Positions 1-64,000 of a DNA stretch of 64,000 nt are shown here, one piece after another. The notes below the pieces were generated by a model. It did no database searches and was not told where the DNA came from. It saw only the letters and a program-made list of their open reading frames with translations. Made by a program: the position numbers and the translations under genes. Source of the DNA: Polyangium sp. 6x1 (lineage in GTDB: Bacteria > Myxococcota_A > Polyangia > Polyangiales > Polyangiaceae); assembly GCF_029946515.1 (NCBI RefSeq), contig NZ_JARZHH010000040.1, forward strand, positions 27,904 to 91,903, read 5' to 3'. How positions within the stretch are numbered: position 1 is the first letter of the stretch; each line of letters begins with the position of its first letter.

Positions 1-532
1 CGTCTTTGCCAACGACGGCGTGCACGTGGCGCTCTCGACGGGGACCTCATTCTCGACGCCATCGCTTTGGGTCGCAAATTATGGTTACAACCACGGTTAC
101 CGCGTGGACATGCATCCGCGGATGATGGCCGATGTCAACGCCGACGGGAAGCAGGACATCGTCGCCTTCGGTGACAACGGCGTGGTCGTGTCTACCTCGA
201 CGGGAAGCTCCTTCACGACGCCCCAGGTCTGGGTCAGCAACTACGGGTACAATCAAGTCGGATGGCGCGTGAACCAGCACCCGCGCATGATGGCGGATGT
301 CGACGCTGACGGGAAAGCGGACGTGGTCGGCTTTGCGGGCAACGGCGTTTATATCTCGCGCTCGACCGGGAGCTCGTTCACGGCGCCGAACCGCCTGGTG
401 GAAGCCTTCGGTTATGATTTCGGATGGCGCGTGGACCAGCACCCGCGCATGATGGCGGACATCAATAATGATGGAACGCAGGACGTGGTCGGCTTTGCAA
501 ATGACGGCGTCTTCGTCAGGCAGAACTACTGA
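1..532 (+). CDS. FG-GAP/VCBS-like repeat protein, C-terminal fragment (5' end outside window)
   Basis: The frame is open from the window edge. There are three or more ~55-aa tandem repeats with the motif HPRMMADV(D/N)ADGKxD(I/V)V(A/G)F...G...STGSSFT, i.e. the Asp-rich Ca-binding-like loop typical of FG-GAP/VCBS beta-propeller blades. The stop is at 530-532. Confidence 0.55.
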   Translation, partial: VFANDGVHVALSTGTSFSTPSLWVANYGYNHGYRVDMHPRMMADVNADGKQDIVAFGDNGVVVSTSTGSSFTTPQVWVSNYGYNQVGWRVNQHPRMMADVDADGKADVVGFAGNGVYISRSTGSSFTAPNRLVEAFGYDFGWRVDQHPRMMADINNDGTQDVVGFANDGVFVRQNY

Positions 533-744
533 GGTCCGCTCCCATCGCTAGGAACTCCGCGTCCGCGGATGACGCGCGCGCGTACCTACGTTACGCGCGC
601 GCCGCTCCCCGCTCGGGCCCCGCGTCCGTGCGATGCTCGTGTGCACGCAGCTTTCACGTGCCTTTCGGGCCTGAATCACCTACGGACGACCTCTGGCATG
701 ACGGGTGCATTGTCCGTGCTCGTCAGCTTCGACAGGAGCCTCTC

Positions 745-1670
745 ATGAATTCTGGAACCACGCTGCTTCGTTGTGCTTCGCCGTTCGTGTTCATCGCCAT
801 GAGCCTCTATGGCCTGGGTTGCATGGTCGACCCCGCGGAGCCGGGCTGGGATCCCGAGGAGGAGAAGCTCGGGGAGGGCGAGCTCGGTATGGGTGGGGAT
901 CCGGGGACCACCAATCACTTGAGGTATCGTGTCACCCACAACCACGGTGTGCAGCGGACCGTCCGTGTGATAGGTAATGCCGCGCTGGCCCCTTCCAACA
1001 TCCTGCCCAGCATGCCCGACATGCCATCGCCTACCGCGGCGGGTGAGTGGGCAGGCGCCAGGGTCGAGTTTCTGGAGACGCTCATCGGTTGCGCCTTGCC
1101 CGAGGGAACCACCGTGGTGGACACGGCACATATTGTCGGATACGTGACGAGTGGGGGGTCCCCTTTCCCGTGTTCCAGCAGTACCACGGTGAGATCGGTC
1201 TTGCGCCGGACTGGAGGACGCGCGCGCTCACGACGGATGAAAAGAGGTGGGTCACGGCCTGCGTCGTGGCGCGCACCAACCGCTACGGCGCGACGATCAA
1301 CATCCTGCTCGGAGGGGCTCACCCGGAGATCACCTATCGAGCCAGCGAGGCCTACCCCTACACGGTGCCGGAGTCGACGGTGTGGGGCAATATGTTCGAT
1401 TCTACGGTGCCGCTGGGTAGCACCACCGATAGCGGTTACGCGTTCAATGCGTACATCTGTAGCAACGTGACGTTCTGCAGCTCTGCCGAGGGGGCGACCT
1501 TCCGGGAATGCGACGAGCTGTATACGCCCTGCGGCTTCAGCTACATGGGACTCTGCGACACCTTCGATGACTTGTGCAGTGATCCGTTGTATGCGGTGTT
1601 CGAGGGCTGCATGGACCGCTCCTATGAGATTCGCACCTACTTGAAGGCGAGCGAAGCGACTTGCCCCTGA
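745..1670 (+). pseudogene. Frameshifted fourth copy of the secreted Cys-rich lipoprotein family (paralogs at 18831-21696)
   Basis: ATG at 745 follows a GGAGCC Shine-Dalgarno-like sequence. The lipobox signal peptide reads MNSGTTLLRCASPFVFIAMSLYGLGC. Homology to the paralogs (EFLETLIGCALPEG... vs AFLRYAIGCALQTS...) runs in frame 1 to about 1150, then continues in frame 3 (GEIGLAPDW...VTACVVARTNRYG...ECDELYTPC, matching GELGVAPAW...VSACVAARVNYY...EECG..VGPC) to the stop at 1670. The frame switch coincides with the G6 run at 1153-1158. Confidence 0.55.
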
Positions 1671-1713
1671 GCGCCCGCCTCCGTCCGACGTCCCTCTGCT
1701 GCCGGACACGCGC

Positions 1714-4700
1714 TCACTCCATTCCCTTCGCCTCCTGAAGGTTCGCCCGATGCGCCTCCGCGAGCCGCGGGTTTTCCCGGATCGCGGACGCGAACGCCTC
1801 GCCCGCCGCGCGCGCGGCTTTCTTTCGATCCTCTCCGCGTGAGGCCCTCGCCCGTACCAGGAGGAGCTCCCCCTTCGCCACGAACGCTTGCGCGCTGTGC
1901 GGGTGAATGGCGAGCGCCTTCTCTGCGAATTCGAGCCCCACGTCGACATCAGCGTTCGCGCTTTTCTCGTGCCCATCCAACCACGTCGCCTTTTTCGCGT
2001 GAATCTCGGCGAGCATCTGATAGGGCCGAGGGTCGTTGCGCTCCTTCGCGACGAGAGGTCGCAGGACGGCCGCCGCGGCATCGAATCCTTGCTCGCGCGC
2101 CTCGCCGCTCACCGCGCGCGCGCGGGCGGCGAAGAGGTGGAGCCTGGCAAGGATATGGTGCGAATCGATGTCCCACGTGTCCTCCTCGGCGACCTTCTCC
2201 ACGCGGTCCCGCAGCGAAAGGAGCTCGGGGACGGGTAGGAGGCGGTTGGAGAGCGTGTGCTCGGCTTCGAGCAGCCGGAGCTCGGCGACCTCCATCAACA
2301 AATAGCCCGTCTCCGTGCCTGGCGTCGCGAATGCATGGATCTTCTTCAGGCCTGCGGCGATCGAGGCGCGAGGATCCTTGCCGACCGAGAGGTCGTACGC
2401 AGCCCGAACCCGCAACGACTTGGCCGCGTAGTAGGCGGGTAGAAAGCCTCCGAGGCTCCGCTGTTCGACCAGGGCTACGGCGTTCGAGAGTGCATCCACG
2501 CTGCTCTGCGCTTCGAGGCCGTGCTCGGTCTCGTACACGAGCCTGTAGATGGCAGCGCGGATCCTGCCGAACATGGGCAAGGTGAAGCTCGGGTCCACTT
2601 CGATGGCTTGATCGAACCGCTGCGATGCGCTCCCGAGGAGCTTCCGAGGATCCTCGCCATGGAGACGGTCGAACTCCGCTTTTATCAGATACGTTTGTCC
2701 GAGTTCGTTCAGCGCCCAGGTAAACCGAGGCTCGACGTCGAGGACGCGGTGAAACGCCGCTATCGCGTCCTCGGCGGTCACGCGCTCGCCGCGCGCGGCC
2801 TGCCGCGCTGCCCGGACGTTCAATGTGGCAGCCAGCGCGTAAAGCGCCATCGCGTCCCGAGGGCGGACGCGTACGGCCTCTTCCACGGCCTGGAGGACGG
2901 CTTGCTGAGCCGCGTCCGCGTCATTCCCCTGGGCATTCACCGTAAAAAATTGATAATAAAGCGCGAGCGCACGTTCGACCCGCGCGGCGCCATCCAGGCT
3001 GCTCGATTGTACCGCCCGGGCGCAGGTGGCCTCCGCGTTACCGAACTCGATCTGCGCAGGTTTTCCCAGCGCTCCTGCCGCGAGCCCCATCTTCTCCCAA
3101 AGCTCACACGCCGCCCGATGCACCTCCGGATCACTCTCGGCCATCTCCGCCGCGACCTTGTACGCCTCGGCCGCCGGGCCAAACGACAGCATCATCTTGT
3201 CCCAGTCGAATGCCGCGTCGTGCCGGTACTTGCTCCCTTCCGCGAACAGGGCATCCGCTTCGAGCTTCTTCGCCTCGTACATCCATGGCGCCTGCTCGAA
3301 GGCCTCCCGCGCCTTCGCTTGCGCCTCCTCGTTTTTCCCCTCGTACAGCGCGATGAGCCCTTCCACGTACGCCGGCGCCTCGATCTCCGCCCCTGACGCC
3401 GCCCTCAAATGCCCGAGCGCCGGATCTCGCAGCGCCGCCGCGAGCTCCACTTCCCGCTTCTTGCGCTCCTCCGCGTTCGTGATCCGCTTCGTCCCCTCGA
3501 GCGCCCGCCGATAAAGCTCCCCGAGCGTCCGCCCCAGCGCGTATTCGAGCTCCGGCGATCGATACCCCGCGCCGACCGCCTCCTCCAGATGCACCCGCGC
3601 CTTTTCCGGATCCCCGAGCGCCAGATATCCTCGCCCGAGCGCGTAATGCCCCGGGCCCTCGCCGGCCCGCCCTGCCTCCTTCATGCGCTCCTCGATCGCC
3701 GAGAGCTTCCGCCGCACCACGTCCCGCTCACGCTCCACGTCGTGCAGCGGCAGCTCGTAGGCCGCGCGCAAGAATAGCTCCATCTCCTTCACCCGCTCGC
3801 CGAGCTCCTGCGCGATCCTCGCCTCGGCTGCCGCCTGCTGCCGCGCCTTCCACCACACGCCGGCGAGCGCGAGCGCCGCGACGAGGAGCACGCCGGAGAC
3901 CGCCGTCGCGAGCTTGTGTTTCCGCGCTTTCTTCCACAGCACGTACCCCACCGACGTCCGCCGCGCCAGGATCGGCTCTCCGTCCAAAAATCGCTGCAAA
4001 TCCTCGGCGAGCGCCCGTGCCGAGTCGTATCGCCGCCCCGGGTCTCGCTCCAGGCATTTCATCACGATCGTCTCGAGATCCGCCGGCACCCCTTTCTTCA
4101 CCTGCCCCAGCGCTGGGGCTTCCTCGAAGGCGACCATCATCAGGAGCTTCCACGTGTGTGGCGCGACGAACGGCGGCCGCTCCGCGACGACGTCGTAGAG
4201 CGTCGCGCCGAGCGAATACACGTCCGAGCGTCGATCCAGCGCTCGAACGTCGCCTTGCGCTTGCTCCGGCGACATGAACGCCGGGGTCCCCAGCACCGCC
4301 CCCGTCACCGTCTCTCCTTTGTCCGCGACCTCCCGCGCCAGACCGAAATCCATCACGTAGGGCTTGATGTCCCCGTCTGCGCTCCTTTCGACCATGATGT
4401 TGCCGGGCTTGATGTCCCGGTGAATGAGCCCGAGCCGGTGCGCTTCGTGGACCGCGGCCGAGACCTCCCGCATCACCTTCACGCGTTGTTCGAGCGATAG
4501 CCGTTCGGCCATTTTCGAGAGCGGCTCGCCCTCGATGTATTGCATTGCGATGAAAGGCTCGCCGTCGGCCTCTCCGGCCTCGTAGATCCGGCAAACGTTC
4601 TCGTGCTGGACCTTCGCCTGCGACCGCGCCTCCTGCAGGAAGCGCCGCCCGAGCTCCGGATCGCTGTCCCTGAGCAGCTTGAGCGCCACCGCGCGTCCGA

Positions 4701-4917
4701 GCCGCGGATCCCGGCCGCGATAGACGGTCCCCATCCCGCCTTCGCCGAGGAAATGAATGTCCTCGTATCGCTCCGCGAGGGACGGTGGCACGCCGCGACG
4801 CTCCGAACGGAGCCCCGAAGCAGGGTCGAGTTCCGTCTGCGCGAGCGCGGGATCGACCAGCACCGTGCTGCTCTCCACGTCGACGTCCACCTCGGGCGAC
4901 GCACGAACGACCCTCAT
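1714..4917 (-). CDS. Ser/Thr protein kinase with one transmembrane helix and a C-terminal TPR-repeat region (1067 aa)
   Basis: Hanks kinase motifs are present: glycine loop GEGGMGTVYRG, VALKLL, HRDIKPGNIMV, DFGLAR and SPEQ. A single hydrophobic segment (LATAVSGVLLVAALALAGVWW) is followed by about 600 aa of TPR-like repeats. Confidence 0.85.
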   Translation of the reverse strand: MRVVRASPEVDVDVESSTVLVDPALAQTELDPASGLRSERRGVPPSLAERYEDIHFLGEGGMGTVYRGRDPRLGRAVALKLLRDSDPELGRRFLQEARSQAKVQHENVCRIYEAGEADGEPFIAMQYIEGEPLSKMAERLSLEQRVKVMREVSAAVHEAHRLGLIHRDIKPGNIMVERSADGDIKPYVMDFGLAREVADKGETVTGAVLGTPAFMSPEQAQGDVRALDRRSDVYSLGATLYDVVAERPPFVAPHTWKLLMMVAFEEAPALGQVKKGVPADLETIVMKCLERDPGRRYDSARALAEDLQRFLDGEPILARRTSVGYVLWKKARKHKLATAVSGVLLVAALALAGVWWKARQQAAAEARIAQELGERVKEMELFLRAAYELPLHDVERERDVVRRKLSAIEERMKEAGRAGEGPGHYALGRGYLALGDPEKARVHLEEAVGAGYRSPELEYALGRTLGELYRRALEGTKRITNAEERKKREVELAAALRDPALGHLRAASGAEIEAPAYVEGLIALYEGKNEEAQAKAREAFEQAPWMYEAKKLEADALFAEGSKYRHDAAFDWDKMMLSFGPAAEAYKVAAEMAESDPEVHRAACELWEKMGLAAGALGKPAQIEFGNAEATCARAVQSSSLDGAARVERALALYYQFFTVNAQGNDADAAQQAVLQAVEEAVRVRPRDAMALYALAATLNVRAARQAARGERVTAEDAIAAFHRVLDVEPRFTWALNELGQTYLIKAEFDRLHGEDPRKLLGSASQRFDQAIEVDPSFTLPMFGRIRAAIYRLVYETEHGLEAQSSVDALSNAVALVEQRSLGGFLPAYYAAKSLRVRAAYDLSVGKDPRASIAAGLKKIHAFATPGTETGYLLMEVAELRLLEAEHTLSNRLLPVPELLSLRDRVEKVAEEDTWDIDSHHILARLHLFAARARAVSGEAREQGFDAAAAVLRPLVAKERNDPRPYQMLAEIHAKKATWLDGHEKSANADVDVGLEFAEKALAIHPHSAQAFVAKGELLLVRARASRGEDRKKAARAAGEAFASAIRENPRLAEAHRANLQEAKGME

Positions 4918-5100
4918 TCAACCATTCCTTGCAGGCAGGGCATTCCGGGCAAGCAACATACCAGTCGGGCGGGCGTCGCGGAAGCCGTCATCCGAACGTC
5001 CGTGACGTCCGCGCCTCGCCTGTTGCTCGACGAAATGTCATGCTCCCGCGACGCACCTCGCCCTTCTGGCATCGAACCCGGGATCGAGGAGGCACTTCCC

Positions 5101-6741
5101 ATGGACCGCTGGGACACGATCATCATCGGATCGGGCTCGGGGGGACTCACGGCTGCGGTCGCGCTCGCGCGCGCGGGGCAGCGTGTCCTCGTCCTCGAAC
5201 AGCATTACTTGCCGGGCGGCTGGACGCACAGCTTCGCGCTCGAAGGATATCGGTTCAGCCCGGGCGTTCATTACATCGGCGAGCTCGGCCCCGGCCAGTC
5301 CGTCCGCGCGCTTTACGAGGGCCTCGGCCTCTCCTCGGACCTTGCCTTTCACGAGCTCAACCCGGACGGCTTCGATCATTTCCTCCTCGGCGGCGAACGT
5401 TTCGACGTCCCGCGCGGATTCGACCGCTACTTCGAGCGCCTCGTCTCCCGTTTTCCCCACGAGCGCAAGGGGCTCGAACGATACTTCGACGTCATCGGCC
5501 GCATCGTCGCCGACACCCTCCGCTGCGAGGATCTCCTCGTCTCTCCGCGGAGCGCCCTCGCGCTCCCGTTTCGCGCGAAAACCCTCGTCGCGTGGGGCCT
5601 CCGCACCCAGCGTGCCCTCCTCGACGACACCGTTCGCGACCCGCTCCTCCGCGGCATCCTCGCCGCGCAATCGGGCAACCATGGCTTGCCTCCGTCGCGC
5701 GTCTCGCTCCCCCTCCATGCCCGCATGATCGCCCATTACTACGATGGCGGGTATTATCCGCGGGGCGGCGCCAAGCGCATTCCGTCGGCCATGATCAAGG
5801 CCCTCCGCAAGCGCGGCGGTGAGATCCGCCTCCGCACCCGCGTCCGTCGCATCCTCGTCGAATCCGGCCGCGCGGTCGGCGTCGAGCTCGCCTCGGGCGA
5901 GCGTATCTTCTCCCGCGCCGTCGTCTCCAATGCCGACCCTGCGATCACCTTCGGCAAGCTCCTCGAACCGCCGCACGGCGAGCGCGAGCGGAAGAAGATC
6001 CGCCGCATGGAATACTCCGTCGGCCTGCTCAGCGTCTTCTGCGCCACCGACCTCGACCTGCCCGCGATGGGCCTCGATTCCGGCAATTACTGGTGGTATC
6101 GTACCCTCGACGTGAACGGCGTCTACGAGCGCGCCCAGCACGCGCTCCCCCACGGAATCGTCGAGGGCCTCTTCCTCACGGTCACCACCCTCAAAGACCC
6201 CGGCCACGCGCCGAAGGGCCACCATACCCTGGAGCTCTTCACGTTCGTCCCGTACGAACCCTTCGAAAGCTGGGCCGGCACCGCCGCGGAGCGCCCCGCG
6301 GGATATCACGACCTCAAGGAGCGGCTCGGCGACGCCATGATCGCCGCGGCCGAGCGCGTGATTCCGGGTCTCGGCAAGAACCTCACCTTCCGCTCCGTGG
6401 GCACGCCCCTCACGAACGACTTTTATTGCGAGACCCACCGCGGATCGAGCTACGGCACGGCGAAGATCCCCTTCCAGCTCGGCCCCTTTTCGTTCGCCAT
6501 TCGATCGAGCGTCCCCGGGCTTTACAACGTCGGCGCGAGCACGCTCAGCCATGGCGTCGCGGGCGCGGCCACCTCCGGCCTCTTCGCGGCGCGCGACATC
6601 CTCGGCCTCCGGCGCATCGAGGACCTCCTCGCCCCGGCCGACGGCTCGCTCCAGGTCGTCCCGGCGAGCGACATCGCGCCCATCTCCGGCGCGCGCGGAC
6701 CCGCGCTCGACGACGACACCAACGACGCCCTCGCTTCCTGA
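5101..6741 (+). CDS. NAD(P)/FAD-dependent oxidoreductase, phytoene-desaturase (CrtI) family
   Basis: The N-terminal dinucleotide-binding motif is DTIIIGSGSGGLTAAVALARAGQRVLVLE. The length (546 aa) and amine-oxidase-like profile fit the family. Start is placed at ATG 5101 (MDRWDT); the upstream part of the raw ORF (4540-5100) overlaps the divergent kinase gene and is low-complexity. Confidence 0.8.
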   Translation: MDRWDTIIIGSGSGGLTAAVALARAGQRVLVLEQHYLPGGWTHSFALEGYRFSPGVHYIGELGPGQSVRALYEGLGLSSDLAFHELNPDGFDHFLLGGERFDVPRGFDRYFERLVSRFPHERKGLERYFDVIGRIVADTLRCEDLLVSPRSALALPFRAKTLVAWGLRTQRALLDDTVRDPLLRGILAAQSGNHGLPPSRVSLPLHARMIAHYYDGGYYPRGGAKRIPSAMIKALRKRGGEIRLRTRVRRILVESGRAVGVELASGERIFSRAVVSNADPAITFGKLLEPPHGERERKKIRRMEYSVGLLSVFCATDLDLPAMGLDSGNYWWYRTLDVNGVYERAQHALPHGIVEGLFLTVTTLKDPGHAPKGHHTLELFTFVPYEPFESWAGTAAERPAGYHDLKERLGDAMIAAAERVIPGLGKNLTFRSVGTPLTNDFYCETHRGSSYGTAKIPFQLGPFSFAIRSSVPGLYNVGASTLSHGVAGAATSGLFAARDILGLRRIEDLLAPADGSLQVVPASDIAPISGARGPALDDDTNDALAS

Positions 6742-6770
6742 GCGACCTTCCGCTATCGGGAAGGGCGTCG

Positions 6771-7373
6771 ATGCCCGATTCTCGCCCTGCCTGGTCGCTC
6801 TTCCTCGACGTCGTCCGCGCGCCCCGCGCCGCGATGGCCGGCGTCGCCGCGCGCGCCGATGCGCGGGAAGGCCGGTCCGTGATGCTCGTGCTCGGCGCCT
6901 TGCACGGCGCGTTTTCCCTCCTCCTTTTCCTCGAAGGCCATGCGCCGCGGTTTGGCATCCCGGGCCTCGGGCGGGAGCGGCATTACCTGTTCCAGGCGAT
7001 CCTCGCCGTTCCGCTTTATCTCGTCCTCTGGCACATCGGCGGCGCCGTCGCGCACGCCATCGCGCGCCGCGCATCCCCGCCGGGCGGGGAGGGGAGCCGG
7101 CAGGCCGCTTCGCTCGCGGTCTTCGGCGTTTCGTATGCCGTGCCGATGACGCTCCTCTTCATCGTTCCCGACATTGCCGTCGATTTCGCCCTCGGCTTTT
7201 CGGCCATCGGAAAGGCCATGCGTTATTACGCGCCGCTCGCCGCGGCCGGTTGCCTCGCGCTCGGCACGATCGGTTTGTCACGCGCGCACCATCTCCCCAA
7301 GAGGACGGCCTTCCTCGCCGCGCTCGCCGGCTTCGTCACGCAGGCTGTCCTCGGCTCATTGTTCCTGCGATAG
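6771..7373 (+). CDS. Hypothetical polytopic membrane protein (Yip1-like?)
   Basis: About 200 aa with four to five hydrophobic helices. It lies 30 bp downstream of the oxidoreductase on the same strand. The start at MPDSRPAW was chosen over the longer raw ORF (6093-). Confidence 0.5.
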   Translation: MPDSRPAWSLFLDVVRAPRAAMAGVAARADAREGRSVMLVLGALHGAFSLLLFLEGHAPRFGIPGLGRERHYLFQAILAVPLYLVLWHIGGAVAHAIARRASPPGGEGSRQAASLAVFGVSYAVPMTLLFIVPDIAVDFALGFSAIGKAMRYYAPLAAAGCLALGTIGLSRAHHLPKRTAFLAALAGFVTQAVLGSLFLR

Positions 7374-7382
7374 GAGCGCATC

Positions 7383-8216
7383 GTGGACACCTCCGATACC
7401 CTCGTCATCCTCGGCTGTGGTTTTACGGGAACGTACGCGGCCAAGCTCGCCCTCGCGGCGGGCATTCGCGTCGTAGGCACCACCCGCTCGCCCGAGCGGG
7501 CCGCCTCCTTGTCGCAGCTCGGCGTCGACGTGCGCCTCGCGCCGCGCCTCGACGTGGACCTCGTCGCGCCGCTCCTCCGCGCGGACGCCCGCGTCCTCGT
7601 CACGTACCCGCCGGACGACGCGATCGACGCGGCCCTCTTGCCCCTGCTCTCCCGCGCGGCGTCCGCGGTCTACCTCTCCTCGACCGGCGTGTATGGCGGC
7701 GCCGCGGGCCGGATCGACGAGCAGACCCCGGTGGATCCCAGCGAACCTCGCGCCGCCGCGCGCCTCCGGGCCGAGGCGCTCGTGCGCGCGGCCGGCGGCG
7801 TCGTCCTCCGCGCGGCGGCCATTTATGGCCCGGGCCGTGGACTCCATGTCCGGCTTGCGCGGGGCGAACACAAGATCGCCGAGGGCGGGCAGGGCGTCAT
7901 CAGCCGCATCCACGTGGCGGACCTCGCGCGCCTCGCCCTCGCCGCCCTCGCGCGCGCCCCGCGAGGCGAGGTCTTCGTCGTCGCCGACGAAGCGCCCGTC
8001 CCCCAGGCCGAGGTCATCGACTGGCTCTGCGCCCGGCTCGGCGTGCCCCGACCCGCCGAGGTCCCCAAGGACCGCCTCCCCCCGACCCTCCGGAACGACC
8101 GCCGCATCGACGCCGGGAAGATTCGACGAAACCTGGGGGTTTCGCTCGATTACCCGACGTACCGGGAGGGATTCGCGGCCTGCCTCGCGGAGGACGGCTA
8201 CCCCTCGACCTCGTAA
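7383..8216 (+). CDS. NAD(P)-binding Rossmann-fold protein, NAD-dependent epimerase/dehydratase (SDR) family
   Basis: GTG start with an N-terminal LVILGCGFTGTYAAKLA glycine-rich loop, 277 aa. It is immediately downstream of the membrane protein (stop TAG 7371-7373, GGAGCG before the start). Confidence 0.7.
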   Translation: MDTSDTLVILGCGFTGTYAAKLALAAGIRVVGTTRSPERAASLSQLGVDVRLAPRLDVDLVAPLLRADARVLVTYPPDDAIDAALLPLLSRAASAVYLSSTGVYGGAAGRIDEQTPVDPSEPRAAARLRAEALVRAAGGVVLRAAAIYGPGRGLHVRLARGEHKIAEGGQGVISRIHVADLARLALAALARAPRGEVFVVADEAPVPQAEVIDWLCARLGVPRPAEVPKDRLPPTLRNDRRIDAGKIRRNLGVSLDYPTYREGFAACLAEDGYPSTS

Positions 8217-8217
8217 G

Positions 8218-8244
8218 AAAATAGTTTGCGTTGCCAACTATTTT
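8218..8244. promoter_or_regulatory. AT-rich perfect inverted repeat AAAATAGTT-N9-AACTATTTT between the epimerase stop and the carbonic anhydrase start
   Basis: Nine-bp perfect arms, AT-rich in a 70% GC genome. It is 2 nt after TAA 8214-8216 and 40 nt before ATG 8284. It could be an operator or an attenuator/terminator hairpin. Confidence 0.3.
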
Positions 8245-8283
8245 CGTTGGCCCACCAATGACGTCGAGCTACCTTGCGCGGTC

Positions 8284-8970
8284 ATGGAAAAGTTGATCCG
8301 TGGCCTCGTCGACTTCCGCAAGAACAAGCTCCCTGGCCTGGCTCCGCTCTTCAAGCAGCTCGCAGAGCGCGGCCAGAAGCCTGACGTGCTCTTCTTCGCC
8401 TGCGCGGACAGCCGTGTCGTCCCGAACCTCATGGTGTCCACGGACCCGGGGGACCTCTTCGTGGTCCGGAGCGTCGGCAACCTGGTCGCGCCGGCGAACG
8501 CCGAGGGCGTCTCCGTGGGCGACGTCTCCGAGGCCTCGGCCATCGAGTTCAGCCTGGCCAAGCTGAAGATCCGGCACATCGTCGTCTGCGGCCATTCCAA
8601 GTGCGGCGCCATCGAGGCCATCCTCAACGGTCGCGAGCACTACAGCTCCTTGCCGAACCTCAAGGCCTGGCTCGCGTACGGCGAGGCCTCCTTCGCGCGC
8701 CTCGTGCGTTCGCCGTTCATCAAGGCCGACCTGCCGGCCGTGGACCGCCTCTCGCAGGCCAACGTCCTCCAGCAGCTCGAGCACATCGCGACCTACTCGA
8801 ACGTCCGCAAGCTCGTGGACGAGGGCGCGATCAAGCTACACGGCTGGTGGTTCGACGTCGCGACCGGCGACGTGCACGTCTACGACAAGGAGCGCGGCGG
8901 CTACATCCTGCTCGACGAGGCCGAGGCCGAGCGCGTGCTCGACGGCCAATCGGCATTCCAGCATTCCTGA
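8284..8970 (+). CDS. can: Beta-class carbonic anhydrase
   Basis: The zinc-ligand motifs are CADSRV and HSKCGA. Start is at MEKLIRG; the upstream part of the raw ORF is low-complexity. Confidence 0.85.
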   Translation: MEKLIRGLVDFRKNKLPGLAPLFKQLAERGQKPDVLFFACADSRVVPNLMVSTDPGDLFVVRSVGNLVAPANAEGVSVGDVSEASAIEFSLAKLKIRHIVVCGHSKCGAIEAILNGREHYSSLPNLKAWLAYGEASFARLVRSPFIKADLPAVDRLSQANVLQQLEHIATYSNVRKLVDEGAIKLHGWWFDVATGDVHVYDKERGGYILLDEAEAERVLDGQSAFQHS

Positions 8971-8976
8971 CGAGGC

Positions 8977-10227
8977 TCAGCCGGCGGCGCCACCCGGCAG
9001 CCCCGTCGGGTCAGGGTCGCCGGCGTCTTTTGGGTCGCGTCGCCGCCTCGCCGCGGGATCGTCGTACATGAAGATCACCGTGAACAGCACGAACGCGCCC
9101 CACATCGCGACGTGGTGGTAAAGCATCGCGACCCCACCGAAGCGCTGGAAGATCTGGCTCGCGACGAGCGGGCCCGAGAGGATGCCCGCCGCATAGAACA
9201 TGTTGTAGATCGAGTTCGCGCGGCTGTAATCGCGCGGCTCCATGATGACGCCCGTGAGGGCCAGCGCGACCGGCGACATCGACGCGAACGACCCGCCACA
9301 CCCGAAGACGATGGCGAGCATGAGCCAGTAGTTGTCGGCGTAGATGAATCCGGCCACGCAGCAGAGCCCGATGAACGAGAGCACGCGGACCGCGCGCAGG
9401 TGCCCCACGCGGTCCGCGACGCGGCCGGCCACGTTCGAGAAGATCATCATTCCGAGGCAAAAGAGCCCCGGCAGCACGATCGTGCGGTTCTCGGGAATCC
9501 CCTTCGACTCGATGAGGTAGAGCGGCAGGAAAATCACCACCGCCGCCTGGAAGTATCCGTACGAGAACGAGGCGAAGCACGAGGTCTTGATGCGCCACAG
9601 GATCGTGGCGGCCGAGAGCTCCGAGCCCTTCCCGTCGTCCTTTTCGTCGCCCGTGCTCGCGCCCTCGACCGGCGGCGCCGGCGGCATCCTCAGGGCGACG
9701 TAGAGGCCCGCGCCGAGCGCGAACAGCGCGGCCACGCTGAACGTGATGGTCGCCGGGACGAACCGGTCCATGCCCGTCGCCATCAGCGGACCGGCCACGT
9801 ATCCGCTCGCGAGCCATATCGCATAAAGGGTCGTGAGGTACGCCTTGTTCTCCTTGCGGGCCTGCGCGAGCAGCACCGTCTCGGAGCTGACCCAAATGCC
9901 GATCGTGAACAGGCCGTCGATGAAGCGCACGCCCGCGACCGAGGCGAAGGTCTTCGCGAACGGGAAGGCGGCGAGGCAGCCCGCGTACCCGACGAGCGAC
10001 GCGGCCAGGATTCGCTCGGCCGAAAACCGTCGAATGATCCCGCCGACGGGCAGCGCGAAGAGCACGAGCCCCGCGCCGAAGAAGAGGGCCAGAAAGCCGA
10101 TCGAATCCTTCGAGAACCCCAGCCGGTTCAGGTGCACCGACGTGAGCCCGATCGAGATGCCGCACGCGATCCCGAACGGTAACGTGGTCGCATAGAGACG
10201 GCGAAGCGGGGGGGTGACAGGACTCAC
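8977..10227 (-). CDS. MFS transporter
   Basis: 416 aa with about 12 predicted transmembrane helices in two 6-helix halves separated by a charged loop (EGASTGDEKDDGKGSE), typical of the major facilitator superfamily. Confidence 0.85.
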   Translation of the reverse strand: MSPVTPPLRRLYATTLPFGIACGISIGLTSVHLNRLGFSKDSIGFLALFFGAGLVLFALPVGGIIRRFSAERILAASLVGYAGCLAAFPFAKTFASVAGVRFIDGLFTIGIWVSSETVLLAQARKENKAYLTTLYAIWLASGYVAGPLMATGMDRFVPATITFSVAALFALGAGLYVALRMPPAPPVEGASTGDEKDDGKGSELSAATILWRIKTSCFASFSYGYFQAAVVIFLPLYLIESKGIPENRTIVLPGLFCLGMMIFSNVAGRVADRVGHLRAVRVLSFIGLCCVAGFIYADNYWLMLAIVFGCGGSFASMSPVALALTGVIMEPRDYSRANSIYNMFYAAGILSGPLVASQIFQRFGGVAMLYHHVAMWGAFVLFTVIFMYDDPAARRRRDPKDAGDPDPTGLPGGAAG

Positions 10228-10401
10228 GCCCGGCCTGTACCATGGCGGCCGCGCGTGGGCTATGTGCCTCTGCTGCGAACGTTTTTTCTCATCGACCGCC
10301 GCGGCGCAGCATGAAAGCCCGCCCGTGGAAGTGTCGAGCCTCGCGGCACGCTTTTGTGCAAAAGGATACGCGGGCCCGCGGGCGGGCGAGCCCGGCGCGC
10401 G

Positions 10402-11001
10402 TCAATCGGCAATATCGGATTCGCCAGGGGCCACGACCGCGAAGATGTCCGAGAGCGCCGCGAGCGCGGCCTCGTGCACCGTCGCGGCGGGCACCACGCG
10501 CCCGCTCGGCCCGGGCAGGGCGCGCGTGGCCGTCGCGCCCCCGACCACCGTCGCGCGGTAGCCGCGGTTGAATGCCGCGCGGGCTGTCGAGTTCACGCAT
10601 ACGTGGGTCATGAACCCGGCCAAAATCAGGTTTTTCGCGCCAAGCGTTTGCAGCCGCTCGTGGAGATCCGTCCCCTCGAACGAGCTCGGGAGCTTTTTCA
10701 CGATCACGGGCTCGCCGGCCCGCGGGGCGACGATGTCTGCGATCTGCCCGATCTCGGCGTTCACGTCGTACGGGCTGCCGGGGCCGGCGTCGTGCGCGAT
10801 GTGGATCACCGGCGCCCCGACCGCGCGCGCCCTCGAAAGCAGGCGAGCGGCTTGATCGAGCGCCGCCTCCACGCCTTCGAGCTGCATCACGCCGCGCCGG
10901 TACGTGTTCTGGCAATCGATCAGGACGAGCGCGGAGTCACGGAGCGCCGTCGGATCCGCGGGGAGTCCGACGAGGGCGCGCAGGGTCGTGGGTTCAGCCA
11001 T
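10402..11001 (-). CDS. Isochorismatase-family cysteine hydrolase
   Basis: ALVLIDCQNTY (Asp in the catalytic triad region), AGFMTHVCVNSTAR (catalytic Cys), 199 aa. Confidence 0.8.
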   Translation of the reverse strand: MAEPTTLRALVGLPADPTALRDSALVLIDCQNTYRRGVMQLEGVEAALDQAARLLSRARAVGAPVIHIAHDAGPGSPYDVNAEIGQIADIVAPRAGEPVIVKKLPSSFEGTDLHERLQTLGAKNLILAGFMTHVCVNSTARAAFNRGYRATVVGGATATRALPGPSGRVVPAATVHEAALAALSDIFAVVAPGESDIAD

Positions 11002-11010
11002 GGTTTTCCT

Positions 11011-11916
11011 TCAATACCCGTCGCAGGCGCCGGGCACAAGCTCGGTCTTGTGGATGACCTCGCCGTCGAAGCGACAGATCTTGCTGACCGGCGGGTCGCC
11101 ATTGAGCAAGCACATGTCGAGCGCCTCCTGGCAGGAGATGTTCGGGAAGAACCCACCGCCGCTCGGGTCCTCGGAGCAGAATCGGAACGAGTAACCCCCG
11201 AGGCCGTCCTTGCCCGCGCACGGATCCGCGGTCGGCGGCTCGTCGTCGCATTCGAGCGCGTCCTCGGCCACGTGGCTCGTCTGCGTGTAGCCCTGCTCGA
11301 CCGCGCACGTCGAGTCGGCCTGGAGGTCGTCGTGCAGCGTGAATTGCGTGGCCTGGTAGCAGCCGTGGAACGAGGTCAGCGCGCGCCCCGTCAGGCCCTC
11401 GACCGCCGCGACGAGCGCCTGCGTATCGCTGCCGCCCTCGGCGTGCGGCCAGGCATAGGCATAGGCGCCGAGCGAGCCGTCCGGGCCGTCATGAATCTCG
11501 ACCGGCACGCCCGCGGGCACGTCGGCCGATTGATCGTGATAGCCGTTCAGGATCACCTTTTCGAGGATGACGCCATCGGCCGCGGTGACGGTCCAGTGCA
11601 CCGGCTCGTACGACGAGAGGACCAGGATCGAGCTCGATTGCCGCTCGACGTGCACCGACGCGGCGCCGGGCGGGTGGACGTTGCCGCTGTGATCGCCGTG
11701 CGACTCGTAGACGCCGATGAGGTGCAGCTCGGAGCCGCAGACCGGGGGCGGGCTCACGCTGCCAGGCCCACCCGGATCGGGCTGCCCCGGCTGGCCGGGC
11801 TGCCCGTCGTCGCCGCCCCCGATCACGACCGTTCCCTTGCAGCCCAAAAGACCGAGCGCGCTCGTGAGAAAGAGCCCCGCGAGCGCGCGTCCGAAATTCG
11901 ATAAGGTCATTGCCAT
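11011..11916 (-). CDS. Hypothetical secreted lipoprotein (Cys-rich)
   Basis: Start MAMTLSNF follows GGAGGA. The lipobox is LGLLGC, followed by a Gly/Pro-rich linker (GQPGQPGQPDPGGPG). It sits immediately upstream of the isochorismatase and MFS genes on the same strand. Confidence 0.6.
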   Translation of the reverse strand: MAMTLSNFGRALAGLFLTSALGLLGCKGTVVIGGGDDGQPGQPGQPDPGGPGSVSPPPVCGSELHLIGVYESHGDHSGNVHPPGAASVHVERQSSSILVLSSYEPVHWTVTAADGVILEKVILNGYHDQSADVPAGVPVEIHDGPDGSLGAYAYAWPHAEGGSDTQALVAAVEGLTGRALTSFHGCYQATQFTLHDDLQADSTCAVEQGYTQTSHVAEDALECDDEPPTADPCAGKDGLGGYSFRFCSEDPSGGGFFPNISCQEALDMCLLNGDPPVSKICRFDGEVIHKTELVPGACDGY

Positions 11917-12041
11917 TCCTCCGCGCAAAAGCCGATGCGGCCGGGAACGTAGCACGCGTGGAATGGCTGGAGAAGTGTCGACGCGCCGCCTGCCAAGGTT
12001 TTGGCAGATATCCGCCTACACCTGCTGCGGCGCGTTGATCG

Positions 12042-14438
12042 TCAATGAACCGCCTGCACTTGGCCGCCGCCCGTCTCCGCGTCGCTGCCGAGCGGGACGG
12101 TCTCTTCGTCCGCCGGCCGCTCTTCCAGCGCCGCGTGGATGACCTGGCTCATGTCCTCGGCGAACACGAACTGAAGCGAGCTGCGCACCTCCTCCGGCAC
12201 CTCCTCGACGTCGCGCGCATTCTTTTGCGGCAGGATCACCCGCTTGATGCCGGCCCGATGCGCCGCCATCACCTTCGACTTGATCCCGCCGACGGGCAAC
12301 ACGCGCCCGCGCAGCGTGCATTCGCCGGTCATCGCCGTGTCGCTGCGCACCCGCCGCGACGAGAGCAGCGACGTCAGCGCCGTGAACATCGTCACGCCCG
12401 CGCTCGGCCCGTCCTTGGGCACGGCGCCCGCGGGCACGTGGATGTGCAAATCCTCCTCTTCGAGCTTCGACGCATCCACGCCGAGCTCCGCCGCGTGGCT
12501 CTTCACGTACGAGAGCGCCGCCTTCGCCGATTCCTTCATCACGTCGCCGAGCTGCCCCGTGATTTCCACGCGGCCTCGACCCGGCATCCGGCTCGTCTCG
12601 ATGAACAGGATGTCCCCGCCCACCGGCGTCCACGCCATTCCCGTCGCCACGCCCGCCGACGCCGTCCGCTCGGCCACCTCCGCGAAGAACTTCACCTTGC
12701 CGAGGTATTTCCCGAGATCGCTCTCCTCGACGTGCAAATTCGGCTTTTCGTCCTTCGCCCGCGCCACCTCCAGCGAGAGCGCCCGGCAGAGTTTTTTGAT
12801 CTCTCGTTCGAGCTGACGAACGCCCGCCTCGCGCGTGTAATCGCGAACGATCGCCCGGAGCGCGTCGTCCGTGATCGTCAACGTGCCCTCGGGGATCCCG
12901 TGCGCCCCGAGCTGCTTCGGGATCAGGTGCCGCCGCGCGATCTGCGCCTTCTCGTCCGGCGTGTATCCGGGGACCTCGATGATCTCCAATCGGTCGCGGA
13001 GCGGACCCGACAGCGTGCCGAGGTCGTTCGCCGTGCAGACGAAGAGCACCTCGGACAGGTCGAACGGCAGCTCCATGTAATGGTCCTGGAACGTCTTGTT
13101 TTGCTCCGGATCCAGGACCTCGAGCAACGCCGCCTCGGGATTTCCCGCCCAGCCCACGGCGAGTTTGTCGATCTCGTCGAGCAGGACGACCGGGTTCTTC
13201 ACCTTCGCCTTCTTCATCCCGTGGATGATCCGACCCGGCAACGCCGCCACGTACGTGCGCCGATGCCCGCGGATCTCCGCCTCGTCGCGCACGCCGCCGA
13301 GCGCGATCCGCACGAACGGCCGGCCCGTCGCGTCCGCGATCGATTGCCCGATCGAGGTCTTGCCGACCCCGGGCGGGCCCGCGAGGCAGAGGATGCTCCC
13401 CTTCGCCGTGCCCTTCAATTTGAGGACCGCGATGTGCTCCAGGATCCGACGCTTCACGTCGCCGAGCCCGTAATGGTCCTCGTCGAGCTTCTTGCCGACC
13501 GCGTCGATGTCGTCCTTCGCGTCCGCGCGCTGGCTCCAGGGCAGCTCCGCGATCCAGTCGAGGTACGTCCGGATCACGTTGTATTCGGCCTGCTGCGGCG
13601 AGAGCGCCTCGAGCCGCTTCATCTCGCGATCGGCGACGGCGCGCACCTCGTCCGGCAAAACCGCCTTTTCGAGCCGCTCGCGCAGCTTGCCCGTCTCGTC
13701 GTCGCCGCCCTCCTCGCCGAGCTCTTTCTTGATCGCACGGAGCTGCTCGCGCAGGATCGCCTCGCGCTGGTGATTGCCGATCTCGCGGCGCACGTCCTGC
13801 TCGATCTTGCGCTTCACCTCGGAGAGCGATTTCTGCTCGATGACGAAGCCGGCCACGATGCGCAGCCGCTCGACCACGTCGAGCGCTTCGAGCACGCGCA
13901 TGTCCTTGTCCGACGCGAGCCCGAGCAGCGCCGAGACCCGATCCGCGAACAGGCCCGGATCCTCCTCGGCGAGCGACGCATCGATCGAATTCTCGATTCC
14001 GCGGCCGAGCTCGCGCACCTGATCGAAGAGCGCGCGGGCGAAGAGCTTGGCCTCCTCGCTCACCTCGCCCGTCTCGGCGGCGACCTCGCCCTCGGCGAGC
14101 CAGAACGGATCACGACGCACGATTGCGCCGAGGCGCATGCGGCCCACGCCCTCGATGACGAGCTTCATGTCGCCGCTCGGGAGCCGGCCCGTCTCCACGA
14201 CCCGGGCGAACGTCCCGAGGCGATAAAGATCGGCCTCGGACGGGTCGCTGACGTTGCGGTCTTTCTGCGTGAGGACGCCGATCACGTCCCCTTTGCTCAG
14301 CGTACGAACGAGCGCCACCGAGCGCTCACGGCCGATGGGAAGAGCGATCGCCGCGCCGGGAAACAGCACCCCGTTGCGGAGCGGAAGCACGGGAAACGGA
14401 GATGAGGGCACGCGGGCCCCGTCGCGGAGCGTCGTCAT
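12042..14438 (-). CDS. lon: ATP-dependent protease La (Lon)
   Basis: N-terminal LON substrate-binding domain, AAA+ Walker A GPPGVGKTS, Walker B VLLDEIDK, and the C-terminal protease Ser-Lys dyad region PKDGPSAGV; 798 aa. Confidence 0.95.
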   Translation of the reverse strand: MTTLRDGARVPSSPFPVLPLRNGVLFPGAAIALPIGRERSVALVRTLSKGDVIGVLTQKDRNVSDPSEADLYRLGTFARVVETGRLPSGDMKLVIEGVGRMRLGAIVRRDPFWLAEGEVAAETGEVSEEAKLFARALFDQVRELGRGIENSIDASLAEEDPGLFADRVSALLGLASDKDMRVLEALDVVERLRIVAGFVIEQKSLSEVKRKIEQDVRREIGNHQREAILREQLRAIKKELGEEGGDDETGKLRERLEKAVLPDEVRAVADREMKRLEALSPQQAEYNVIRTYLDWIAELPWSQRADAKDDIDAVGKKLDEDHYGLGDVKRRILEHIAVLKLKGTAKGSILCLAGPPGVGKTSIGQSIADATGRPFVRIALGGVRDEAEIRGHRRTYVAALPGRIIHGMKKAKVKNPVVLLDEIDKLAVGWAGNPEAALLEVLDPEQNKTFQDHYMELPFDLSEVLFVCTANDLGTLSGPLRDRLEIIEVPGYTPDEKAQIARRHLIPKQLGAHGIPEGTLTITDDALRAIVRDYTREAGVRQLEREIKKLCRALSLEVARAKDEKPNLHVEESDLGKYLGKVKFFAEVAERTASAGVATGMAWTPVGGDILFIETSRMPGRGRVEITGQLGDVMKESAKAALSYVKSHAAELGVDASKLEEEDLHIHVPAGAVPKDGPSAGVTMFTALTSLLSSRRVRSDTAMTGECTLRGRVLPVGGIKSKVMAAHRAGIKRVILPQKNARDVEEVPEEVRSSLQFVFAEDMSQVIHAALEERPADEETVPLGSDAETGGGQVQAVH

Positions 14439-14746
14439 CGTGGACTCCTTGGGACTTCAGGAAAGAGCGCCTCGCCACGGTCGGCATCGCCGGTCCGGTG
14501 GCCCGAGGCGTGAACGAACCATAAATCCGTTCACCGCTCCGTCAACGGGGGGACGTGCGAGAAGGTGACGGGACGGTACGGGAGGCTCGTGGGGGGCCTT
14601 GCGGACGCGGGCGTCACGTGCGCGACGTTCGTCGTGACCGCGTGGAGGATGGTGATCCGCGCTCTTCCGACGCGTATGCTGGTATCGGTGCGGGTAAACT
14701 GGACCTCGACGTCGTCGGACCACGGTCCTCGCAGATCGCCTTCGGG

Positions 14747-17700
14747 ATGAGAGTCGGTCAGGTCCTCGCGCAGCGATTCCGCATCGACGCCCAGGTCGGG
14801 GGCGGCGGTATGGGGCAGGTCTATCGAGCCTTCGATCTCTCCACGGGCGAGGTCGTGGCCGCGAAGATCCTGAACGACACGTCGACCGAGACCGTGATGC
14901 GTTTCGAGCGGGAAGGCCGGGCGCTCGCGCGGCTCTCGCACCCCGGCATCGTCCGCTACATCGCGTACGAGGTGATGCCGGACGGGCAGCCATTCCTCGT
15001 GATGGAGTGGCTCGAAGGCGAGGATCTCGCGCAAAGGCTTTCGCGCTCGCACCTCACGGTCCCCGAGACGATCACGCTCGCGACGCGCGTGGCCGACGCG
15101 CTCGGCGTCGCGCACGCGCAGGGCATCGTCCACCGCGATCTCAAGCCTGGCAATGTCTACCTCGTTGGAGGTCGAATCGAGTCCCCGAAGATCCTCGATT
15201 TCGGCATCGCGTTTTTCGGAGGCAGCGCCCGCATCACCGCGACCGGCACGATGATGGGCACGCCGAGCTACATCGCGCCCGAGCAGGCGCGCAGCGGCGG
15301 CATCGTCGACGCCTCGGCCGACGTGTTTTCCCTCGGATGCCTGCTCTTCGAGTGCCTCTCGGGGAGGCCGCCGTTCCAGGGGGATCACTTCGTCGCCGTG
15401 CTCGCGAAGGTCATCTTCGAGGAGGCGCCGCGGCTCTTCGAGCTCGGCGTCGTCGTGCCCCCGTGGCTCGAAGAGCTCGTCGCGCGCATGCTCTCGAAGG
15501 AGCCCACGCGGCGGCCGCGCGACGGCGCCGTGCTCGCCCGCGCCCTCGAAGCCGAGGCGCTCGAAGGCGAAGGCCTCGACGAGATCCCGCCGCGCTCCCT
15601 CGGCAAGCGCGAGCGGCGCTTCCTCGGCGTCGTGCTGCTCGGCCCGCCCGCGTCCGCGCCGCCCATCACGTCGACCTCGAAGACGCTCGCGGTCTCCACG
15701 CCCGACACGATGCGCTCGGTCGTCACGCGGTTCGGCGCGCACCTCGAGCTGCTCGCGGACGGCACGGCCGTCGTGATCCTGGATCATACGAGCGTGCCCA
15801 CGGACATCGCCGCGCAGGTCGCCCGCTGCGCGCTCACGCTCCGCGAGTTCTTCCCGGGCGTGCCCATCGCCGTGACGACCGGCTGGTGCGAGCTCGGTCG
15901 CGGCCTGCCGGTCGGCGAGGCGATCGAGCGAGCGCTCTGGCTCCTGCACATGGAGGGCTCGATCCCCGGGCCGCGCGTCGCGATCGACGAGACCACCGCG
16001 GGCCTGCTCGACAGCCGCTTCGACATCGTCGATCTCGCGCCCGGCGGCTGCGAGCTGCGCGGCGAGCGCATCGCGGCCGAGGCCTTCCGCCCGCTGCTCG
16101 GCAAGCTCACGCCGTGCGTCGGTCGCGAGCACGAGCTCACCTTGCTCGAGCAGAGCTTCGCGACGGCCGAGGGCGAACCCGCGGCGCTCGCCGTGGTGGT
16201 CACGGGCTCTGCGGGCGTCGGCAAATCGCGCCTCGTCCACGAGTTCATCGAGCGGCGCAAGCGCGCGGCCGTGCCCGTCGAAATCCTGTGGGGGCGAGGG
16301 GATCTCCAGCGGGCCGGCTCGACGTTCGGCCTTCTCGCGGACGTGTTCTGGCGCGCGGCCGAGGTGAAGGGCGGCGAGCCGATCGAGGTGCGGCGCGAGC
16401 GCCTCGCGGCGTTCGTCGCGCGCTACGTCCCTGAGCGGGATCTGCGCCGCGTGACCGAGTTCCTCGGCGAGCTCTCGGGCATCCCTTTCTCCGACGACGA
16501 CAGCCTCCCGCTGCGCGCCGCGCGCCAGGACCCGGAGCTCTGGGGCGAGCAGATACGACGCGCATTTCGCGATTTTTTGCGCGCCCTTTCCGCCGAGCGG
16601 ACCGCGCTCATCGTCGTCGAGGACGTGCACTGGGGCGATCGCGCCTCCGTCTCCGCGCTCGAAGCGGCGCTGCGCGAGCTCGCGGACGAACCGATCTTGC
16701 TCGTCGCGACCGCGCGCCCGGAGGTCGAGCAGGTCTTCCCGCAGCTCTGGGTCGAGTGCGGCCGCCAGGAGATCCGGCTGAAGCACCTCTCCGCGAAGGC
16801 GAGCGCGCGGCTCGCGCGCAAGGTGCTCGGCGACGCGGCGGACGCTCCGCTCGTCGAGCGGCTCGTGGCGCTCTCCGAGGGGCACCCGTTTTTCCTGGAA
16901 GAGCTCGTCCGGGCCGCGTCCGAGGGCACGCTCGGCGAGTCCTTGCCGGGCACGATCGTCGCGATGGTGCAGACGCGCCTCGAACGGCTCGAGCCGCGCG
17001 CGCGCCGGGCCCTGCGCGCCGCGAGCATCCTCGGCGAGGTCTTCTGGCGCGGCGCCGTCGTGCACATGGTCGGCGAGGGAGAGCCGGGCAGCGATCCGCT
17101 CGCCGCGCTCGTCTCCGGCGAGATCTGCCTGCGCCACCGCGAGAGCCGTTTCCCCGGGAACGAGGAGCTCTCGTTCCGCCACGCGCTCCTGCGCGAGGGC
17201 GCGTATGCGCTGCTCACGGACGACGATCGGCAGCTCGGCCACAGGCTCGCCGGCGAATGGCTCGAACGCGCGGGCGAGGCCGATCCGCTGGTCCTCGCGG
17301 GCCACTTCGAGCGCGGCGGCCTCTTCGATCGGGCGGGCACGATGTACATCCGCGGCGCCGAGCAGGCGAGCGCGCGGCGCAATTATCAGGACGCCGAGCG
17401 GTACTTCGCGCGCGCCGACGAGCTGCTCTCGGGTTTGCCCGTGGCGGCGCGGCGAGCGCGCGGCCTCGCGCGGTTCCGCGTCGGCCGACATGCCGACGCC
17501 GTCGCCGAGCTCGACGCGGCGCGCGTGCAGGCCGAAGCCGAAGGGGATGGCCTCGCGGCGGTCGATCTCTTGCTCGACGAGGCCATGGTGCTCGACTGGA
17601 TGGGGGACGTGAAGCGCGCCGAGGAGCGCGTCCTCGCGGCAAAGGCGTGTTACGTCGAAGGCACATCCCCCCTTGTCGACGTGCGCCTCTTGCTCGGGCT

Positions 17701-18565
17701 CGGACGGAGCTCGGATCGCGCCGATCGCAAGGAGGAGGCGGCCCGGTCGCTCTCGGCCGCTGCCGAGAAGGCTGCGCGGCTCGGGGAGGAGGGCTACGAG
17801 ACGCGGACCATCGCGTTTCTCCTGCTCGGGTTCATCCTGCCCATTCTCGGGCGGCTCGAGGAGGCGGCCGCGGCCCTCGACGACGTCATTCGAGGCTGCG
17901 AGGAGCGCAGCGATCTTCTTCATCTCGGCGCGGCGCTCAGCTCGCGTGCGCTCGTGCGAGGCTACCGCGGCGACCGACCCGGCACGGTCTCCGACCTCGA
18001 AAAGACCATCGAGCTCGGCAGGGAGCTCGGCCATCCCGCGCTGGAGCTCCTCGGGTATTACAACCTCGGCGAATACCTTTATTTGACGGACGACCTTCCC
18101 GCGGCCGAGCCGTACATCCGCTCCGCCGCGGCCGCGTTGGGTCGGCCGAACATCGGCGCTCACCCTTCGATCGTCCGATTGCTCGAAGCTCGTGTGGCTC
18201 TCTATCGTGGCGACGAGGCGAGCGCGGCGGCAATCCTCGGCTCCATTCGCGCGGAGCAGGCCGAAGCTCGGGCGCAGGGGACCGAGATCCTCGCGCCGTC
18301 GGAGGAGGTCCTTTGCACCATGGTCGAGCTCGCCGCGACCGACGCGCCGTCCGAGCGCTGGGACGAGCTCGAAGAGCGTTCGGCGCGGTGCTCGGTGGGC
18401 CAGGAGCGGATCGAGGTCCTCGAAGCGCGGGCGCTCACGGCGCTCCGCCGGGGCCGCCGCGACGACGCTGCGCGGCAAATCGGGGTGGCGCTCGACATCG
18501 CGTCGCGGGTCGCGAACGTCATGACGCCGCGGCTCCAGCGTGCGCTCGCCGCTGCGAAGGCCTGA
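14747..18565 (+). CDS. Multidomain Ser/Thr protein kinase: kinase + degenerate cyclase-homology-like region + AAA(STAND) ATPase + TPR
   Basis: Kinase motifs GGGGMGQVYRA, HRDLKPGNVYL, DFGIAF, APEQ. The mid region has RRFLGVVLLG, resembling the cyclase LTVLFaDlvG motif. Walker A is GSAGVGKSRL, Walker B LIVVEDVHW. The C-terminal ~550 aa are TPR-like. Start is chosen at MRVGQV (14747) because the N-termini of the paralogous kinases align (MLPGQVVDGRF at 41687; VRPGEVLGGRF at 21848). An in-frame ATG at 14555 is an alternative. Confidence 0.85.
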   Translation: MRVGQVLAQRFRIDAQVGGGGMGQVYRAFDLSTGEVVAAKILNDTSTETVMRFEREGRALARLSHPGIVRYIAYEVMPDGQPFLVMEWLEGEDLAQRLSRSHLTVPETITLATRVADALGVAHAQGIVHRDLKPGNVYLVGGRIESPKILDFGIAFFGGSARITATGTMMGTPSYIAPEQARSGGIVDASADVFSLGCLLFECLSGRPPFQGDHFVAVLAKVIFEEAPRLFELGVVVPPWLEELVARMLSKEPTRRPRDGAVLARALEAEALEGEGLDEIPPRSLGKRERRFLGVVLLGPPASAPPITSTSKTLAVSTPDTMRSVVTRFGAHLELLADGTAVVILDHTSVPTDIAAQVARCALTLREFFPGVPIAVTTGWCELGRGLPVGEAIERALWLLHMEGSIPGPRVAIDETTAGLLDSRFDIVDLAPGGCELRGERIAAEAFRPLLGKLTPCVGREHELTLLEQSFATAEGEPAALAVVVTGSAGVGKSRLVHEFIERRKRAAVPVEILWGRGDLQRAGSTFGLLADVFWRAAEVKGGEPIEVRRERLAAFVARYVPERDLRRVTEFLGELSGIPFSDDDSLPLRAARQDPELWGEQIRRAFRDFLRALSAERTALIVVEDVHWGDRASVSALEAALRELADEPILLVATARPEVEQVFPQLWVECGRQEIRLKHLSAKASARLARKVLGDAADAPLVERLVALSEGHPFFLEELVRAASEGTLGESLPGTIVAMVQTRLERLEPRARRALRAASILGEVFWRGAVVHMVGEGEPGSDPLAALVSGEICLRHRESRFPGNEELSFRHALLREGAYALLTDDDRQLGHRLAGEWLERAGEADPLVLAGHFERGGLFDRAGTMYIRGAEQASARRNYQDAERYFARADELLSGLPVAARRARGLARFRVGRHADAVAELDAARVQAEAEGDGLAAVDLLLDEAMVLDWMGDVKRAEERVLAAKACYVEGTSPLVDVRLLLGLGRSSDRADRKEEAARSLSAAAEKAARLGEEGYETRTIAFLLLGFILPILGRLEEAAAALDDVIRGCEERSDLLHLGAALSSRALVRGYRGDRPGTVSDLEKTIELGRELGHPALELLGYYNLGEYLYLTDDLPAAEPYIRSAAAALGRPNIGAHPSIVRLLEARVALYRGDEASAAAILGSIRAEQAEARAQGTEILAPSEEVLCTMVELAATDAPSERWDELEERSARCSVGQERIEVLEARALTALRRGRRDDAARQIGVALDIASRVANVMTPRLQRALAAAKA

Positions 18566-18830
18566 GGGCGAACGTCCGTTCGTTCGTAAGGGCCACATCT
18601 AAGGCCCGCATCAGGTTTTTGCTGTATGCCAATGCGTTGGTTCGTGCGCCGACGCACCAATTCTATCGGCCTCGGGCGGAGCTTGCGCATGTTGAGCAAT
18701 TTCGGCGCAGTGGATCGCGCCATTTTTCTGCTTGCTTCGTTGTTGGAGTGCATATAGACATAATGGAATGTCCGGAAACCCTGCGTCTTTCGGCTCCGAC
18801 ATTTTCTTGCTGCAGGATCGGAGGTCAATC

Positions 18831-19673
18831 ATGCGTGTTCTCGGTCGAGGGGCTCTGCTCGTGGCGTTGACGGCGGCTCTTACGGGATGCACCGCGGAGG
18901 TGGGACCGGAGGTGGAGGCGGATGCGGTCGGCGAGGCGGCGAACGCGATCGAGAAGGCCAATGCGCTCCACATGAATGCCCTCCACATGAATGCGCTTCA
19001 CATGAATGCGCTTCACATGAACGCGCTCCACATGAACTCGCTCGATCCGGATTCGCTCTCGGCGATCCGGGATCCCTCGGCGAACGGCGATCTCGCGCGT
19101 GAGTTCATCAAGTATGCCGTGGCCTGCGCGCTCCCCACGACGAAGTCGTTCGAGTTCGTCTGGACCGACGCGCAGAACGTCGAGCATCCGGAGTCGTATC
19201 CGGGGGTGCTCGGCCTCGCCCCGGATTGGGCCACGCAGGCCCCCGGGCTGACCGGCCAGCGCATGGTGAGCGCCTGTTTGGCCGCGCTCACGAACTACTA
19301 CGGCCAGCACGTCCTCGTCTCGATCCGCGCCCCCGAGGCACCGCTCAAGGTGATCGACCCGAACGAGCTCACGGCGTACCCGGAGATCGAGGGCGCGTTT
19401 TGGGGCAACCTCTGGGGTGATACGCCCTACCTGCACGCCTGTTACAACAGCGATACGATCGCGAACTCCCGCTCCCATATGCGCGATTGCGCTGCGGGCC
19501 ACCTCAATCCCGACAACTCCCTCGAGGAATGTGGTCCGATCGACATCGTCGGGCCCTGCGACACCGTCTGCGAGGCGGTGAACAGCGAGACGGGCGCGTA
19601 TCCGTCCTGCGTCCTGCACCCGGGCGTGGAGCTCTCCCCGACCGAGCACGTCATCACGACCGCGCTGCCCTGA
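18831..19673 (+). CDS. Secreted Cys-rich lipoprotein, paralog 2 of a tandem family; contains a (ALHMN)x5 pentapeptide-like repeat
   Basis: GGAGG lies 7 nt before ATG. The lipobox signal is MRVLGRGALLVALTAALTGC. Motifs shared with 19865-20701 and 20866-21696 are GCAL, LG(L/V)APxWAT, MVSAC(L/V)AA, EGAFWGNLWG, ACYN, ANSR, RDCAxGHL, EECGxIDxVGPC, YPSC and a C-terminal ITT(A/G)LP. Confidence 0.75.
   Translation: MRVLGRGALLVALTAALTGCTAEVGPEVEADAVGEAANAIEKANALHMNALHMNALHMNALHMNALHMNSLDPDSLSAIRDPSANGDLAREFIKYAVACALPTTKSFEFVWTDAQNVEHPESYPGVLGLAPDWATQAPGLTGQRMVSACLAALTNYYGQHVLVSIRAPEAPLKVIDPNELTAYPEIEGAFWGNLWGDTPYLHACYNSDTIANSRSHMRDCAAGHLNPDNSLEECGPIDIVGPCDTVCEAVNSETGAYPSCVLHPGVELSPTEHVITTALP
18960..19049 (+). 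repeat. Perfect 15-bp tandem repeat (5 units + 1 degenerate) encoding (N-A-L-H-M)x5 inside paralog 2
   Basis: AATGCSCTYCACATG x5 from 18960, sixth unit AACTCGCTCGATCCG. It corresponds to shorter N-x-L-x-L pentapeptide-like tracts in paralogs 3 and 4. Confidence 0.8.
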
Positions 19674-19753
19674 ACGGGCCCGCCCCCCCCGATTCCGCCC
19701 GCACGACCCATCTTTATCCTGCCCGCGCGCGCGGCCGACATGATGTTTCGGCC

Positions 19754-19769
19754 GCGCAACGCGTTGCGC
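19754..19769. promoter_or_regulatory. Perfect 16-bp palindrome GCGCAACGCGTTGCGC upstream of Cys-rich paralog 3
   Basis: About 95 bp before ATG 19865. The GCGCAACG half-site recurs upstream of paralog 4 (CGCGCAACGCC at ~20752 and AGCGCAACGTT at ~20842). Confidence 0.3.
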
Positions 19770-19864
19770 CCTCCTGCATCGAAGCACGAACCCGTCGGCG
19801 ATCCGACCCACGCGTGTTTTTCCGTGTGTCGTTCATGGCGCCGGCGAACGTCGGAGGAAACAAC

Positions 19865-20701
19865 ATGCGTATCGAGCTTTGGGCGATGGGACTCTCTGCT
19901 CTCTTTTCCTTGGGTTGCGCGGGGGATTTGGTGGATCTCCCCGACGACGTCCTCGACGGCGAGGGCGCGCTCGTCGAAGGCAACAAGCTATCGTCGAACT
20001 CCCTCGCGCTGAATTCGCTGGCGCTGAACGGCGTCGTCCTGAACGGGATCGCCATCAACACCATGGACGCGAAGTCGCTCGCGGCGATCCAGGATCCGAC
20101 GGACCGGGGCGCGCTGGCCCGCGCGTTTCTCCGGTACGCCATCGGTTGCGCGCTCCAGACGTCGCAGAGCTTCTCGTTCACCTGGACCGACGCGACGAAC
20201 GTCGTGCACGCCGAGACGTATCCGGGCGAGCTCGGCGTCGCCCCGGCCTGGGCCACGGGGCCGCTCGATCTCAATGGTCAGCACATGGTGAGCGCCTGCG
20301 TGGCGGCCCGCGTCAATTATTACGAGGTGCCGGTGCTCCTCTCGCTCCGGTCGATGGAGTATTCCCTCCGGCTCCTCTCCGGCTCCCAGGAGCTCGTCGA
20401 TTTTCCGAATGTCGAGGGCGCGTTCTGGGGCAACCTCTGGGGCGCGTCACCGGTCATGTACGCCTGCTACAACAGCGCGACCGTCGCGAACTCCCGCGCG
20501 CTCCGCCGGGACTGCGCCACGGGCCATCTGCGCGACGACGGCACGATCGAGGAGTGCGGCATGATCGACGTCGTCGGCCCGTGCAGCTCCGTGTGCGCGT
20601 CCTTGAATGGCGGCGGCCAGTATTACCCGTTCTGCGTGGAAAAACCCTACGCGGCCGGCAATGCCAATACGAAGCTCGTCATCACGACCGCGCTGCCCTG
20701 A
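19865..20701 (+). CDS. Secreted Cys-rich lipoprotein, paralog 3
   Basis: GGAGGA precedes ATG 19865. The signal is MRIELWAMGLSALFSLGC. It has the same conserved Cys and motif pattern and the repeat SLALNSLALNGVVLNGIAIN. Confidence 0.75.
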   Translation: MRIELWAMGLSALFSLGCAGDLVDLPDDVLDGEGALVEGNKLSSNSLALNSLALNGVVLNGIAINTMDAKSLAAIQDPTDRGALARAFLRYAIGCALQTSQSFSFTWTDATNVVHAETYPGELGVAPAWATGPLDLNGQHMVSACVAARVNYYEVPVLLSLRSMEYSLRLLSGSQELVDFPNVEGAFWGNLWGASPVMYACYNSATVANSRALRRDCATGHLRDDGTIEECGMIDVVGPCSSVCASLNGGGQYYPFCVEKPYAAGNANTKLVITTALP

Positions 20702-20716
20702 TCGCCGTTTCCGGCC

Positions 20717-20741
20717 GGGACACGCCTCGCGCGCCGTGTCC
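20717..20741 (+). terminator. GC-rich hairpin GGGACACG-N10-CGTGTCC 16 bp after the paralog-3 stop
   Basis: Seven- to eight-bp perfect stem. There is no U-tract, which is common in high-GC genomes. It could attenuate read-through into paralog 4. Confidence 0.25.
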
Positions 20742-20865
20742 GACCCTGCCGCGCAACGCCCTCGAAGGAAGGCTCATCGAACCGAGCGCCCCCGCGGTGC
20801 GCGTCCGCCTGTCTTCGTTCGCGGACGAACCACCCCAGGGAGCGCAACGTTCCTTGGAGGTGCAT

Positions 20866-21696
20866 ATGCGAGCTTGGTCATGGTGGATGGTGGTCCTGGC
20901 GGTGACCCCCGGTTGTACAGCTTACATCGACGAAAGCTCCGATGACGTCATGGAGGCCGAGGTCGCGCTGGTGCAGGGAAACCAGCTCTCCTCGAACGCG
21001 CTCGCGTTGAATTCGCTCGCGCTGAATTCGCTCGCCCTGAACGCGATCGCGACGAAGACCATCGACCCGAACGCCCTCGCGGCGATCCAGGACCCAGGGC
21101 CGAGTGGCACCCTCGCCCGGGCATTTTTGAAATATGCCGTCGGCTGCGCCTTCACCACGGCGCAGAGCTTCGCGTTCACGTGGACCGACATCGACGGCCT
21201 CGCGCACGACGAGCTCTACAAGGGCGAGCTCGGCGTCGCGTCCGGCTGGGCCACGGGGCCGCTCAATACGCAGGGCAAGTACATGGTGAGCGCCTGCCTG
21301 GCGGCCCGGGTCAACTATTACCAGGTGCCCGTCACCATTTCGATCCGGTCGCTCACCGAGCCGCTGAAGACGCTCACCGGCAGCCAGGAGCTCGCCCAGT
21401 ATCCCGACGTCGAAGGCGCGTTCTGGGGCAACCTCTGGGCGCCCACGCCATTCCTTCACGCTTGCTACAACGACAGCACAGTCTCGAATTCCCGCTCTTG
21501 GAAGCGCGATTGCGCCGTGGGGCACCTGCTCGCCGGCGGCGGCGTCGAGGAGTGCGGGATGATCGACATCGTCGGCCCCTGCTGCAACGTGTGCCAGACG
21601 TTGAACAGCGCGGGCCAGTATTATCCGTCCTGCATCGAAAGGCCCGGCCAGAGCTCGACGACGACGAAATTCGTGATCACGACTGGATTGCCTTGA
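20866..21696 (+). CDS. Secreted Cys-rich lipoprotein, paralog 4
   Basis: GGAGG precedes ATG 20866. The signal is MRAWSWWMVVLAVTPGC. Same family motifs, with the repeat ALALNSLALNSLALN. Confidence 0.75.
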   Translation: MRAWSWWMVVLAVTPGCTAYIDESSDDVMEAEVALVQGNQLSSNALALNSLALNSLALNAIATKTIDPNALAAIQDPGPSGTLARAFLKYAVGCAFTTAQSFAFTWTDIDGLAHDELYKGELGVASGWATGPLNTQGKYMVSACLAARVNYYQVPVTISIRSLTEPLKTLTGSQELAQYPDVEGAFWGNLWAPTPFLHACYNDSTVSNSRSWKRDCAVGHLLAGGGVEECGMIDIVGPCCNVCQTLNSAGQYYPSCIERPGQSSTTTKFVITTGLP

Positions 21697-21754
21697 TACC
21701 ACCCTGAAAGACCGGTCGCCCTTTCCACGCCGACCTCCGTCCAGGCGGCCCGCC

Positions 21755-24700
21755 GTGCCATTGCAATTCGACCCGGTCGAATATCGATTGTCGTTTCCTT
21801 TCCGATGGTACCTGGACGCCAGAAATCCTAGGGTTACGCTTCCCCTCGTGCGGCCGGGAGAAGTGCTCGGTGGACGCTTCCGCGTCGAGGCGCGGGTCAA
21901 TGCAGGGGGGATGGGCGAAATCCTTCGCGCCATCGACCTCGCGACGGGACACGTCGTCGCCGCGAAGATCCTCGTCGCCGTCTCCCCCGAGAGCCTCGAG
22001 CGCTTCCGTCGCGAGGCGCAGATCCTCGCGCGCCTCTCGCACCCGGGCATCGTCCGCTACGTCGCCTACGACACCTCCTCGGCGTCGAGCCCGCTGCTCG
22101 TGATGGAATGGCTCGAAGGCGAGGACCTCGGGCGCAGGCTCGCCCGCGGGCCGCTCTCGCTCCGCGAGGCCGTCACGCTCGGCCAGCGCCTCGCCGAGGC
22201 CCTCGCCGTCGCGCACGACGCCGGCGTCGTGCACCGCGACCTCAAGCCGCAAAACGTCTTCCTCGTGAACGGGTCCGTGGGCGATCCGCGGATCCTCGAC
22301 TTCGGCATCGCGCATTGTGGTGAGGCCTCACGCATCACCCAGACCGGCACCGTCATCGGCACGCCGAGCTACATGGCGCCCGAGCAAGTCCGCAGCGGCA
22401 GCATCGTCAAGGCGAGCGCCGACGTCTTCTCGCTCGGCTGCCTGATCTTCGAGTGCATCACCGGCGCGCCGCCCTTCCGCGCCGATCACACGATCGCCGT
22501 CCTCGCGAAGATCATCTTCGAGGACGCGCCGCGCCTCAGCGAGCGCGCGCCCTCCGTGCCCTCGTGGCTCGACGGCCTCATCGCCCGCATGCTCGCCAAG
22601 GAGCCGCTCGGGAGGCCCCCAGACGGCGCGGCCGTCGCGATCGCGCTCGCCGCCGAGAAGGACCTCGATCCCCCGAGCTCGGAGGCCCCGCGCTCCTCCG
22701 CGCCCCGATCGACGCTCGGCGAGGGCGAACGGAGGTTCCTCGGCGTCGTGCTCCGCGGCCGCCGGGAAGGCTTCGGCCCGTTTGGCCCGGCGACCACGCT
22801 CGCCTGCGCCTCGCCGACGGACGACCTCGGCGCGATCGCCGAGCGCTTCGGCGGGCAGCTCGAGGTCTTCGCCGACGGCACCGCGGCCGTGGTGATCGAC
22901 AGGACGCGCGTGCCCACGGACGTCGCGGCCCACGTCGCCCGCTGCGCGCTCGCGCTCTGGGAGCGCGCGCCGGGCGCCGCCATGGCCGTCGCCGCGGGCT
23001 TTGGCGAGCGCGCGCGTGGCGTGCCCGTCGGCGAGGCGATCGACCGCGCGGCGCGGCTCCTCCACGCGCGGAGCGGAGATGCGCGCATCGCCCTCGACGA
23101 GACCACGGTGGGCCTGCTCGACGCGCGCTTCGACGTCGAGGCCCTCGAAGGCGGCGGCTTCGCGCTGCTCGGCGAGCGCGCGAGCTTCGAGGTCTCCCGG
23201 CCCCTGCTCGGCAAGCCCACGCCGTGCGTCGGCCGCGAGCACGAGCTCGGCCTCCTCGACCTCACGTTCGGCGCCTGCAAGAACGAGCCGGCCGCGCGCG
23301 TCGTCGTCGTCTCGGGCCTCGCCGGCATCGGCAAATCGCGCCTGCTCCACGAGTTCGTCGAACGCCAGCGGGCCGCGGTCGAGCCCGCCGAGATCTGGTT
23401 CGGCCGCGGCGATCCCTTGCGCGTCGCTTCGAGCTTCGGCCTGCTCGCCGAGGTCCTGCGCGGCGCCTCGGGCATCCGCGGCGGCGAGACCCTCGCGCGC
23501 CGCCGCGAGCTCTTCTTCGCCCGCGTCGCTCTCCGCGTCCCCGAGCGGGATCGCCGCCGCGTCGCGAACTTCCTCGGCGAGCTCGCGGGCGTGCCTTTCC
23601 CCGACGACGACGACTTGCCGCTGCGCGCCGCGCGCCAGGACCCCGAGCTCTGCGGCGAGCAGATGCAGCGCGCCCTCCGTGATTTCTTACGCGCCGAGTG
23701 CGCGGCCAAACCCCTCGTGCTCCTGCTCGAAGACGTGCACTGGGGGGATCGCGCCTCGCTGCTCGCGCTCGACGCTGCGCTCGAAGGCCTCGCGTTCGAG
23801 CCGATCCTCCTCTGCGCCTCGGCGCGCCCCGAGATCGACGAGCTCTTCCCCGGCCTCTGGTCGAGCCGCGGCCGCCAGGACGTGCGCCTCCGGCATCTCT
23901 CGCCGCGCGCGTGCGTGCGCCTCGTCCGCCACGCGCTCGGCGAGCTCCGCGAAGGGCTCGAGGAGCGCCTCGTCGCGTCTTCCGAGGGCCACCCGTTTTT
24001 CCTGGAAGAGCTGATCCGCGCCGAGGCCGAGGGCCGCGGGGGCACCCCGCCCGGGACGGTCGTGGCCATGGTGCAATCGCGCCTCGAACGATTGGAGCCG
24101 AGCGCGCGCCGCACCTTGCGCGCCGCGAGCATCCTCGGCGAGGTCTTCTGGCGGGGCGCCGTCGCGCGCCTCGCGGGCGATGACGACGAGGCCGCCACGC
24201 GCGATCTCGCGGCCCTCGTCACGCACGAGATCGTCACGCGCCAGCGCGAGAGCCGCATCCCGGGCGAACCTCAATATGCGTTTCGCCAGGCGCTCTGGCG
24301 CGAGGGCGCGTATGCGATGCTCACGGACGAGGATCGCGCGCTCGGCCATTACCTCGCGGCCGAATGGCTGGAGGAGAAGGGCGAGGCCGATGCGCTCGTC
24401 CTGGCGGAGCATTTCGAGCGCGGCGGCGCGGCGGCGCGGGCGGCCTCGTTTTACCTGGCCTCGGCCGAGCAATCGGCGGCCCGCAAGGATTACCTCGACG
24501 CCGAGCGATGTTATGGCAAGGCCGAGGCGCTCTGGGGCGAGCTGCCGACGCTGGCGCAGCGCGGCCGCGGCCTCTCGCGTTTTCGCCTCGGCCGCTATCA
24601 CGACGCGCTCACCGTGCTCGCCCGTGCGCGTGAAGCCGCGGCGCGGCGCGGTGAGGCGTCGCTCGTCGTGGAGCTCTACCTCGACGAGGCCATGGTGCTC

Positions 24701-25684
24701 GACTGGACGGGCGAATATCGCGAGGCCGAGCGCCGCGTGCAGTGCGCGCGTGTCGAGGAGCAGGCCCTCGCGTCGCGCTCGCTGCTCCTCGAAGCGCGCG
24801 TCTTGCTGGGCGTCGGGCGATCGGCGATGCGGGCCGAGCGCGAGGAGGAGGCCGCCGACGAGCTTTCACGCGCGGCCGAGCTCGCGAGTCGCCTCGGCGA
24901 CGAGGGATACGAGACCTACATGATCGCGCATCTCCTCCTCGGATACCTCCTGCCCTTGCTCGGCCGGGTCGACGAGGCCGCGGCCTTGCTCGACGAGGTC
25001 ATTCGACGCTGCGAGGAGCGCGGCGATCTTTTGCACCTCGGCGCCGCGTGGAACACCCGCGCCATGGTTCGCGCTCTTCGCGGCGATCGCGACGGCATGA
25101 TCCGGGACTTCGAGCGCACGAGCGAGCTCGGTCGTGAGCTCGGCCAGCCCACGATGGAGCTCGCGGGCCATTACAACCTCGCCGAGCACCTGTACTGGAT
25201 GGACGACGTCGAGGCCGCCGAGCCCATGATCCGCGCGGCGCTCGGCGTCGCGGCGCGGCGGGCCGGCTGCGTGCGTCCGGCCATGCTCGCGCTGCTCGAC
25301 GCGCGGATCGCCCTCGTCCGCGGCGACGCGCGGACGGCGCGCGCCATTGCCTCGGCCTTGCGCGGGGGCGCGGCCGAGATGTCGCCCTCGGAGGACGTGC
25401 TCTGCGCGATGATCGAGCTCGCGACGGGGGACGGCGAGGGCAGCTTCTCGGACGTCGATGCGGCGTGGGAGGCGCTCGAAGCCCGCTCGGCGCGCGAGAG
25501 CGTGGGGCAGGAGCACATCGAGGTTTTGGAGGCGCGGGCCATGCACGCCTCGCGCCTCGGCCATCGCGAGCGCGCCATGCGCCAGCTCGACGAGGCGATC
25601 GCTGCGGCGTCGCGGATCCCGAACGTCATGAGCGAGCGGCTCCGGCGCAGGCGGGACGAGCTCGCGTGCCTGGGCGCGGCTTGA
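21755..25684 (+). CDS. Multidomain Ser/Thr protein kinase (kinase + cyclase-homology-like + AAA(STAND) + TPR), paralog of 14747-18565
   Basis: Kinase motifs AGGMGEILRA, HRDLKPQNVFL, DFGIAH. RRFLGVVLRG. Walker A GLAGIGKSRL, Walker B LLLLEDVHW. TPR-like C-terminus. It is co-linear with 14747-18565 at about 60% identity. An in-frame GTG at 21848 would give an N-terminus congruent with the paralogs. Confidence 0.85.
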   Translation: MPLQFDPVEYRLSFPFRWYLDARNPRVTLPLVRPGEVLGGRFRVEARVNAGGMGEILRAIDLATGHVVAAKILVAVSPESLERFRREAQILARLSHPGIVRYVAYDTSSASSPLLVMEWLEGEDLGRRLARGPLSLREAVTLGQRLAEALAVAHDAGVVHRDLKPQNVFLVNGSVGDPRILDFGIAHCGEASRITQTGTVIGTPSYMAPEQVRSGSIVKASADVFSLGCLIFECITGAPPFRADHTIAVLAKIIFEDAPRLSERAPSVPSWLDGLIARMLAKEPLGRPPDGAAVAIALAAEKDLDPPSSEAPRSSAPRSTLGEGERRFLGVVLRGRREGFGPFGPATTLACASPTDDLGAIAERFGGQLEVFADGTAAVVIDRTRVPTDVAAHVARCALALWERAPGAAMAVAAGFGERARGVPVGEAIDRAARLLHARSGDARIALDETTVGLLDARFDVEALEGGGFALLGERASFEVSRPLLGKPTPCVGREHELGLLDLTFGACKNEPAARVVVVSGLAGIGKSRLLHEFVERQRAAVEPAEIWFGRGDPLRVASSFGLLAEVLRGASGIRGGETLARRRELFFARVALRVPERDRRRVANFLGELAGVPFPDDDDLPLRAARQDPELCGEQMQRALRDFLRAECAAKPLVLLLEDVHWGDRASLLALDAALEGLAFEPILLCASARPEIDELFPGLWSSRGRQDVRLRHLSPRACVRLVRHALGELREGLEERLVASSEGHPFFLEELIRAEAEGRGGTPPGTVVAMVQSRLERLEPSARRTLRAASILGEVFWRGAVARLAGDDDEAATRDLAALVTHEIVTRQRESRIPGEPQYAFRQALWREGAYAMLTDEDRALGHYLAAEWLEEKGEADALVLAEHFERGGAAARAASFYLASAEQSAARKDYLDAERCYGKAEALWGELPTLAQRGRGLSRFRLGRYHDALTVLARAREAAARRGEASLVVELYLDEAMVLDWTGEYREAERRVQCARVEEQALASRSLLLEARVLLGVGRSAMRAEREEEAADELSRAAELASRLGDEGYETYMIAHLLLGYLLPLLGRVDEAAALLDEVIRRCEERGDLLHLGAAWNTRAMVRALRGDRDGMIRDFERTSELGRELGQPTMELAGHYNLAEHLYWMDDVEAAEPMIRAALGVAARRAGCVRPAMLALLDARIALVRGDARTARAIASALRGGAAEMSPSEDVLCAMIELATGDGEGSFSDVDAAWEALEARSARESVGQEHIEVLEARAMHASRLGHRERAMRQLDEAIAAASRIPNVMSERLRRRRDELACLGAA

Positions 25685-25685
25685 T

Positions 25686-26147
25686 TCAGCCTTCGTGCTT
25701 CGCCTCGCGGGCTCTTTCGTTCCTCGCCGGACCAACCTGGTAATCCAGCAAGGGGACGAGGGGCCCGAGCACCTCGGCTCCATTCTGCATGCAGTCTGCC
25801 CTGCGCTTGGCCTGCGCGGCGGCCTCGGCGAGGAGGGTGGCGATCTCGTGCCGCGTCACCTGGCGCGTCTCGTGGAGCAGCTCCGTGAGCTTGTGCGCGG
25901 CGGGCAGGAGCTCGCCGATTCGCAGATCCCGCGCGAACGCCGCGGCCAGCCGCTCCTTGTCTTTCTCGTCGAACCCTGCGCGGTTGGCGTCTTCGGGCCT
26001 GAGCCCGAGCAGGTTCTTGACTGCGACGTCGAATCCGTCGCGCGTCTTCGCGAGGTGATGCATTTGAACCGGCCGGATGTCCGTCATCTCGATATCGCTC
26101 GCGTCGATGACGAGATCGCCCACCTTGGGATGTTTCGGGTCGCTCAT
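25686..26147 (-). CDS. Hypothetical protein (about 153 aa)
   Basis: Start at MSDPKHPKVGD is preceded by GGAGAGGGGGG. The composition is balanced. The longer raw ORF upstream is low-complexity R/G-rich and is excluded. Confidence 0.45.
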   Translation of the reverse strand: MSDPKHPKVGDLVIDASDIEMTDIRPVQMHHLAKTRDGFDVAVKNLLGLRPEDANRAGFDEKDKERLAAAFARDLRIGELLPAAHKLTELLHETRQVTRHEIATLLAEAAAQAKRRADCMQNGAEVLGPLVPLLDYQVGPARNERAREAKHEG

Positions 26148-26281
26148 GATCGTCCCCCCTCTCCGCGGCTTTCCGCGTTCGAGGTTGACGATCTCACAAA
26201 TGGAGCGGAACTTCCACTGCCTCTGGCAGGAAAACGACGCTCCCTCCGCCACGCTCTGCGGGGGCGCGCCATTCGCTTCGT

Positions 26282-26866
26282 TCAGCGCCGCGCGACCACG
26301 CCGCCGAGCACGATCGCGTGCATCCCCGCGGAGAGCCTCGCCACCTCGTCCCGCGCTTCCATGAAGATCCACGGCGGCGTGAAGCTCTTGTAGGCCCGGA
26401 GGATCACCTTGGCCGTCAGATCCGGGTCGGCCACGTCGAGCTCCCCGGCCTCGGTCCCTCGCCGCAGCAGGTCCGCGAGCAGCGCCCGTTCTTCCTGGTA
26501 AAACCGCTCGGACGCGCTCTTCACGGCGGGGCTGCCGCAATGGAAGAGGTCACACGCGTGCGCGCCGCCGTCCGCCTGCGTGAAATACGCTCCCAGCCGC
26601 GCGTCGAGCGCGCCCACGAGCCGCTCGCCGAAGGACCGCCCGTCCGCCGCCGCCGCCGCGCGCATCCCTTCGAGCACGACCTCGTACCGCGAGCGCGACA
26701 GCTCCTCGACGATCGCCTCCTTCGACGGGAATTCGAGGTACACCGAACCCACGCCCACGCCGGCTTCTCGCGCCACGTCCGCCACCGTGGTTTTTTGCGG
26801 CCCGTAATGCCGGAGCAATCGATCGGCGGCCTGGAGGATCTGCTCGCGGCGCGCGGTTTCGTTCAT
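26282..26866 (-). CDS. TetR/AcrR-family transcriptional regulator
   Basis: N-terminal helix-turn-helix TTVADVAREAGVGVGSVYLEFPSKEAI, 194 aa with an all-helical C-terminal ligand domain. Start at MNETARRE. Confidence 0.8.
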   Translation of the reverse strand: MNETARREQILQAADRLLRHYGPQKTTVADVAREAGVGVGSVYLEFPSKEAIVEELSRSRYEVVLEGMRAAAAADGRSFGERLVGALDARLGAYFTQADGGAHACDLFHCGSPAVKSASERFYQEERALLADLLRRGTEAGELDVADPDLTAKVILRAYKSFTPPWIFMEARDEVARLSAGMHAIVLGGVVARR

Positions 26867-26883
26867 GAAGTTTCCCTCGAACC

Positions 26884-26909
26884 GTGAACGAGTTTGCCAC
26901 AGGTTCACG
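26884..26909. promoter_or_regulatory. Inverted repeat CGTGAAC-N12-GTTCACG 18-43 bp upstream of the TetR start; candidate TetR operator
   Basis: It lies in the 94-bp intergenic region (26867-26960) directly upstream of the TetR gene, which is on the minus strand. Confidence 0.3.
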
Positions 26910-26960
26910 CCCGAGGGATCCCCCCATCGTCACGGCCTTGCTCGGGGCCGTGCGTCCGGG

Positions 26961-27356
26961 TCACTCGGTGGGCGCGGTGCGCGGGGCCATCGGGCCGGGG
27001 GTGGTGCGGGGGCGAGGTGTGGCGCGCAGATCCGCGGGGGCCGTGCCGTCCTTCGCCGTGGCGGCCGGGGCCGCCCCCGCCGGGGCCTGGGCCGTGGTCG
27101 TCCCTGCGGGCTTCGGGGCCGCCGAGGACGCAGGATCGGCCGGCAGGTCGGCGGCGGACATGGCGGGCACGGGCAGCGGGCCGAGGTCGACCTTGGGCGG
27201 GCTCGCGGGCACGACGTCCATCGGCTTCGGCGCCGTGAGCGGCTCAGCGGAGGCGGCGGGCGAGGGCGAAGGCGTGCCGTCCTCGCAACCGAGGGCGAAG
27301 GGCGCGAGCCCGAGGGCGAGCGCGGCGAGGGCGAGCGACGTCTGCGTGCGGGTCAT
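26961..27356 (-). CDS. Small Pro/Ala-rich putative lipoprotein
   Basis: The signal with lipobox is MTRTQTSLALAALALGLAPFALGC. The mature part is low-complexity Ala/Pro-rich, so the gene call is tentative in this GC-rich DNA. Confidence 0.35.
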   Translation of the reverse strand: MTRTQTSLALAALALGLAPFALGCEDGTPSPSPAASAEPLTAPKPMDVVPASPPKVDLGPLPVPAMSAADLPADPASSAAPKPAGTTTAQAPAGAAPAATAKDGTAPADLRATPRPRTTPGPMAPRTAPTE

Positions 27357-27430
27357 GCGTTCCGGCTTAACAGAACGACGGCGCGGCGTCACCGGCGCGC
27401 GGTTTGCAGCCCTGCACAGCGGGAGGAGCC

Positions 27431-36111: not shown

Positions 36112-36705
36112 TCAGTAGTAGAACGCGACGATCCCTTCGCCCTTTGCGGACGCCTCCTTGACCCACCTGCGCGCGGACAAGATGGCGTCGCGCACGTAGT
36201 CCGTCTCCGCGCGGATCTCGGTCTCCGCGAAAAGCTTGTTTCCCGCCACCACCTGCTCCGGGCTCCAGTAGCCGTGGTTCGGGAAATCGTCGGGGGGCGG
36301 GAACTTGCAGAGGGCCTTGCTGCAATAAAGATCGCTGAAAGGCAAGACCTCGTCGAGGCCCGAGCTCTTCCAGGCCGTCTCGACCTCCTCCATGAACGCC
36401 CACCGGATCGACGAAAAAGCATTGCTGTCGAGGTACCGGCCGAAGTGCTCGACGATCCGCTCGTACCCATACGCATACATGAACCCGTGTCCCTTCTCGG
36501 GGACCGTGCCCATGATCAATGCTTTCACCGCGTCGAACGGCGTCGGCGCACCGCCCGCGATCTCGGTCTTGAACCAGTCCGCCTGTCCGGCGAGACGCTC
36601 CTTGAACCGGCCGCAGATCTGCCGCCGTAGCTTGTCGTCGCCGCTGCCGAAGACGGGCTTCAGTTTATCGAACTTGACCGCATAGATCGTCAACCCGTAG
36701 CTCAT
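36112..36705 (-). CDS. DUF1877 (YfbM-like) family protein
   Basis: 197 aa. The N-terminus MSYGLTIYAVKFDKL and the C-terminus GEGIVAFYY resemble the E. coli YfbM pattern (IGYFAEIDSEKI ... DVVVSFIA). Its K/F/Y-rich composition is atypical for this genome. It sits 10 bp downstream of the PLP enzyme gene. Confidence 0.5.
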   Translation of the reverse strand: MSYGLTIYAVKFDKLKPVFGSGDDKLRRQICGRFKERLAGQADWFKTEIAGGAPTPFDAVKALIMGTVPEKGHGFMYAYGYERIVEHFGRYLDSNAFSSIRWAFMEEVETAWKSSGLDEVLPFSDLYCSKALCKFPPPDDFPNHGYWSPEQVVAGNKLFAETEIRAETDYVRDAILSARRWVKEASAKGEGIVAFYY

Positions 36706-36715
36706 TGCTGTTCTC

Positions 36716-37813
36716 CTACCGGATGCGGCCGCGCGCCGCGATGGGCCAGACCTCGACGAGTCGGTCGTCCTCGACCACGTGGAAATGGTCGTGCAGGTTG
36801 ATCGTCGTGTCGCAGTGGCTCGGCACCAGCAGGACCTTGTCGCCGACCCGCAAATCGCTTCCCTCGCCGTCGAATTCGATGCGGCCATGCTCGTCCCCCG
36901 CGAATGCATACCGCGCGCCCTCGATGCCCCGCACCCGCGGCGGGCCGCTGTCACTCGAGAGCGCCTTCATCCCCGCGTCCACGATCACGTCCGTCGTCCG
37001 CGTCCGGCTCACGACCGTGCTCAGGACGAACAGCGCCTGCTCGAATCCCACGCCCTGCACCCTGCCGTAATGGTCGTCCATCACCACGTACGAGCCCGGC
37101 TGGATCTCCGTGATGCCCGGGACTTCGAGCGCGAACGTCGAGGTGCCCGTGCCGCCCGTCGAGACGATGTCGATCGGCAGGCCCGCGCCGCGGAGGAGGT
37201 CCGCCGTGTCCGTGAGCTTCTTCATCGAGGCGCGCCATTGCAGTTCGCGCTCGTCGCGGCCCTCGACGTGCTGCAAATGCCCCTCGTACCCCTGGAGCCC
37301 GACGAGCACGAGGCCCGGCATCGTCGCCACCTGCCGCCCGAGCGCGAGCGCAGGCTCCCCCGGCAAAACCCCCGTGCGTCGCTGCCCCACGTCCACGTCG
37401 ACGAGCACCGGGATCTTCTGCCCGACCCGCGCCGCCGCGTCGGAGATCGCCCGCGCCGCGCACGCGTCGTCCACGACCGTGAGGACCACGCCGTGCCGCG
37501 AGAGCGCGAGCAGCCGCTCGATCTTCAAGCGCCCGACGATCGGCGTCGACACGAGCACCTCGGGGATCCCCGCGCGGATCATCACCTCGGCCTCGCCGAG
37601 CTTCGCCGCCGTCACGCCGATCGCGCCCGCCGCCATCTGCTTGTGCGCGAGCAGCGGGCACTTGTGGGTCTTCACGTGGGGGCGAAGGCGCACCGTGCCA
37701 GGGATGAGCCGATCGGCCATCGCGCGGATGTTCCGCTCGGCCGCCGCGATGTCCAGGATGAGCGCAGGCGTGTCGATGTCGCCGATGGCCTCGCCCCTCG
37801 TCCACTCGAGCAT
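36716..37813 (-). CDS. D-serine deaminase-like / alanine-racemase-fold PLP-dependent enzyme (DSD1 family)
   Basis: The N-terminal TIM-barrel motif LRPHVKTHKCP contains the PLP-binding Lys. The C-terminal beta domain has HCDTTINL. 365 aa, start at MLEWTRGE. Confidence 0.75.
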   Translation of the reverse strand: MLEWTRGEAIGDIDTPALILDIAAAERNIRAMADRLIPGTVRLRPHVKTHKCPLLAHKQMAAGAIGVTAAKLGEAEVMIRAGIPEVLVSTPIVGRLKIERLLALSRHGVVLTVVDDACAARAISDAAARVGQKIPVLVDVDVGQRRTGVLPGEPALALGRQVATMPGLVLVGLQGYEGHLQHVEGRDERELQWRASMKKLTDTADLLRGAGLPIDIVSTGGTGTSTFALEVPGITEIQPGSYVVMDDHYGRVQGVGFEQALFVLSTVVSRTRTTDVIVDAGMKALSSDSGPPRVRGIEGARYAFAGDEHGRIEFDGEGSDLRVGDKVLLVPSHCDTTINLHDHFHVVEDDRLVEVWPIAARGRIR

Positions 37814-37853
37814 GCTTGGTTCGTTCTCCTTCGTGCCGCGTTTCGATCGCGAG

Positions 37854-40800
37854 CTACGCCCCCATGTGCGCGGCGAGATCGAGGGTCCGCCGATGCTCGG
37901 GGACGAGCTCGACGAAGCTGCGTCGATGCGCGGGCCGCGTGAGCGAAGTCGCGCGCTCCTCGATGCGCCGCTTCGCGATGGAGAGCGCACGCCGCGCACC
38001 CTCCGTGTCCCCCGTCGCCGCGAGCGCCTCGGCGAACGCGAGCCGCACGAGGCCCTCGCCCTCCTCGGCCGCGCCGCCGCGCGCCGCGAGCGCGCTGATC
38101 GCCTTCTCCGCCATGTGCAGGGCTTCCCGCGCGCGCCCGCGCAAGAGCTCGACCATCGCGAGCACGCCGACCGCATACGCGTGGAGGGGCATGCCCGCGA
38201 GCGCGTCGGCGGCCGCGCGCGCCTCGGCGTCCGCGATGTCGAGCTTGCGCGCGTAGAGCGCGGCGATCGCGAGGTAGATCCGCGCGCCGGCCTCGAGCCT
38301 GCGGTTGCGCTGGAGGATGGCCTCGCGGATGCTGCGGGAAAGGAGCGTCTGGGCCTCGTCGATGCGGCCCGTGTGCGCCAGGGAAAACCCGAGGTTTTGC
38401 TGGGCCGCGCTCACGATCTGCGAGAGCCCCTGCGCCTCGCTCGCTTCGAGCGCGGCCCGCGAGGCGAACTCGGCCTCGACGTACGCGCCGATCGCGTTCA
38501 GCAGCGCGGCCTGGTTGCTCCGGTGGAGCGCGACGCTGCGCAGGTCGCCGATCTCCGTGAAGGCCTGGATGACCTGCTCCACCGCGGCGACCGCGCCGGC
38601 TGCGTCCCCCATCGTGTGCGCCCGCAGCGTGTCGGCCTCGTGGAGGCGCGCGCGCGTCGACGGCTCCCGCCGCGCTTCCTCGTGCCCCGCCGCGAGCTCG
38701 TGTAGCGACTCGGCGAGCTCGTGCCGGCCGAGCACATAAAGCGCCGCGGCGACGCGCGCACACGCGGCGAGCTGCGTCGGACGCGGCGTGGTCCGCGGCG
38801 CCGAGACGACCTCGGAGAGCGCCGCCGCCACGGGCTCGAGCGTGCCTGGATCGCCGAGCCTCGTCGCGCACGAGGTGACCTCGCTCGCGGCCGCGCACCA
38901 GGCGTCGGTGCCGCGCGAAAGGACGGTGAGCGCGCGCTCGGCCTTGCGCATGGCCTCGACGTTCTCGCCGCGCCACCGATGCGCCTCGGCCTGGATCACG
39001 AGCAGGCGGCCGAGATCGTCGCCGAGCGCGCCGCAGTTGATCCCGCGCTCGGCGCACGAGAGGGCCTTGCCGAGATCCCCGCCGAGGAGCGCTTGCTCGG
39101 CTGCGCGGGAAAAATGCGTGGTCGCCTTGTCGAGCTGGCCCGCGCGGAAGAGGTGCTCGGCGAGGCGCGTCGGATCGGGCTCTCCGGCCGCCGTGAGGCG
39201 ACGCGCCGCGAGCTTGTGCCCGAGCACGCGGTCCTCGTCGGTGAGCATCGCGTACGCCGCCTCGCGCACGTAGGCGTGCCGGAACGAGTACATCTCCACG
39301 ACGTTCTCGTGCCGCGTCAGGCTCACCTCGCGCAGCTCGAGCAGCTCGCGCGCGCAGAGCTCGCCGAGCAGCGCTGCCACGTCGCGCGTCTCCTCGCCGA
39401 GCAGCGCCGCCACGTCGCCTTCCGTGAACACGTCGCCGTAGACGCTCGCCGCGCGGAGCGCCCGCCGCGCGCGCGGATCGAGCTCTTCGAGCGTGCCTTG
39501 CACCATGGCGATCACGCTCTCCGGCAGCGCCTGATCCCGACCGCGCGCCGCCGCGCGCACGAGCTCTTCCAGGAAAAACGCGTTGCCGCCCGCGCGCTCC
39601 ACGATCTGCGTGATCACCGTGCTCTTCGCCCGCGGCCCGAGCGCCGCGCGCGCGAGCCTCTGGCCGTCGCCGTCTGCGAGCGGCGCGAGCGAGATCGTGA
39701 GCGGCGCGCGCGCGGTCCAGAGGTCCGGGAACGTCCGCGCGAGCTCGGTCCTGCCGAGCGCGAGCACCACGAGCGGCAAGCGCTGCGCGAGCGCCGCGTC
39801 GACGAGGTTCAGGCTCGGAAGATCGCCGAAATGAAGGTCTTCGAGCACGAGCAAGAGCGCGCCGGCGCGTCCCTCGGCGACCACGAGCTCCTCGAACGAT
39901 CGACGGATCCGGTCGCCCATCAACGTCGCGTTGCGCCGCGCGGCGACGAGCCCCGGGCGGCCCTCGTCCTCGAAGGGCAAACCCGCGGCTTCCCCGAGAA
40001 ACTCCGCCACGGACGCGGCGCGGATCGGATCGAGGTGCCGGCCGACGCGCGCTCGCAGCTTGCGCCGCGCGACCTCCAGAGGCTCGCCCGCCGTCACGTT
40101 CGCCGCGCGCCGCAAGGCCCGCGCGAGCAGGCCGAAGGACGATCCCGCCGCCATCGGATCGCCCTGGCCGATCCAGATCTCCACCGGCCGACCTCGCTCG
40201 GCGAGCCAGCGCAAGAGCTCGTGCCGCAGGCGTGATTTGCCGATCCCGGCCTCGCCCGTGACGATCACCGCCTGGGGCGTCCGCTCGCGCTCGGCCTCCT
40301 CGAAGATGCGCTGGATCGCGCCGAGCTCGACGTCACGACCGACGCACGGCGTGGGCCTGCCGAGCAGCGTCCGCGCGGGCTCGCCGACGTCGCGCTCGCC
40401 GAGCAGGAAGAGGCCTTGCTCGTCGCCGCTCACGTCGAAGCGCGCGCCGAGCAGGCCCGCGGTCACGTCGTCGACCGCGATCGCGTCGCGCGGCGCGCGC
40501 GAGAGCATCGGCAGGAAACACTCGATCGTCGAAGCCGCCGGCGCCTCGCCTGCGCTCTCGGCCGCGACGATCGCGGACCGCTCGCCGTCGACCCGCTCGG
40601 CGAACGCGAGCGCGCACTTCGCGGCCCGCGAGGCATCGTCCGTCGCCGTCCCCGAGCCGTGGAACGTCACGAGCTGGTGTCCGTCGAGCAGCTCGTCGAC
40701 CGTCCCGCCAAACCCCGCGGCCACCTCCGCGAGCGAGGTTTTTCCTTCGGAACCCGCGCCCGGCCCTTCCGGGAGCCGCACGATGAGCACGCAGCGCACG

Positions 40801-41687
40801 CGCCGCTCGTGCGCCCCGAGCGCGCCTCCTGGCAACGAGACGGCCTCGACCGTGGTCTCGTCGAGGTCCGCTTCGAGCCCCCGCTCGATCTCCAGCGCGA
40901 GCGCGCCTGCGTTCGCCGGCCGCTCGCCCGGCGCGCGCGCGAGCATCCGCGCGAGCAGCGCTTCGAGCCACGGCGGCGCGTCGGGCCGCAGCGTGCGCAG
41001 CCGCGGCGCGTCCTCGACGACCACGCGCACGAGGTACGCGAGCGAGTCGCCACCCTCGAAGAGCCGTTTGCCCGTGAGCGCGTGCAGCATCAGGCAGCCG
41101 AGGGCGAACACGTCCGCGCGCGCGTCGAGGTTCTGCGCGCCGCGCGCCTGCTCCGGCGCCATGTACCCCATCGACCCGAGCAAGACGCCCTTTTGCGTCA
41201 GCTCCTTCGTGGCACCGCCGAGGCGCGCGATGCCGAAATCGATGAGCTTCGGCCGCTCCAGATCTCCGTCGAGCAGGATCACGTTCCCGGGCTTCAGGTC
41301 CCGGTGCACGATCCCTCGCTCGTGCGCGATCGCGAGCGCCTCCGCGAGGTGACGGAGCAGCCGCACGGCGCCGTCGATCGGCAAGGTTTGTCGCTGGATG
41401 CGCCGGTCGAGGCTCTGGCCCGAGGCCCACTCCATGGCGATGTAGGGGAAGCTTCCGTCGCGACCGTGCGCCACATACCGCACGATGCCTGGATGCACGA
41501 GCGCGGCCATGATCTCCGCCTCGCGCTCGAATCGCTCGACGTTCGCCGCTTCGTCTTCGAGCAGGACCTTGATCGCGACGACCTCGCCCGTCGTGCGGTC
41601 CATCGCGCGGAACACGCGTGCCATGCCGCCTTGGCCGACGACTCCTTCGACGACGAAACGTCCGTCGACCACCTGGCCCGGAAGCAT
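37854..41687 (-). CDS. Multidomain Ser/Thr protein kinase (kinase + cyclase-homology-like + AAA(STAND) + TPR), third paralog
   Basis: Kinase motifs GQGGMARVFRA, HRDLKPGNVILL, DFGIARL. RRVRCVLIVRLPEG. Walker A GEAGIGKSRL, Walker B LLLVLEDLHF. TPR-like C-terminus. Start at MLPGQVVDGRF (41687) is chosen by paralog congruence; the raw ORF extends to a GTG at 41807. Confidence 0.85.
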   Translation of the reverse strand: MLPGQVVDGRFVVEGVVGQGGMARVFRAMDRTTGEVVAIKVLLEDEAANVERFEREAEIMAALVHPGIVRYVAHGRDGSFPYIAMEWASGQSLDRRIQRQTLPIDGAVRLLRHLAEALAIAHERGIVHRDLKPGNVILLDGDLERPKLIDFGIARLGGATKELTQKGVLLGSMGYMAPEQARGAQNLDARADVFALGCLMLHALTGKRLFEGGDSLAYLVRVVVEDAPRLRTLRPDAPPWLEALLARMLARAPGERPANAGALALEIERGLEADLDETTVEAVSLPGGALGAHERRVRCVLIVRLPEGPGAGSEGKTSLAEVAAGFGGTVDELLDGHQLVTFHGSGTATDDASRAAKCALAFAERVDGERSAIVAAESAGEAPAASTIECFLPMLSRAPRDAIAVDDVTAGLLGARFDVSGDEQGLFLLGERDVGEPARTLLGRPTPCVGRDVELGAIQRIFEEAERERTPQAVIVTGEAGIGKSRLRHELLRWLAERGRPVEIWIGQGDPMAAGSSFGLLARALRRAANVTAGEPLEVARRKLRARVGRHLDPIRAASVAEFLGEAAGLPFEDEGRPGLVAARRNATLMGDRIRRSFEELVVAEGRAGALLLVLEDLHFGDLPSLNLVDAALAQRLPLVVLALGRTELARTFPDLWTARAPLTISLAPLADGDGQRLARAALGPRAKSTVITQIVERAGGNAFFLEELVRAAARGRDQALPESVIAMVQGTLEELDPRARRALRAASVYGDVFTEGDVAALLGEETRDVAALLGELCARELLELREVSLTRHENVVEMYSFRHAYVREAAYAMLTDEDRVLGHKLAARRLTAAGEPDPTRLAEHLFRAGQLDKATTHFSRAAEQALLGGDLGKALSCAERGINCGALGDDLGRLLVIQAEAHRWRGENVEAMRKAERALTVLSRGTDAWCAAASEVTSCATRLGDPGTLEPVAAALSEVVSAPRTTPRPTQLAACARVAAALYVLGRHELAESLHELAAGHEEARREPSTRARLHEADTLRAHTMGDAAGAVAAVEQVIQAFTEIGDLRSVALHRSNQAALLNAIGAYVEAEFASRAALEASEAQGLSQIVSAAQQNLGFSLAHTGRIDEAQTLLSRSIREAILQRNRRLEAGARIYLAIAALYARKLDIADAEARAAADALAGMPLHAYAVGVLAMVELLRGRAREALHMAEKAISALAARGGAAEEGEGLVRLAFAEALAATGDTEGARRALSIAKRRIEERATSLTRPAHRRSFVELVPEHRRTLDLAAHMGA

Positions 41688-41849
41688 GGGGCGCCAAGTA
41701 TCCGCGCAAAGTTCGGCGCGGTCCATCCCCATAAAAGGGGCGGTTCTCGTGATGCGCGTCGAATTTTTGCTGTGTTCGGGGCGGACGCCCCCCGGCGCGC
41801 GCGTCACGCGGGCCGGAGGGCGGGGCGGGGGGAGGTGCGTCCTGTAAAA

Positions 41850-43361
41850 CTACGGGTTGGCCGGCGGCGCGACGTGCACGCCGCAACGATAGAACGTGCT
41901 CGCGACGTCGGCGTCCTGCGACGCCGCCTCGACCTTGATCTTCAGGCTGGTGACGCCGGACGGGACGTTCGCGTCCTGGATGAAGAGGTCCTTCGCCTCG
42001 GTCTCCGTGGACGTGCCGCCGGTGATCGGCATGTTGTTCGCGCCGAGCACCGAGACCTTGAGGCCCCGCAGGCCCGAGCCGGAGCGCTGACCGCCGCAGG
42101 CGACGCTGATCGTGGCCGAGCCGGCGGGCACGTCGACCGAGTAGTAATCGACGTCCGTCGGGGCCGCGTCGAGGTCACCGTCGACGAAGTAGCTCGTCGT
42201 CGTGCCGTTCGCGTTGGGCTTCAGGGCCTCGGGCATGTCGACGGCGTCGTTCGGGCCCGCCTCGAGCGGGTTCGAGCCCGTGCCGCCGTGGTTCACGAAG
42301 TAGAAATCGTTCTCCCCGGCCGTGGAGCCGGCCTTGCGCGTCATGAAGAACAGGTAATCGGTCCCGAGCTCGCAAGGCACGGCGATCTGCGCGGGCGTCT
42401 GGCCCGCCGTCACGTCGATCTGCGCGATCTTTTTCGTGGGATCCGCGGCCGTCGTCACGTAGGCAATCACGCCCGACGTGGCCGTCGAGCCGCTGCCCAC
42501 GGTGCCGCCCGGATAGAAGTCGAAGTTGCAGACGGAGCGATCGCCCATCACCTTCACGGCGTCCGCGGGGACGTTGAACTTCCAGACGTCGACGTCCGTC
42601 GCGCTGCTGTATCCGCCCCACTGGAGCGAGAGGTAATAATTGCCGCTCTGCGCGTTCTTCGCATACTCGACGGCCGTGGCCTGGGCGTCCGATTCGTTCG
42701 GCTCCACCTCGGCCGCGATGCTGTCGAGCGACGCGTCGAGGATGCCCGCGCCGATCGCGTAATCGTACGTGGTGATGTCGGCCGAAGGCGCGCAGCCCGG
42801 CGCTCCGCCCACCCACACGTTGCATTCGGTGACGCGCATGCAGTACTCGTCGTCGTCCGACGCGGGGAGGATCGTGTACATTGCGCTGTCGTTGCTCGAA
42901 CGCGGGAACGGATCGTCGTTCTCCGCGATCTGCACCCATTGCCCGCCCTGCTTCTTGTAAAGCGTGAGGACGAGATCCGGGTACGTGTTGTCGAATTCGT
43001 CCGCCGGGGGCTTCGCGTCCGTCGAGAGCAGAATGGCCTGGCCCTTCGCGCCCTTGAACTTGTAGAAGTCCTCGTCGGTATCGATCGGATCGAGCGTATC
43101 CTGCAAACCGGGATCGTCGAGGAACAGCTCCGTCGCGGTATCGCAACTCACGTTCGAATCGGCCGGCGTGCCGCCGCCGGAGCCCGATTGCGCGACGCTC
43201 GACGAGCTCGAGCTCGAGCTCGACTGCGAGGCGCCGCCGCCGCTGCCGCCCTCGCCACCGCCGCCGGTGGTGTTCGTCCCGCCATCACTGCAACCGGCGC
43301 CGGCCGCGAGGACGGAAAGCCCGGAAGAAATGATGAGCCCAAGCAAAACGTTCCTGCGCAT
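41850..43361 (-). CDS. Secreted lipoprotein with Gly/Ser-rich linker and beta-rich (pre-peptidase C-terminal / PKD-like) domains
   Basis: GGAGG lies 5 nt before ATG 43361. The signal MRRNVLLGLIISSGLSVLAAGAGC is followed by a poly-Ser/Gly linker (SSSSSSSSS) and about 420 aa with Asp-rich loops (DPIDTDEDFYKF). Confidence 0.6.
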   Translation of the reverse strand: MRRNVLLGLIISSGLSVLAAGAGCSDGGTNTTGGGGEGGSGGGASQSSSSSSSSSVAQSGSGGGTPADSNVSCDTATELFLDDPGLQDTLDPIDTDEDFYKFKGAKGQAILLSTDAKPPADEFDNTYPDLVLTLYKKQGGQWVQIAENDDPFPRSSNDSAMYTILPASDDDEYCMRVTECNVWVGGAPGCAPSADITTYDYAIGAGILDASLDSIAAEVEPNESDAQATAVEYAKNAQSGNYYLSLQWGGYSSATDVDVWKFNVPADAVKVMGDRSVCNFDFYPGGTVGSGSTATSGVIAYVTTAADPTKKIAQIDVTAGQTPAQIAVPCELGTDYLFFMTRKAGSTAGENDFYFVNHGGTGSNPLEAGPNDAVDMPEALKPNANGTTTSYFVDGDLDAAPTDVDYYSVDVPAGSATISVACGGQRSGSGLRGLKVSVLGANNMPITGGTSTETEAKDLFIQDANVPSGVTSLKIKVEAASQDADVASTFYRCGVHVAPPANP

Positions 43362-43424
43362 GAGACCTCCACAGAGAGGTCCTGGGTGCGAGGGCTTGTC
43401 GCCGCGCCGCGCCAAGGACCGAAG

Positions 43425-43438
43425 AAGAATACATTCTT
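43425..43438. promoter_or_regulatory. AT-rich palindrome AAGAAT-AC-ATTCTT about 65-75 bp upstream of the lipoprotein gene 41850-43361
   Basis: Perfect 6-bp arms with a 2-bp spacer in an otherwise GC-rich intergenic region. It is in promoter position for the minus-strand gene. Confidence 0.25.
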
Positions 43439-43536
43439 ACAGCCCTCGGCCGGCCCCATCAAGGACGAAAAACCGTTTTCATGCCGTGCGGTTCCGCTCG
43501 GGGTTCGATTTTCTCGTCGCGAGGCCCGATAATTTT

Positions 43537-44424
43537 TTAACGCACGACGGGTATTCCCATCGCCTGGCGCACGTCGTCGAACGCGGCCGTGAAGCGCCCG
43601 TCCTTGCCGCGTAACACGAGCGGCGGCTCGATTTCCGGGGCGCGAGCCGCGGCAGGGCGGCGCATCACATAGATGGAGAAAAGTGGGTCCTTGCCCTCGC
43701 GCGGGATGACGTCGCGGTAGCGCTCGAGCACGAGCCCGGCGCCCACGGCCGCGGCCTCGACGCGCGGGCGCTGGCGCGAGGCGGCGCAGCCGACGAACGG
43801 CGCGTCCTCGGCGAGCAAGCGCGCCGCGGCGAGGGCGTAGTCTTCGACGCCGCCGCGCCATTCGAAGCGGCACGGGCCGCATTGCACCTTGCTCGACTCG
43901 ATCCCCGTCCCCTTCGGCAGATACGGCGGCGTGCCCGTCACGAGCGACGCGCCTTCGAGGCCCGCGGTCGTCTCCGGGTCCCGGAGATCCCCGAAGCGCA
44001 CCGCGCACCGGTCGTCCACGCCGTTCCACGCGAGCGAGCGCCGCGCGAGGCCGAAGCTCACGTCCTGCGCCTCGACGCCCGTCACGCGCGCCTCCGGGAA
44101 GGCCCACGCGACGAAAAGGAGGACGGTGCCGATGCCGCAGCCGAGGTCGACGGCGCGGCCCGGCGGGGCATGGCGGAGCGTTTCGATTGCGTACCAGGCC
44201 GTGACGAGGTCGTCGGCCGACCAGCGGTGGCCGTCGACGCGCTGGAGAATGCGGAAATCACCGGCCAGGTAGCAGAGGTCCTCGCCGGGGCCGGGCCAGA
44301 CGTCCTCGCGATCGGGCGTCCGCGGCTGCGGGCCGGGGGCGATCCAGCCGGCGGGGCGGCGCGCGGGGCGCACGATGCCCGCGCCCTTGGTGGCGAGCTG
44401 GTCCGTGTCGGATGCAGGCTGCAT
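43537..44424 (-). CDS. SAM-dependent N6-adenine-type methyltransferase (tRNA m6A37 TrmN6/YfiC-like small methyltransferase)
   Basis: SAM motif I is VDLGCGIGTV. The catalytic motif VTGTPPY is the (D/N)PPY class of amino-methyltransferases. 295 aa. Confidence 0.7.
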   Translation of the reverse strand: MQPASDTDQLATKGAGIVRPARRPAGWIAPGPQPRTPDREDVWPGPGEDLCYLAGDFRILQRVDGHRWSADDLVTAWYAIETLRHAPPGRAVDLGCGIGTVLLFVAWAFPEARVTGVEAQDVSFGLARRSLAWNGVDDRCAVRFGDLRDPETTAGLEGASLVTGTPPYLPKGTGIESSKVQCGPCRFEWRGGVEDYALAAARLLAEDAPFVGCAASRQRPRVEAAAVGAGLVLERYRDVIPREGKDPLFSIYVMRRPAAARAPEIEPPLVLRGKDGRFTAAFDDVRQAMGIPVVR

Positions 44425-44668
44425 GGGAGCCGGTGTCTACCACGAGGGCCCGGGGCCGCGCCATTCCAACGTCGCCCGTCCCCGCGCCGGACGACCTCGA
44501 GGCGAGGATCGTCTGGATCGACGAGCAATACATGTCCATCACGAAGGAGCTCGCGCCGGCATGATCTTCCTGCTCGAAGAGTTCTGTCGGCACGGCTTCG
44601 ACAACGACAATCCCGCCGCGCCCTGCTATCGTTGGCCGTCGTGCACGAGTGATCAAAAAGGAAGACCC

Positions 44669-45352
44669 ATGGCCGAGCTCGTTTCCCTCGCCGAAGACCT
44701 GTGGGCCGCGGAGCACCCTGTGAGGATGCCCGGCGGCGTCCGGATGGACACGCGGATGACGGTGGTCCGCCTCCCGGGCGAAAAGCTCTGGATCCATTCG
44801 CCCATTCCGATCGACGACACGCTCGCCGCCGCGCTCGCGAAGCTCGGCACGGTCTCGTATCTCGTCGCGCCGAATCTTTATCACAACCTCTTCCTCGGCC
44901 GCGCGTCCGAGCGTTTCCCCGAGGCGCGTGTCTTTGCGCCGCCGGGGCTCAGGGAGAAGATCCCCTCGCTGCGCATCGACGAGGTGCTCTCCGGGGAGGC
45001 GCCCGCCGCGTGGGCCGGCGTCTTCGAGCAGCGCCACGTCGCGGGCGCGCCGCAGATGGAGGAGGTGGTTTTCCTTCACCGCCCGACGAAGACGCTCGTC
45101 GTCTCGGATCTCGTGTTCAACATCGAGCGGCCGGAAGGCCTCGCGACGAAGCTCGTGCTCACGATGATGGGCACGCGCGGAAAGCTCGCGCGGAGCCGGA
45201 TGTGGACGTTCATCACGAAGGACAAGGCCGCGTGGAACGCCTCGGTGCGCGAGGTGCTCGCGCTCGATTTCGATCGGCTGATCATGGCGCACGGGGAGGT
45301 CGTCGCGGAGGGCGCGAAGGATCGGGTGCGCGCGGTCGGCCTGTATCTTTGA
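44669..45352 (+). CDS. Conserved hypothetical protein (DUF4336-like)
   Basis: AGGAAG Shine-Dalgarno before ATG 44669 (MAELVSLAEDLW), 227 aa, balanced composition. The upstream part of the raw ORF overlaps the methyltransferase gene and is excluded. Confidence 0.55.
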   Translation: MAELVSLAEDLWAAEHPVRMPGGVRMDTRMTVVRLPGEKLWIHSPIPIDDTLAAALAKLGTVSYLVAPNLYHNLFLGRASERFPEARVFAPPGLREKIPSLRIDEVLSGEAPAAWAGVFEQRHVAGAPQMEEVVFLHRPTKTLVVSDLVFNIERPEGLATKLVLTMMGTRGKLARSRMWTFITKDKAAWNASVREVLALDFDRLIMAHGEVVAEGAKDRVRAVGLYL

Positions 45353-45408
45353 GCGTCCGCGCGTCTCGCCTTTTCGGGCGTCTCGATTCCGCGTATCTTG
45401 CCGCTGGA

Positions 45409-46419
45409 ATGAAGACGCTCGACGCTCGAAACGACGAGACCCCGTGGCGCCCGGCGCGCGCGCTCACGCACCCCGCGTGGTGGGTCGCGCTCGCCGTGCT
45501 CGCCGTGAACGATCACGCCCTCAAGGGCAGCGGCCTCGTTCCCCGGCTCGTGACGGGCAAGCTGAGCGATGCGGCGGGCTTGTTCCTCGCGCCCGCGCTG
45601 CTCGCGACGCTCGTCCGCGCGCGAGGGCGGCGCACCGTGATCGGCTGCCACGTGGCCGTGGCCGTGGTGTTTTCTGCGCTCGAGCTCTCGGACGCCCTCG
45701 CCGCGGCGTGGGACGCGGCGCTCGTGGCGCTTGGTTTGCCTTTCCAAACCTGGGCGGATCCGACGGATCTGCTCGCGCTTCCGTTCCTCGCGCTCGGCTA
45801 TCGGGTGCTCTCGCCTTCGATGCGAGAGGTTCGAGACGACAAACCGCGGCGCCCGCTGCGGCCGGTCGAGCTCGCGGCGGCCGCGCTGGGCCTCCTGTTC
45901 TGCATGGCGACGTCGGTGGCTCGGCTGCATCAGGTGCGGCAGACGGGGCCTCGGAACATGATCCTCGCGGACGTGTTCGTGCACGTGCCTCCGGACGAGT
46001 CCGATATGCACGTCGTGATTCGCCGCCCGAAGGCCCCGCTCGATTGCGAGGCGCTGCTCGCGGATCCGAGCCGGCTCCGGCCCGAGACGTTCGACGAAAA
46101 GAACAGCGGTGCGGGGCTCGTGTGGGCGGGGGAGAACCAGGCGATCGCCCCGTCGGAGCGCTGGGGCGTCGAGCCCGAGCACCGCTGCGAGGCGGCGATG
46201 ATCCGCGCGGAGAAGAGCGCGACGTTCTCGTCGGCCGAGATGCCGTGGACCTACGTGCTGTGGGAGACGGGGAAGATCTCGATGCGCCCCATCCCCGAGC
46301 GCCCCGAAAAGGGCGAGGCGCTGCCGGACGGGGCGCTCGTGCTGCGGGAGAAGAAGGGCGCGATCGAGCTCCGTCCGCAGGGGCCGGTGTGGATCCGGCG
46401 CGCGGACGGAGCTCGTTAG
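45409..46419 (+). CDS. Hypothetical membrane protein
   Basis: Start at MKTLDARND. Four or five hydrophobic helices lie in the N-terminal half (WWVALAVLAV, AAGLFLAPALLATLV, AVAVVFSALEL, AAAALGLLFCMA), followed by a soluble C-terminal domain. Confidence 0.55.
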   Translation: MKTLDARNDETPWRPARALTHPAWWVALAVLAVNDHALKGSGLVPRLVTGKLSDAAGLFLAPALLATLVRARGRRTVIGCHVAVAVVFSALELSDALAAAWDAALVALGLPFQTWADPTDLLALPFLALGYRVLSPSMREVRDDKPRRPLRPVELAAAALGLLFCMATSVARLHQVRQTGPRNMILADVFVHVPPDESDMHVVIRRPKAPLDCEALLADPSRLRPETFDEKNSGAGLVWAGENQAIAPSERWGVEPEHRCEAAMIRAEKSATFSSAEMPWTYVLWETGKISMRPIPERPEKGEALPDGALVLREKKGAIELRPQGPVWIRRADGAR

Positions 46420-46520
46420 AGCATCGAACCATTCGATGCTCTGCGAGATCGCCTCGGGGGGGTGAATCGGCCGGGCTGCGCCTGGCCGAGAGGGGGACGC
46501 GAGGCGTCCCCCTCGGGAGG

Positions 46521-47114
46521 TCAGACCGATCCATACATCGCGGCGAATGCCGCGGCTTCACCCCGCAGCAGAATGTCGATGCGCGAGCTCGTGTTCGCCG
46601 AGGTGTGCAGCTTGCCATTGCGCACGTCGAGCACGGCCGGCACGTATTCGGGGTGGCTCTCGCAGAGGCCACGCGAGAGGAGCGCGAGGATCACGGCCGT
46701 GCGGCGCGGCGTGAGCGGCTCGCTGCGGAAATACAGCTTGATCAGGTGCGGTTTGCCCGAGAGGACGAGCCCGAGCTCGGGGTTCACGTCGATCTCGAGC
46801 GCGCCGAGCGAGAGGCCGGCGCGCGGGGGCTCGAAGAAATTCATCGGGCCCTCGGCGAGGAACGCACGATATCCCGCGATGACGAGCGGATAATGCTTCT
46901 GCCGCTTCTCGTCGTCCTGCGCGCGCGCGATCTCGGTCAGCGTGGAGGCCGGGAGGCCCTTCTTGTGCATCTCGACGATGGCCTCCCGGATCGGACGATA
47001 AAAGTCCGTGCTGAGCTCGTCCTTGCGCTCCTTGTACTCGCGCACGCCGGTGAGCTTGGGCGTCCCGGACTTCAGCACGAAATCGACGAAGTACGTCAGC
47101 GAGACCTTGTCCAT
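46521..47114 (-). CDS. Hypothetical protein (about 197 aa)
   Basis: GGAGGA lies 6 nt before ATG 47114 (MDKVSLTYFVDF). Lys/Glu-rich with balanced composition. No recognisable motif. Confidence 0.5.
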   Translation of the reverse strand: MDKVSLTYFVDFVLKSGTPKLTGVREYKERKDELSTDFYRPIREAIVEMHKKGLPASTLTEIARAQDDEKRQKHYPLVIAGYRAFLAEGPMNFFEPPRAGLSLGALEIDVNPELGLVLSGKPHLIKLYFRSEPLTPRRTAVILALLSRGLCESHPEYVPAVLDVRNGKLHTSANTSSRIDILLRGEAAAFAAMYGSV

Positions 47115-47240
47115 CGGTTCCTCCTGGGCCGCGGAGGCGCGCCGGCCATTCACCGTCGCGCGCCGTCCGTGTCGTTTCCAGAAGATAACACAGAACCTCC
47201 GTCCGTCACGGTTTTTCATCTTATGCCGTGATGAACAATG

Positions 47241-47254
47241 TCCGACCGGTCGGA
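47241..47254 (-). terminator. Perfect 14-bp GC-rich palindrome TCCGACCGGTCGGA (then GGACgaaaaatGTCC) immediately 3' of the beta-lactamase::DUF1343 gene stop
   Basis: It lies 15-28 nt beyond the stop codon (47269-47271, minus strand). It may be a terminator-like hairpin or a protein-binding palindrome. Confidence 0.2.
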
Positions 47255-47268
47255 GGACGAAAAATGTC

Positions 47269-49677
47269 CTACCGATTGTCTCGTACGAACGCGGGATAGA
47301 GCAGGTGTGGCTTGCGGCGCTCCGAAAAAGCCTTGAGATCCTGCTCGTAGAGCGCGACGAGGCGCGGCAGGTCGTCGCCGCGGACGAGCGCCTCGTGGAC
47401 GCGGGCGCTGCCGAGCAGGGTCAGGACGCCGGAGGGCTTCCATTCCTCGGGATGGAGCCTGCGCAAAACGACCGCAATCGCGAGGCCCACGCGGACAGGC
47501 TGGATCTTCACGGGATCGGTGACGTCGAGGGCGACGCCCTCGCAAGGCACGCCGGCGTGGGTGCTCGACGCGGGCGTGAAGCGGACCGGGGAGAAGCGCA
47601 CGCCGGGGAGGTCGAGTCGCGCGAGCTCGGCGGCGAGGCGCGCGCCGGAGAGGAAAGGCGCGCCCACGCGCTCGAAGGGCCTGTCGGTGCCGCGGCCGAC
47701 GCTGACGTTCGTCAATTCGAGCAGGCCCACGCCGGGATAGAGGAGCGCCTCGGTGACGCTGCGCAAATTGGGCGAGGGGTTCACCCAGGGGAGGCCGGTC
47801 TGTTCGAATCGGAAGGAGCGATCCCAGCCTTCGAGGGGCACGACGTGGAGATCGGCGCCGAGTTTTTTCTCGGCGTCGAAGAGCCGCGCGAGCTCGCCGA
47901 CGGTCATGCCGTGGCGCACGGGGATCGAATGGTACGCGACGAAAGAATCGCGCCCGGGATCGACGAGCGGGCCCTCCAGCGCCACGCCGCCGAGCGGATC
48001 CGGCCGATCGAGCACGACGAAGCGGAGGTTCCGTTTCGCGGCCTCCTCGAGGGCATAGCCCATCGTGCTGATGTACGTGTAAAACCGGGTGCCCGCGTCC
48101 TGCACGTCGAAGACGAGCGTGTCGAGGCCGGCGAGCATGGCGTCCGTGGGGCGGCGATCGGCGCCGTAGAGGCTATGGATGGGCAGGGCCGTGCGCGCGT
48201 CTTTTCCGCCGGGGACGAGGGCGTCCTTGTCGGCGCCGAGGCCGTGCTCGGGGCTGAAGATGGCTTTGAGCTCGAACGATTTCGAGGCGGCGAGGACGTC
48301 GATCGTGCGCTCGCCGCGCGCGTTCTTGCCCGTGTGGTTCGTGAGGAGGCCGATCTTGCGACCCGCGAGGACGTCGAACCCGCGCGCTTCGAGGACGTCG
48401 ATGCCCACGCGGACGCGGGCCGCGGGCGGGCTCCGGGGGATCACGACCGCGGCATTGGCGACGTCGCGGCGCAGGCGCGTGGCGTCGCCTTTGCCGTCGG
48501 GATGGAGGCGGCTCGCGAGCAGGACGACGGCATCGCCGCGGCGGACGTCGAGCCAGAACGCCGTGCCCGTGAAGCCGGTATGGCCGACCCCGCCGAAGAG
48601 CGAGCCGAGGGTGAGGCTGCGGGACGATGGTTTGTCGGGGCTGCCTTCGGGGAGGGGCAAGGGGCGGAGCTCGGTCATCGCGCGGACGGAGGCTTCCGAG
48701 AGGATACGGCGACCGTCGAATTCGCCGCCGCCGAGGATCATGCGGACGAACCGGCCAAGGTCATCCGCGGTGGAGAAGAGCCCCGCGTGCCCGGCCACGC
48801 CGCCGAGGGCGCGGGCCCGCGGATCGTGGACCTCGCCGACGAGCAGTTTGTCATGGATTCGCTCGGTGGGCGCGGCGCGCGCGGCGAGCGGAGGCCCGGG
48901 GCGGAAGGTGGTGTCCTGCATGCCGAGCGGCTCGAAGAGGTTTTTCCGGGCGAACACGTCGAGGGGCTCGCCCGAGGCGCGGCGGACGATTTCGCCGAGG
49001 AGGATGTACCCGAGGTCGCTGTAGACGTGGGCCTCGCCGGGCGGGTGGAGGAGCTTGGTCTTCTGGATGCGGGCGAGGGCGCGGGCCTCGCCGTCGGCAT
49101 AAGCGGAGATGGCATCGCCGGCGGGGAGGCCGGAGGTGTGGAGCAGGAGGTGGGTGATCGTGATGCGCTCGCGGTCGTCGCCCGTGAAATCGGGGAGCCA
49201 TTTCTGCGCGGGGTCGTCGAGGCGCAGCGATTTGCGTTCGGCGAGCAGGAGGATCGAGCTCGCGGTGGCGATGGGTTTGGTGAGGCTCGCGACGTCGAAG
49301 ACGGCGTCGAGGGCCATCGACGAAGGAGAAGGCTCCTTGGCGCGGAGGCCATAGGCTTTGCGGAGGACGACGTGGCGCGATTGTACGACGAGGAGGACGG
49401 CGCCCGGGACCTCGCCGCGATCGATGGCGCCGCGGATGGCCGCGTCGAGGCGGGCTTCGGCGTCGGGCGGGAGGGAGGGGAGGGCGGAGGCGGAGGCGGA
49501 GGCGGGAATGGGGGCGGGAGCGGAGGCGGTTGCGGGAGTGGAGGCGGAGGCGGTTGCGGGAGCGGGAGCGGACGCGGGAGCGACCGTTCGGTTCTCCTCG
49601 GGATGCGGTGGCTCGGCGCAGGCGGCGCACAGGGTGAGCGCGAGGGGGAGGGCGTGGTGGGACCGCGGGACGAACAT
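47269..49677 (-). CDS. Fusion protein: class-C beta-lactamase/PBP-like serine hydrolase (N) + DUF1343 (NamZ/YzbB-like exo-glycosidase) domain (C), lipoprotein
   Basis: Signal and lipobox LALTLCAAC followed by an Ala/Ser/Pro linker. The serine-hydrolase S-x-x-K motif is ASLTKP, and YSD is present. The C-terminal ~430 aa match the DUF1343 pattern (GLLTNHTG..., LVFDVQDAGTRFYTYI). Confidence 0.8.
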   Translation of the reverse strand: MFVPRSHHALPLALTLCAACAEPPHPEENRTVAPASAPAPATASASTPATASAPAPIPASASASALPSLPPDAEARLDAAIRGAIDRGEVPGAVLLVVQSRHVVLRKAYGLRAKEPSPSSMALDAVFDVASLTKPIATASSILLLAERKSLRLDDPAQKWLPDFTGDDRERITITHLLLHTSGLPAGDAISAYADGEARALARIQKTKLLHPPGEAHVYSDLGYILLGEIVRRASGEPLDVFARKNLFEPLGMQDTTFRPGPPLAARAAPTERIHDKLLVGEVHDPRARALGGVAGHAGLFSTADDLGRFVRMILGGGEFDGRRILSEASVRAMTELRPLPLPEGSPDKPSSRSLTLGSLFGGVGHTGFTGTAFWLDVRRGDAVVLLASRLHPDGKGDATRLRRDVANAAVVIPRSPPAARVRVGIDVLEARGFDVLAGRKIGLLTNHTGKNARGERTIDVLAASKSFELKAIFSPEHGLGADKDALVPGGKDARTALPIHSLYGADRRPTDAMLAGLDTLVFDVQDAGTRFYTYISTMGYALEEAAKRNLRFVVLDRPDPLGGVALEGPLVDPGRDSFVAYHSIPVRHGMTVGELARLFDAEKKLGADLHVVPLEGWDRSFRFEQTGLPWVNPSPNLRSVTEALLYPGVGLLELTNVSVGRGTDRPFERVGAPFLSGARLAAELARLDLPGVRFSPVRFTPASSTHAGVPCEGVALDVTDPVKIQPVRVGLAIAVVLRRLHPEEWKPSGVLTLLGSARVHEALVRGDDLPRLVALYEQDLKAFSERRKPHLLYPAFVRDNR

Positions 49678-49685
49678 CCCCTTCC

Positions 49686-50489
49686 TTACGCGCCGCCGCG
49701 GCGCAGCCGTTCGAGCTCGGCGCGGAGGCGCGCATTTTCGGCCTCTGCGGCCTCAGCCCTGGCATGGGCTTCTTCGGCCCGTGCACGCTCCTGCTCGGCC
49801 AGCTCCGCCTCGGTCGGCAACAGTTCGTCCCCGCTGGGCCCGAGCCCGACACGCAAGCGTTGCGCCGCACCAGCCCCGACCACGCGCACGAAGCACCCGA
49901 GCACCGTCGAGTGGACGCGATCGGTATCCGTGACCTCGACCTGGACGAGCTTGCCGCGGGCGTTTCGGCGGTAAACGCTGAACCGGACGCGGTCGGGCAA
50001 TTCGGCCGCGTATGGGTCGAACACGAGGAGCTCCTTCACCCCGAGCTCGTCGTAGCGGCGCGGCGATTGCTCCTGGTCCTTCTGATTCTCTTCCGCCATC
50101 ACCTCGAGCGCGAAGCTCGGTACGATGCCGGTCTCCCATACCTTCCAGCATTTGGGAGCGCTATCGGGATCCACGCCCGGGAGGACGTAAAGGTCGGGCG
50201 CGACCGTCACCGTCGGGGCGTACTGGACCCAGTAGATGAATTGATCGGCCCCCACGAATGCGCGGACGCCCTGCGACGCCAGGAAGCGGGCGAGCAAGGG
50301 GCGGAACAGCTCGATGATGAGCGTCTGGAGCGCGCTTTCACCCATGTCGTCGTGCGTCGGGTAGAAGGTCGGATCGTCGGTGCCGAGGTTACGCGCCGCG
50401 GTGCCCATGCCCGCAGCATACCATGGCAGGCCCTCCGCAGGGAAGGGATCCACGGGATCGGGCGACGCGGCGACAAGCGGGTCGCTCAT
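49686..50489 (-). CDS. Uma2-family (DUF820) putative PD-(D/E)XK endonuclease
   Basis: 267 aa. The core has LASQGVRAFVGADQFIYW...PDLYVL. The C-terminal Ala/Glu/Arg-rich coiled coil (EAELAEQERARAEEAHARAEAAEAENARLRAELERLRR) is typical of Uma2 proteins. It lies 8 bp upstream of 47269-49677. Confidence 0.7.
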   Translation of the reverse strand: MSDPLVAASPDPVDPFPAEGLPWYAAGMGTAARNLGTDDPTFYPTHDDMGESALQTLIIELFRPLLARFLASQGVRAFVGADQFIYWVQYAPTVTVAPDLYVLPGVDPDSAPKCWKVWETGIVPSFALEVMAEENQKDQEQSPRRYDELGVKELLVFDPYAAELPDRVRFSVYRRNARGKLVQVEVTDTDRVHSTVLGCFVRVVGAGAAQRLRVGLGPSGDELLPTEAELAEQERARAEEAHARAEAAEAENARLRAELERLRRGGA

Positions 50490-50636
50490 CGAGCCCTCCT
50501 ACCACGGGAGCCCTTCGTTCCGTCAAGAAAAACGTTTGTCCTAGCGCATCAACGACTTCCGAGACAAACCCCGTGACGTTCCTCGCAGAGCCCCTTGCCA
50601 TCGCCTCCGCCCCAGGCGATCCTCTCGCGGCTCTCC

Positions 50637-52175
50637 ATGTCCACGCTCCTCCTCCCCCGCCGCCATTTCCTCCTCGGCTCCCTCTCCGCCCTCGCGCTTC
50701 CTTCCTGCGCGGGCCAGTGCGGTTCGCCCGGCGTCGTGACGTCCGAGGCCGCGCGGCCGACGCTTCCGTTTGGTGTGCAGACCGGCGATCCCACGGCCGC
50801 CGGCGTCGTGCTCTGGAGCAAGACGGATCGGCCGGCGCGGCTCCTCGTGGAATGGGGGACCGATGAGCGGCTGAGCGATGCGCAGAAGCTCGAAGGGCCC
50901 GTCGCCACGGCCGAGAACGATTTCACGGCGCGCCTGGAGCTCACGGGGTTGCCGCCCGGGAAGCGGATCCATTATCGCGTGGTCTTCGAGGCGGACGACG
51001 TGGGGCACGCGCGGAGCGAGCCGGCCTTGGGGTCGCTGCGCGCGCCGCCGGGGCCGGGGGAGGATGTGAAGATCGTGTGGTCGGGCGATACGGCAGGGCA
51101 AGGGTTCGGGATCGATGTCGCCCGCGGCGGGATGAAGACGTATGCGTCGATCGCGCGGCTCGCGCCGGATCTGTTCATCCATTCGGGAGATCGGATCTAC
51201 GCGGACAATCCCTTGCCGGAGCAGATCGAGCTGCCCGATGGGTCCGTCTGGAAGAACCTCGTGACGCCCGCGAAATCGAAGGTGGCCGAGACGCTGGAGG
51301 AGTTTCGGGGCAATTTCGCGTACAACTTCCTCGACGAGCACGTGCGGCGGCTGCACGCGGCCGTGCCGACGATCGTGCAATGGGACGATCACGAGGTGCG
51401 CAACAACTGGTTTCCCGGGCAGGTGCTGGAGGATCCGCGGTACAAGGAGCGGCGGGCGTCGGTGCTGGCCGGGTTCGCGAAGCAGGCGATGTTCGAGTAT
51501 GCGCCGATGCGGCAAGGGCCCATTCATCGGGTGCTGTCGTACGGGCCGCGCGTGGATGTGTTCGTGCTCGACGCGCGGAGCTTTCGGGGGACGAATGGGC
51601 CGAATCGCGAGGAAAAGGAGTCGCCCACGATCCTCGGCGAAGCGCAGATCGCATGGCTGAAGGAGGCGCTCGCGCGGTCGACCGCGACCTGGAAGATCAT
51701 CGCGTGCGACCAGCCGATCGGGCTCGTGGTCCCGGATGGACCGACGGCGCAGGACGGGTTCGCGAACGGGGAGGGAGCGCCGCTCGGGCGGGAGCTGGAG
51801 ATCGCGGCGATTCTGTCGTTCTTGCAGGAGAAACGTATCCGAAACGTCCTGTGGATCACGGCCGACGTGCATTACGCAGCGGCGCACCATTACGATCCTT
51901 CGCGGGCGAAGCTCGCGAAGTTCGACCCGTTCTGGGAGCTCGTCGCCGGGCCGCTCCACGCGGGCACGTTCGGGCCGGCGCCACTCGACGAGACGTTCGG
52001 GCCAGAGGTGAAGTTTCAGAATCGGAAGCAGGGGGATCCGCCGGTCGGTCCTGCCGGAGGAAAACAGTCGTTCGGGGTGCTCGCGATCGACGGCAAGAGC
52101 GGGCGGCTCCGCGCGGCGCTGCACGATGGCGATGGGAACGAGATGTGGGGCGTGGAGATCGAGGCGGTGAGCTGA
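50637..52175 (+). CDS. phoD: Alkaline phosphatase D (PhoD), Tat-secreted
   Basis: The twin-arginine signal is MSTLLLPRRHFLLGSLSALALPSCAG. Metallophosphatase motifs are GDRIYAD and QWDDHEVRNNW. An alternative ATG lies at 50595. Confidence 0.85.
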   Translation: MSTLLLPRRHFLLGSLSALALPSCAGQCGSPGVVTSEAARPTLPFGVQTGDPTAAGVVLWSKTDRPARLLVEWGTDERLSDAQKLEGPVATAENDFTARLELTGLPPGKRIHYRVVFEADDVGHARSEPALGSLRAPPGPGEDVKIVWSGDTAGQGFGIDVARGGMKTYASIARLAPDLFIHSGDRIYADNPLPEQIELPDGSVWKNLVTPAKSKVAETLEEFRGNFAYNFLDEHVRRLHAAVPTIVQWDDHEVRNNWFPGQVLEDPRYKERRASVLAGFAKQAMFEYAPMRQGPIHRVLSYGPRVDVFVLDARSFRGTNGPNREEKESPTILGEAQIAWLKEALARSTATWKIIACDQPIGLVVPDGPTAQDGFANGEGAPLGRELEIAAILSFLQEKRIRNVLWITADVHYAAAHHYDPSRAKLAKFDPFWELVAGPLHAGTFGPAPLDETFGPEVKFQNRKQGDPPVGPAGGKQSFGVLAIDGKSGRLRAALHDGDGNEMWGVEIEAVS

Positions 52176-53168
52176 TCAGAGCGCCTTCCACCCGAACGCG
52201 ACCGCGCCTTGCGGCAAGCGCGGCGGTTCGAGGGAGAGGATGTAATCGACGCGGCGGTTCTTCGCCTCGGCGACCTCGTCCGCCGTTTTGACGATCGGGT
52301 TATGCTCGCCGAACCCTTCCCACGCGACCGGGATCTTCAGGCCGCGGCCGCGGAACCAGGCGGCGATCGCGCGCGCTCGCTTGCGCGAGAGCGTCAGGTT
52401 GTGCTCGGGGCTGCCCACCGTGTCGGTGTGGCCCGCGATGTAGAGCGAGATGCCCTTCAAATCCTGGTGCTTCGAGAGGGCGTCCTTCACCTTGTCGAGG
52501 CTCGCTTCGAGCTTCGGGACCTCGGAGTCGCGGATCTTGTCCGAGTCGGTCTCGAAATTGACCTCCTCGTGGTCGATCTTCACGTTCCACGGCGTGATCG
52601 CCACGCCGACATAGTTGCCCTCGGTGTCGTGGCCCCAGACCTCGATGCGCGAGACGGTCTCGGCCCGGATCGGGCTCCAGTCGATCGCGAGCACCGTGCC
52701 CGGCGCCGCGCCTTCGAAGGCCTTCGCCGCGTTCGCCAGGACCTTGCCGGATTCACCGATGACCTGGAGCTCGACCTTGCACGCGGCCCGCGTGAGCTTG
52801 ACCTCGAGCTTGTGTCCGTCGAGGTCGACCCGGGATCGATCCACGCTGATCTCGAGCTTCTTTTTCGGCCCCGCGGCCGCTCCTGCCTTGGGCTCGCACG
52901 TGATCGAAGGCGCCTTCGGGGCCTCCGCGAGCTCCGTCGGGGCGGGTTTGTCCGGGGCAGGCTCCGGCTTCGCCTCCTCGGCCGGAGGCGGCTTCGGGGC
53001 CTCGTCCGTTTTCGGGGGCGTGGACGTGGGGGGCGTGGACGAGGTCGCCTCGGCGGTGGGGCCTTCGGTCGGGGTCTCGGGGTTCGTCTGGGCGCCCGCG
53101 CCGCCGCAGCCGCAGGCGAGCGCCAGCAGCAAAAGGGGCGCGATCGACGAGGTTCGGAAGATCGCCAT
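52176..53168 (-). CDS. OmpA-family lipoprotein (C-terminal peptidoglycan-binding OmpA domain)
   Basis: Lipobox LLLLALACGC, then a Pro/Glu/Lys-rich linker. The OmpA-domain motifs are IAGHTDTVGSPEHNLTLSRKRARAIAAWF and RRVDYIL. Confidence 0.8.
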   Translation of the reverse strand: MAIFRTSSIAPLLLLALACGCGGAGAQTNPETPTEGPTAEATSSTPPTSTPPKTDEAPKPPPAEEAKPEPAPDKPAPTELAEAPKAPSITCEPKAGAAAGPKKKLEISVDRSRVDLDGHKLEVKLTRAACKVELQVIGESGKVLANAAKAFEGAAPGTVLAIDWSPIRAETVSRIEVWGHDTEGNYVGVAITPWNVKIDHEEVNFETDSDKIRDSEVPKLEASLDKVKDALSKHQDLKGISLYIAGHTDTVGSPEHNLTLSRKRARAIAAWFRGRGLKIPVAWEGFGEHNPIVKTADEVAEAKNRRVDYILSLEPPRLPQGAVAFGWKAL

Positions 53169-53233
53169 GGAGAACGTCTACCAAAACCCGGAGGGCGACT
53201 CCAGGCTTTCGTGGCCGTCCCCGGCGGCGCGGA

Positions 53234-54085
53234 TCACCTCGGCCAGCGGACGTCGAGGACGACGCGGCGGCCATTGCGGAAGAGCTCGAAGATGGCCCCG
53301 CCCTTTTCACGGGAGGACGCGTAGCCGCTCAGCGCGCGGTCGGGGCTATCGACGCCGAAGCCATTGATGGAGACGAGGACGTCGCCCGCCTGGACGCCCG
53401 CGAGCGCGTCGATCGAGTCGGGGCCGAGGCGCGAGAAGCGCACGCCGACCGTCTTTCCGCCCTGGATCACGGGGCTGATGCGCGTGCGGAGGTCGGTGCC
53501 GCCGTCGAAGATGCTCTTGCCGAGGTTCGTGCGGACGAGGAAGATGTCGAGGCCGGCGTCGCGGAGCTTCTGCACCCGCGTGAGCAAGGCGTCCGGATCG
53601 TGGACCTCGGGCGTTAGCGCGGCGAGGACGCTCGTGAGGGCCGGGACGCTCGCGTCTTCGAGGGGAGCCTCGTTGCGCGGCGCGGGCGGGGCGGGCGGCG
53701 CGGCCTGTTGTTTTCGGTGGCCGCGGGGCTTTTTGTGGGGTGTTTCATTTGGCTTCGGGCCGTACTCCGCAGCATGCAGGAGCGCCGTCGAGTGGATGTC
53801 CGAGAGGCGTCGTGCCGCGTCGACGAAGCCGTACGCCGTGATCCCGCAAAAGCACACGACGAGCGCGGACATCACCCAGCGCAGGTGTTCTCTGTAGCGC
53901 GGGACGGATTTTCGGGCGGCGCGTTGCACGACCTGGCAAGCTTTGCGGAGGCACGGGTCGCAAGCTTCGGCGTCCGCGCCGCCGGGGACGAATGGCTCCT
54001 TGCAGAGCTGGCAAATGTGCGTTTGCTCGACGTGAGGGGCCGAGCAGGTGGGGCAAGACGGGGTGCGGTAGGGCTCGGGCGACAT
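53234..54085 (-). CDS. Zinc-ribbon + TM + PDZ-domain protein (GspC-like topology)
   Basis: Start at MSPEPYRTPSC. It has two CxxC pairs (CPTCSAP, CQLCKEP; CDPCLRKAC), one TM helix (VMSALVVCFCGITAYGFV), a Pro-rich linker, and a C-terminal PDZ-like fold (GVQAGDVLVSINGFGV). The raw ORF extends upstream to a GTG at 54265. Confidence 0.5.
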   Translation of the reverse strand: MSPEPYRTPSCPTCSAPHVEQTHICQLCKEPFVPGGADAEACDPCLRKACQVVQRAARKSVPRYREHLRWVMSALVVCFCGITAYGFVDAARRLSDIHSTALLHAAEYGPKPNETPHKKPRGHRKQQAAPPAPPAPRNEAPLEDASVPALTSVLAALTPEVHDPDALLTRVQKLRDAGLDIFLVRTNLGKSIFDGGTDLRTRISPVIQGGKTVGVRFSRLGPDSIDALAGVQAGDVLVSINGFGVDSPDRALSGYASSREKGGAIFELFRNGRRVVLDVRWPR

Positions 54086-54312
54086 GGAGCGGAAGAATAT
54101 CAAGTTTGGTGCCAGGCCCGCGCGGGCCCGTTTTGCCGAGAGAACACGCGCCCCGTTCGCCAGGATCGCGACATTCCGGCGCGAGGCGCGCCGCGCGCTG
54201 CCAAAGTGACAAGCGTTTCCAGGAGCGCCATTTTCCGTTGCGGCAGGATTCGCGCGGGCAGTCACGTCGCGACGGAATTGACGCGTTCTGCCCCGCGCGG
54301 TAGTCGTTCGGG

Positions 54313-54735
54313 ATGGACCTTCTCCCGGTCGACAAGGCCGAGATCACGAAGACGGCGCGGGCGACGGTGTGGCTGTGGCGGCCCGCCCGGCGCGTCTTCG
54401 TGACGCGGGTGGCGGGCTGCCTCGACGCGCAGGGCGCGACGGCGATCGAGGCGATGGCGCGCAGGGTCGTGGCCGAGGACGGGGGGATCGCCGGCTTTCA
54501 CGACTGGGAGGAGATGACCGATTACGAGTCGCCCGCCCGGACGCGGCTGACCGAGATGGCGCGCGACCTCGGGAAATCGAACGACGTCGCCCATTTCATC
54601 GTGCGGTCGAAGCTCGTGGCGCTCGGCATCCAGGCGGCGAGCGTGGTGATGGCGGGCGTGCGCGTGCACCATACCCGCGCGGGCTTCGAGGCGGCGCTGC
54701 GTGAATGCATTCAGCAACGAAGCCGCACGGCGTGA
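54313..54735 (+). CDS. Hypothetical protein (140 aa; possibly STAS/SpoIIAA-like)
   Basis: Compact ORF 26 bp upstream of the DnaJ-like gene. No strong motif. Confidence 0.4.
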   Translation: MDLLPVDKAEITKTARATVWLWRPARRVFVTRVAGCLDAQGATAIEAMARRVVAEDGGIAGFHDWEEMTDYESPARTRLTEMARDLGKSNDVAHFIVRSKLVALGIQAASVVMAGVRVHHTRAGFEAALRECIQQRSRTA

Positions 54736-54761
54736 TTGCCAGAGGGGGCGCGTGAGCCGAG

Positions 54762-55607
54762 ATGGCGGGGCAGGACGGACGAGGCGGTGATCCCGACGGG
54801 CTCGGGCCCATGGCGGATCAATTCCAGGCGATCTTCGAGGAATTCTTTCGCAGCCCGACCGCGGGGTCGGGGCGGGAGCGGCGCGTGCCGATGCTCGTGT
54901 CGCTGGAGGAGGCCGCTTCCGGCGCGAGCAAGGTCCTCCATGCGGCGTACGAGGCGCGCTGCCCGACCTGCAACGGAAATGGCGCTCCGGTGGCCGGTCT
55001 GCCCGGCCGGCATTGCCCCGTCTGTTTGGGCAAACAGCGCGTCTCGCACGAACGAACGCTGACGGTGAAGGTGCCGGCGGGCATCGACGACGGGCAGATC
55101 CTGCGGCTCGCAGGGCAGGGGGACGAGGCGCCGCTCGGCGGGGGGCGGCCCGGAGACCTGATGATCGAGGTGATCGTGGCGCCGCACCCGCGCCTGCGAC
55201 GCGAGGGCGTGAATCTGTTCGTCGAGGTACGCATCGATCCGGAGATCGCGCGGCGCGGGGGGCGCGTGAAGGTGCCCGTCCTCGATGGAGAGCGCATGAT
55301 CCCGGTGCCCGCCGGGACGGTCACCGGGGCCTCGATGCGGCTCTCCGGGTTTGGCGCGGTGCGACTCGGCGCCGAGCCCCTGCCCATTCCTGCGGAGGTA
55401 ACGGCCGATCCATATCGTTCACGGAGCGTCGAAGGTCACCGTGGTGACCAGATTGTCACCTTCACCGTGGAGGCGTCGATCGCGGACGGGATGGAAGACC
55501 GGCTCGACACGCGTCGATCCGGGCGGATGCAGGGGCTCTGGAGGAGCGCGGCGCTCGGTGTGGCGCTGATCGCGGCGGTGATCGGGGCGCTCGTCCTCGG
55601 GCGCTAG
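54762..55607 (+). CDS. DnaJ C-terminal-domain protein lacking the J domain (Zn-finger CxxCxGxG + DnaJ_C), with a C-terminal TM anchor
   Basis: Zn-finger motifs CPTCNGNG and CPVCLGKQ. The DnaJ_C core is GRPGDLMIEVIVAPHPRLRREGVNLFVEVRIDPEIARRGGRVKVPVLDGERMIPVPAGTVTG. The terminal hydrophobic helix is SAALGVALIAAVIGALVLG. Confidence 0.65.
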   Translation: MAGQDGRGGDPDGLGPMADQFQAIFEEFFRSPTAGSGRERRVPMLVSLEEAASGASKVLHAAYEARCPTCNGNGAPVAGLPGRHCPVCLGKQRVSHERTLTVKVPAGIDDGQILRLAGQGDEAPLGGGRPGDLMIEVIVAPHPRLRREGVNLFVEVRIDPEIARRGGRVKVPVLDGERMIPVPAGTVTGASMRLSGFGAVRLGAEPLPIPAEVTADPYRSRSVEGHRGDQIVTFTVEASIADGMEDRLDTRRSGRMQGLWRSAALGVALIAAVIGALVLGR

Positions 55608-55820
55608 CGTCGCCCGGGGATCGAGGCCGCGCGCGCGCGGCGACGGTGGGGCACGGGAGGCGCCGCGGCGGGCCTGGAACGGCTTCCCTTCCGTTCGCGG
55701 AAGGGGTACAGGGGATGTGCGCCGCGCGACGGGCGGCCAATCCTTGTCCGAGATCACCCGAAACCTCGCTCGCGGCGCGTGCCTGCGGGATCACCACGAA
55801 GATTCTTGCGTGGAGGAATC

Positions 55821-58800
55821 ATGAAGCGCTCTGCTCGATATGCCACGGCTCTCCTCACGCTGCTCGCCGGATCCGCGGCGCGCGCGAATGACATGGAGCT
55901 GCCGAACTACCATGCCTACGACGACGCCCCGGCCGTTTCCGTGAGCCCGCTGCAGAGCCTGCACGGAGCGGGAGTCGGCGGCGTGACGGGCGTGGACGAG
56001 AAGCGCGGCGTGCCGACGTTCTTCTGGGCGCCGAAGGGCGGCTGGAAGGCGCCGGGGGCGATGACGGCGACGCCCGCGGCGTCGGCGCGGCTCTACCTCG
56101 AGCACTACGCGTATCTCTACGGCGTCGGCAAGAACGCGATCGACGCGGCTGTGCCCGCGGTGGTCAACGACGTGACGGGCGGGGGCATCATCGTGGTGTT
56201 CCGCCAGAACGTCGACGGGATCGAGGTCTTCCAGAACGACGTCAAGGTGCTGATGACGCAGAGCCGCGAGCTCGTGGCGATCGCCGGCAACCTGCACCCG
56301 TCGGCCACGTCGGGCATGAAGCGCGGCAAGAACTTCTCGCTGAACGCCGAGACGGCCGTCGCCCGCGCATTCAACGATTTCTTCGCGACGAAGGTGCCCG
56401 CGAGCGCGTTCAAGAACAAAAAGCAGCCCGAGCACGGTTATGACTTCTTCGACCTCGTCGGTACGCCCGAGACGGTGGCCATCGAGCTCACGCGGCCGGC
56501 GCGCATCAAGAAGGTCTATTTCCCGATGCCGGATCGGCTGGTGTCGGCGTATTACGTCGAAATCTGGGGCGGCCAGAAGGGCCTGCACAACGACGAGCTC
56601 TACGCCTACGTGATCGCCGCGGACGACGGGCGGCTCCTCATGCGCGCGGATCGGACGCACGAAGCGGAGTACACGTACCGCGTCTGGTCGGACGGCGCGC
56701 CGAAGTACACGCCGACCGAGGGCCCGATGGCGGACTACGCGCCGCATCCGACGGGCAACCCCGACGGATCTGCGCCGGGGTACATCGCGCCGGTCCTCAT
56801 CACGATCGACGGCTTCAATACGAACCCGGGAGGGGGGTTCGATCCGTGGCTGCCCGTGGGCGCGACGGAGACGTCGGGCAACAACGTCGACGCGTACGTC
56901 GATCACCAGGATCCGGACGGCCTGAGCGCGGGCGAATATCGCGCGGACGTGACGGCGCCGGGCGTCTTCGACCGCGTCTACGACACGGCGGCGAACCCCG
57001 ACGTGACGCAGGATCAGGTGAAGGCGGCGATCACGCAGCTCTTCTTCCTGAACAACTACCTGCACGATTACTGGTACGACTCGGGCTTCAACGAGGCCGC
57101 GGGCAACGCGCAGGTGAACAACTACGGCCGCGGCGGCCTCGGCAATGACGCGATCAAGGCCGAGGCGCAGGACGGCTACCACAACGCGACGCCGTCGCTC
57201 GACAACGCGAACATGAGCACGCCGTCCGACGGCACCCAGCCGCGGATGCAGATGTTCGTCTGGAGCGGCCCGCCGAACGCGAGCCTCACCGTGAACCCGG
57301 GCGGCGCGACCTATCCGACCGGCGTCGCGAGTTTCGGTCTGCAGACGTTCAACATCACGGCCGATGTCATGGCCGCGCTCGACAACTCCACGGAGACGAC
57401 GAACGCGACGCCGGGCACGTTCACCGACGCCTGCCAGGCGCTCGTCGGGAACTATACCGGGAAGATCGTGCTCGCCGACCGCGGCTCGTGCGATTTCAAC
57501 GTGAAGGCGGACAACGCCGAGAACGCGGGGGCCGTCGGCATCATCGTCGCGAACCACCTGACGCCCGGCCTGCCGCCGAGCCCGATGGGTGAATCGGATC
57601 CGCCCATTCCCGTCGCCATCGGCGCGCTCGGCGTGACGAAGGACGTGGGCGACGCGCTGAGGTTGGCGCTTCAGGTCGGGCCGGTCAGCGCGACCATGTT
57701 CCGCGGGGACAACATCAAGCGCGACGGCACGATCGACAACGGCGTCGCCGCGCACGAGTGGGGTCACTACATCCACAACCGCCTCGTCGCGGTGGGCTCG
57801 GTGCAGGCCCGCGGCATGGGCGAGGGCTGGGGCGATACCGTCGCGCTGCACATGCTCATTCGCGAGGGCGACAATCCGAACGGCGTGTACGCGACCGCGG
57901 TGTACGGCGGCGCGACGTTCGGCGACAGCGCGTATTTCGGGATCCGGCGTTATCCCTACACGACGGACTTCACGAAGAACGCGCTCACGTTCAAGCACAT
58001 CCAGAATGGTGAGGCGCTCCCGGTCGGCATTCCGTCGCAGCCGATCGCCGCCGATAACGCCGAGGTGCACAACACCGGCGAGATCTGGGCGACGATGGTG
58101 CTCGAGGGCTACGCGAAGATCCTCGAGGACGCCTATTCCGCGACGCCGCGGCACACGTTCGACCAGGCCAAACGCAAGATGGCCAATTACCTGACCGGCG
58201 GCATGCAGCTCGCCCCGGCGAACCCGACGTTCACCGAGCAGCGCGACGGCATCCTCGCCACGGCCATCGCCGCGAACGTGGACGACTTCCAGGACCTCGC
58301 GACCGGCTTCGCCCTTCGCGGCGCCGGCTCCTGCGCGGTCTCGCCCCCGCGCAACTCCACGACGAACGTGGGCGTGACCGAGAGCTTCGAGGCGGCGCCG
58401 CAGGCGGTGATCGTTTCGGCGAACATCGACGACAGCGTGCTGTCCTGCGACAACGACGGCGTTCTCGACAACAGCGAGATCGGTCTGGTCACCGTCGAGG
58501 TGCGCAACCAGGGCTGGGCCCCGCTCGTCGGCGGCACGGTCACGGTGAGCTCGACGAACCCGAACGTGTCGTTCCCGAACGGCGCGACCGCGGTGCTCCC
58601 GTCGACGAACATCCTCGCCTCGAATGTCACGACGTTGCAGATCGCCCTCGCGGACTCGGTCGCGGCGATCACGGATCTGCAGCTCAAGGTCGACGTCTCC
58701 GCGCCCGGATCCTGCGCGCCGACGGTCAGCTCGTCGAGCGTGCGCAAGGCCCATTTCGACAGCGTGCCGAACAGCGCGACGCAGGAGCTCTGGGAGAGCA

Positions 58801-60278
58801 ACATCGAGACGTGGACGGCGAAGAACGCGTCGGGCCCGAGCAACAAGTGGGCGCGGGTCCGGCCGCTCACGACGTCGTCGAACGTCGTCGGCCACGGCGA
58901 GGCGAACGCGGGCATCTCCGACGAGCGGTACGAGTCGCCCGACTTCGTGGCGGGCAATGGCAACGTGACGATGTCGCTCGTGCACCGCTATCAGTTCGAG
59001 CGGAGCGGCACGCCGGCCGTGAACTGGGACGGCGGCATCATCGAGCTGAGCCAGGACGGCGGTCAGACCTGGGTCAACATCAATACGTTCGCGAACCTCG
59101 GCGCGAATTACAACGGCACGATCGGCACCGCGACCGCCGGCAATCCGCTCCTCGGCCAGAAGGGCTTCACCGGGCAGAGCGCGAACTTCACGAGCGGCAC
59201 GAACATCACGACGAGCATCAACCTCGGCACCCAGTTCGCCGGCAAGACCTTCAAGATCCGCTTCCGCATCGGCACGGACGAGGCGGTCGGCACCGAGGGG
59301 TGGTTCGTCGAAAGCCTGTCCGTCACGGGCCTCGCGAACATGCCGTTCTCGAGCATCGTGTCGGATCAGGGGACCTGCGACGAGCAGAACCTGCCGCCGG
59401 TCGCGAACGCCGGTCCGGATCAGGTCGTGACGAGCGGCGATACCGTGAATCTCACGGGGCTCGGGAGCTCGGATCCCGATAACGATCCGCTGACGTACGC
59501 GTGGACGCAGCAGGTCGGTCCGGGCGTGTCGCTGAACGGGGCGAGCAGCGGGAATCCGGACTTCGTCGCGCCGAACGTCGCGATGGATACGCTCCTCACG
59601 TTCCAGCTGGCCGTGAATGACGGTCAGGCCTCGGCGACGGACACGGTCGACGTGCTCGTGCAGCCGCCGGCCGGGACGAGCAGCTCGAGCTCGAGCGGCA
59701 CCGGCGGAATGGGCGGCGCCGGTGGCGCCGGCGGTATGGGCGGCACCGGCGGTATGGGCGGCACCGGCGGTATGGGCGGCACCGGCGGTATGGGCGGCGC
59801 TGGCGGTATGGGCGGCGCCGGTGGTGCCGGCGGTATGGGCGGCACCGGTGGTATGGGTGGCGCCGGTGGTGCCGGCGGTATGGGCGGCACCGGTGGAATG
59901 GGTGGCGCCGGTGGTATGGGCGGCACCGGTGGTATGGGCGGCGCCGGTGGTGCCGGCGGTATGGGCGGCACCGGTGGTATGGGTGGCGCCGGTGGTATGG
60001 GCGGCGCCGGTGGTACCGGTGGCATGGGCGGCGAGGGTGGTGCCGGTGGCGCGGGTGGCGTCGGCGGCGGCATCAGCGCCGGTGGAATGGGCGGCGAGGG
60101 TGGTGCCGGCGGCGCGGGCGGCAGCGGCGGCGACGACGAGCCGGTCGTCGTCGGCGGTTGCGGTTGCTCCGTGCCGGGCGACGAGGCGCCGGCGCGCGGC
60201 GTGGGCGCCGTGGGCGGCTTCCTCGCAATGGTGGGCGCGTTCCTCGCCAAGCGCCGCCGCAGCAGCAAGCGGTCCTGA
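55821..60278 (+). CDS. Secreted M36 (fungalysin-type) metallopeptidase with PA-domain insert, PKD domain, long Gly-rich heptad repeat and a MYXO-CTERM sorting tag (1485 aa)
   Basis: GGAGGA before ATG 55821, signal MKRSARYATALLTLLAGSAARA. The zinc motif is HEWGHYIHNRL plus EGWGD (fungalysin HExxH...EGWSD). The PA-like insert is GKIVLADRGSCDFNVKADNAENAGAVGIIVANH. The PKD-like segment is VTSGDTVNLTGLGSSDPDNDPLTYAWTQ. About 60 copies of GGMGG(A/T)GG follow. The C-terminus GGCGCSVPG...FLAMVGAFLAKRRRSSKRS is a MYXO-CTERM. Confidence 0.85.
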   Translation: MKRSARYATALLTLLAGSAARANDMELPNYHAYDDAPAVSVSPLQSLHGAGVGGVTGVDEKRGVPTFFWAPKGGWKAPGAMTATPAASARLYLEHYAYLYGVGKNAIDAAVPAVVNDVTGGGIIVVFRQNVDGIEVFQNDVKVLMTQSRELVAIAGNLHPSATSGMKRGKNFSLNAETAVARAFNDFFATKVPASAFKNKKQPEHGYDFFDLVGTPETVAIELTRPARIKKVYFPMPDRLVSAYYVEIWGGQKGLHNDELYAYVIAADDGRLLMRADRTHEAEYTYRVWSDGAPKYTPTEGPMADYAPHPTGNPDGSAPGYIAPVLITIDGFNTNPGGGFDPWLPVGATETSGNNVDAYVDHQDPDGLSAGEYRADVTAPGVFDRVYDTAANPDVTQDQVKAAITQLFFLNNYLHDYWYDSGFNEAAGNAQVNNYGRGGLGNDAIKAEAQDGYHNATPSLDNANMSTPSDGTQPRMQMFVWSGPPNASLTVNPGGATYPTGVASFGLQTFNITADVMAALDNSTETTNATPGTFTDACQALVGNYTGKIVLADRGSCDFNVKADNAENAGAVGIIVANHLTPGLPPSPMGESDPPIPVAIGALGVTKDVGDALRLALQVGPVSATMFRGDNIKRDGTIDNGVAAHEWGHYIHNRLVAVGSVQARGMGEGWGDTVALHMLIREGDNPNGVYATAVYGGATFGDSAYFGIRRYPYTTDFTKNALTFKHIQNGEALPVGIPSQPIAADNAEVHNTGEIWATMVLEGYAKILEDAYSATPRHTFDQAKRKMANYLTGGMQLAPANPTFTEQRDGILATAIAANVDDFQDLATGFALRGAGSCAVSPPRNSTTNVGVTESFEAAPQAVIVSANIDDSVLSCDNDGVLDNSEIGLVTVEVRNQGWAPLVGGTVTVSSTNPNVSFPNGATAVLPSTNILASNVTTLQIALADSVAAITDLQLKVDVSAPGSCAPTVSSSSVRKAHFDSVPNSATQELWESNIETWTAKNASGPSNKWARVRPLTTSSNVVGHGEANAGISDERYESPDFVAGNGNVTMSLVHRYQFERSGTPAVNWDGGIIELSQDGGQTWVNINTFANLGANYNGTIGTATAGNPLLGQKGFTGQSANFTSGTNITTSINLGTQFAGKTFKIRFRIGTDEAVGTEGWFVESLSVTGLANMPFSSIVSDQGTCDEQNLPPVANAGPDQVVTSGDTVNLTGLGSSDPDNDPLTYAWTQQVGPGVSLNGASSGNPDFVAPNVAMDTLLTFQLAVNDGQASATDTVDVLVQPPAGTSSSSSSGTGGMGGAGGAGGMGGTGGMGGTGGMGGTGGMGGAGGMGGAGGAGGMGGTGGMGGAGGAGGMGGTGGMGGAGGMGGTGGMGGAGGAGGMGGTGGMGGAGGMGGAGGTGGMGGEGGAGGAGGVGGGISAGGMGGEGGAGGAGGSGGDDEPVVVGGCGCSVPGDEAPARGVGAVGGFLAMVGAFLAKRRRSSKRS
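59695..60135 (+). repeat. Coding tandem repeat (~21/24-bp units) encoding GGMGG(A/T)GG x~60 in the M36 protease
   Basis: Units such as GGCGGCACCGGCGGTATGGGC repeat with minor variants. The antisense ORF 59624-60307 (PPAPPIPP...) is its mirror artefact. Confidence 0.8.
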
Positions 60279-60390
60279 AAGGGCCGAACCGGCGAGGCGC
60301 GAGCCATCGCGCCCCGCCGAGCCCGCCCGCGTCGTCCTCGCGACGGCGCGGGCGGCGCCTTTTTGTGGCGGCCGCGGGCTCAGCGTCGCG

Positions 60391-62040
60391 TCAATGCGCG
60401 GCCGGGTGGCGCGCCACGACCTCGAGCGCGCCCTCGAACGGCGCGGGCTGGGCCGCGAGGGCGCGGACGAGGTCGTTCATCGAGGGCAGGTCGTCGGCGA
60501 CGAAGACGAATCGATACACGCCGGGGCTCTTCTGCGTCGAATACACGAACGCGCGCGCGCGCCGGGCCTCGGCGGTGATCGCGGCGACGGCGGCGGCGCC
60601 GATGGGCTCTTCGAAGCGGGCGAGGTCGGCGACCTCGGCGTGTGTCACGAAAAACGCGCCGCCCCAGTGCGGGCGCGAGGCGAAGAGATTCGGGGTCTCG
60701 GGGGCGCGCATGGCGTCGGAGGCGGTGGCGCCGCCGAGCGAGGAGGCCATGGCGGCGCCGTCGAGGGCGTGGAAGGCCGGCCAGAGCCCGGGCGCGACGA
60801 CGGCGACGAGGGGGCGGGCGTGGGCCAGGGGCGGCAGGCCCTCCGGGAAGGCTTTGCGGACGGCGGCGAGGAAGCCGGGGGCGAAGCCGGGGTCGTGCAG
60901 GCCCTTTCCCTCGGCGAGGCGCGCCTCGAGGAAGGGCAGCGCGGCCTTGGCGACGCGGTCGATGGTGGGCTCGGCATAAAGGCCCATCGGCGCTTCGAGC
61001 TTTCGGGACAAACCCGGCGGATCGAGCCGCTGCATGGCCTTGGCGGTGCCGAGCGCGGTGGCGAGGGCCTCGTCGAGCACGGCATACGAGGCCGGGGCGA
61101 GGGGGTCGTTCGTCTCGACGAACGCGCGGGAGAGGGCGGCGAGGCGCTCGTCGGTCGCGGCGGCGTGCAGGTGGTGCAGCATTTCGTGGACGACGACGGG
61201 GGCGCGGGCCTCGGGCGTCTCGCCGGCGGGCATTTCGATGACGGCGTGGCCGCCGATCTGGCGGGCGGCGTCGACGGAGCGGTGGGCCGGGCGGGCCATG
61301 AGGTGGAAATGGAGCGGGGCGCCGTCGGGGAGGTCGGCCTGGTAAAACCCGACGAGCGCCTCGACGTGGCTCGTGAGGCCCTCGCGCTGGAAGAGGTCGG
61401 CGAGCTTCTCGGCGGACGCCTCGCAATGGGCGCGGCCCTCGCGCTCCCAGTATCGATCGAATCGAGGGCGGAAATGGTCGACGAGGGCCTGGGCGCGCTG
61501 CGCGTCGGCGGGCGTGGTGACGAGGCCGAGGAAACGGACGTGCTCGTCGGGGGTGCGGGCGACGAGGCCGGCGATCGCGAGGCGTGCGGCGACGGTGCGA
61601 TCGGCGTGGGGCAAAGGGAGGGGGGCGACGGGGGCGGGGCGGCGGAGCTCGATGCGGCCGTTCCAGGATTCGCGGATCTCGCGGAAGGCTTCGAGGGCGC
61701 GGCGATCCTCGTCGTCCCAGCCGAGATCGTTCTGCCAGAGGGCCTCGTAGGCGGCGCGGGAGCAAGGGTGGCGGCCGGCCATGCAATCGAGCTGGTAGAC
61801 GAGATTCGGGAGTGGATCGGCGTGGAAGACGAGGCGGAGCTTCTCGCCGCGGGCCTCGCGCTCGAACGAGGGGCCTTGTGTTGGCGCGGGCTTCACGGCG
61901 TCCGCGGCGCGGTCGGGCGGGGCGGGCGCGGCGGCTGCGTGCCGATCGGCCTTCGGCGCGGGAGAACATGCGGCGAGGCCGAGGAGCGCGAGGCGGACGA
62001 GGGAGCTCTGCGCGAATCGAGGGGCCGGGGGGGAGGCCAT
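60391..62040 (-). CDS. Hypothetical lipoprotein with HExxH-like motif (possible metallohydrolase)
   Basis: Lipobox LALLGLAAC right after the start. HEMLHHLH is at about residue 300. Composition is balanced, unlike the overlapping R/P-rich alternative-frame ORFs. Confidence 0.5.
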   Translation of the reverse strand: MASPPAPRFAQSSLVRLALLGLAACSPAPKADRHAAAAPAPPDRAADAVKPAPTQGPSFEREARGEKLRLVFHADPLPNLVYQLDCMAGRHPCSRAAYEALWQNDLGWDDEDRRALEAFREIRESWNGRIELRRPAPVAPLPLPHADRTVAARLAIAGLVARTPDEHVRFLGLVTTPADAQRAQALVDHFRPRFDRYWEREGRAHCEASAEKLADLFQREGLTSHVEALVGFYQADLPDGAPLHFHLMARPAHRSVDAARQIGGHAVIEMPAGETPEARAPVVVHEMLHHLHAAATDERLAALSRAFVETNDPLAPASYAVLDEALATALGTAKAMQRLDPPGLSRKLEAPMGLYAEPTIDRVAKAALPFLEARLAEGKGLHDPGFAPGFLAAVRKAFPEGLPPLAHARPLVAVVAPGLWPAFHALDGAAMASSLGGATASDAMRAPETPNLFASRPHWGGAFFVTHAEVADLARFEEPIGAAAVAAITAEARRARAFVYSTQKSPGVYRFVFVADDLPSMNDLVRALAAQPAPFEGALEVVARHPAAH

Positions 62041-62206
62041 GTGCCGTGAGCGTGGATCGAATCGAGCAGCCGCGCTCGCGCCGTGGAGCGGCTTTTGCGT
62101 GTGGAAATAGGGAATGGATCACCTTGTTACCATGATGTCGCGAAAATGGTGTTCGCGGGATTCGATCTTTCCGTGGTAGGGTGATCTCTGAAAGGGGATC
62201 CTTGCC

Positions 62207-63679
62207 ATGATCAAGATTCGATCTTTTCTTCCCGTCGCGCTCGTTGTGGGGGTGGCGACGCTCTCGGCGGCATGCACGGACGAGGGAGAGAACGGGGCCG
62301 GCGGAAACGCGGGAGCGGGCGCGACCGGCGGGATGGGCAGCACCGGGGGAATGGGTGGCACGGGCGGAATGGGCGGCGCCGGTGGAATGGGCGGCGCCGG
62401 TGGAATGGGCGGCGCGGGCGGCATGGGCGGGGCCGGCGGCATGGGCGGGGCCGGGGGCGCGGGCGGCTCGATGGCGGCGCCCGATCTGGATACGAGTCTG
62501 GTGTGGTACGGGCAGAACCGCGAAACGCTCGACAAGATGATCGACGAGGTCGGGGTGAACGGCGCGTCCTACGATCCCACGCAGAAGCCCGTCGCGATCT
62601 TCGATTGGGACAACACGGTCATCAAGAACGACGTGGGGGATCTCGTGTTCTTCTGGCTCGTGAAGAACGACAAGATCATGCAGCCGCCGAACAAGGATTG
62701 GCGCACGACGAGCCGTTTCTTGACGAATGAAGCGCAAAACGCGCTGAACAAGGCGTGCGGATCGCTGGTCGCGGCGGGAATGCCGCTGCCGACGAGCACG
62801 AACGCGGAATGCGCCGACGAGATTCTCGCGGTGTACACGACGGGCAAGACCGTGGACACGAAGGCGGCGTTCGAGGCCTGGAACTATCGCACGATGGAGC
62901 CCGCGTACGCCTGGGCCGCGCAGGTGCAGGCGGGATACACGCCGGCCGAGATGAAGGGATTCGCGAATACGGCGATCGAGGAGGGCCTCGCCGCGGCGGA
63001 GGGGTCGAAGCAGACGATCGGGACGACGTCGGTGAATGCCTACGTGCGAATCTACGATCAGATCAAGGACCTCATCGACGTGATGCAGAAGAACGGGCTC
63101 GACGTGTGGGTGCTGTCGGCGTCGCCGCAGCCGAACGTGGAGGCGTTCGCGGAGCGGGTGGCCGTGGCCGCGGATCACGTGATTGCGATCCGGAACCTGC
63201 TCGACGGGGGAGGGAAGCTCACGTACGACTTCGAGGGGTGCGGGTCGGTCGCGGATGGCTCGGGGAACGGCGGCAGCCCGATGGGCAATACGATGATCAC
63301 GTACATCGAGGGCAAACGCTGCTGGATGAACAAGGTGATCTACGGGGTGACCGGCCCCGAGGCCGAGAAGCCGAACGTGGACATGAAGAAGCGCCCGGTG
63401 TTCGGCGCGGGCGATTCGGATACGGACATCTCGTTCCTGCAGGACGCGACGGTGCTGAAGCTCGCGATCAACCGCAACAAGAACGAGCTCATGTGCAACG
63501 CGTACGCGAACTACATGGACAAGTGGATCGTGAATCCGATGTTCATCCTGCCAAACCCGCAAAAGGCGGCGCCGTACCCGTGTTCGACGACGGGCTGCAA
63601 GGACGCGGCGGGCGTCGGGATGGCGTGCTCGAACGAGGCGGGGGAGGCGATCCCGGATCAGATGGATACGGTGTTCTGA
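62207..63679 (+). CDS. HAD-superfamily phosphatase (HAD-IB/phosphoserine-phosphatase-like) lipoprotein with GGMGG-repeat linker
   Basis: Lipobox VATLSAAC, then the (GGMGG[AT]) x~9 linker. HAD motif I is IFDWDNTV and motif IV is GAGDSDTD. An AT-rich promoter-like region lies upstream at 62100-62200. Confidence 0.75.
   Translation: MIKIRSFLPVALVVGVATLSAACTDEGENGAGGNAGAGATGGMGSTGGMGGTGGMGGAGGMGGAGGMGGAGGMGGAGGMGGAGGAGGSMAAPDLDTSLVWYGQNRETLDKMIDEVGVNGASYDPTQKPVAIFDWDNTVIKNDVGDLVFFWLVKNDKIMQPPNKDWRTTSRFLTNEAQNALNKACGSLVAAGMPLPTSTNAECADEILAVYTTGKTVDTKAAFEAWNYRTMEPAYAWAAQVQAGYTPAEMKGFANTAIEEGLAAAEGSKQTIGTTSVNAYVRIYDQIKDLIDVMQKNGLDVWVLSASPQPNVEAFAERVAVAADHVIAIRNLLDGGGKLTYDFEGCGSVADGSGNGGSPMGNTMITYIEGKRCWMNKVIYGVTGPEAEKPNVDMKKRPVFGAGDSDTDISFLQDATVLKLAINRNKNELMCNAYANYMDKWIVNPMFILPNPQKAAPYPCSTTGCKDAAGVGMACSNEAGEAIPDQMDTVF
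62321..62470 (+). repeat. Coding tandem repeat encoding GGMGG(A/T) x~9 in the HAD lipoprotein linker
   Basis: Units ACCGGGGGAATGGGTGGC / GCCGGTGGAATGGGCGGC. This is the same peptide repeat type as in the M36 protease. Confidence 0.7.
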
Positions 63680-63728
63680 TCACGCGTCGGCCGAGGGGAG
63701 GGCTCCGCGCGGGGCCCTCCCCGGGCGT

Positions 63729-64000
63729 TCAAGGGTTCCGCACGCAACGAAAGCCGAGCCCGGGGACCTCGTAGGTGTGAATGGCGGCGCCACGAAACGC
63801 CGTCTGGATGCCGAGGTTCGATCGATTCCAGCCGCCCCCGCGCACGACGTGCACGAGCACGCCGGGCTTTTGCACGTGGGGATCCGTGACAGGGCCTTCG
63901 CCATATTTGGCGTAGGTGTCGTCGCACCACTCCCAGACATTGCCCGCGAGGTCGTGGAGCGTGCCGGTGGGCCAGGGGCGGTCGCCCTTCGGATGTGAAC
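63729..64000 (-). CDS. Formylglycine-generating-enzyme (FGE/SUMF1/EgtB/PvdO) family protein, C-terminal fragment (5' end outside window)
   Basis: The minus-strand translation PKGDRPWPTGTLHDLAGNVWEWCDDTYAKYG...HVVRGGGWNRS...FRCVRNP matches the FGE-sulfatase domain signature GNVWEW...RGGSW. The stop is at 63729-63731. Confidence 0.6.
   Translation of the reverse strand, partial: SHPKGDRPWPTGTLHDLAGNVWEWCDDTYAKYGEGPVTDPHVQKPGVLVHVVRGGGWNRSNLGIQTAFRGAAIHTYEVPGLGFRCVRNP

Follow-up and report, generated by a model that had tools for sequence, protein, structure and literature searches.

Three paralogous Ser/Thr kinases of Polyangium sp. 6x1 carrying a probable degenerate cyclase domain ahead of a STAND-TPR module

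Three paralogous proteins of Polyangium sp. 6x1, here called K1, K2, and K3, are probably cytoplasmic STAND-type ('NLR-like') Ser/Thr kinases of the MalT/PknK branch, in which an RD-type Hanks kinase effector is followed by a dead cyclase-homology domain, a nucleotide-binding oligomerisation module (NOD), and a TPR sensor. Their genes lie in an analysed stretch of 64,000 nucleotides (the window), where tblastn located four Hanks-type kinase genes and no more, as a sequence-only reading of the same DNA had claimed. K1 (1272 aa; 14747..18565, + strand, stop included) is identical to NCBI protein P0001 from Polyangium sp. 6x1, K2 (1278 aa; 21848..25684, + strand) begins with GTG and corresponds to NCBI protein P0036, and K3 (1277 aa; 37854..41687, - strand) begins with ATG and has orthologs, P0121 and P0122, of the same length. 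All four kinases match Pfam Pkinase (E 1e-40 to 1e-44; 140-152 bits, cutoff 31.7), and K1-K3 also match Pfam AAA_16 (E 1e-13 to 2e-18; 52-68 bits, cutoff 32.6). The three proteins align end to end and are co-linear paralogs, as had been proposed, with K1 and K2 58% identical, K1 and K3 38-39% identical, and K3 a distant paralog of both (38%). They share an intact kinase, a class III cyclase fold of ~170 aa, a STAND NTPase, and ~450 aa of TPR-like repeats, and are devoid of transmembrane segments (Kyte-Doolittle maximum 1.66). Judged from the alignments, their paralogy exceeds chance by far, and their clustering is modest, the family being highly multi-copy. The finding is sound, and it is fairly ordinary because the family of K1-K3 is very large and has been annotated before.

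The kinase domain of K1 occupies aa 1-275 (14747..15571, + strand; Pfam Pkinase E 1e-42). Kinase domains had been assigned to all three proteins, and each indeed scores above the Pkinase gathering threshold with a complete catalytic set, comprising the beta3 Lys, alphaC Glu, HRD Asp, catalytic-loop Asn, DFG Asp, and APE. In K1 numbering, K40, E56, H129-R-D131, N136, D151-F-G, and A-P-E179 are invariant among the 228 family members used for residue counts, and the activation-loop T164 is kept in 226 of them. These residues predict an active RD-type Hanks kinase. The fourth gene, K4 (1714..4917, - strand; 1067 aa), encodes a single-pass membrane Ser/Thr kinase (Pkinase E 1e-40) with an extracytoplasmic TPR region. 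Its one segment of transmembrane grade (aa 336-354, Kyte-Doolittle 2.33) and its matches to TPR_17, TPR_2, and TPR_1 bear out its earlier description as a TM+TPR kinase, and tblastn of the window gave no mid-domain or NTPase match in it. K4 is an ordinary receptor-type membrane kinase outside the K1-K3 family.

The STAND module of K1 spans aa 457-821 (16115..17209, + strand; Pfam AAA_16 E 2e-18), divided into a P-loop core (aa 457-696) and a helical lid with winged helix (aa 697-821), and is followed by a TPR-like sensor of ~22 paired helices at aa 825-1272 (17219..18562, + strand). The predicted Walker A motif GxxGxGKS (G490-x-G-K-S494 in K1) is present without exception in 228/228 members. 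The Walker B motif had been given as hhhhDD(V/L)H, and it is there, with Asp at the second acidic position (D626) in 226 members; the 'DD' reading is slightly wrong because the first position (E625) is Glu in 200 of the 228 and Asp in 28, so the motif is better written hhhhE-D-(L/V)-H. In an AF2 model of the C-terminal 816 aa of K1 (pLDDT 93), an alpha/beta core and a lid precede a winged-helix-like H-H-E-H-H-E-E unit, and the paired helices come last. The top PDB match of the model is 6mfv (E 3e-13), a crystallised STAND protein with TPRs, followed by SAMD9, Apaf-1, MalT (8bob), CED-4, and NLRC4. Foldseek matched the sensor to the TPR sensor of 6mfv, the TPRs of LGN, and designed CTPR proteins, and TPR_12, TPR_MalT, and TPR_10 are present in homologs of K1-K3. 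The AAA_16 match and the model agree with the NTPase-TPR architecture proposed earlier, and the K1 model has the NBD, helical domain, and winged helix, followed by a repeat sensor, that define the STAND NOD (Danot 2015, PMC4381067).

Between the kinase and AAA_16 lies a stretch of ~170 aa that has no Pfam match. It corresponds to aa 289-456 of K1 (15611..16114, + strand) and was located by tblastn with the K1 mid domain in K2 (22703..23224, + strand; 54% identity, E 2e-42; included in alignment A5) and K3 (40347..40823, - strand; 33% identity, E 6e-14). The opening motif is ERRFLGVVL in K1 and K2 and ERRVRCVLI in K3. The sequence-only reading took this block for degenerate cyclase homology, and that assignment holds, with a class III cyclase-homology fold and most catalytic residues lost. 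The domain HMMs suggested as a check succeeded for Pkinase and AAA_16 in K1-K3 and for TPR in K4 and the homologs, but not for Guanylate_cyc. PF00211 gave no match with the whole proteins at E<=0.1 or with the isolated mid domains at E<=10, and it is absent from the precomputed annotation of ~240 K1-K3 homologs. Against Pfam and NCBIfam, the isolated mid domains returned nothing but one weak match, of K3 to positions 323-377 of TIGR03903, which lie in the cyclase region (E 0.0017). A profile of the mid domain reached only E 0.05-0.5 against the PDB, and hhalign of this profile with the single Rv1625c sequence gave a probability of 0.3%, usable for register only. Because this sequence-only cyclase evidence is weak, the mapping of residues rests on the weak in-register alignment together with the fold match. 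The same statistics, which fall short of significance, and an identity to cyclases of 7-18% would suit a generic beta-alpha-beta-beta-alpha-beta linker, ferredoxin-like or GGDEF-like, that resembles cyclases by convergence; such an origin is considered highly improbable.

Catalytic positions were mapped with Rv1625c D256, D300, K296, D365, N372, and R376 as reference. In this weak but in-register alignment the catalytic set of class III cyclases is incomplete. The first metal-Asp position holds an acidic residue in none of the 228 members, Leu stands in place of K296, a deletion covers the D365 region, and the N372 equivalent, the transition-state Asn, is Asp or Glu in 210/228. The second metal Asp (D338, equivalent to D300) is kept in 198/228, and the R376-equivalent position is Arg in 107/228. 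Two-metal cyclase catalysis requires both aspartates. The mid domain is therefore most likely a degenerate, catalytically dead class III cyclase domain that makes no cNMP, although D338 and the partly kept Arg suggest that it may retain some nucleotide or metal binding.

The same two residues, kept in 87% and 47% of members, could be taken as signs of an active, non-canonical nucleotide cyclase, making K1-K3 bifunctional in the manner of the TOMM kinase/cyclase fusions. Among NCBIfam models, the one for the 'TOMM system kinase/cyclase fusion protein' (TIGR03903) shares their domain order and ranks first for K1 (260.7 bits) and K2 (246.1 bits) and second for K3 (218.4 bits), whose mid domain aligns with its cyclase region; Rv0386 also offers a precedent for unusual substrate-binding residues in cyclases (PMC3466318). 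The matches consist of 2-3 stretches, however, and K1-K3 are not members of TIGR03903, because their scores are about one-third of the 705.75-bit cutoff. The lack of any Guanylate_cyc match and the loss of the first metal Asp, the substrate Lys, and the transition-state Asn leave an active cyclase very unlikely. The K1-K3 cyclase domain differs from that of the TOMM fusions in being without catalytic residues, and TOMM (thiazole/oxazole peptide) genes were not seen among the neighbours scanned.

The closest known systems resemble K1-K3 in part. Mycobacterium tuberculosis PknK (Rv3080c), which Danot 2015 (PMC4381067) expressly places among the STAND Ser/Thr kinases, is described as having an N-terminal Hanks kinase, a MalT-like AAA_16 NOD, and a helical-repeat sensor, as in K1-K3, and NCBI gives the name PknK to P0126, the P. 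aurulentum ortholog of K3. The myxobacterial proteins have a fixed degenerate cyclase domain of ~170 aa between kinase and NOD, and, unlike the single-gene PknK, they are members of a very large set of paralogs. MalT-type STAND proteins are related through the matches of the K1 C-terminal model to MalT, Apaf-1, and 6mfv. In mycobacterial Rv0386, Rv1358, and Rv2488c, a class III cyclase-homology domain lies directly N-terminal to an AAA/STAND ATPase and TPRs (PMC3466318), a core that is shared with K1 aa 289-1272. In these regulators the cyclase is active (Rv0386), the effector is a LuxR DNA-binding domain at the C-terminus, and a kinase is lacking, whereas K1-K3 carry a dead cyclase and an N-terminal kinase effector. 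The Pseudomonas aeruginosa 'class III adenylyl cyclase-like ATP-binding protein' 6yii is also among the closest known systems; it is not a sequence relative, as a phmmer search of the PDB sequences with K1 aa 282-860 came back empty. A literature search for pseudo-cyclase or kinase-cyclase fusions found nothing relevant.

The mid-domain profile search found 3,444 representative clusters (more than 3,000 at 50% identity), with the domain nearly always at aa ~285-470 of proteins of ~1300 aa. P. aurulentum has at least seven copies, and a single Kofleriaceae MAG has at least 14 loci. By sequence comparison, K1 and K2 represent a lineage-specific duplication, while the distance of K3 from both is no smaller than the family median. 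Across Polyangium species the orthologs keep their synteny and share 87-94% identity; by domain, the identity is 92-95% for the cyclase-like part, 90-94% for the kinase, and 79-93% for the TPR sensor. By the ortholog comparison every domain of K1-K3 is under strong purifying selection, the cyclase-like domain as strongly as the kinase. Recognising the unannotated stretch as a degenerate class III cyclase domain is a useful addition to annotation and a clear further case among the few non-catalytic cyclase-like domains. Thousands of myxobacterial STAND kinases carry it, and it gives a testable entry point to the regulation of an expanded kinase class of the Polyangia.

A likely switch mechanism for K1-K3 can be drawn from established STAND behaviour (Danot 2015, PMC4381067). 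Ligand binding at the TPR sensor would release the closed ADP form, and ATP exchange would lead to STAND oligomerisation. The oligomer would bring the N-terminal kinase domains together for trans-autophosphorylation of the conserved activation-loop threonines, and the phosphorylated kinase would be switched on towards its substrates. Class III cyclase domains are obligate dimers, so the dead cyclase domain may, speculatively, serve as a dimerisation or nucleotide-binding module that couples the switch to the kinase. A stronger form, offered only tentatively, makes it an obligatory coupling module throughout this very large NLR-like kinase family, either a head-to-tail dimeriser or an ATP/cNMP-sensing pseudoenzyme that passes the STAND switch to the kinase. 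If so, these proteins would parallel, in bacteria, the ROCO/LRRK kinases and other machines that combine a switch with a kinase.

The layout of effector, STAND, and repeat sensor is also that of bacterial NLR-like defence proteins, and K1-K3 might instead be immune or conflict sensors resembling the Avs-type anti-phage STANDs, with the kinase as a toxic effector fired when the TPR sensor recognises a protein of a phage or competitor. In multicellular myxobacteria the family has expanded enormously, a pattern that Kaur et al. 2020 link to conflict systems. The kinase domains match the PADLOC kinase models PD-T4-6, mad6, and MkoA, but these matches stay within aa ~1-280, the generic kinase domain, and PADLOC-DB v2 has no defence STAND model that matches the NTPase or sensor of K1-K3. 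The synteny and identity of the orthologs, a sensor that is conserved rather than hypervariable, and housekeeping or metabolic neighbours (among them Lon, an MFS transporter, an isochorismatase, and a D-Ser dehydratase-like protein) in place of a defence island also argue against an immune role, which is judged unlikely. FHA, PP2C, or substrate partner genes were not found among the neighbours scanned near K1-K3.

The proposed N-termini, MRVGQVLAQRF in K1, (V/M)RPGEVLGGRF in K2, and MLPGQVVDGRF in K3, read as the predicted pattern M-x-x-G-(Q/E)-V-(L/V)-x-(G/Q)-R-F. The open reading frames continue upstream for 64, 31, and 40 extra codons in K1, K2, and K3, and tblastn aligned residues 1-1336 of the long K1 frame to close orthologs, as would be expected if the longer frames held the real N-termini. 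Ortholog DNA speaks against this. ATG 14747, GTG 21848, and ATG 41687 are each kept in every ortholog examined (the K2 GTG in 6/6 species, the K3 ATG in 5/5), and in 119 of 143 annotated homologs 17 aa separate the N-terminus from the Gly-rich loop. The K1 extension (14555..14746, + strand), part of the divergent lon/K1 intergenic region, carries a 10-nt deletion, a 1-nt indel, and an 8-nt insertion in orthologs, and Polyangium sp. 15x6 has an in-frame TAA five codons ahead of the ATG. GC3 is low across the extensions, only 0.57-0.67 in that of K1, whose substitutions are aperiodic (12/15/13 by phase), against 0/0/7 by codon position downstream of the K2 start. In the K2 extension (21755..21847, + strand), conserved as DNA only, the upstream GTG 21755 is ACG, ACA, or GCG in orthologs, with 1-2-nt indels and an in-frame stop at codon -14 in MAG L005. 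The K3 extension (41688..41807, - strand) has a conserved 35-nt block with ATG 41726, which is out of frame in two species through a 1-nt deletion (P. spumosum) and a 1-nt insertion (P. aurulentum) before ATG 41687; many indels lie further upstream. The ortholog alignments thus find no conservation of the extensions as coding sequence and indicate that all three short starts are right and the extensions non-coding, leaving the longer frames a negligible chance of being real.

A sigma70-like promoter of the divergent lon gene, TTGACG-16-TATGGT (14518..14545, - strand; 1 site against 0.0 expected), is predicted in a near-invariant block of alignment A2, and it too counts against the long K1 frame. 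An Rfam search across the entire window returned 0 families; the conserved block between lon and K1 is therefore no known RNA. Scans for sigma70 promoters upstream of K2 and of K3 found none; a hand-read TGGACC-N16-GATACT upstream of K3 fell under the scan threshold and is not claimed. The extensions had been called R/G-rich, which is true of K1 (R+G 36%) but not of K2 (13%) or K3 (23%), the proteins overall having 20%. They had also been regarded as mis-calls, yet P0001, P0036, and P0121/P0122 already begin at the short starts, and the public annotation needs no correcting.

The G+C content of the window is 65-72%, and because long spurious ORFs occur everywhere at such values, genes were identified by GC3 and homology. 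A tblastn search with kinase domains found exactly four kinase genes: K1 (14747-18565, plus strand), K2 (21848-25684, plus strand), K3 (37854-41687, minus strand), and K4 (1714-4917, minus strand). Pfam matches comprise Pkinase in K1-K4 and AAA_16 in K1-K3, and the latter three can be aligned over their full length, with 58% identity between K1 and K2 and 38% between K3 and either of them. In these paralogs a kinase domain is followed by a cyclase-like mid domain, a STAND NTPase, and a TPR region; they contain no TM-grade segment and are cytoplasmic. K4 is a receptor-type membrane kinase, as the sequence-only reading had proposed, with TPR matches and a single segment of strong hydrophobicity (aa 336-354), and neither Pfam nor tblastn within the window detected a counterpart of the mid domain or NTPase in it. 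An antisense ORF of 1355 aa that spans all of K1 (14531-18598, minus strand) is a shadow ORF of the kind typical at high G+C rather than a gene, as the GC3 pattern there fits the plus strand.

The kinase motifs are intact. All 228 aligned family members have the beta3 Lys, alphaC Glu, HRD, catalytic Asn, DFG, and APE; the HRD arginine is among these invariant residues, which makes these enzymes RD kinases. An activation-loop threonine, T164, is kept in 226 of the 228 and a second one in 151. The family kinases are predicted to be active and dependent on activation-loop phosphorylation.

The mid domain (K1 aa 289-456) was the most uncertain portion of the sequence-only reading, which had described a degenerate cyclase-homology block and proposed domain HMMs as a check. 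The Guanylate_cyc HMM fails to support it, matching neither the whole proteins nor, even at E≤10, the isolated ~180-aa segments, and PF00211 occurs in none of ~240 listed homologs. The sole hint from a single sequence was the similarity of K3 to the cyclase segment of TIGR03903 (E 0.0017). When a 42-sequence profile of the mid domain was compared with PDB sequences, class III cyclases ranked first (2w01, 6fht, and 3mr7), with marginal E-values of 0.05-0.5 and alignments in register. An AlphaFold2 model (pLDDT 84.8, pTM 0.81) has a beta-alpha-beta-beta-alpha-beta core, and in a Foldseek search its 50 best PDB matches were, without exception, catalytic domains of adenylyl or guanylyl cyclases (E 1e-7 to 2e-5), among 124 matches at E≤1e-3. 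The predicted structure settles the fold as class III cyclase-homology, and on this point the block was rightly recognized.

The catalytic site was assessed against the cyclase domain of Rv1625c, in a sequence that agrees fully with the deposited chains from residue 6 on; the established catalytic residues of that enzyme are D256, D300, K296, D365, N372, and R376. The profile-to-Rv1625c alignment is statistically weak, yet in register with the HMM alignment to PDB cyclases, and columns were counted over 228 members. At the position of the first metal aspartate, D256, the family has Gly, Arg, or Ala after beta1, with an acidic residue in 0/228, whereas the second, D300, is kept as D338 (K1 numbering) in 198/228. 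The K296 position is hydrophobic (Leu), D365 falls within an alignment deletion and gives no count, N372 is replaced by Asp or Glu in 210/228 (Asn in 6), and R376 is partly kept (107/228). These counts mark the mid domain as a degenerate cyclase-homology domain that, judging from its residues, should not make cyclic nucleotides. An active cyclase of non-canonical type is very unlikely, since the first metal aspartate is missing in every member. K1-K3 are under purifying selection, and the mid domain is not decaying, being 92-95% identical between orthologs, on par with the kinase. In the profile, E289, D414, and F425 are invariant and D353, R395, and T417-A-G-L-L nearly so.

The STAND-TPR architecture that had been proposed is borne out by both motifs and structure. 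In the family alignment the Walker A motif, GxxGxGKS, is invariant; the Walker B motif had been read with 'DD' and is ED in the family (hhhhE-D-(L/V)-H). In a model of K1 aa 457-1272 (pLDDT 93, pTM 0.87), a P-loop alpha/beta core is followed by a helical lid, a winged-helix-like unit, and then ~22 paired helices. The model's best PDB match is 6mfv, crystallized as a 'STAND protein with a tetratricopeptide repeat sensor' (E 3e-13 over 720 columns), followed by SAMD9, Apaf-1, MalT, plant TIR-NLR, CED-4, NLRC4, and classic TPR proteins such as LGN.

In the general STAND scheme, an inducer bound to the sensor opens an ADP-bound NOD, and exchange for ATP leads to multimerization, which gathers the effector domains; PknK has been named a STAND kinase of the MalT subfamily (Danot 2015, PMC4381067). 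By extension, an inducer at the sensor of K1-K3 would open the ADP-bound NOD, and ATP exchange would cause multimerization and bring the kinase effector domains together. For RD kinases with a conserved activation-loop threonine, such proximity means trans-autophosphorylation, which would activate K1-K3.

K1-K3 belong to the known class of STAND-type Hanks kinases and, by analogy, probably operate as switches of the PknK/MalT type. They fall outside TIGR03903, scoring about 250 bits against a cutoff of 706 bits, nor are they class III cyclases in any catalytic sense. In public annotation their genes already appear as serine/threonine kinases with correct starts, and the sequence-only reading was essentially right in both observation and interpretation. 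The one new point, which may already be recorded elsewhere, is that a dead, strongly conserved cyclase-homology domain, without a Pfam match in these proteins, is a constant component of a family numbering thousands.

The starts proposed from sequence (ATG 14747, GTG 21848, and ATG 41687) are all correct, being conserved in orthologs in which the upstream ORF extensions are broken. ATG 14747 of K1 is kept in five species. In orthologs the 192-nt extension before it is interrupted by a 10-nt deletion, a 1-nt indel, and an 8-nt insertion, with an in-frame TAA five codons upstream of the ATG in Polyangium sp. 15x6. GTG 21848 of K2 is kept in 6/6 species; variable columns downstream of it fall at codon position 3 in 7/7 cases, compared with 12/15/20 by phase upstream. 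The GTG of the longer K2 ORF (21755) is ACG, ACA, or GCG in orthologs, and an in-frame stop at codon -14 in one MAG also excludes TTG 21788. ATG 41687 of K3 is kept in 5/5 species. Upstream, ATG 41726 shows conservation at the DNA level but is out of frame in P. spumosum, through a 1-nt deletion, and in P. aurulentum, through a 1-nt insertion. Coding-level GC3 is reached only near the proposed starts. The Gly-rich loop lies 17 residues from the N-terminus in 119 of the 143 annotated family members in which it was located, equivalent to a start of the form M-x-x-G-x-V-L-x-x-R-F. Public annotation already has these starts (1272 aa for K1, P0001; 1278 aa for K2, P0036; 1277 aa for K3 orthologs), so the extensions are artefacts of maximal-ORF reading and not database errors. 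Of the description of the extensions as R/G-rich and likely mis-calls, their non-coding nature stands; public annotation contains no such calls, and R+G enrichment holds only for K1 (36%, against 13% for K2, 23% for K3, and a protein background of 20%).

The K1 extension is conserved as DNA although non-coding because it overlaps the promoter of lon, which is transcribed divergently from K1. This sigma70-like promoter is TTGACG-16-TATGGT at 14545-14518 (1 site found, 0.0 expected). Within the lon/K1 intergenic region (14439-14746), five Polyangium species share a nearly invariant block of ~150 nt (about 14440-14590) that is better conserved than K1 synonymous sites; part of the block is the lon promoter and the remainder is presumably the lon 5′ leader, with no Rfam match to the block. 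Short conserved non-coding blocks also lie directly upstream of the K3 ATG (41694-41726, minus strand; ATGGACCGCGCCGAACTTTGCGCGGATACTTGG) and the K2 GTG (21770-21847, plus strand), and a terminator-like hairpin was flagged at 21774-21790, upstream of K2. A simple promoter scan upstream of K2 and K3 found nothing. No recognizable Shine-Dalgarno sequence precedes any of the three starts, making leaderless or non-SD initiation possible.

With a limit of E≤1e-3, the mid-domain profile retrieved 3,444 representative clusters (50% identity), and 1,121 remain at E≤1e-30. Where the protein is full-length, the domain almost always occupies aa ~285-470 of ~1,300 residues, a near-constant position indicating that the four-part architecture is fixed. 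Members occur in Polyangium, Sorangium, Chondromyces, Minicystis, Labilithrix, Nannocystis, and Kofleriaceae, with many copies per genome. One 2,588-aa representative (P0238) has two mid domains and appears to be either two family members fused in tandem or the result of a metagenome assembly in which a stop or frameshift was missed. The source of the window is a myxobacterium belonging to the class Polyangia: K1 matches P0001 of Polyangium sp. 6x1 with 100% identity, and its close orthologs are found in Polyangium sp. 15x6, y55x31, P. fumosum, P. jinanense, P. spumosum, and P. sorediatum. Separate orthologs of K1 and of K2 (87-94%) exist in other Polyangium species, and proteins of Sorangium and P. 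aurulentum are equidistant from both (59-63%), placing their duplication within the Polyangium lineage. At 38%, K3 is no nearer to K1 or K2 than the median of the family (42-43%).

A role for K1-K3 as immune or conflict sensors would fit their architecture and the expansion of the family in multicellular bacteria; it is nevertheless unlikely, because PADLOC matches are to the generic kinase domain only, synteny is maintained, sensor sequences vary only mildly, and housekeeping genes surround the kinases. K1-K3 do not represent any PADLOC defence system. The spacing of K1, three small genes, and K2 is unchanged in four other Polyangium genomes, a methyltransferase, a PPC-domain protein, and a D-Ser-dehydratase-like gene remain beside K3 in four other genomes, and K1, K2, and K3 share one contig in Polyangium sp. 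15x6 and P. spumosum. The kinase neighbours are unrelated housekeeping or metabolic genes, and none encodes an FHA or PP2C protein or an obvious substrate. The three small plus-strand genes between K1 and K2 (18732-21696) have clearly coding-level GC3 and no Pfam match; they lie at 18732-19673, about 19.8-20.7 kb (frame of 19487), and about 20.7-21.7 kb (frame of 19879).

Other genes in the window with no obvious link to the kinases encode a beta-lactamase-fold/NamZ exo-muramidase fusion (47269-49677, minus strand), a 1,499-aa M36 fungalysin with PA and PKD domains (55779-60278, plus strand), a Uma2-family endonuclease (49686-50489, minus strand), and a DUF7691 protein (36112-36954, minus strand). 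The 931-aa product of 30612-33407 (minus strand), with Pfam matches to MVP_shoulder (E 9e-15), Vault_3, and Vault_4, is a bacterial homolog of the eukaryotic major vault protein, and its gene adjoins one for a protein with MutS domain V only (33464-35719, minus strand).
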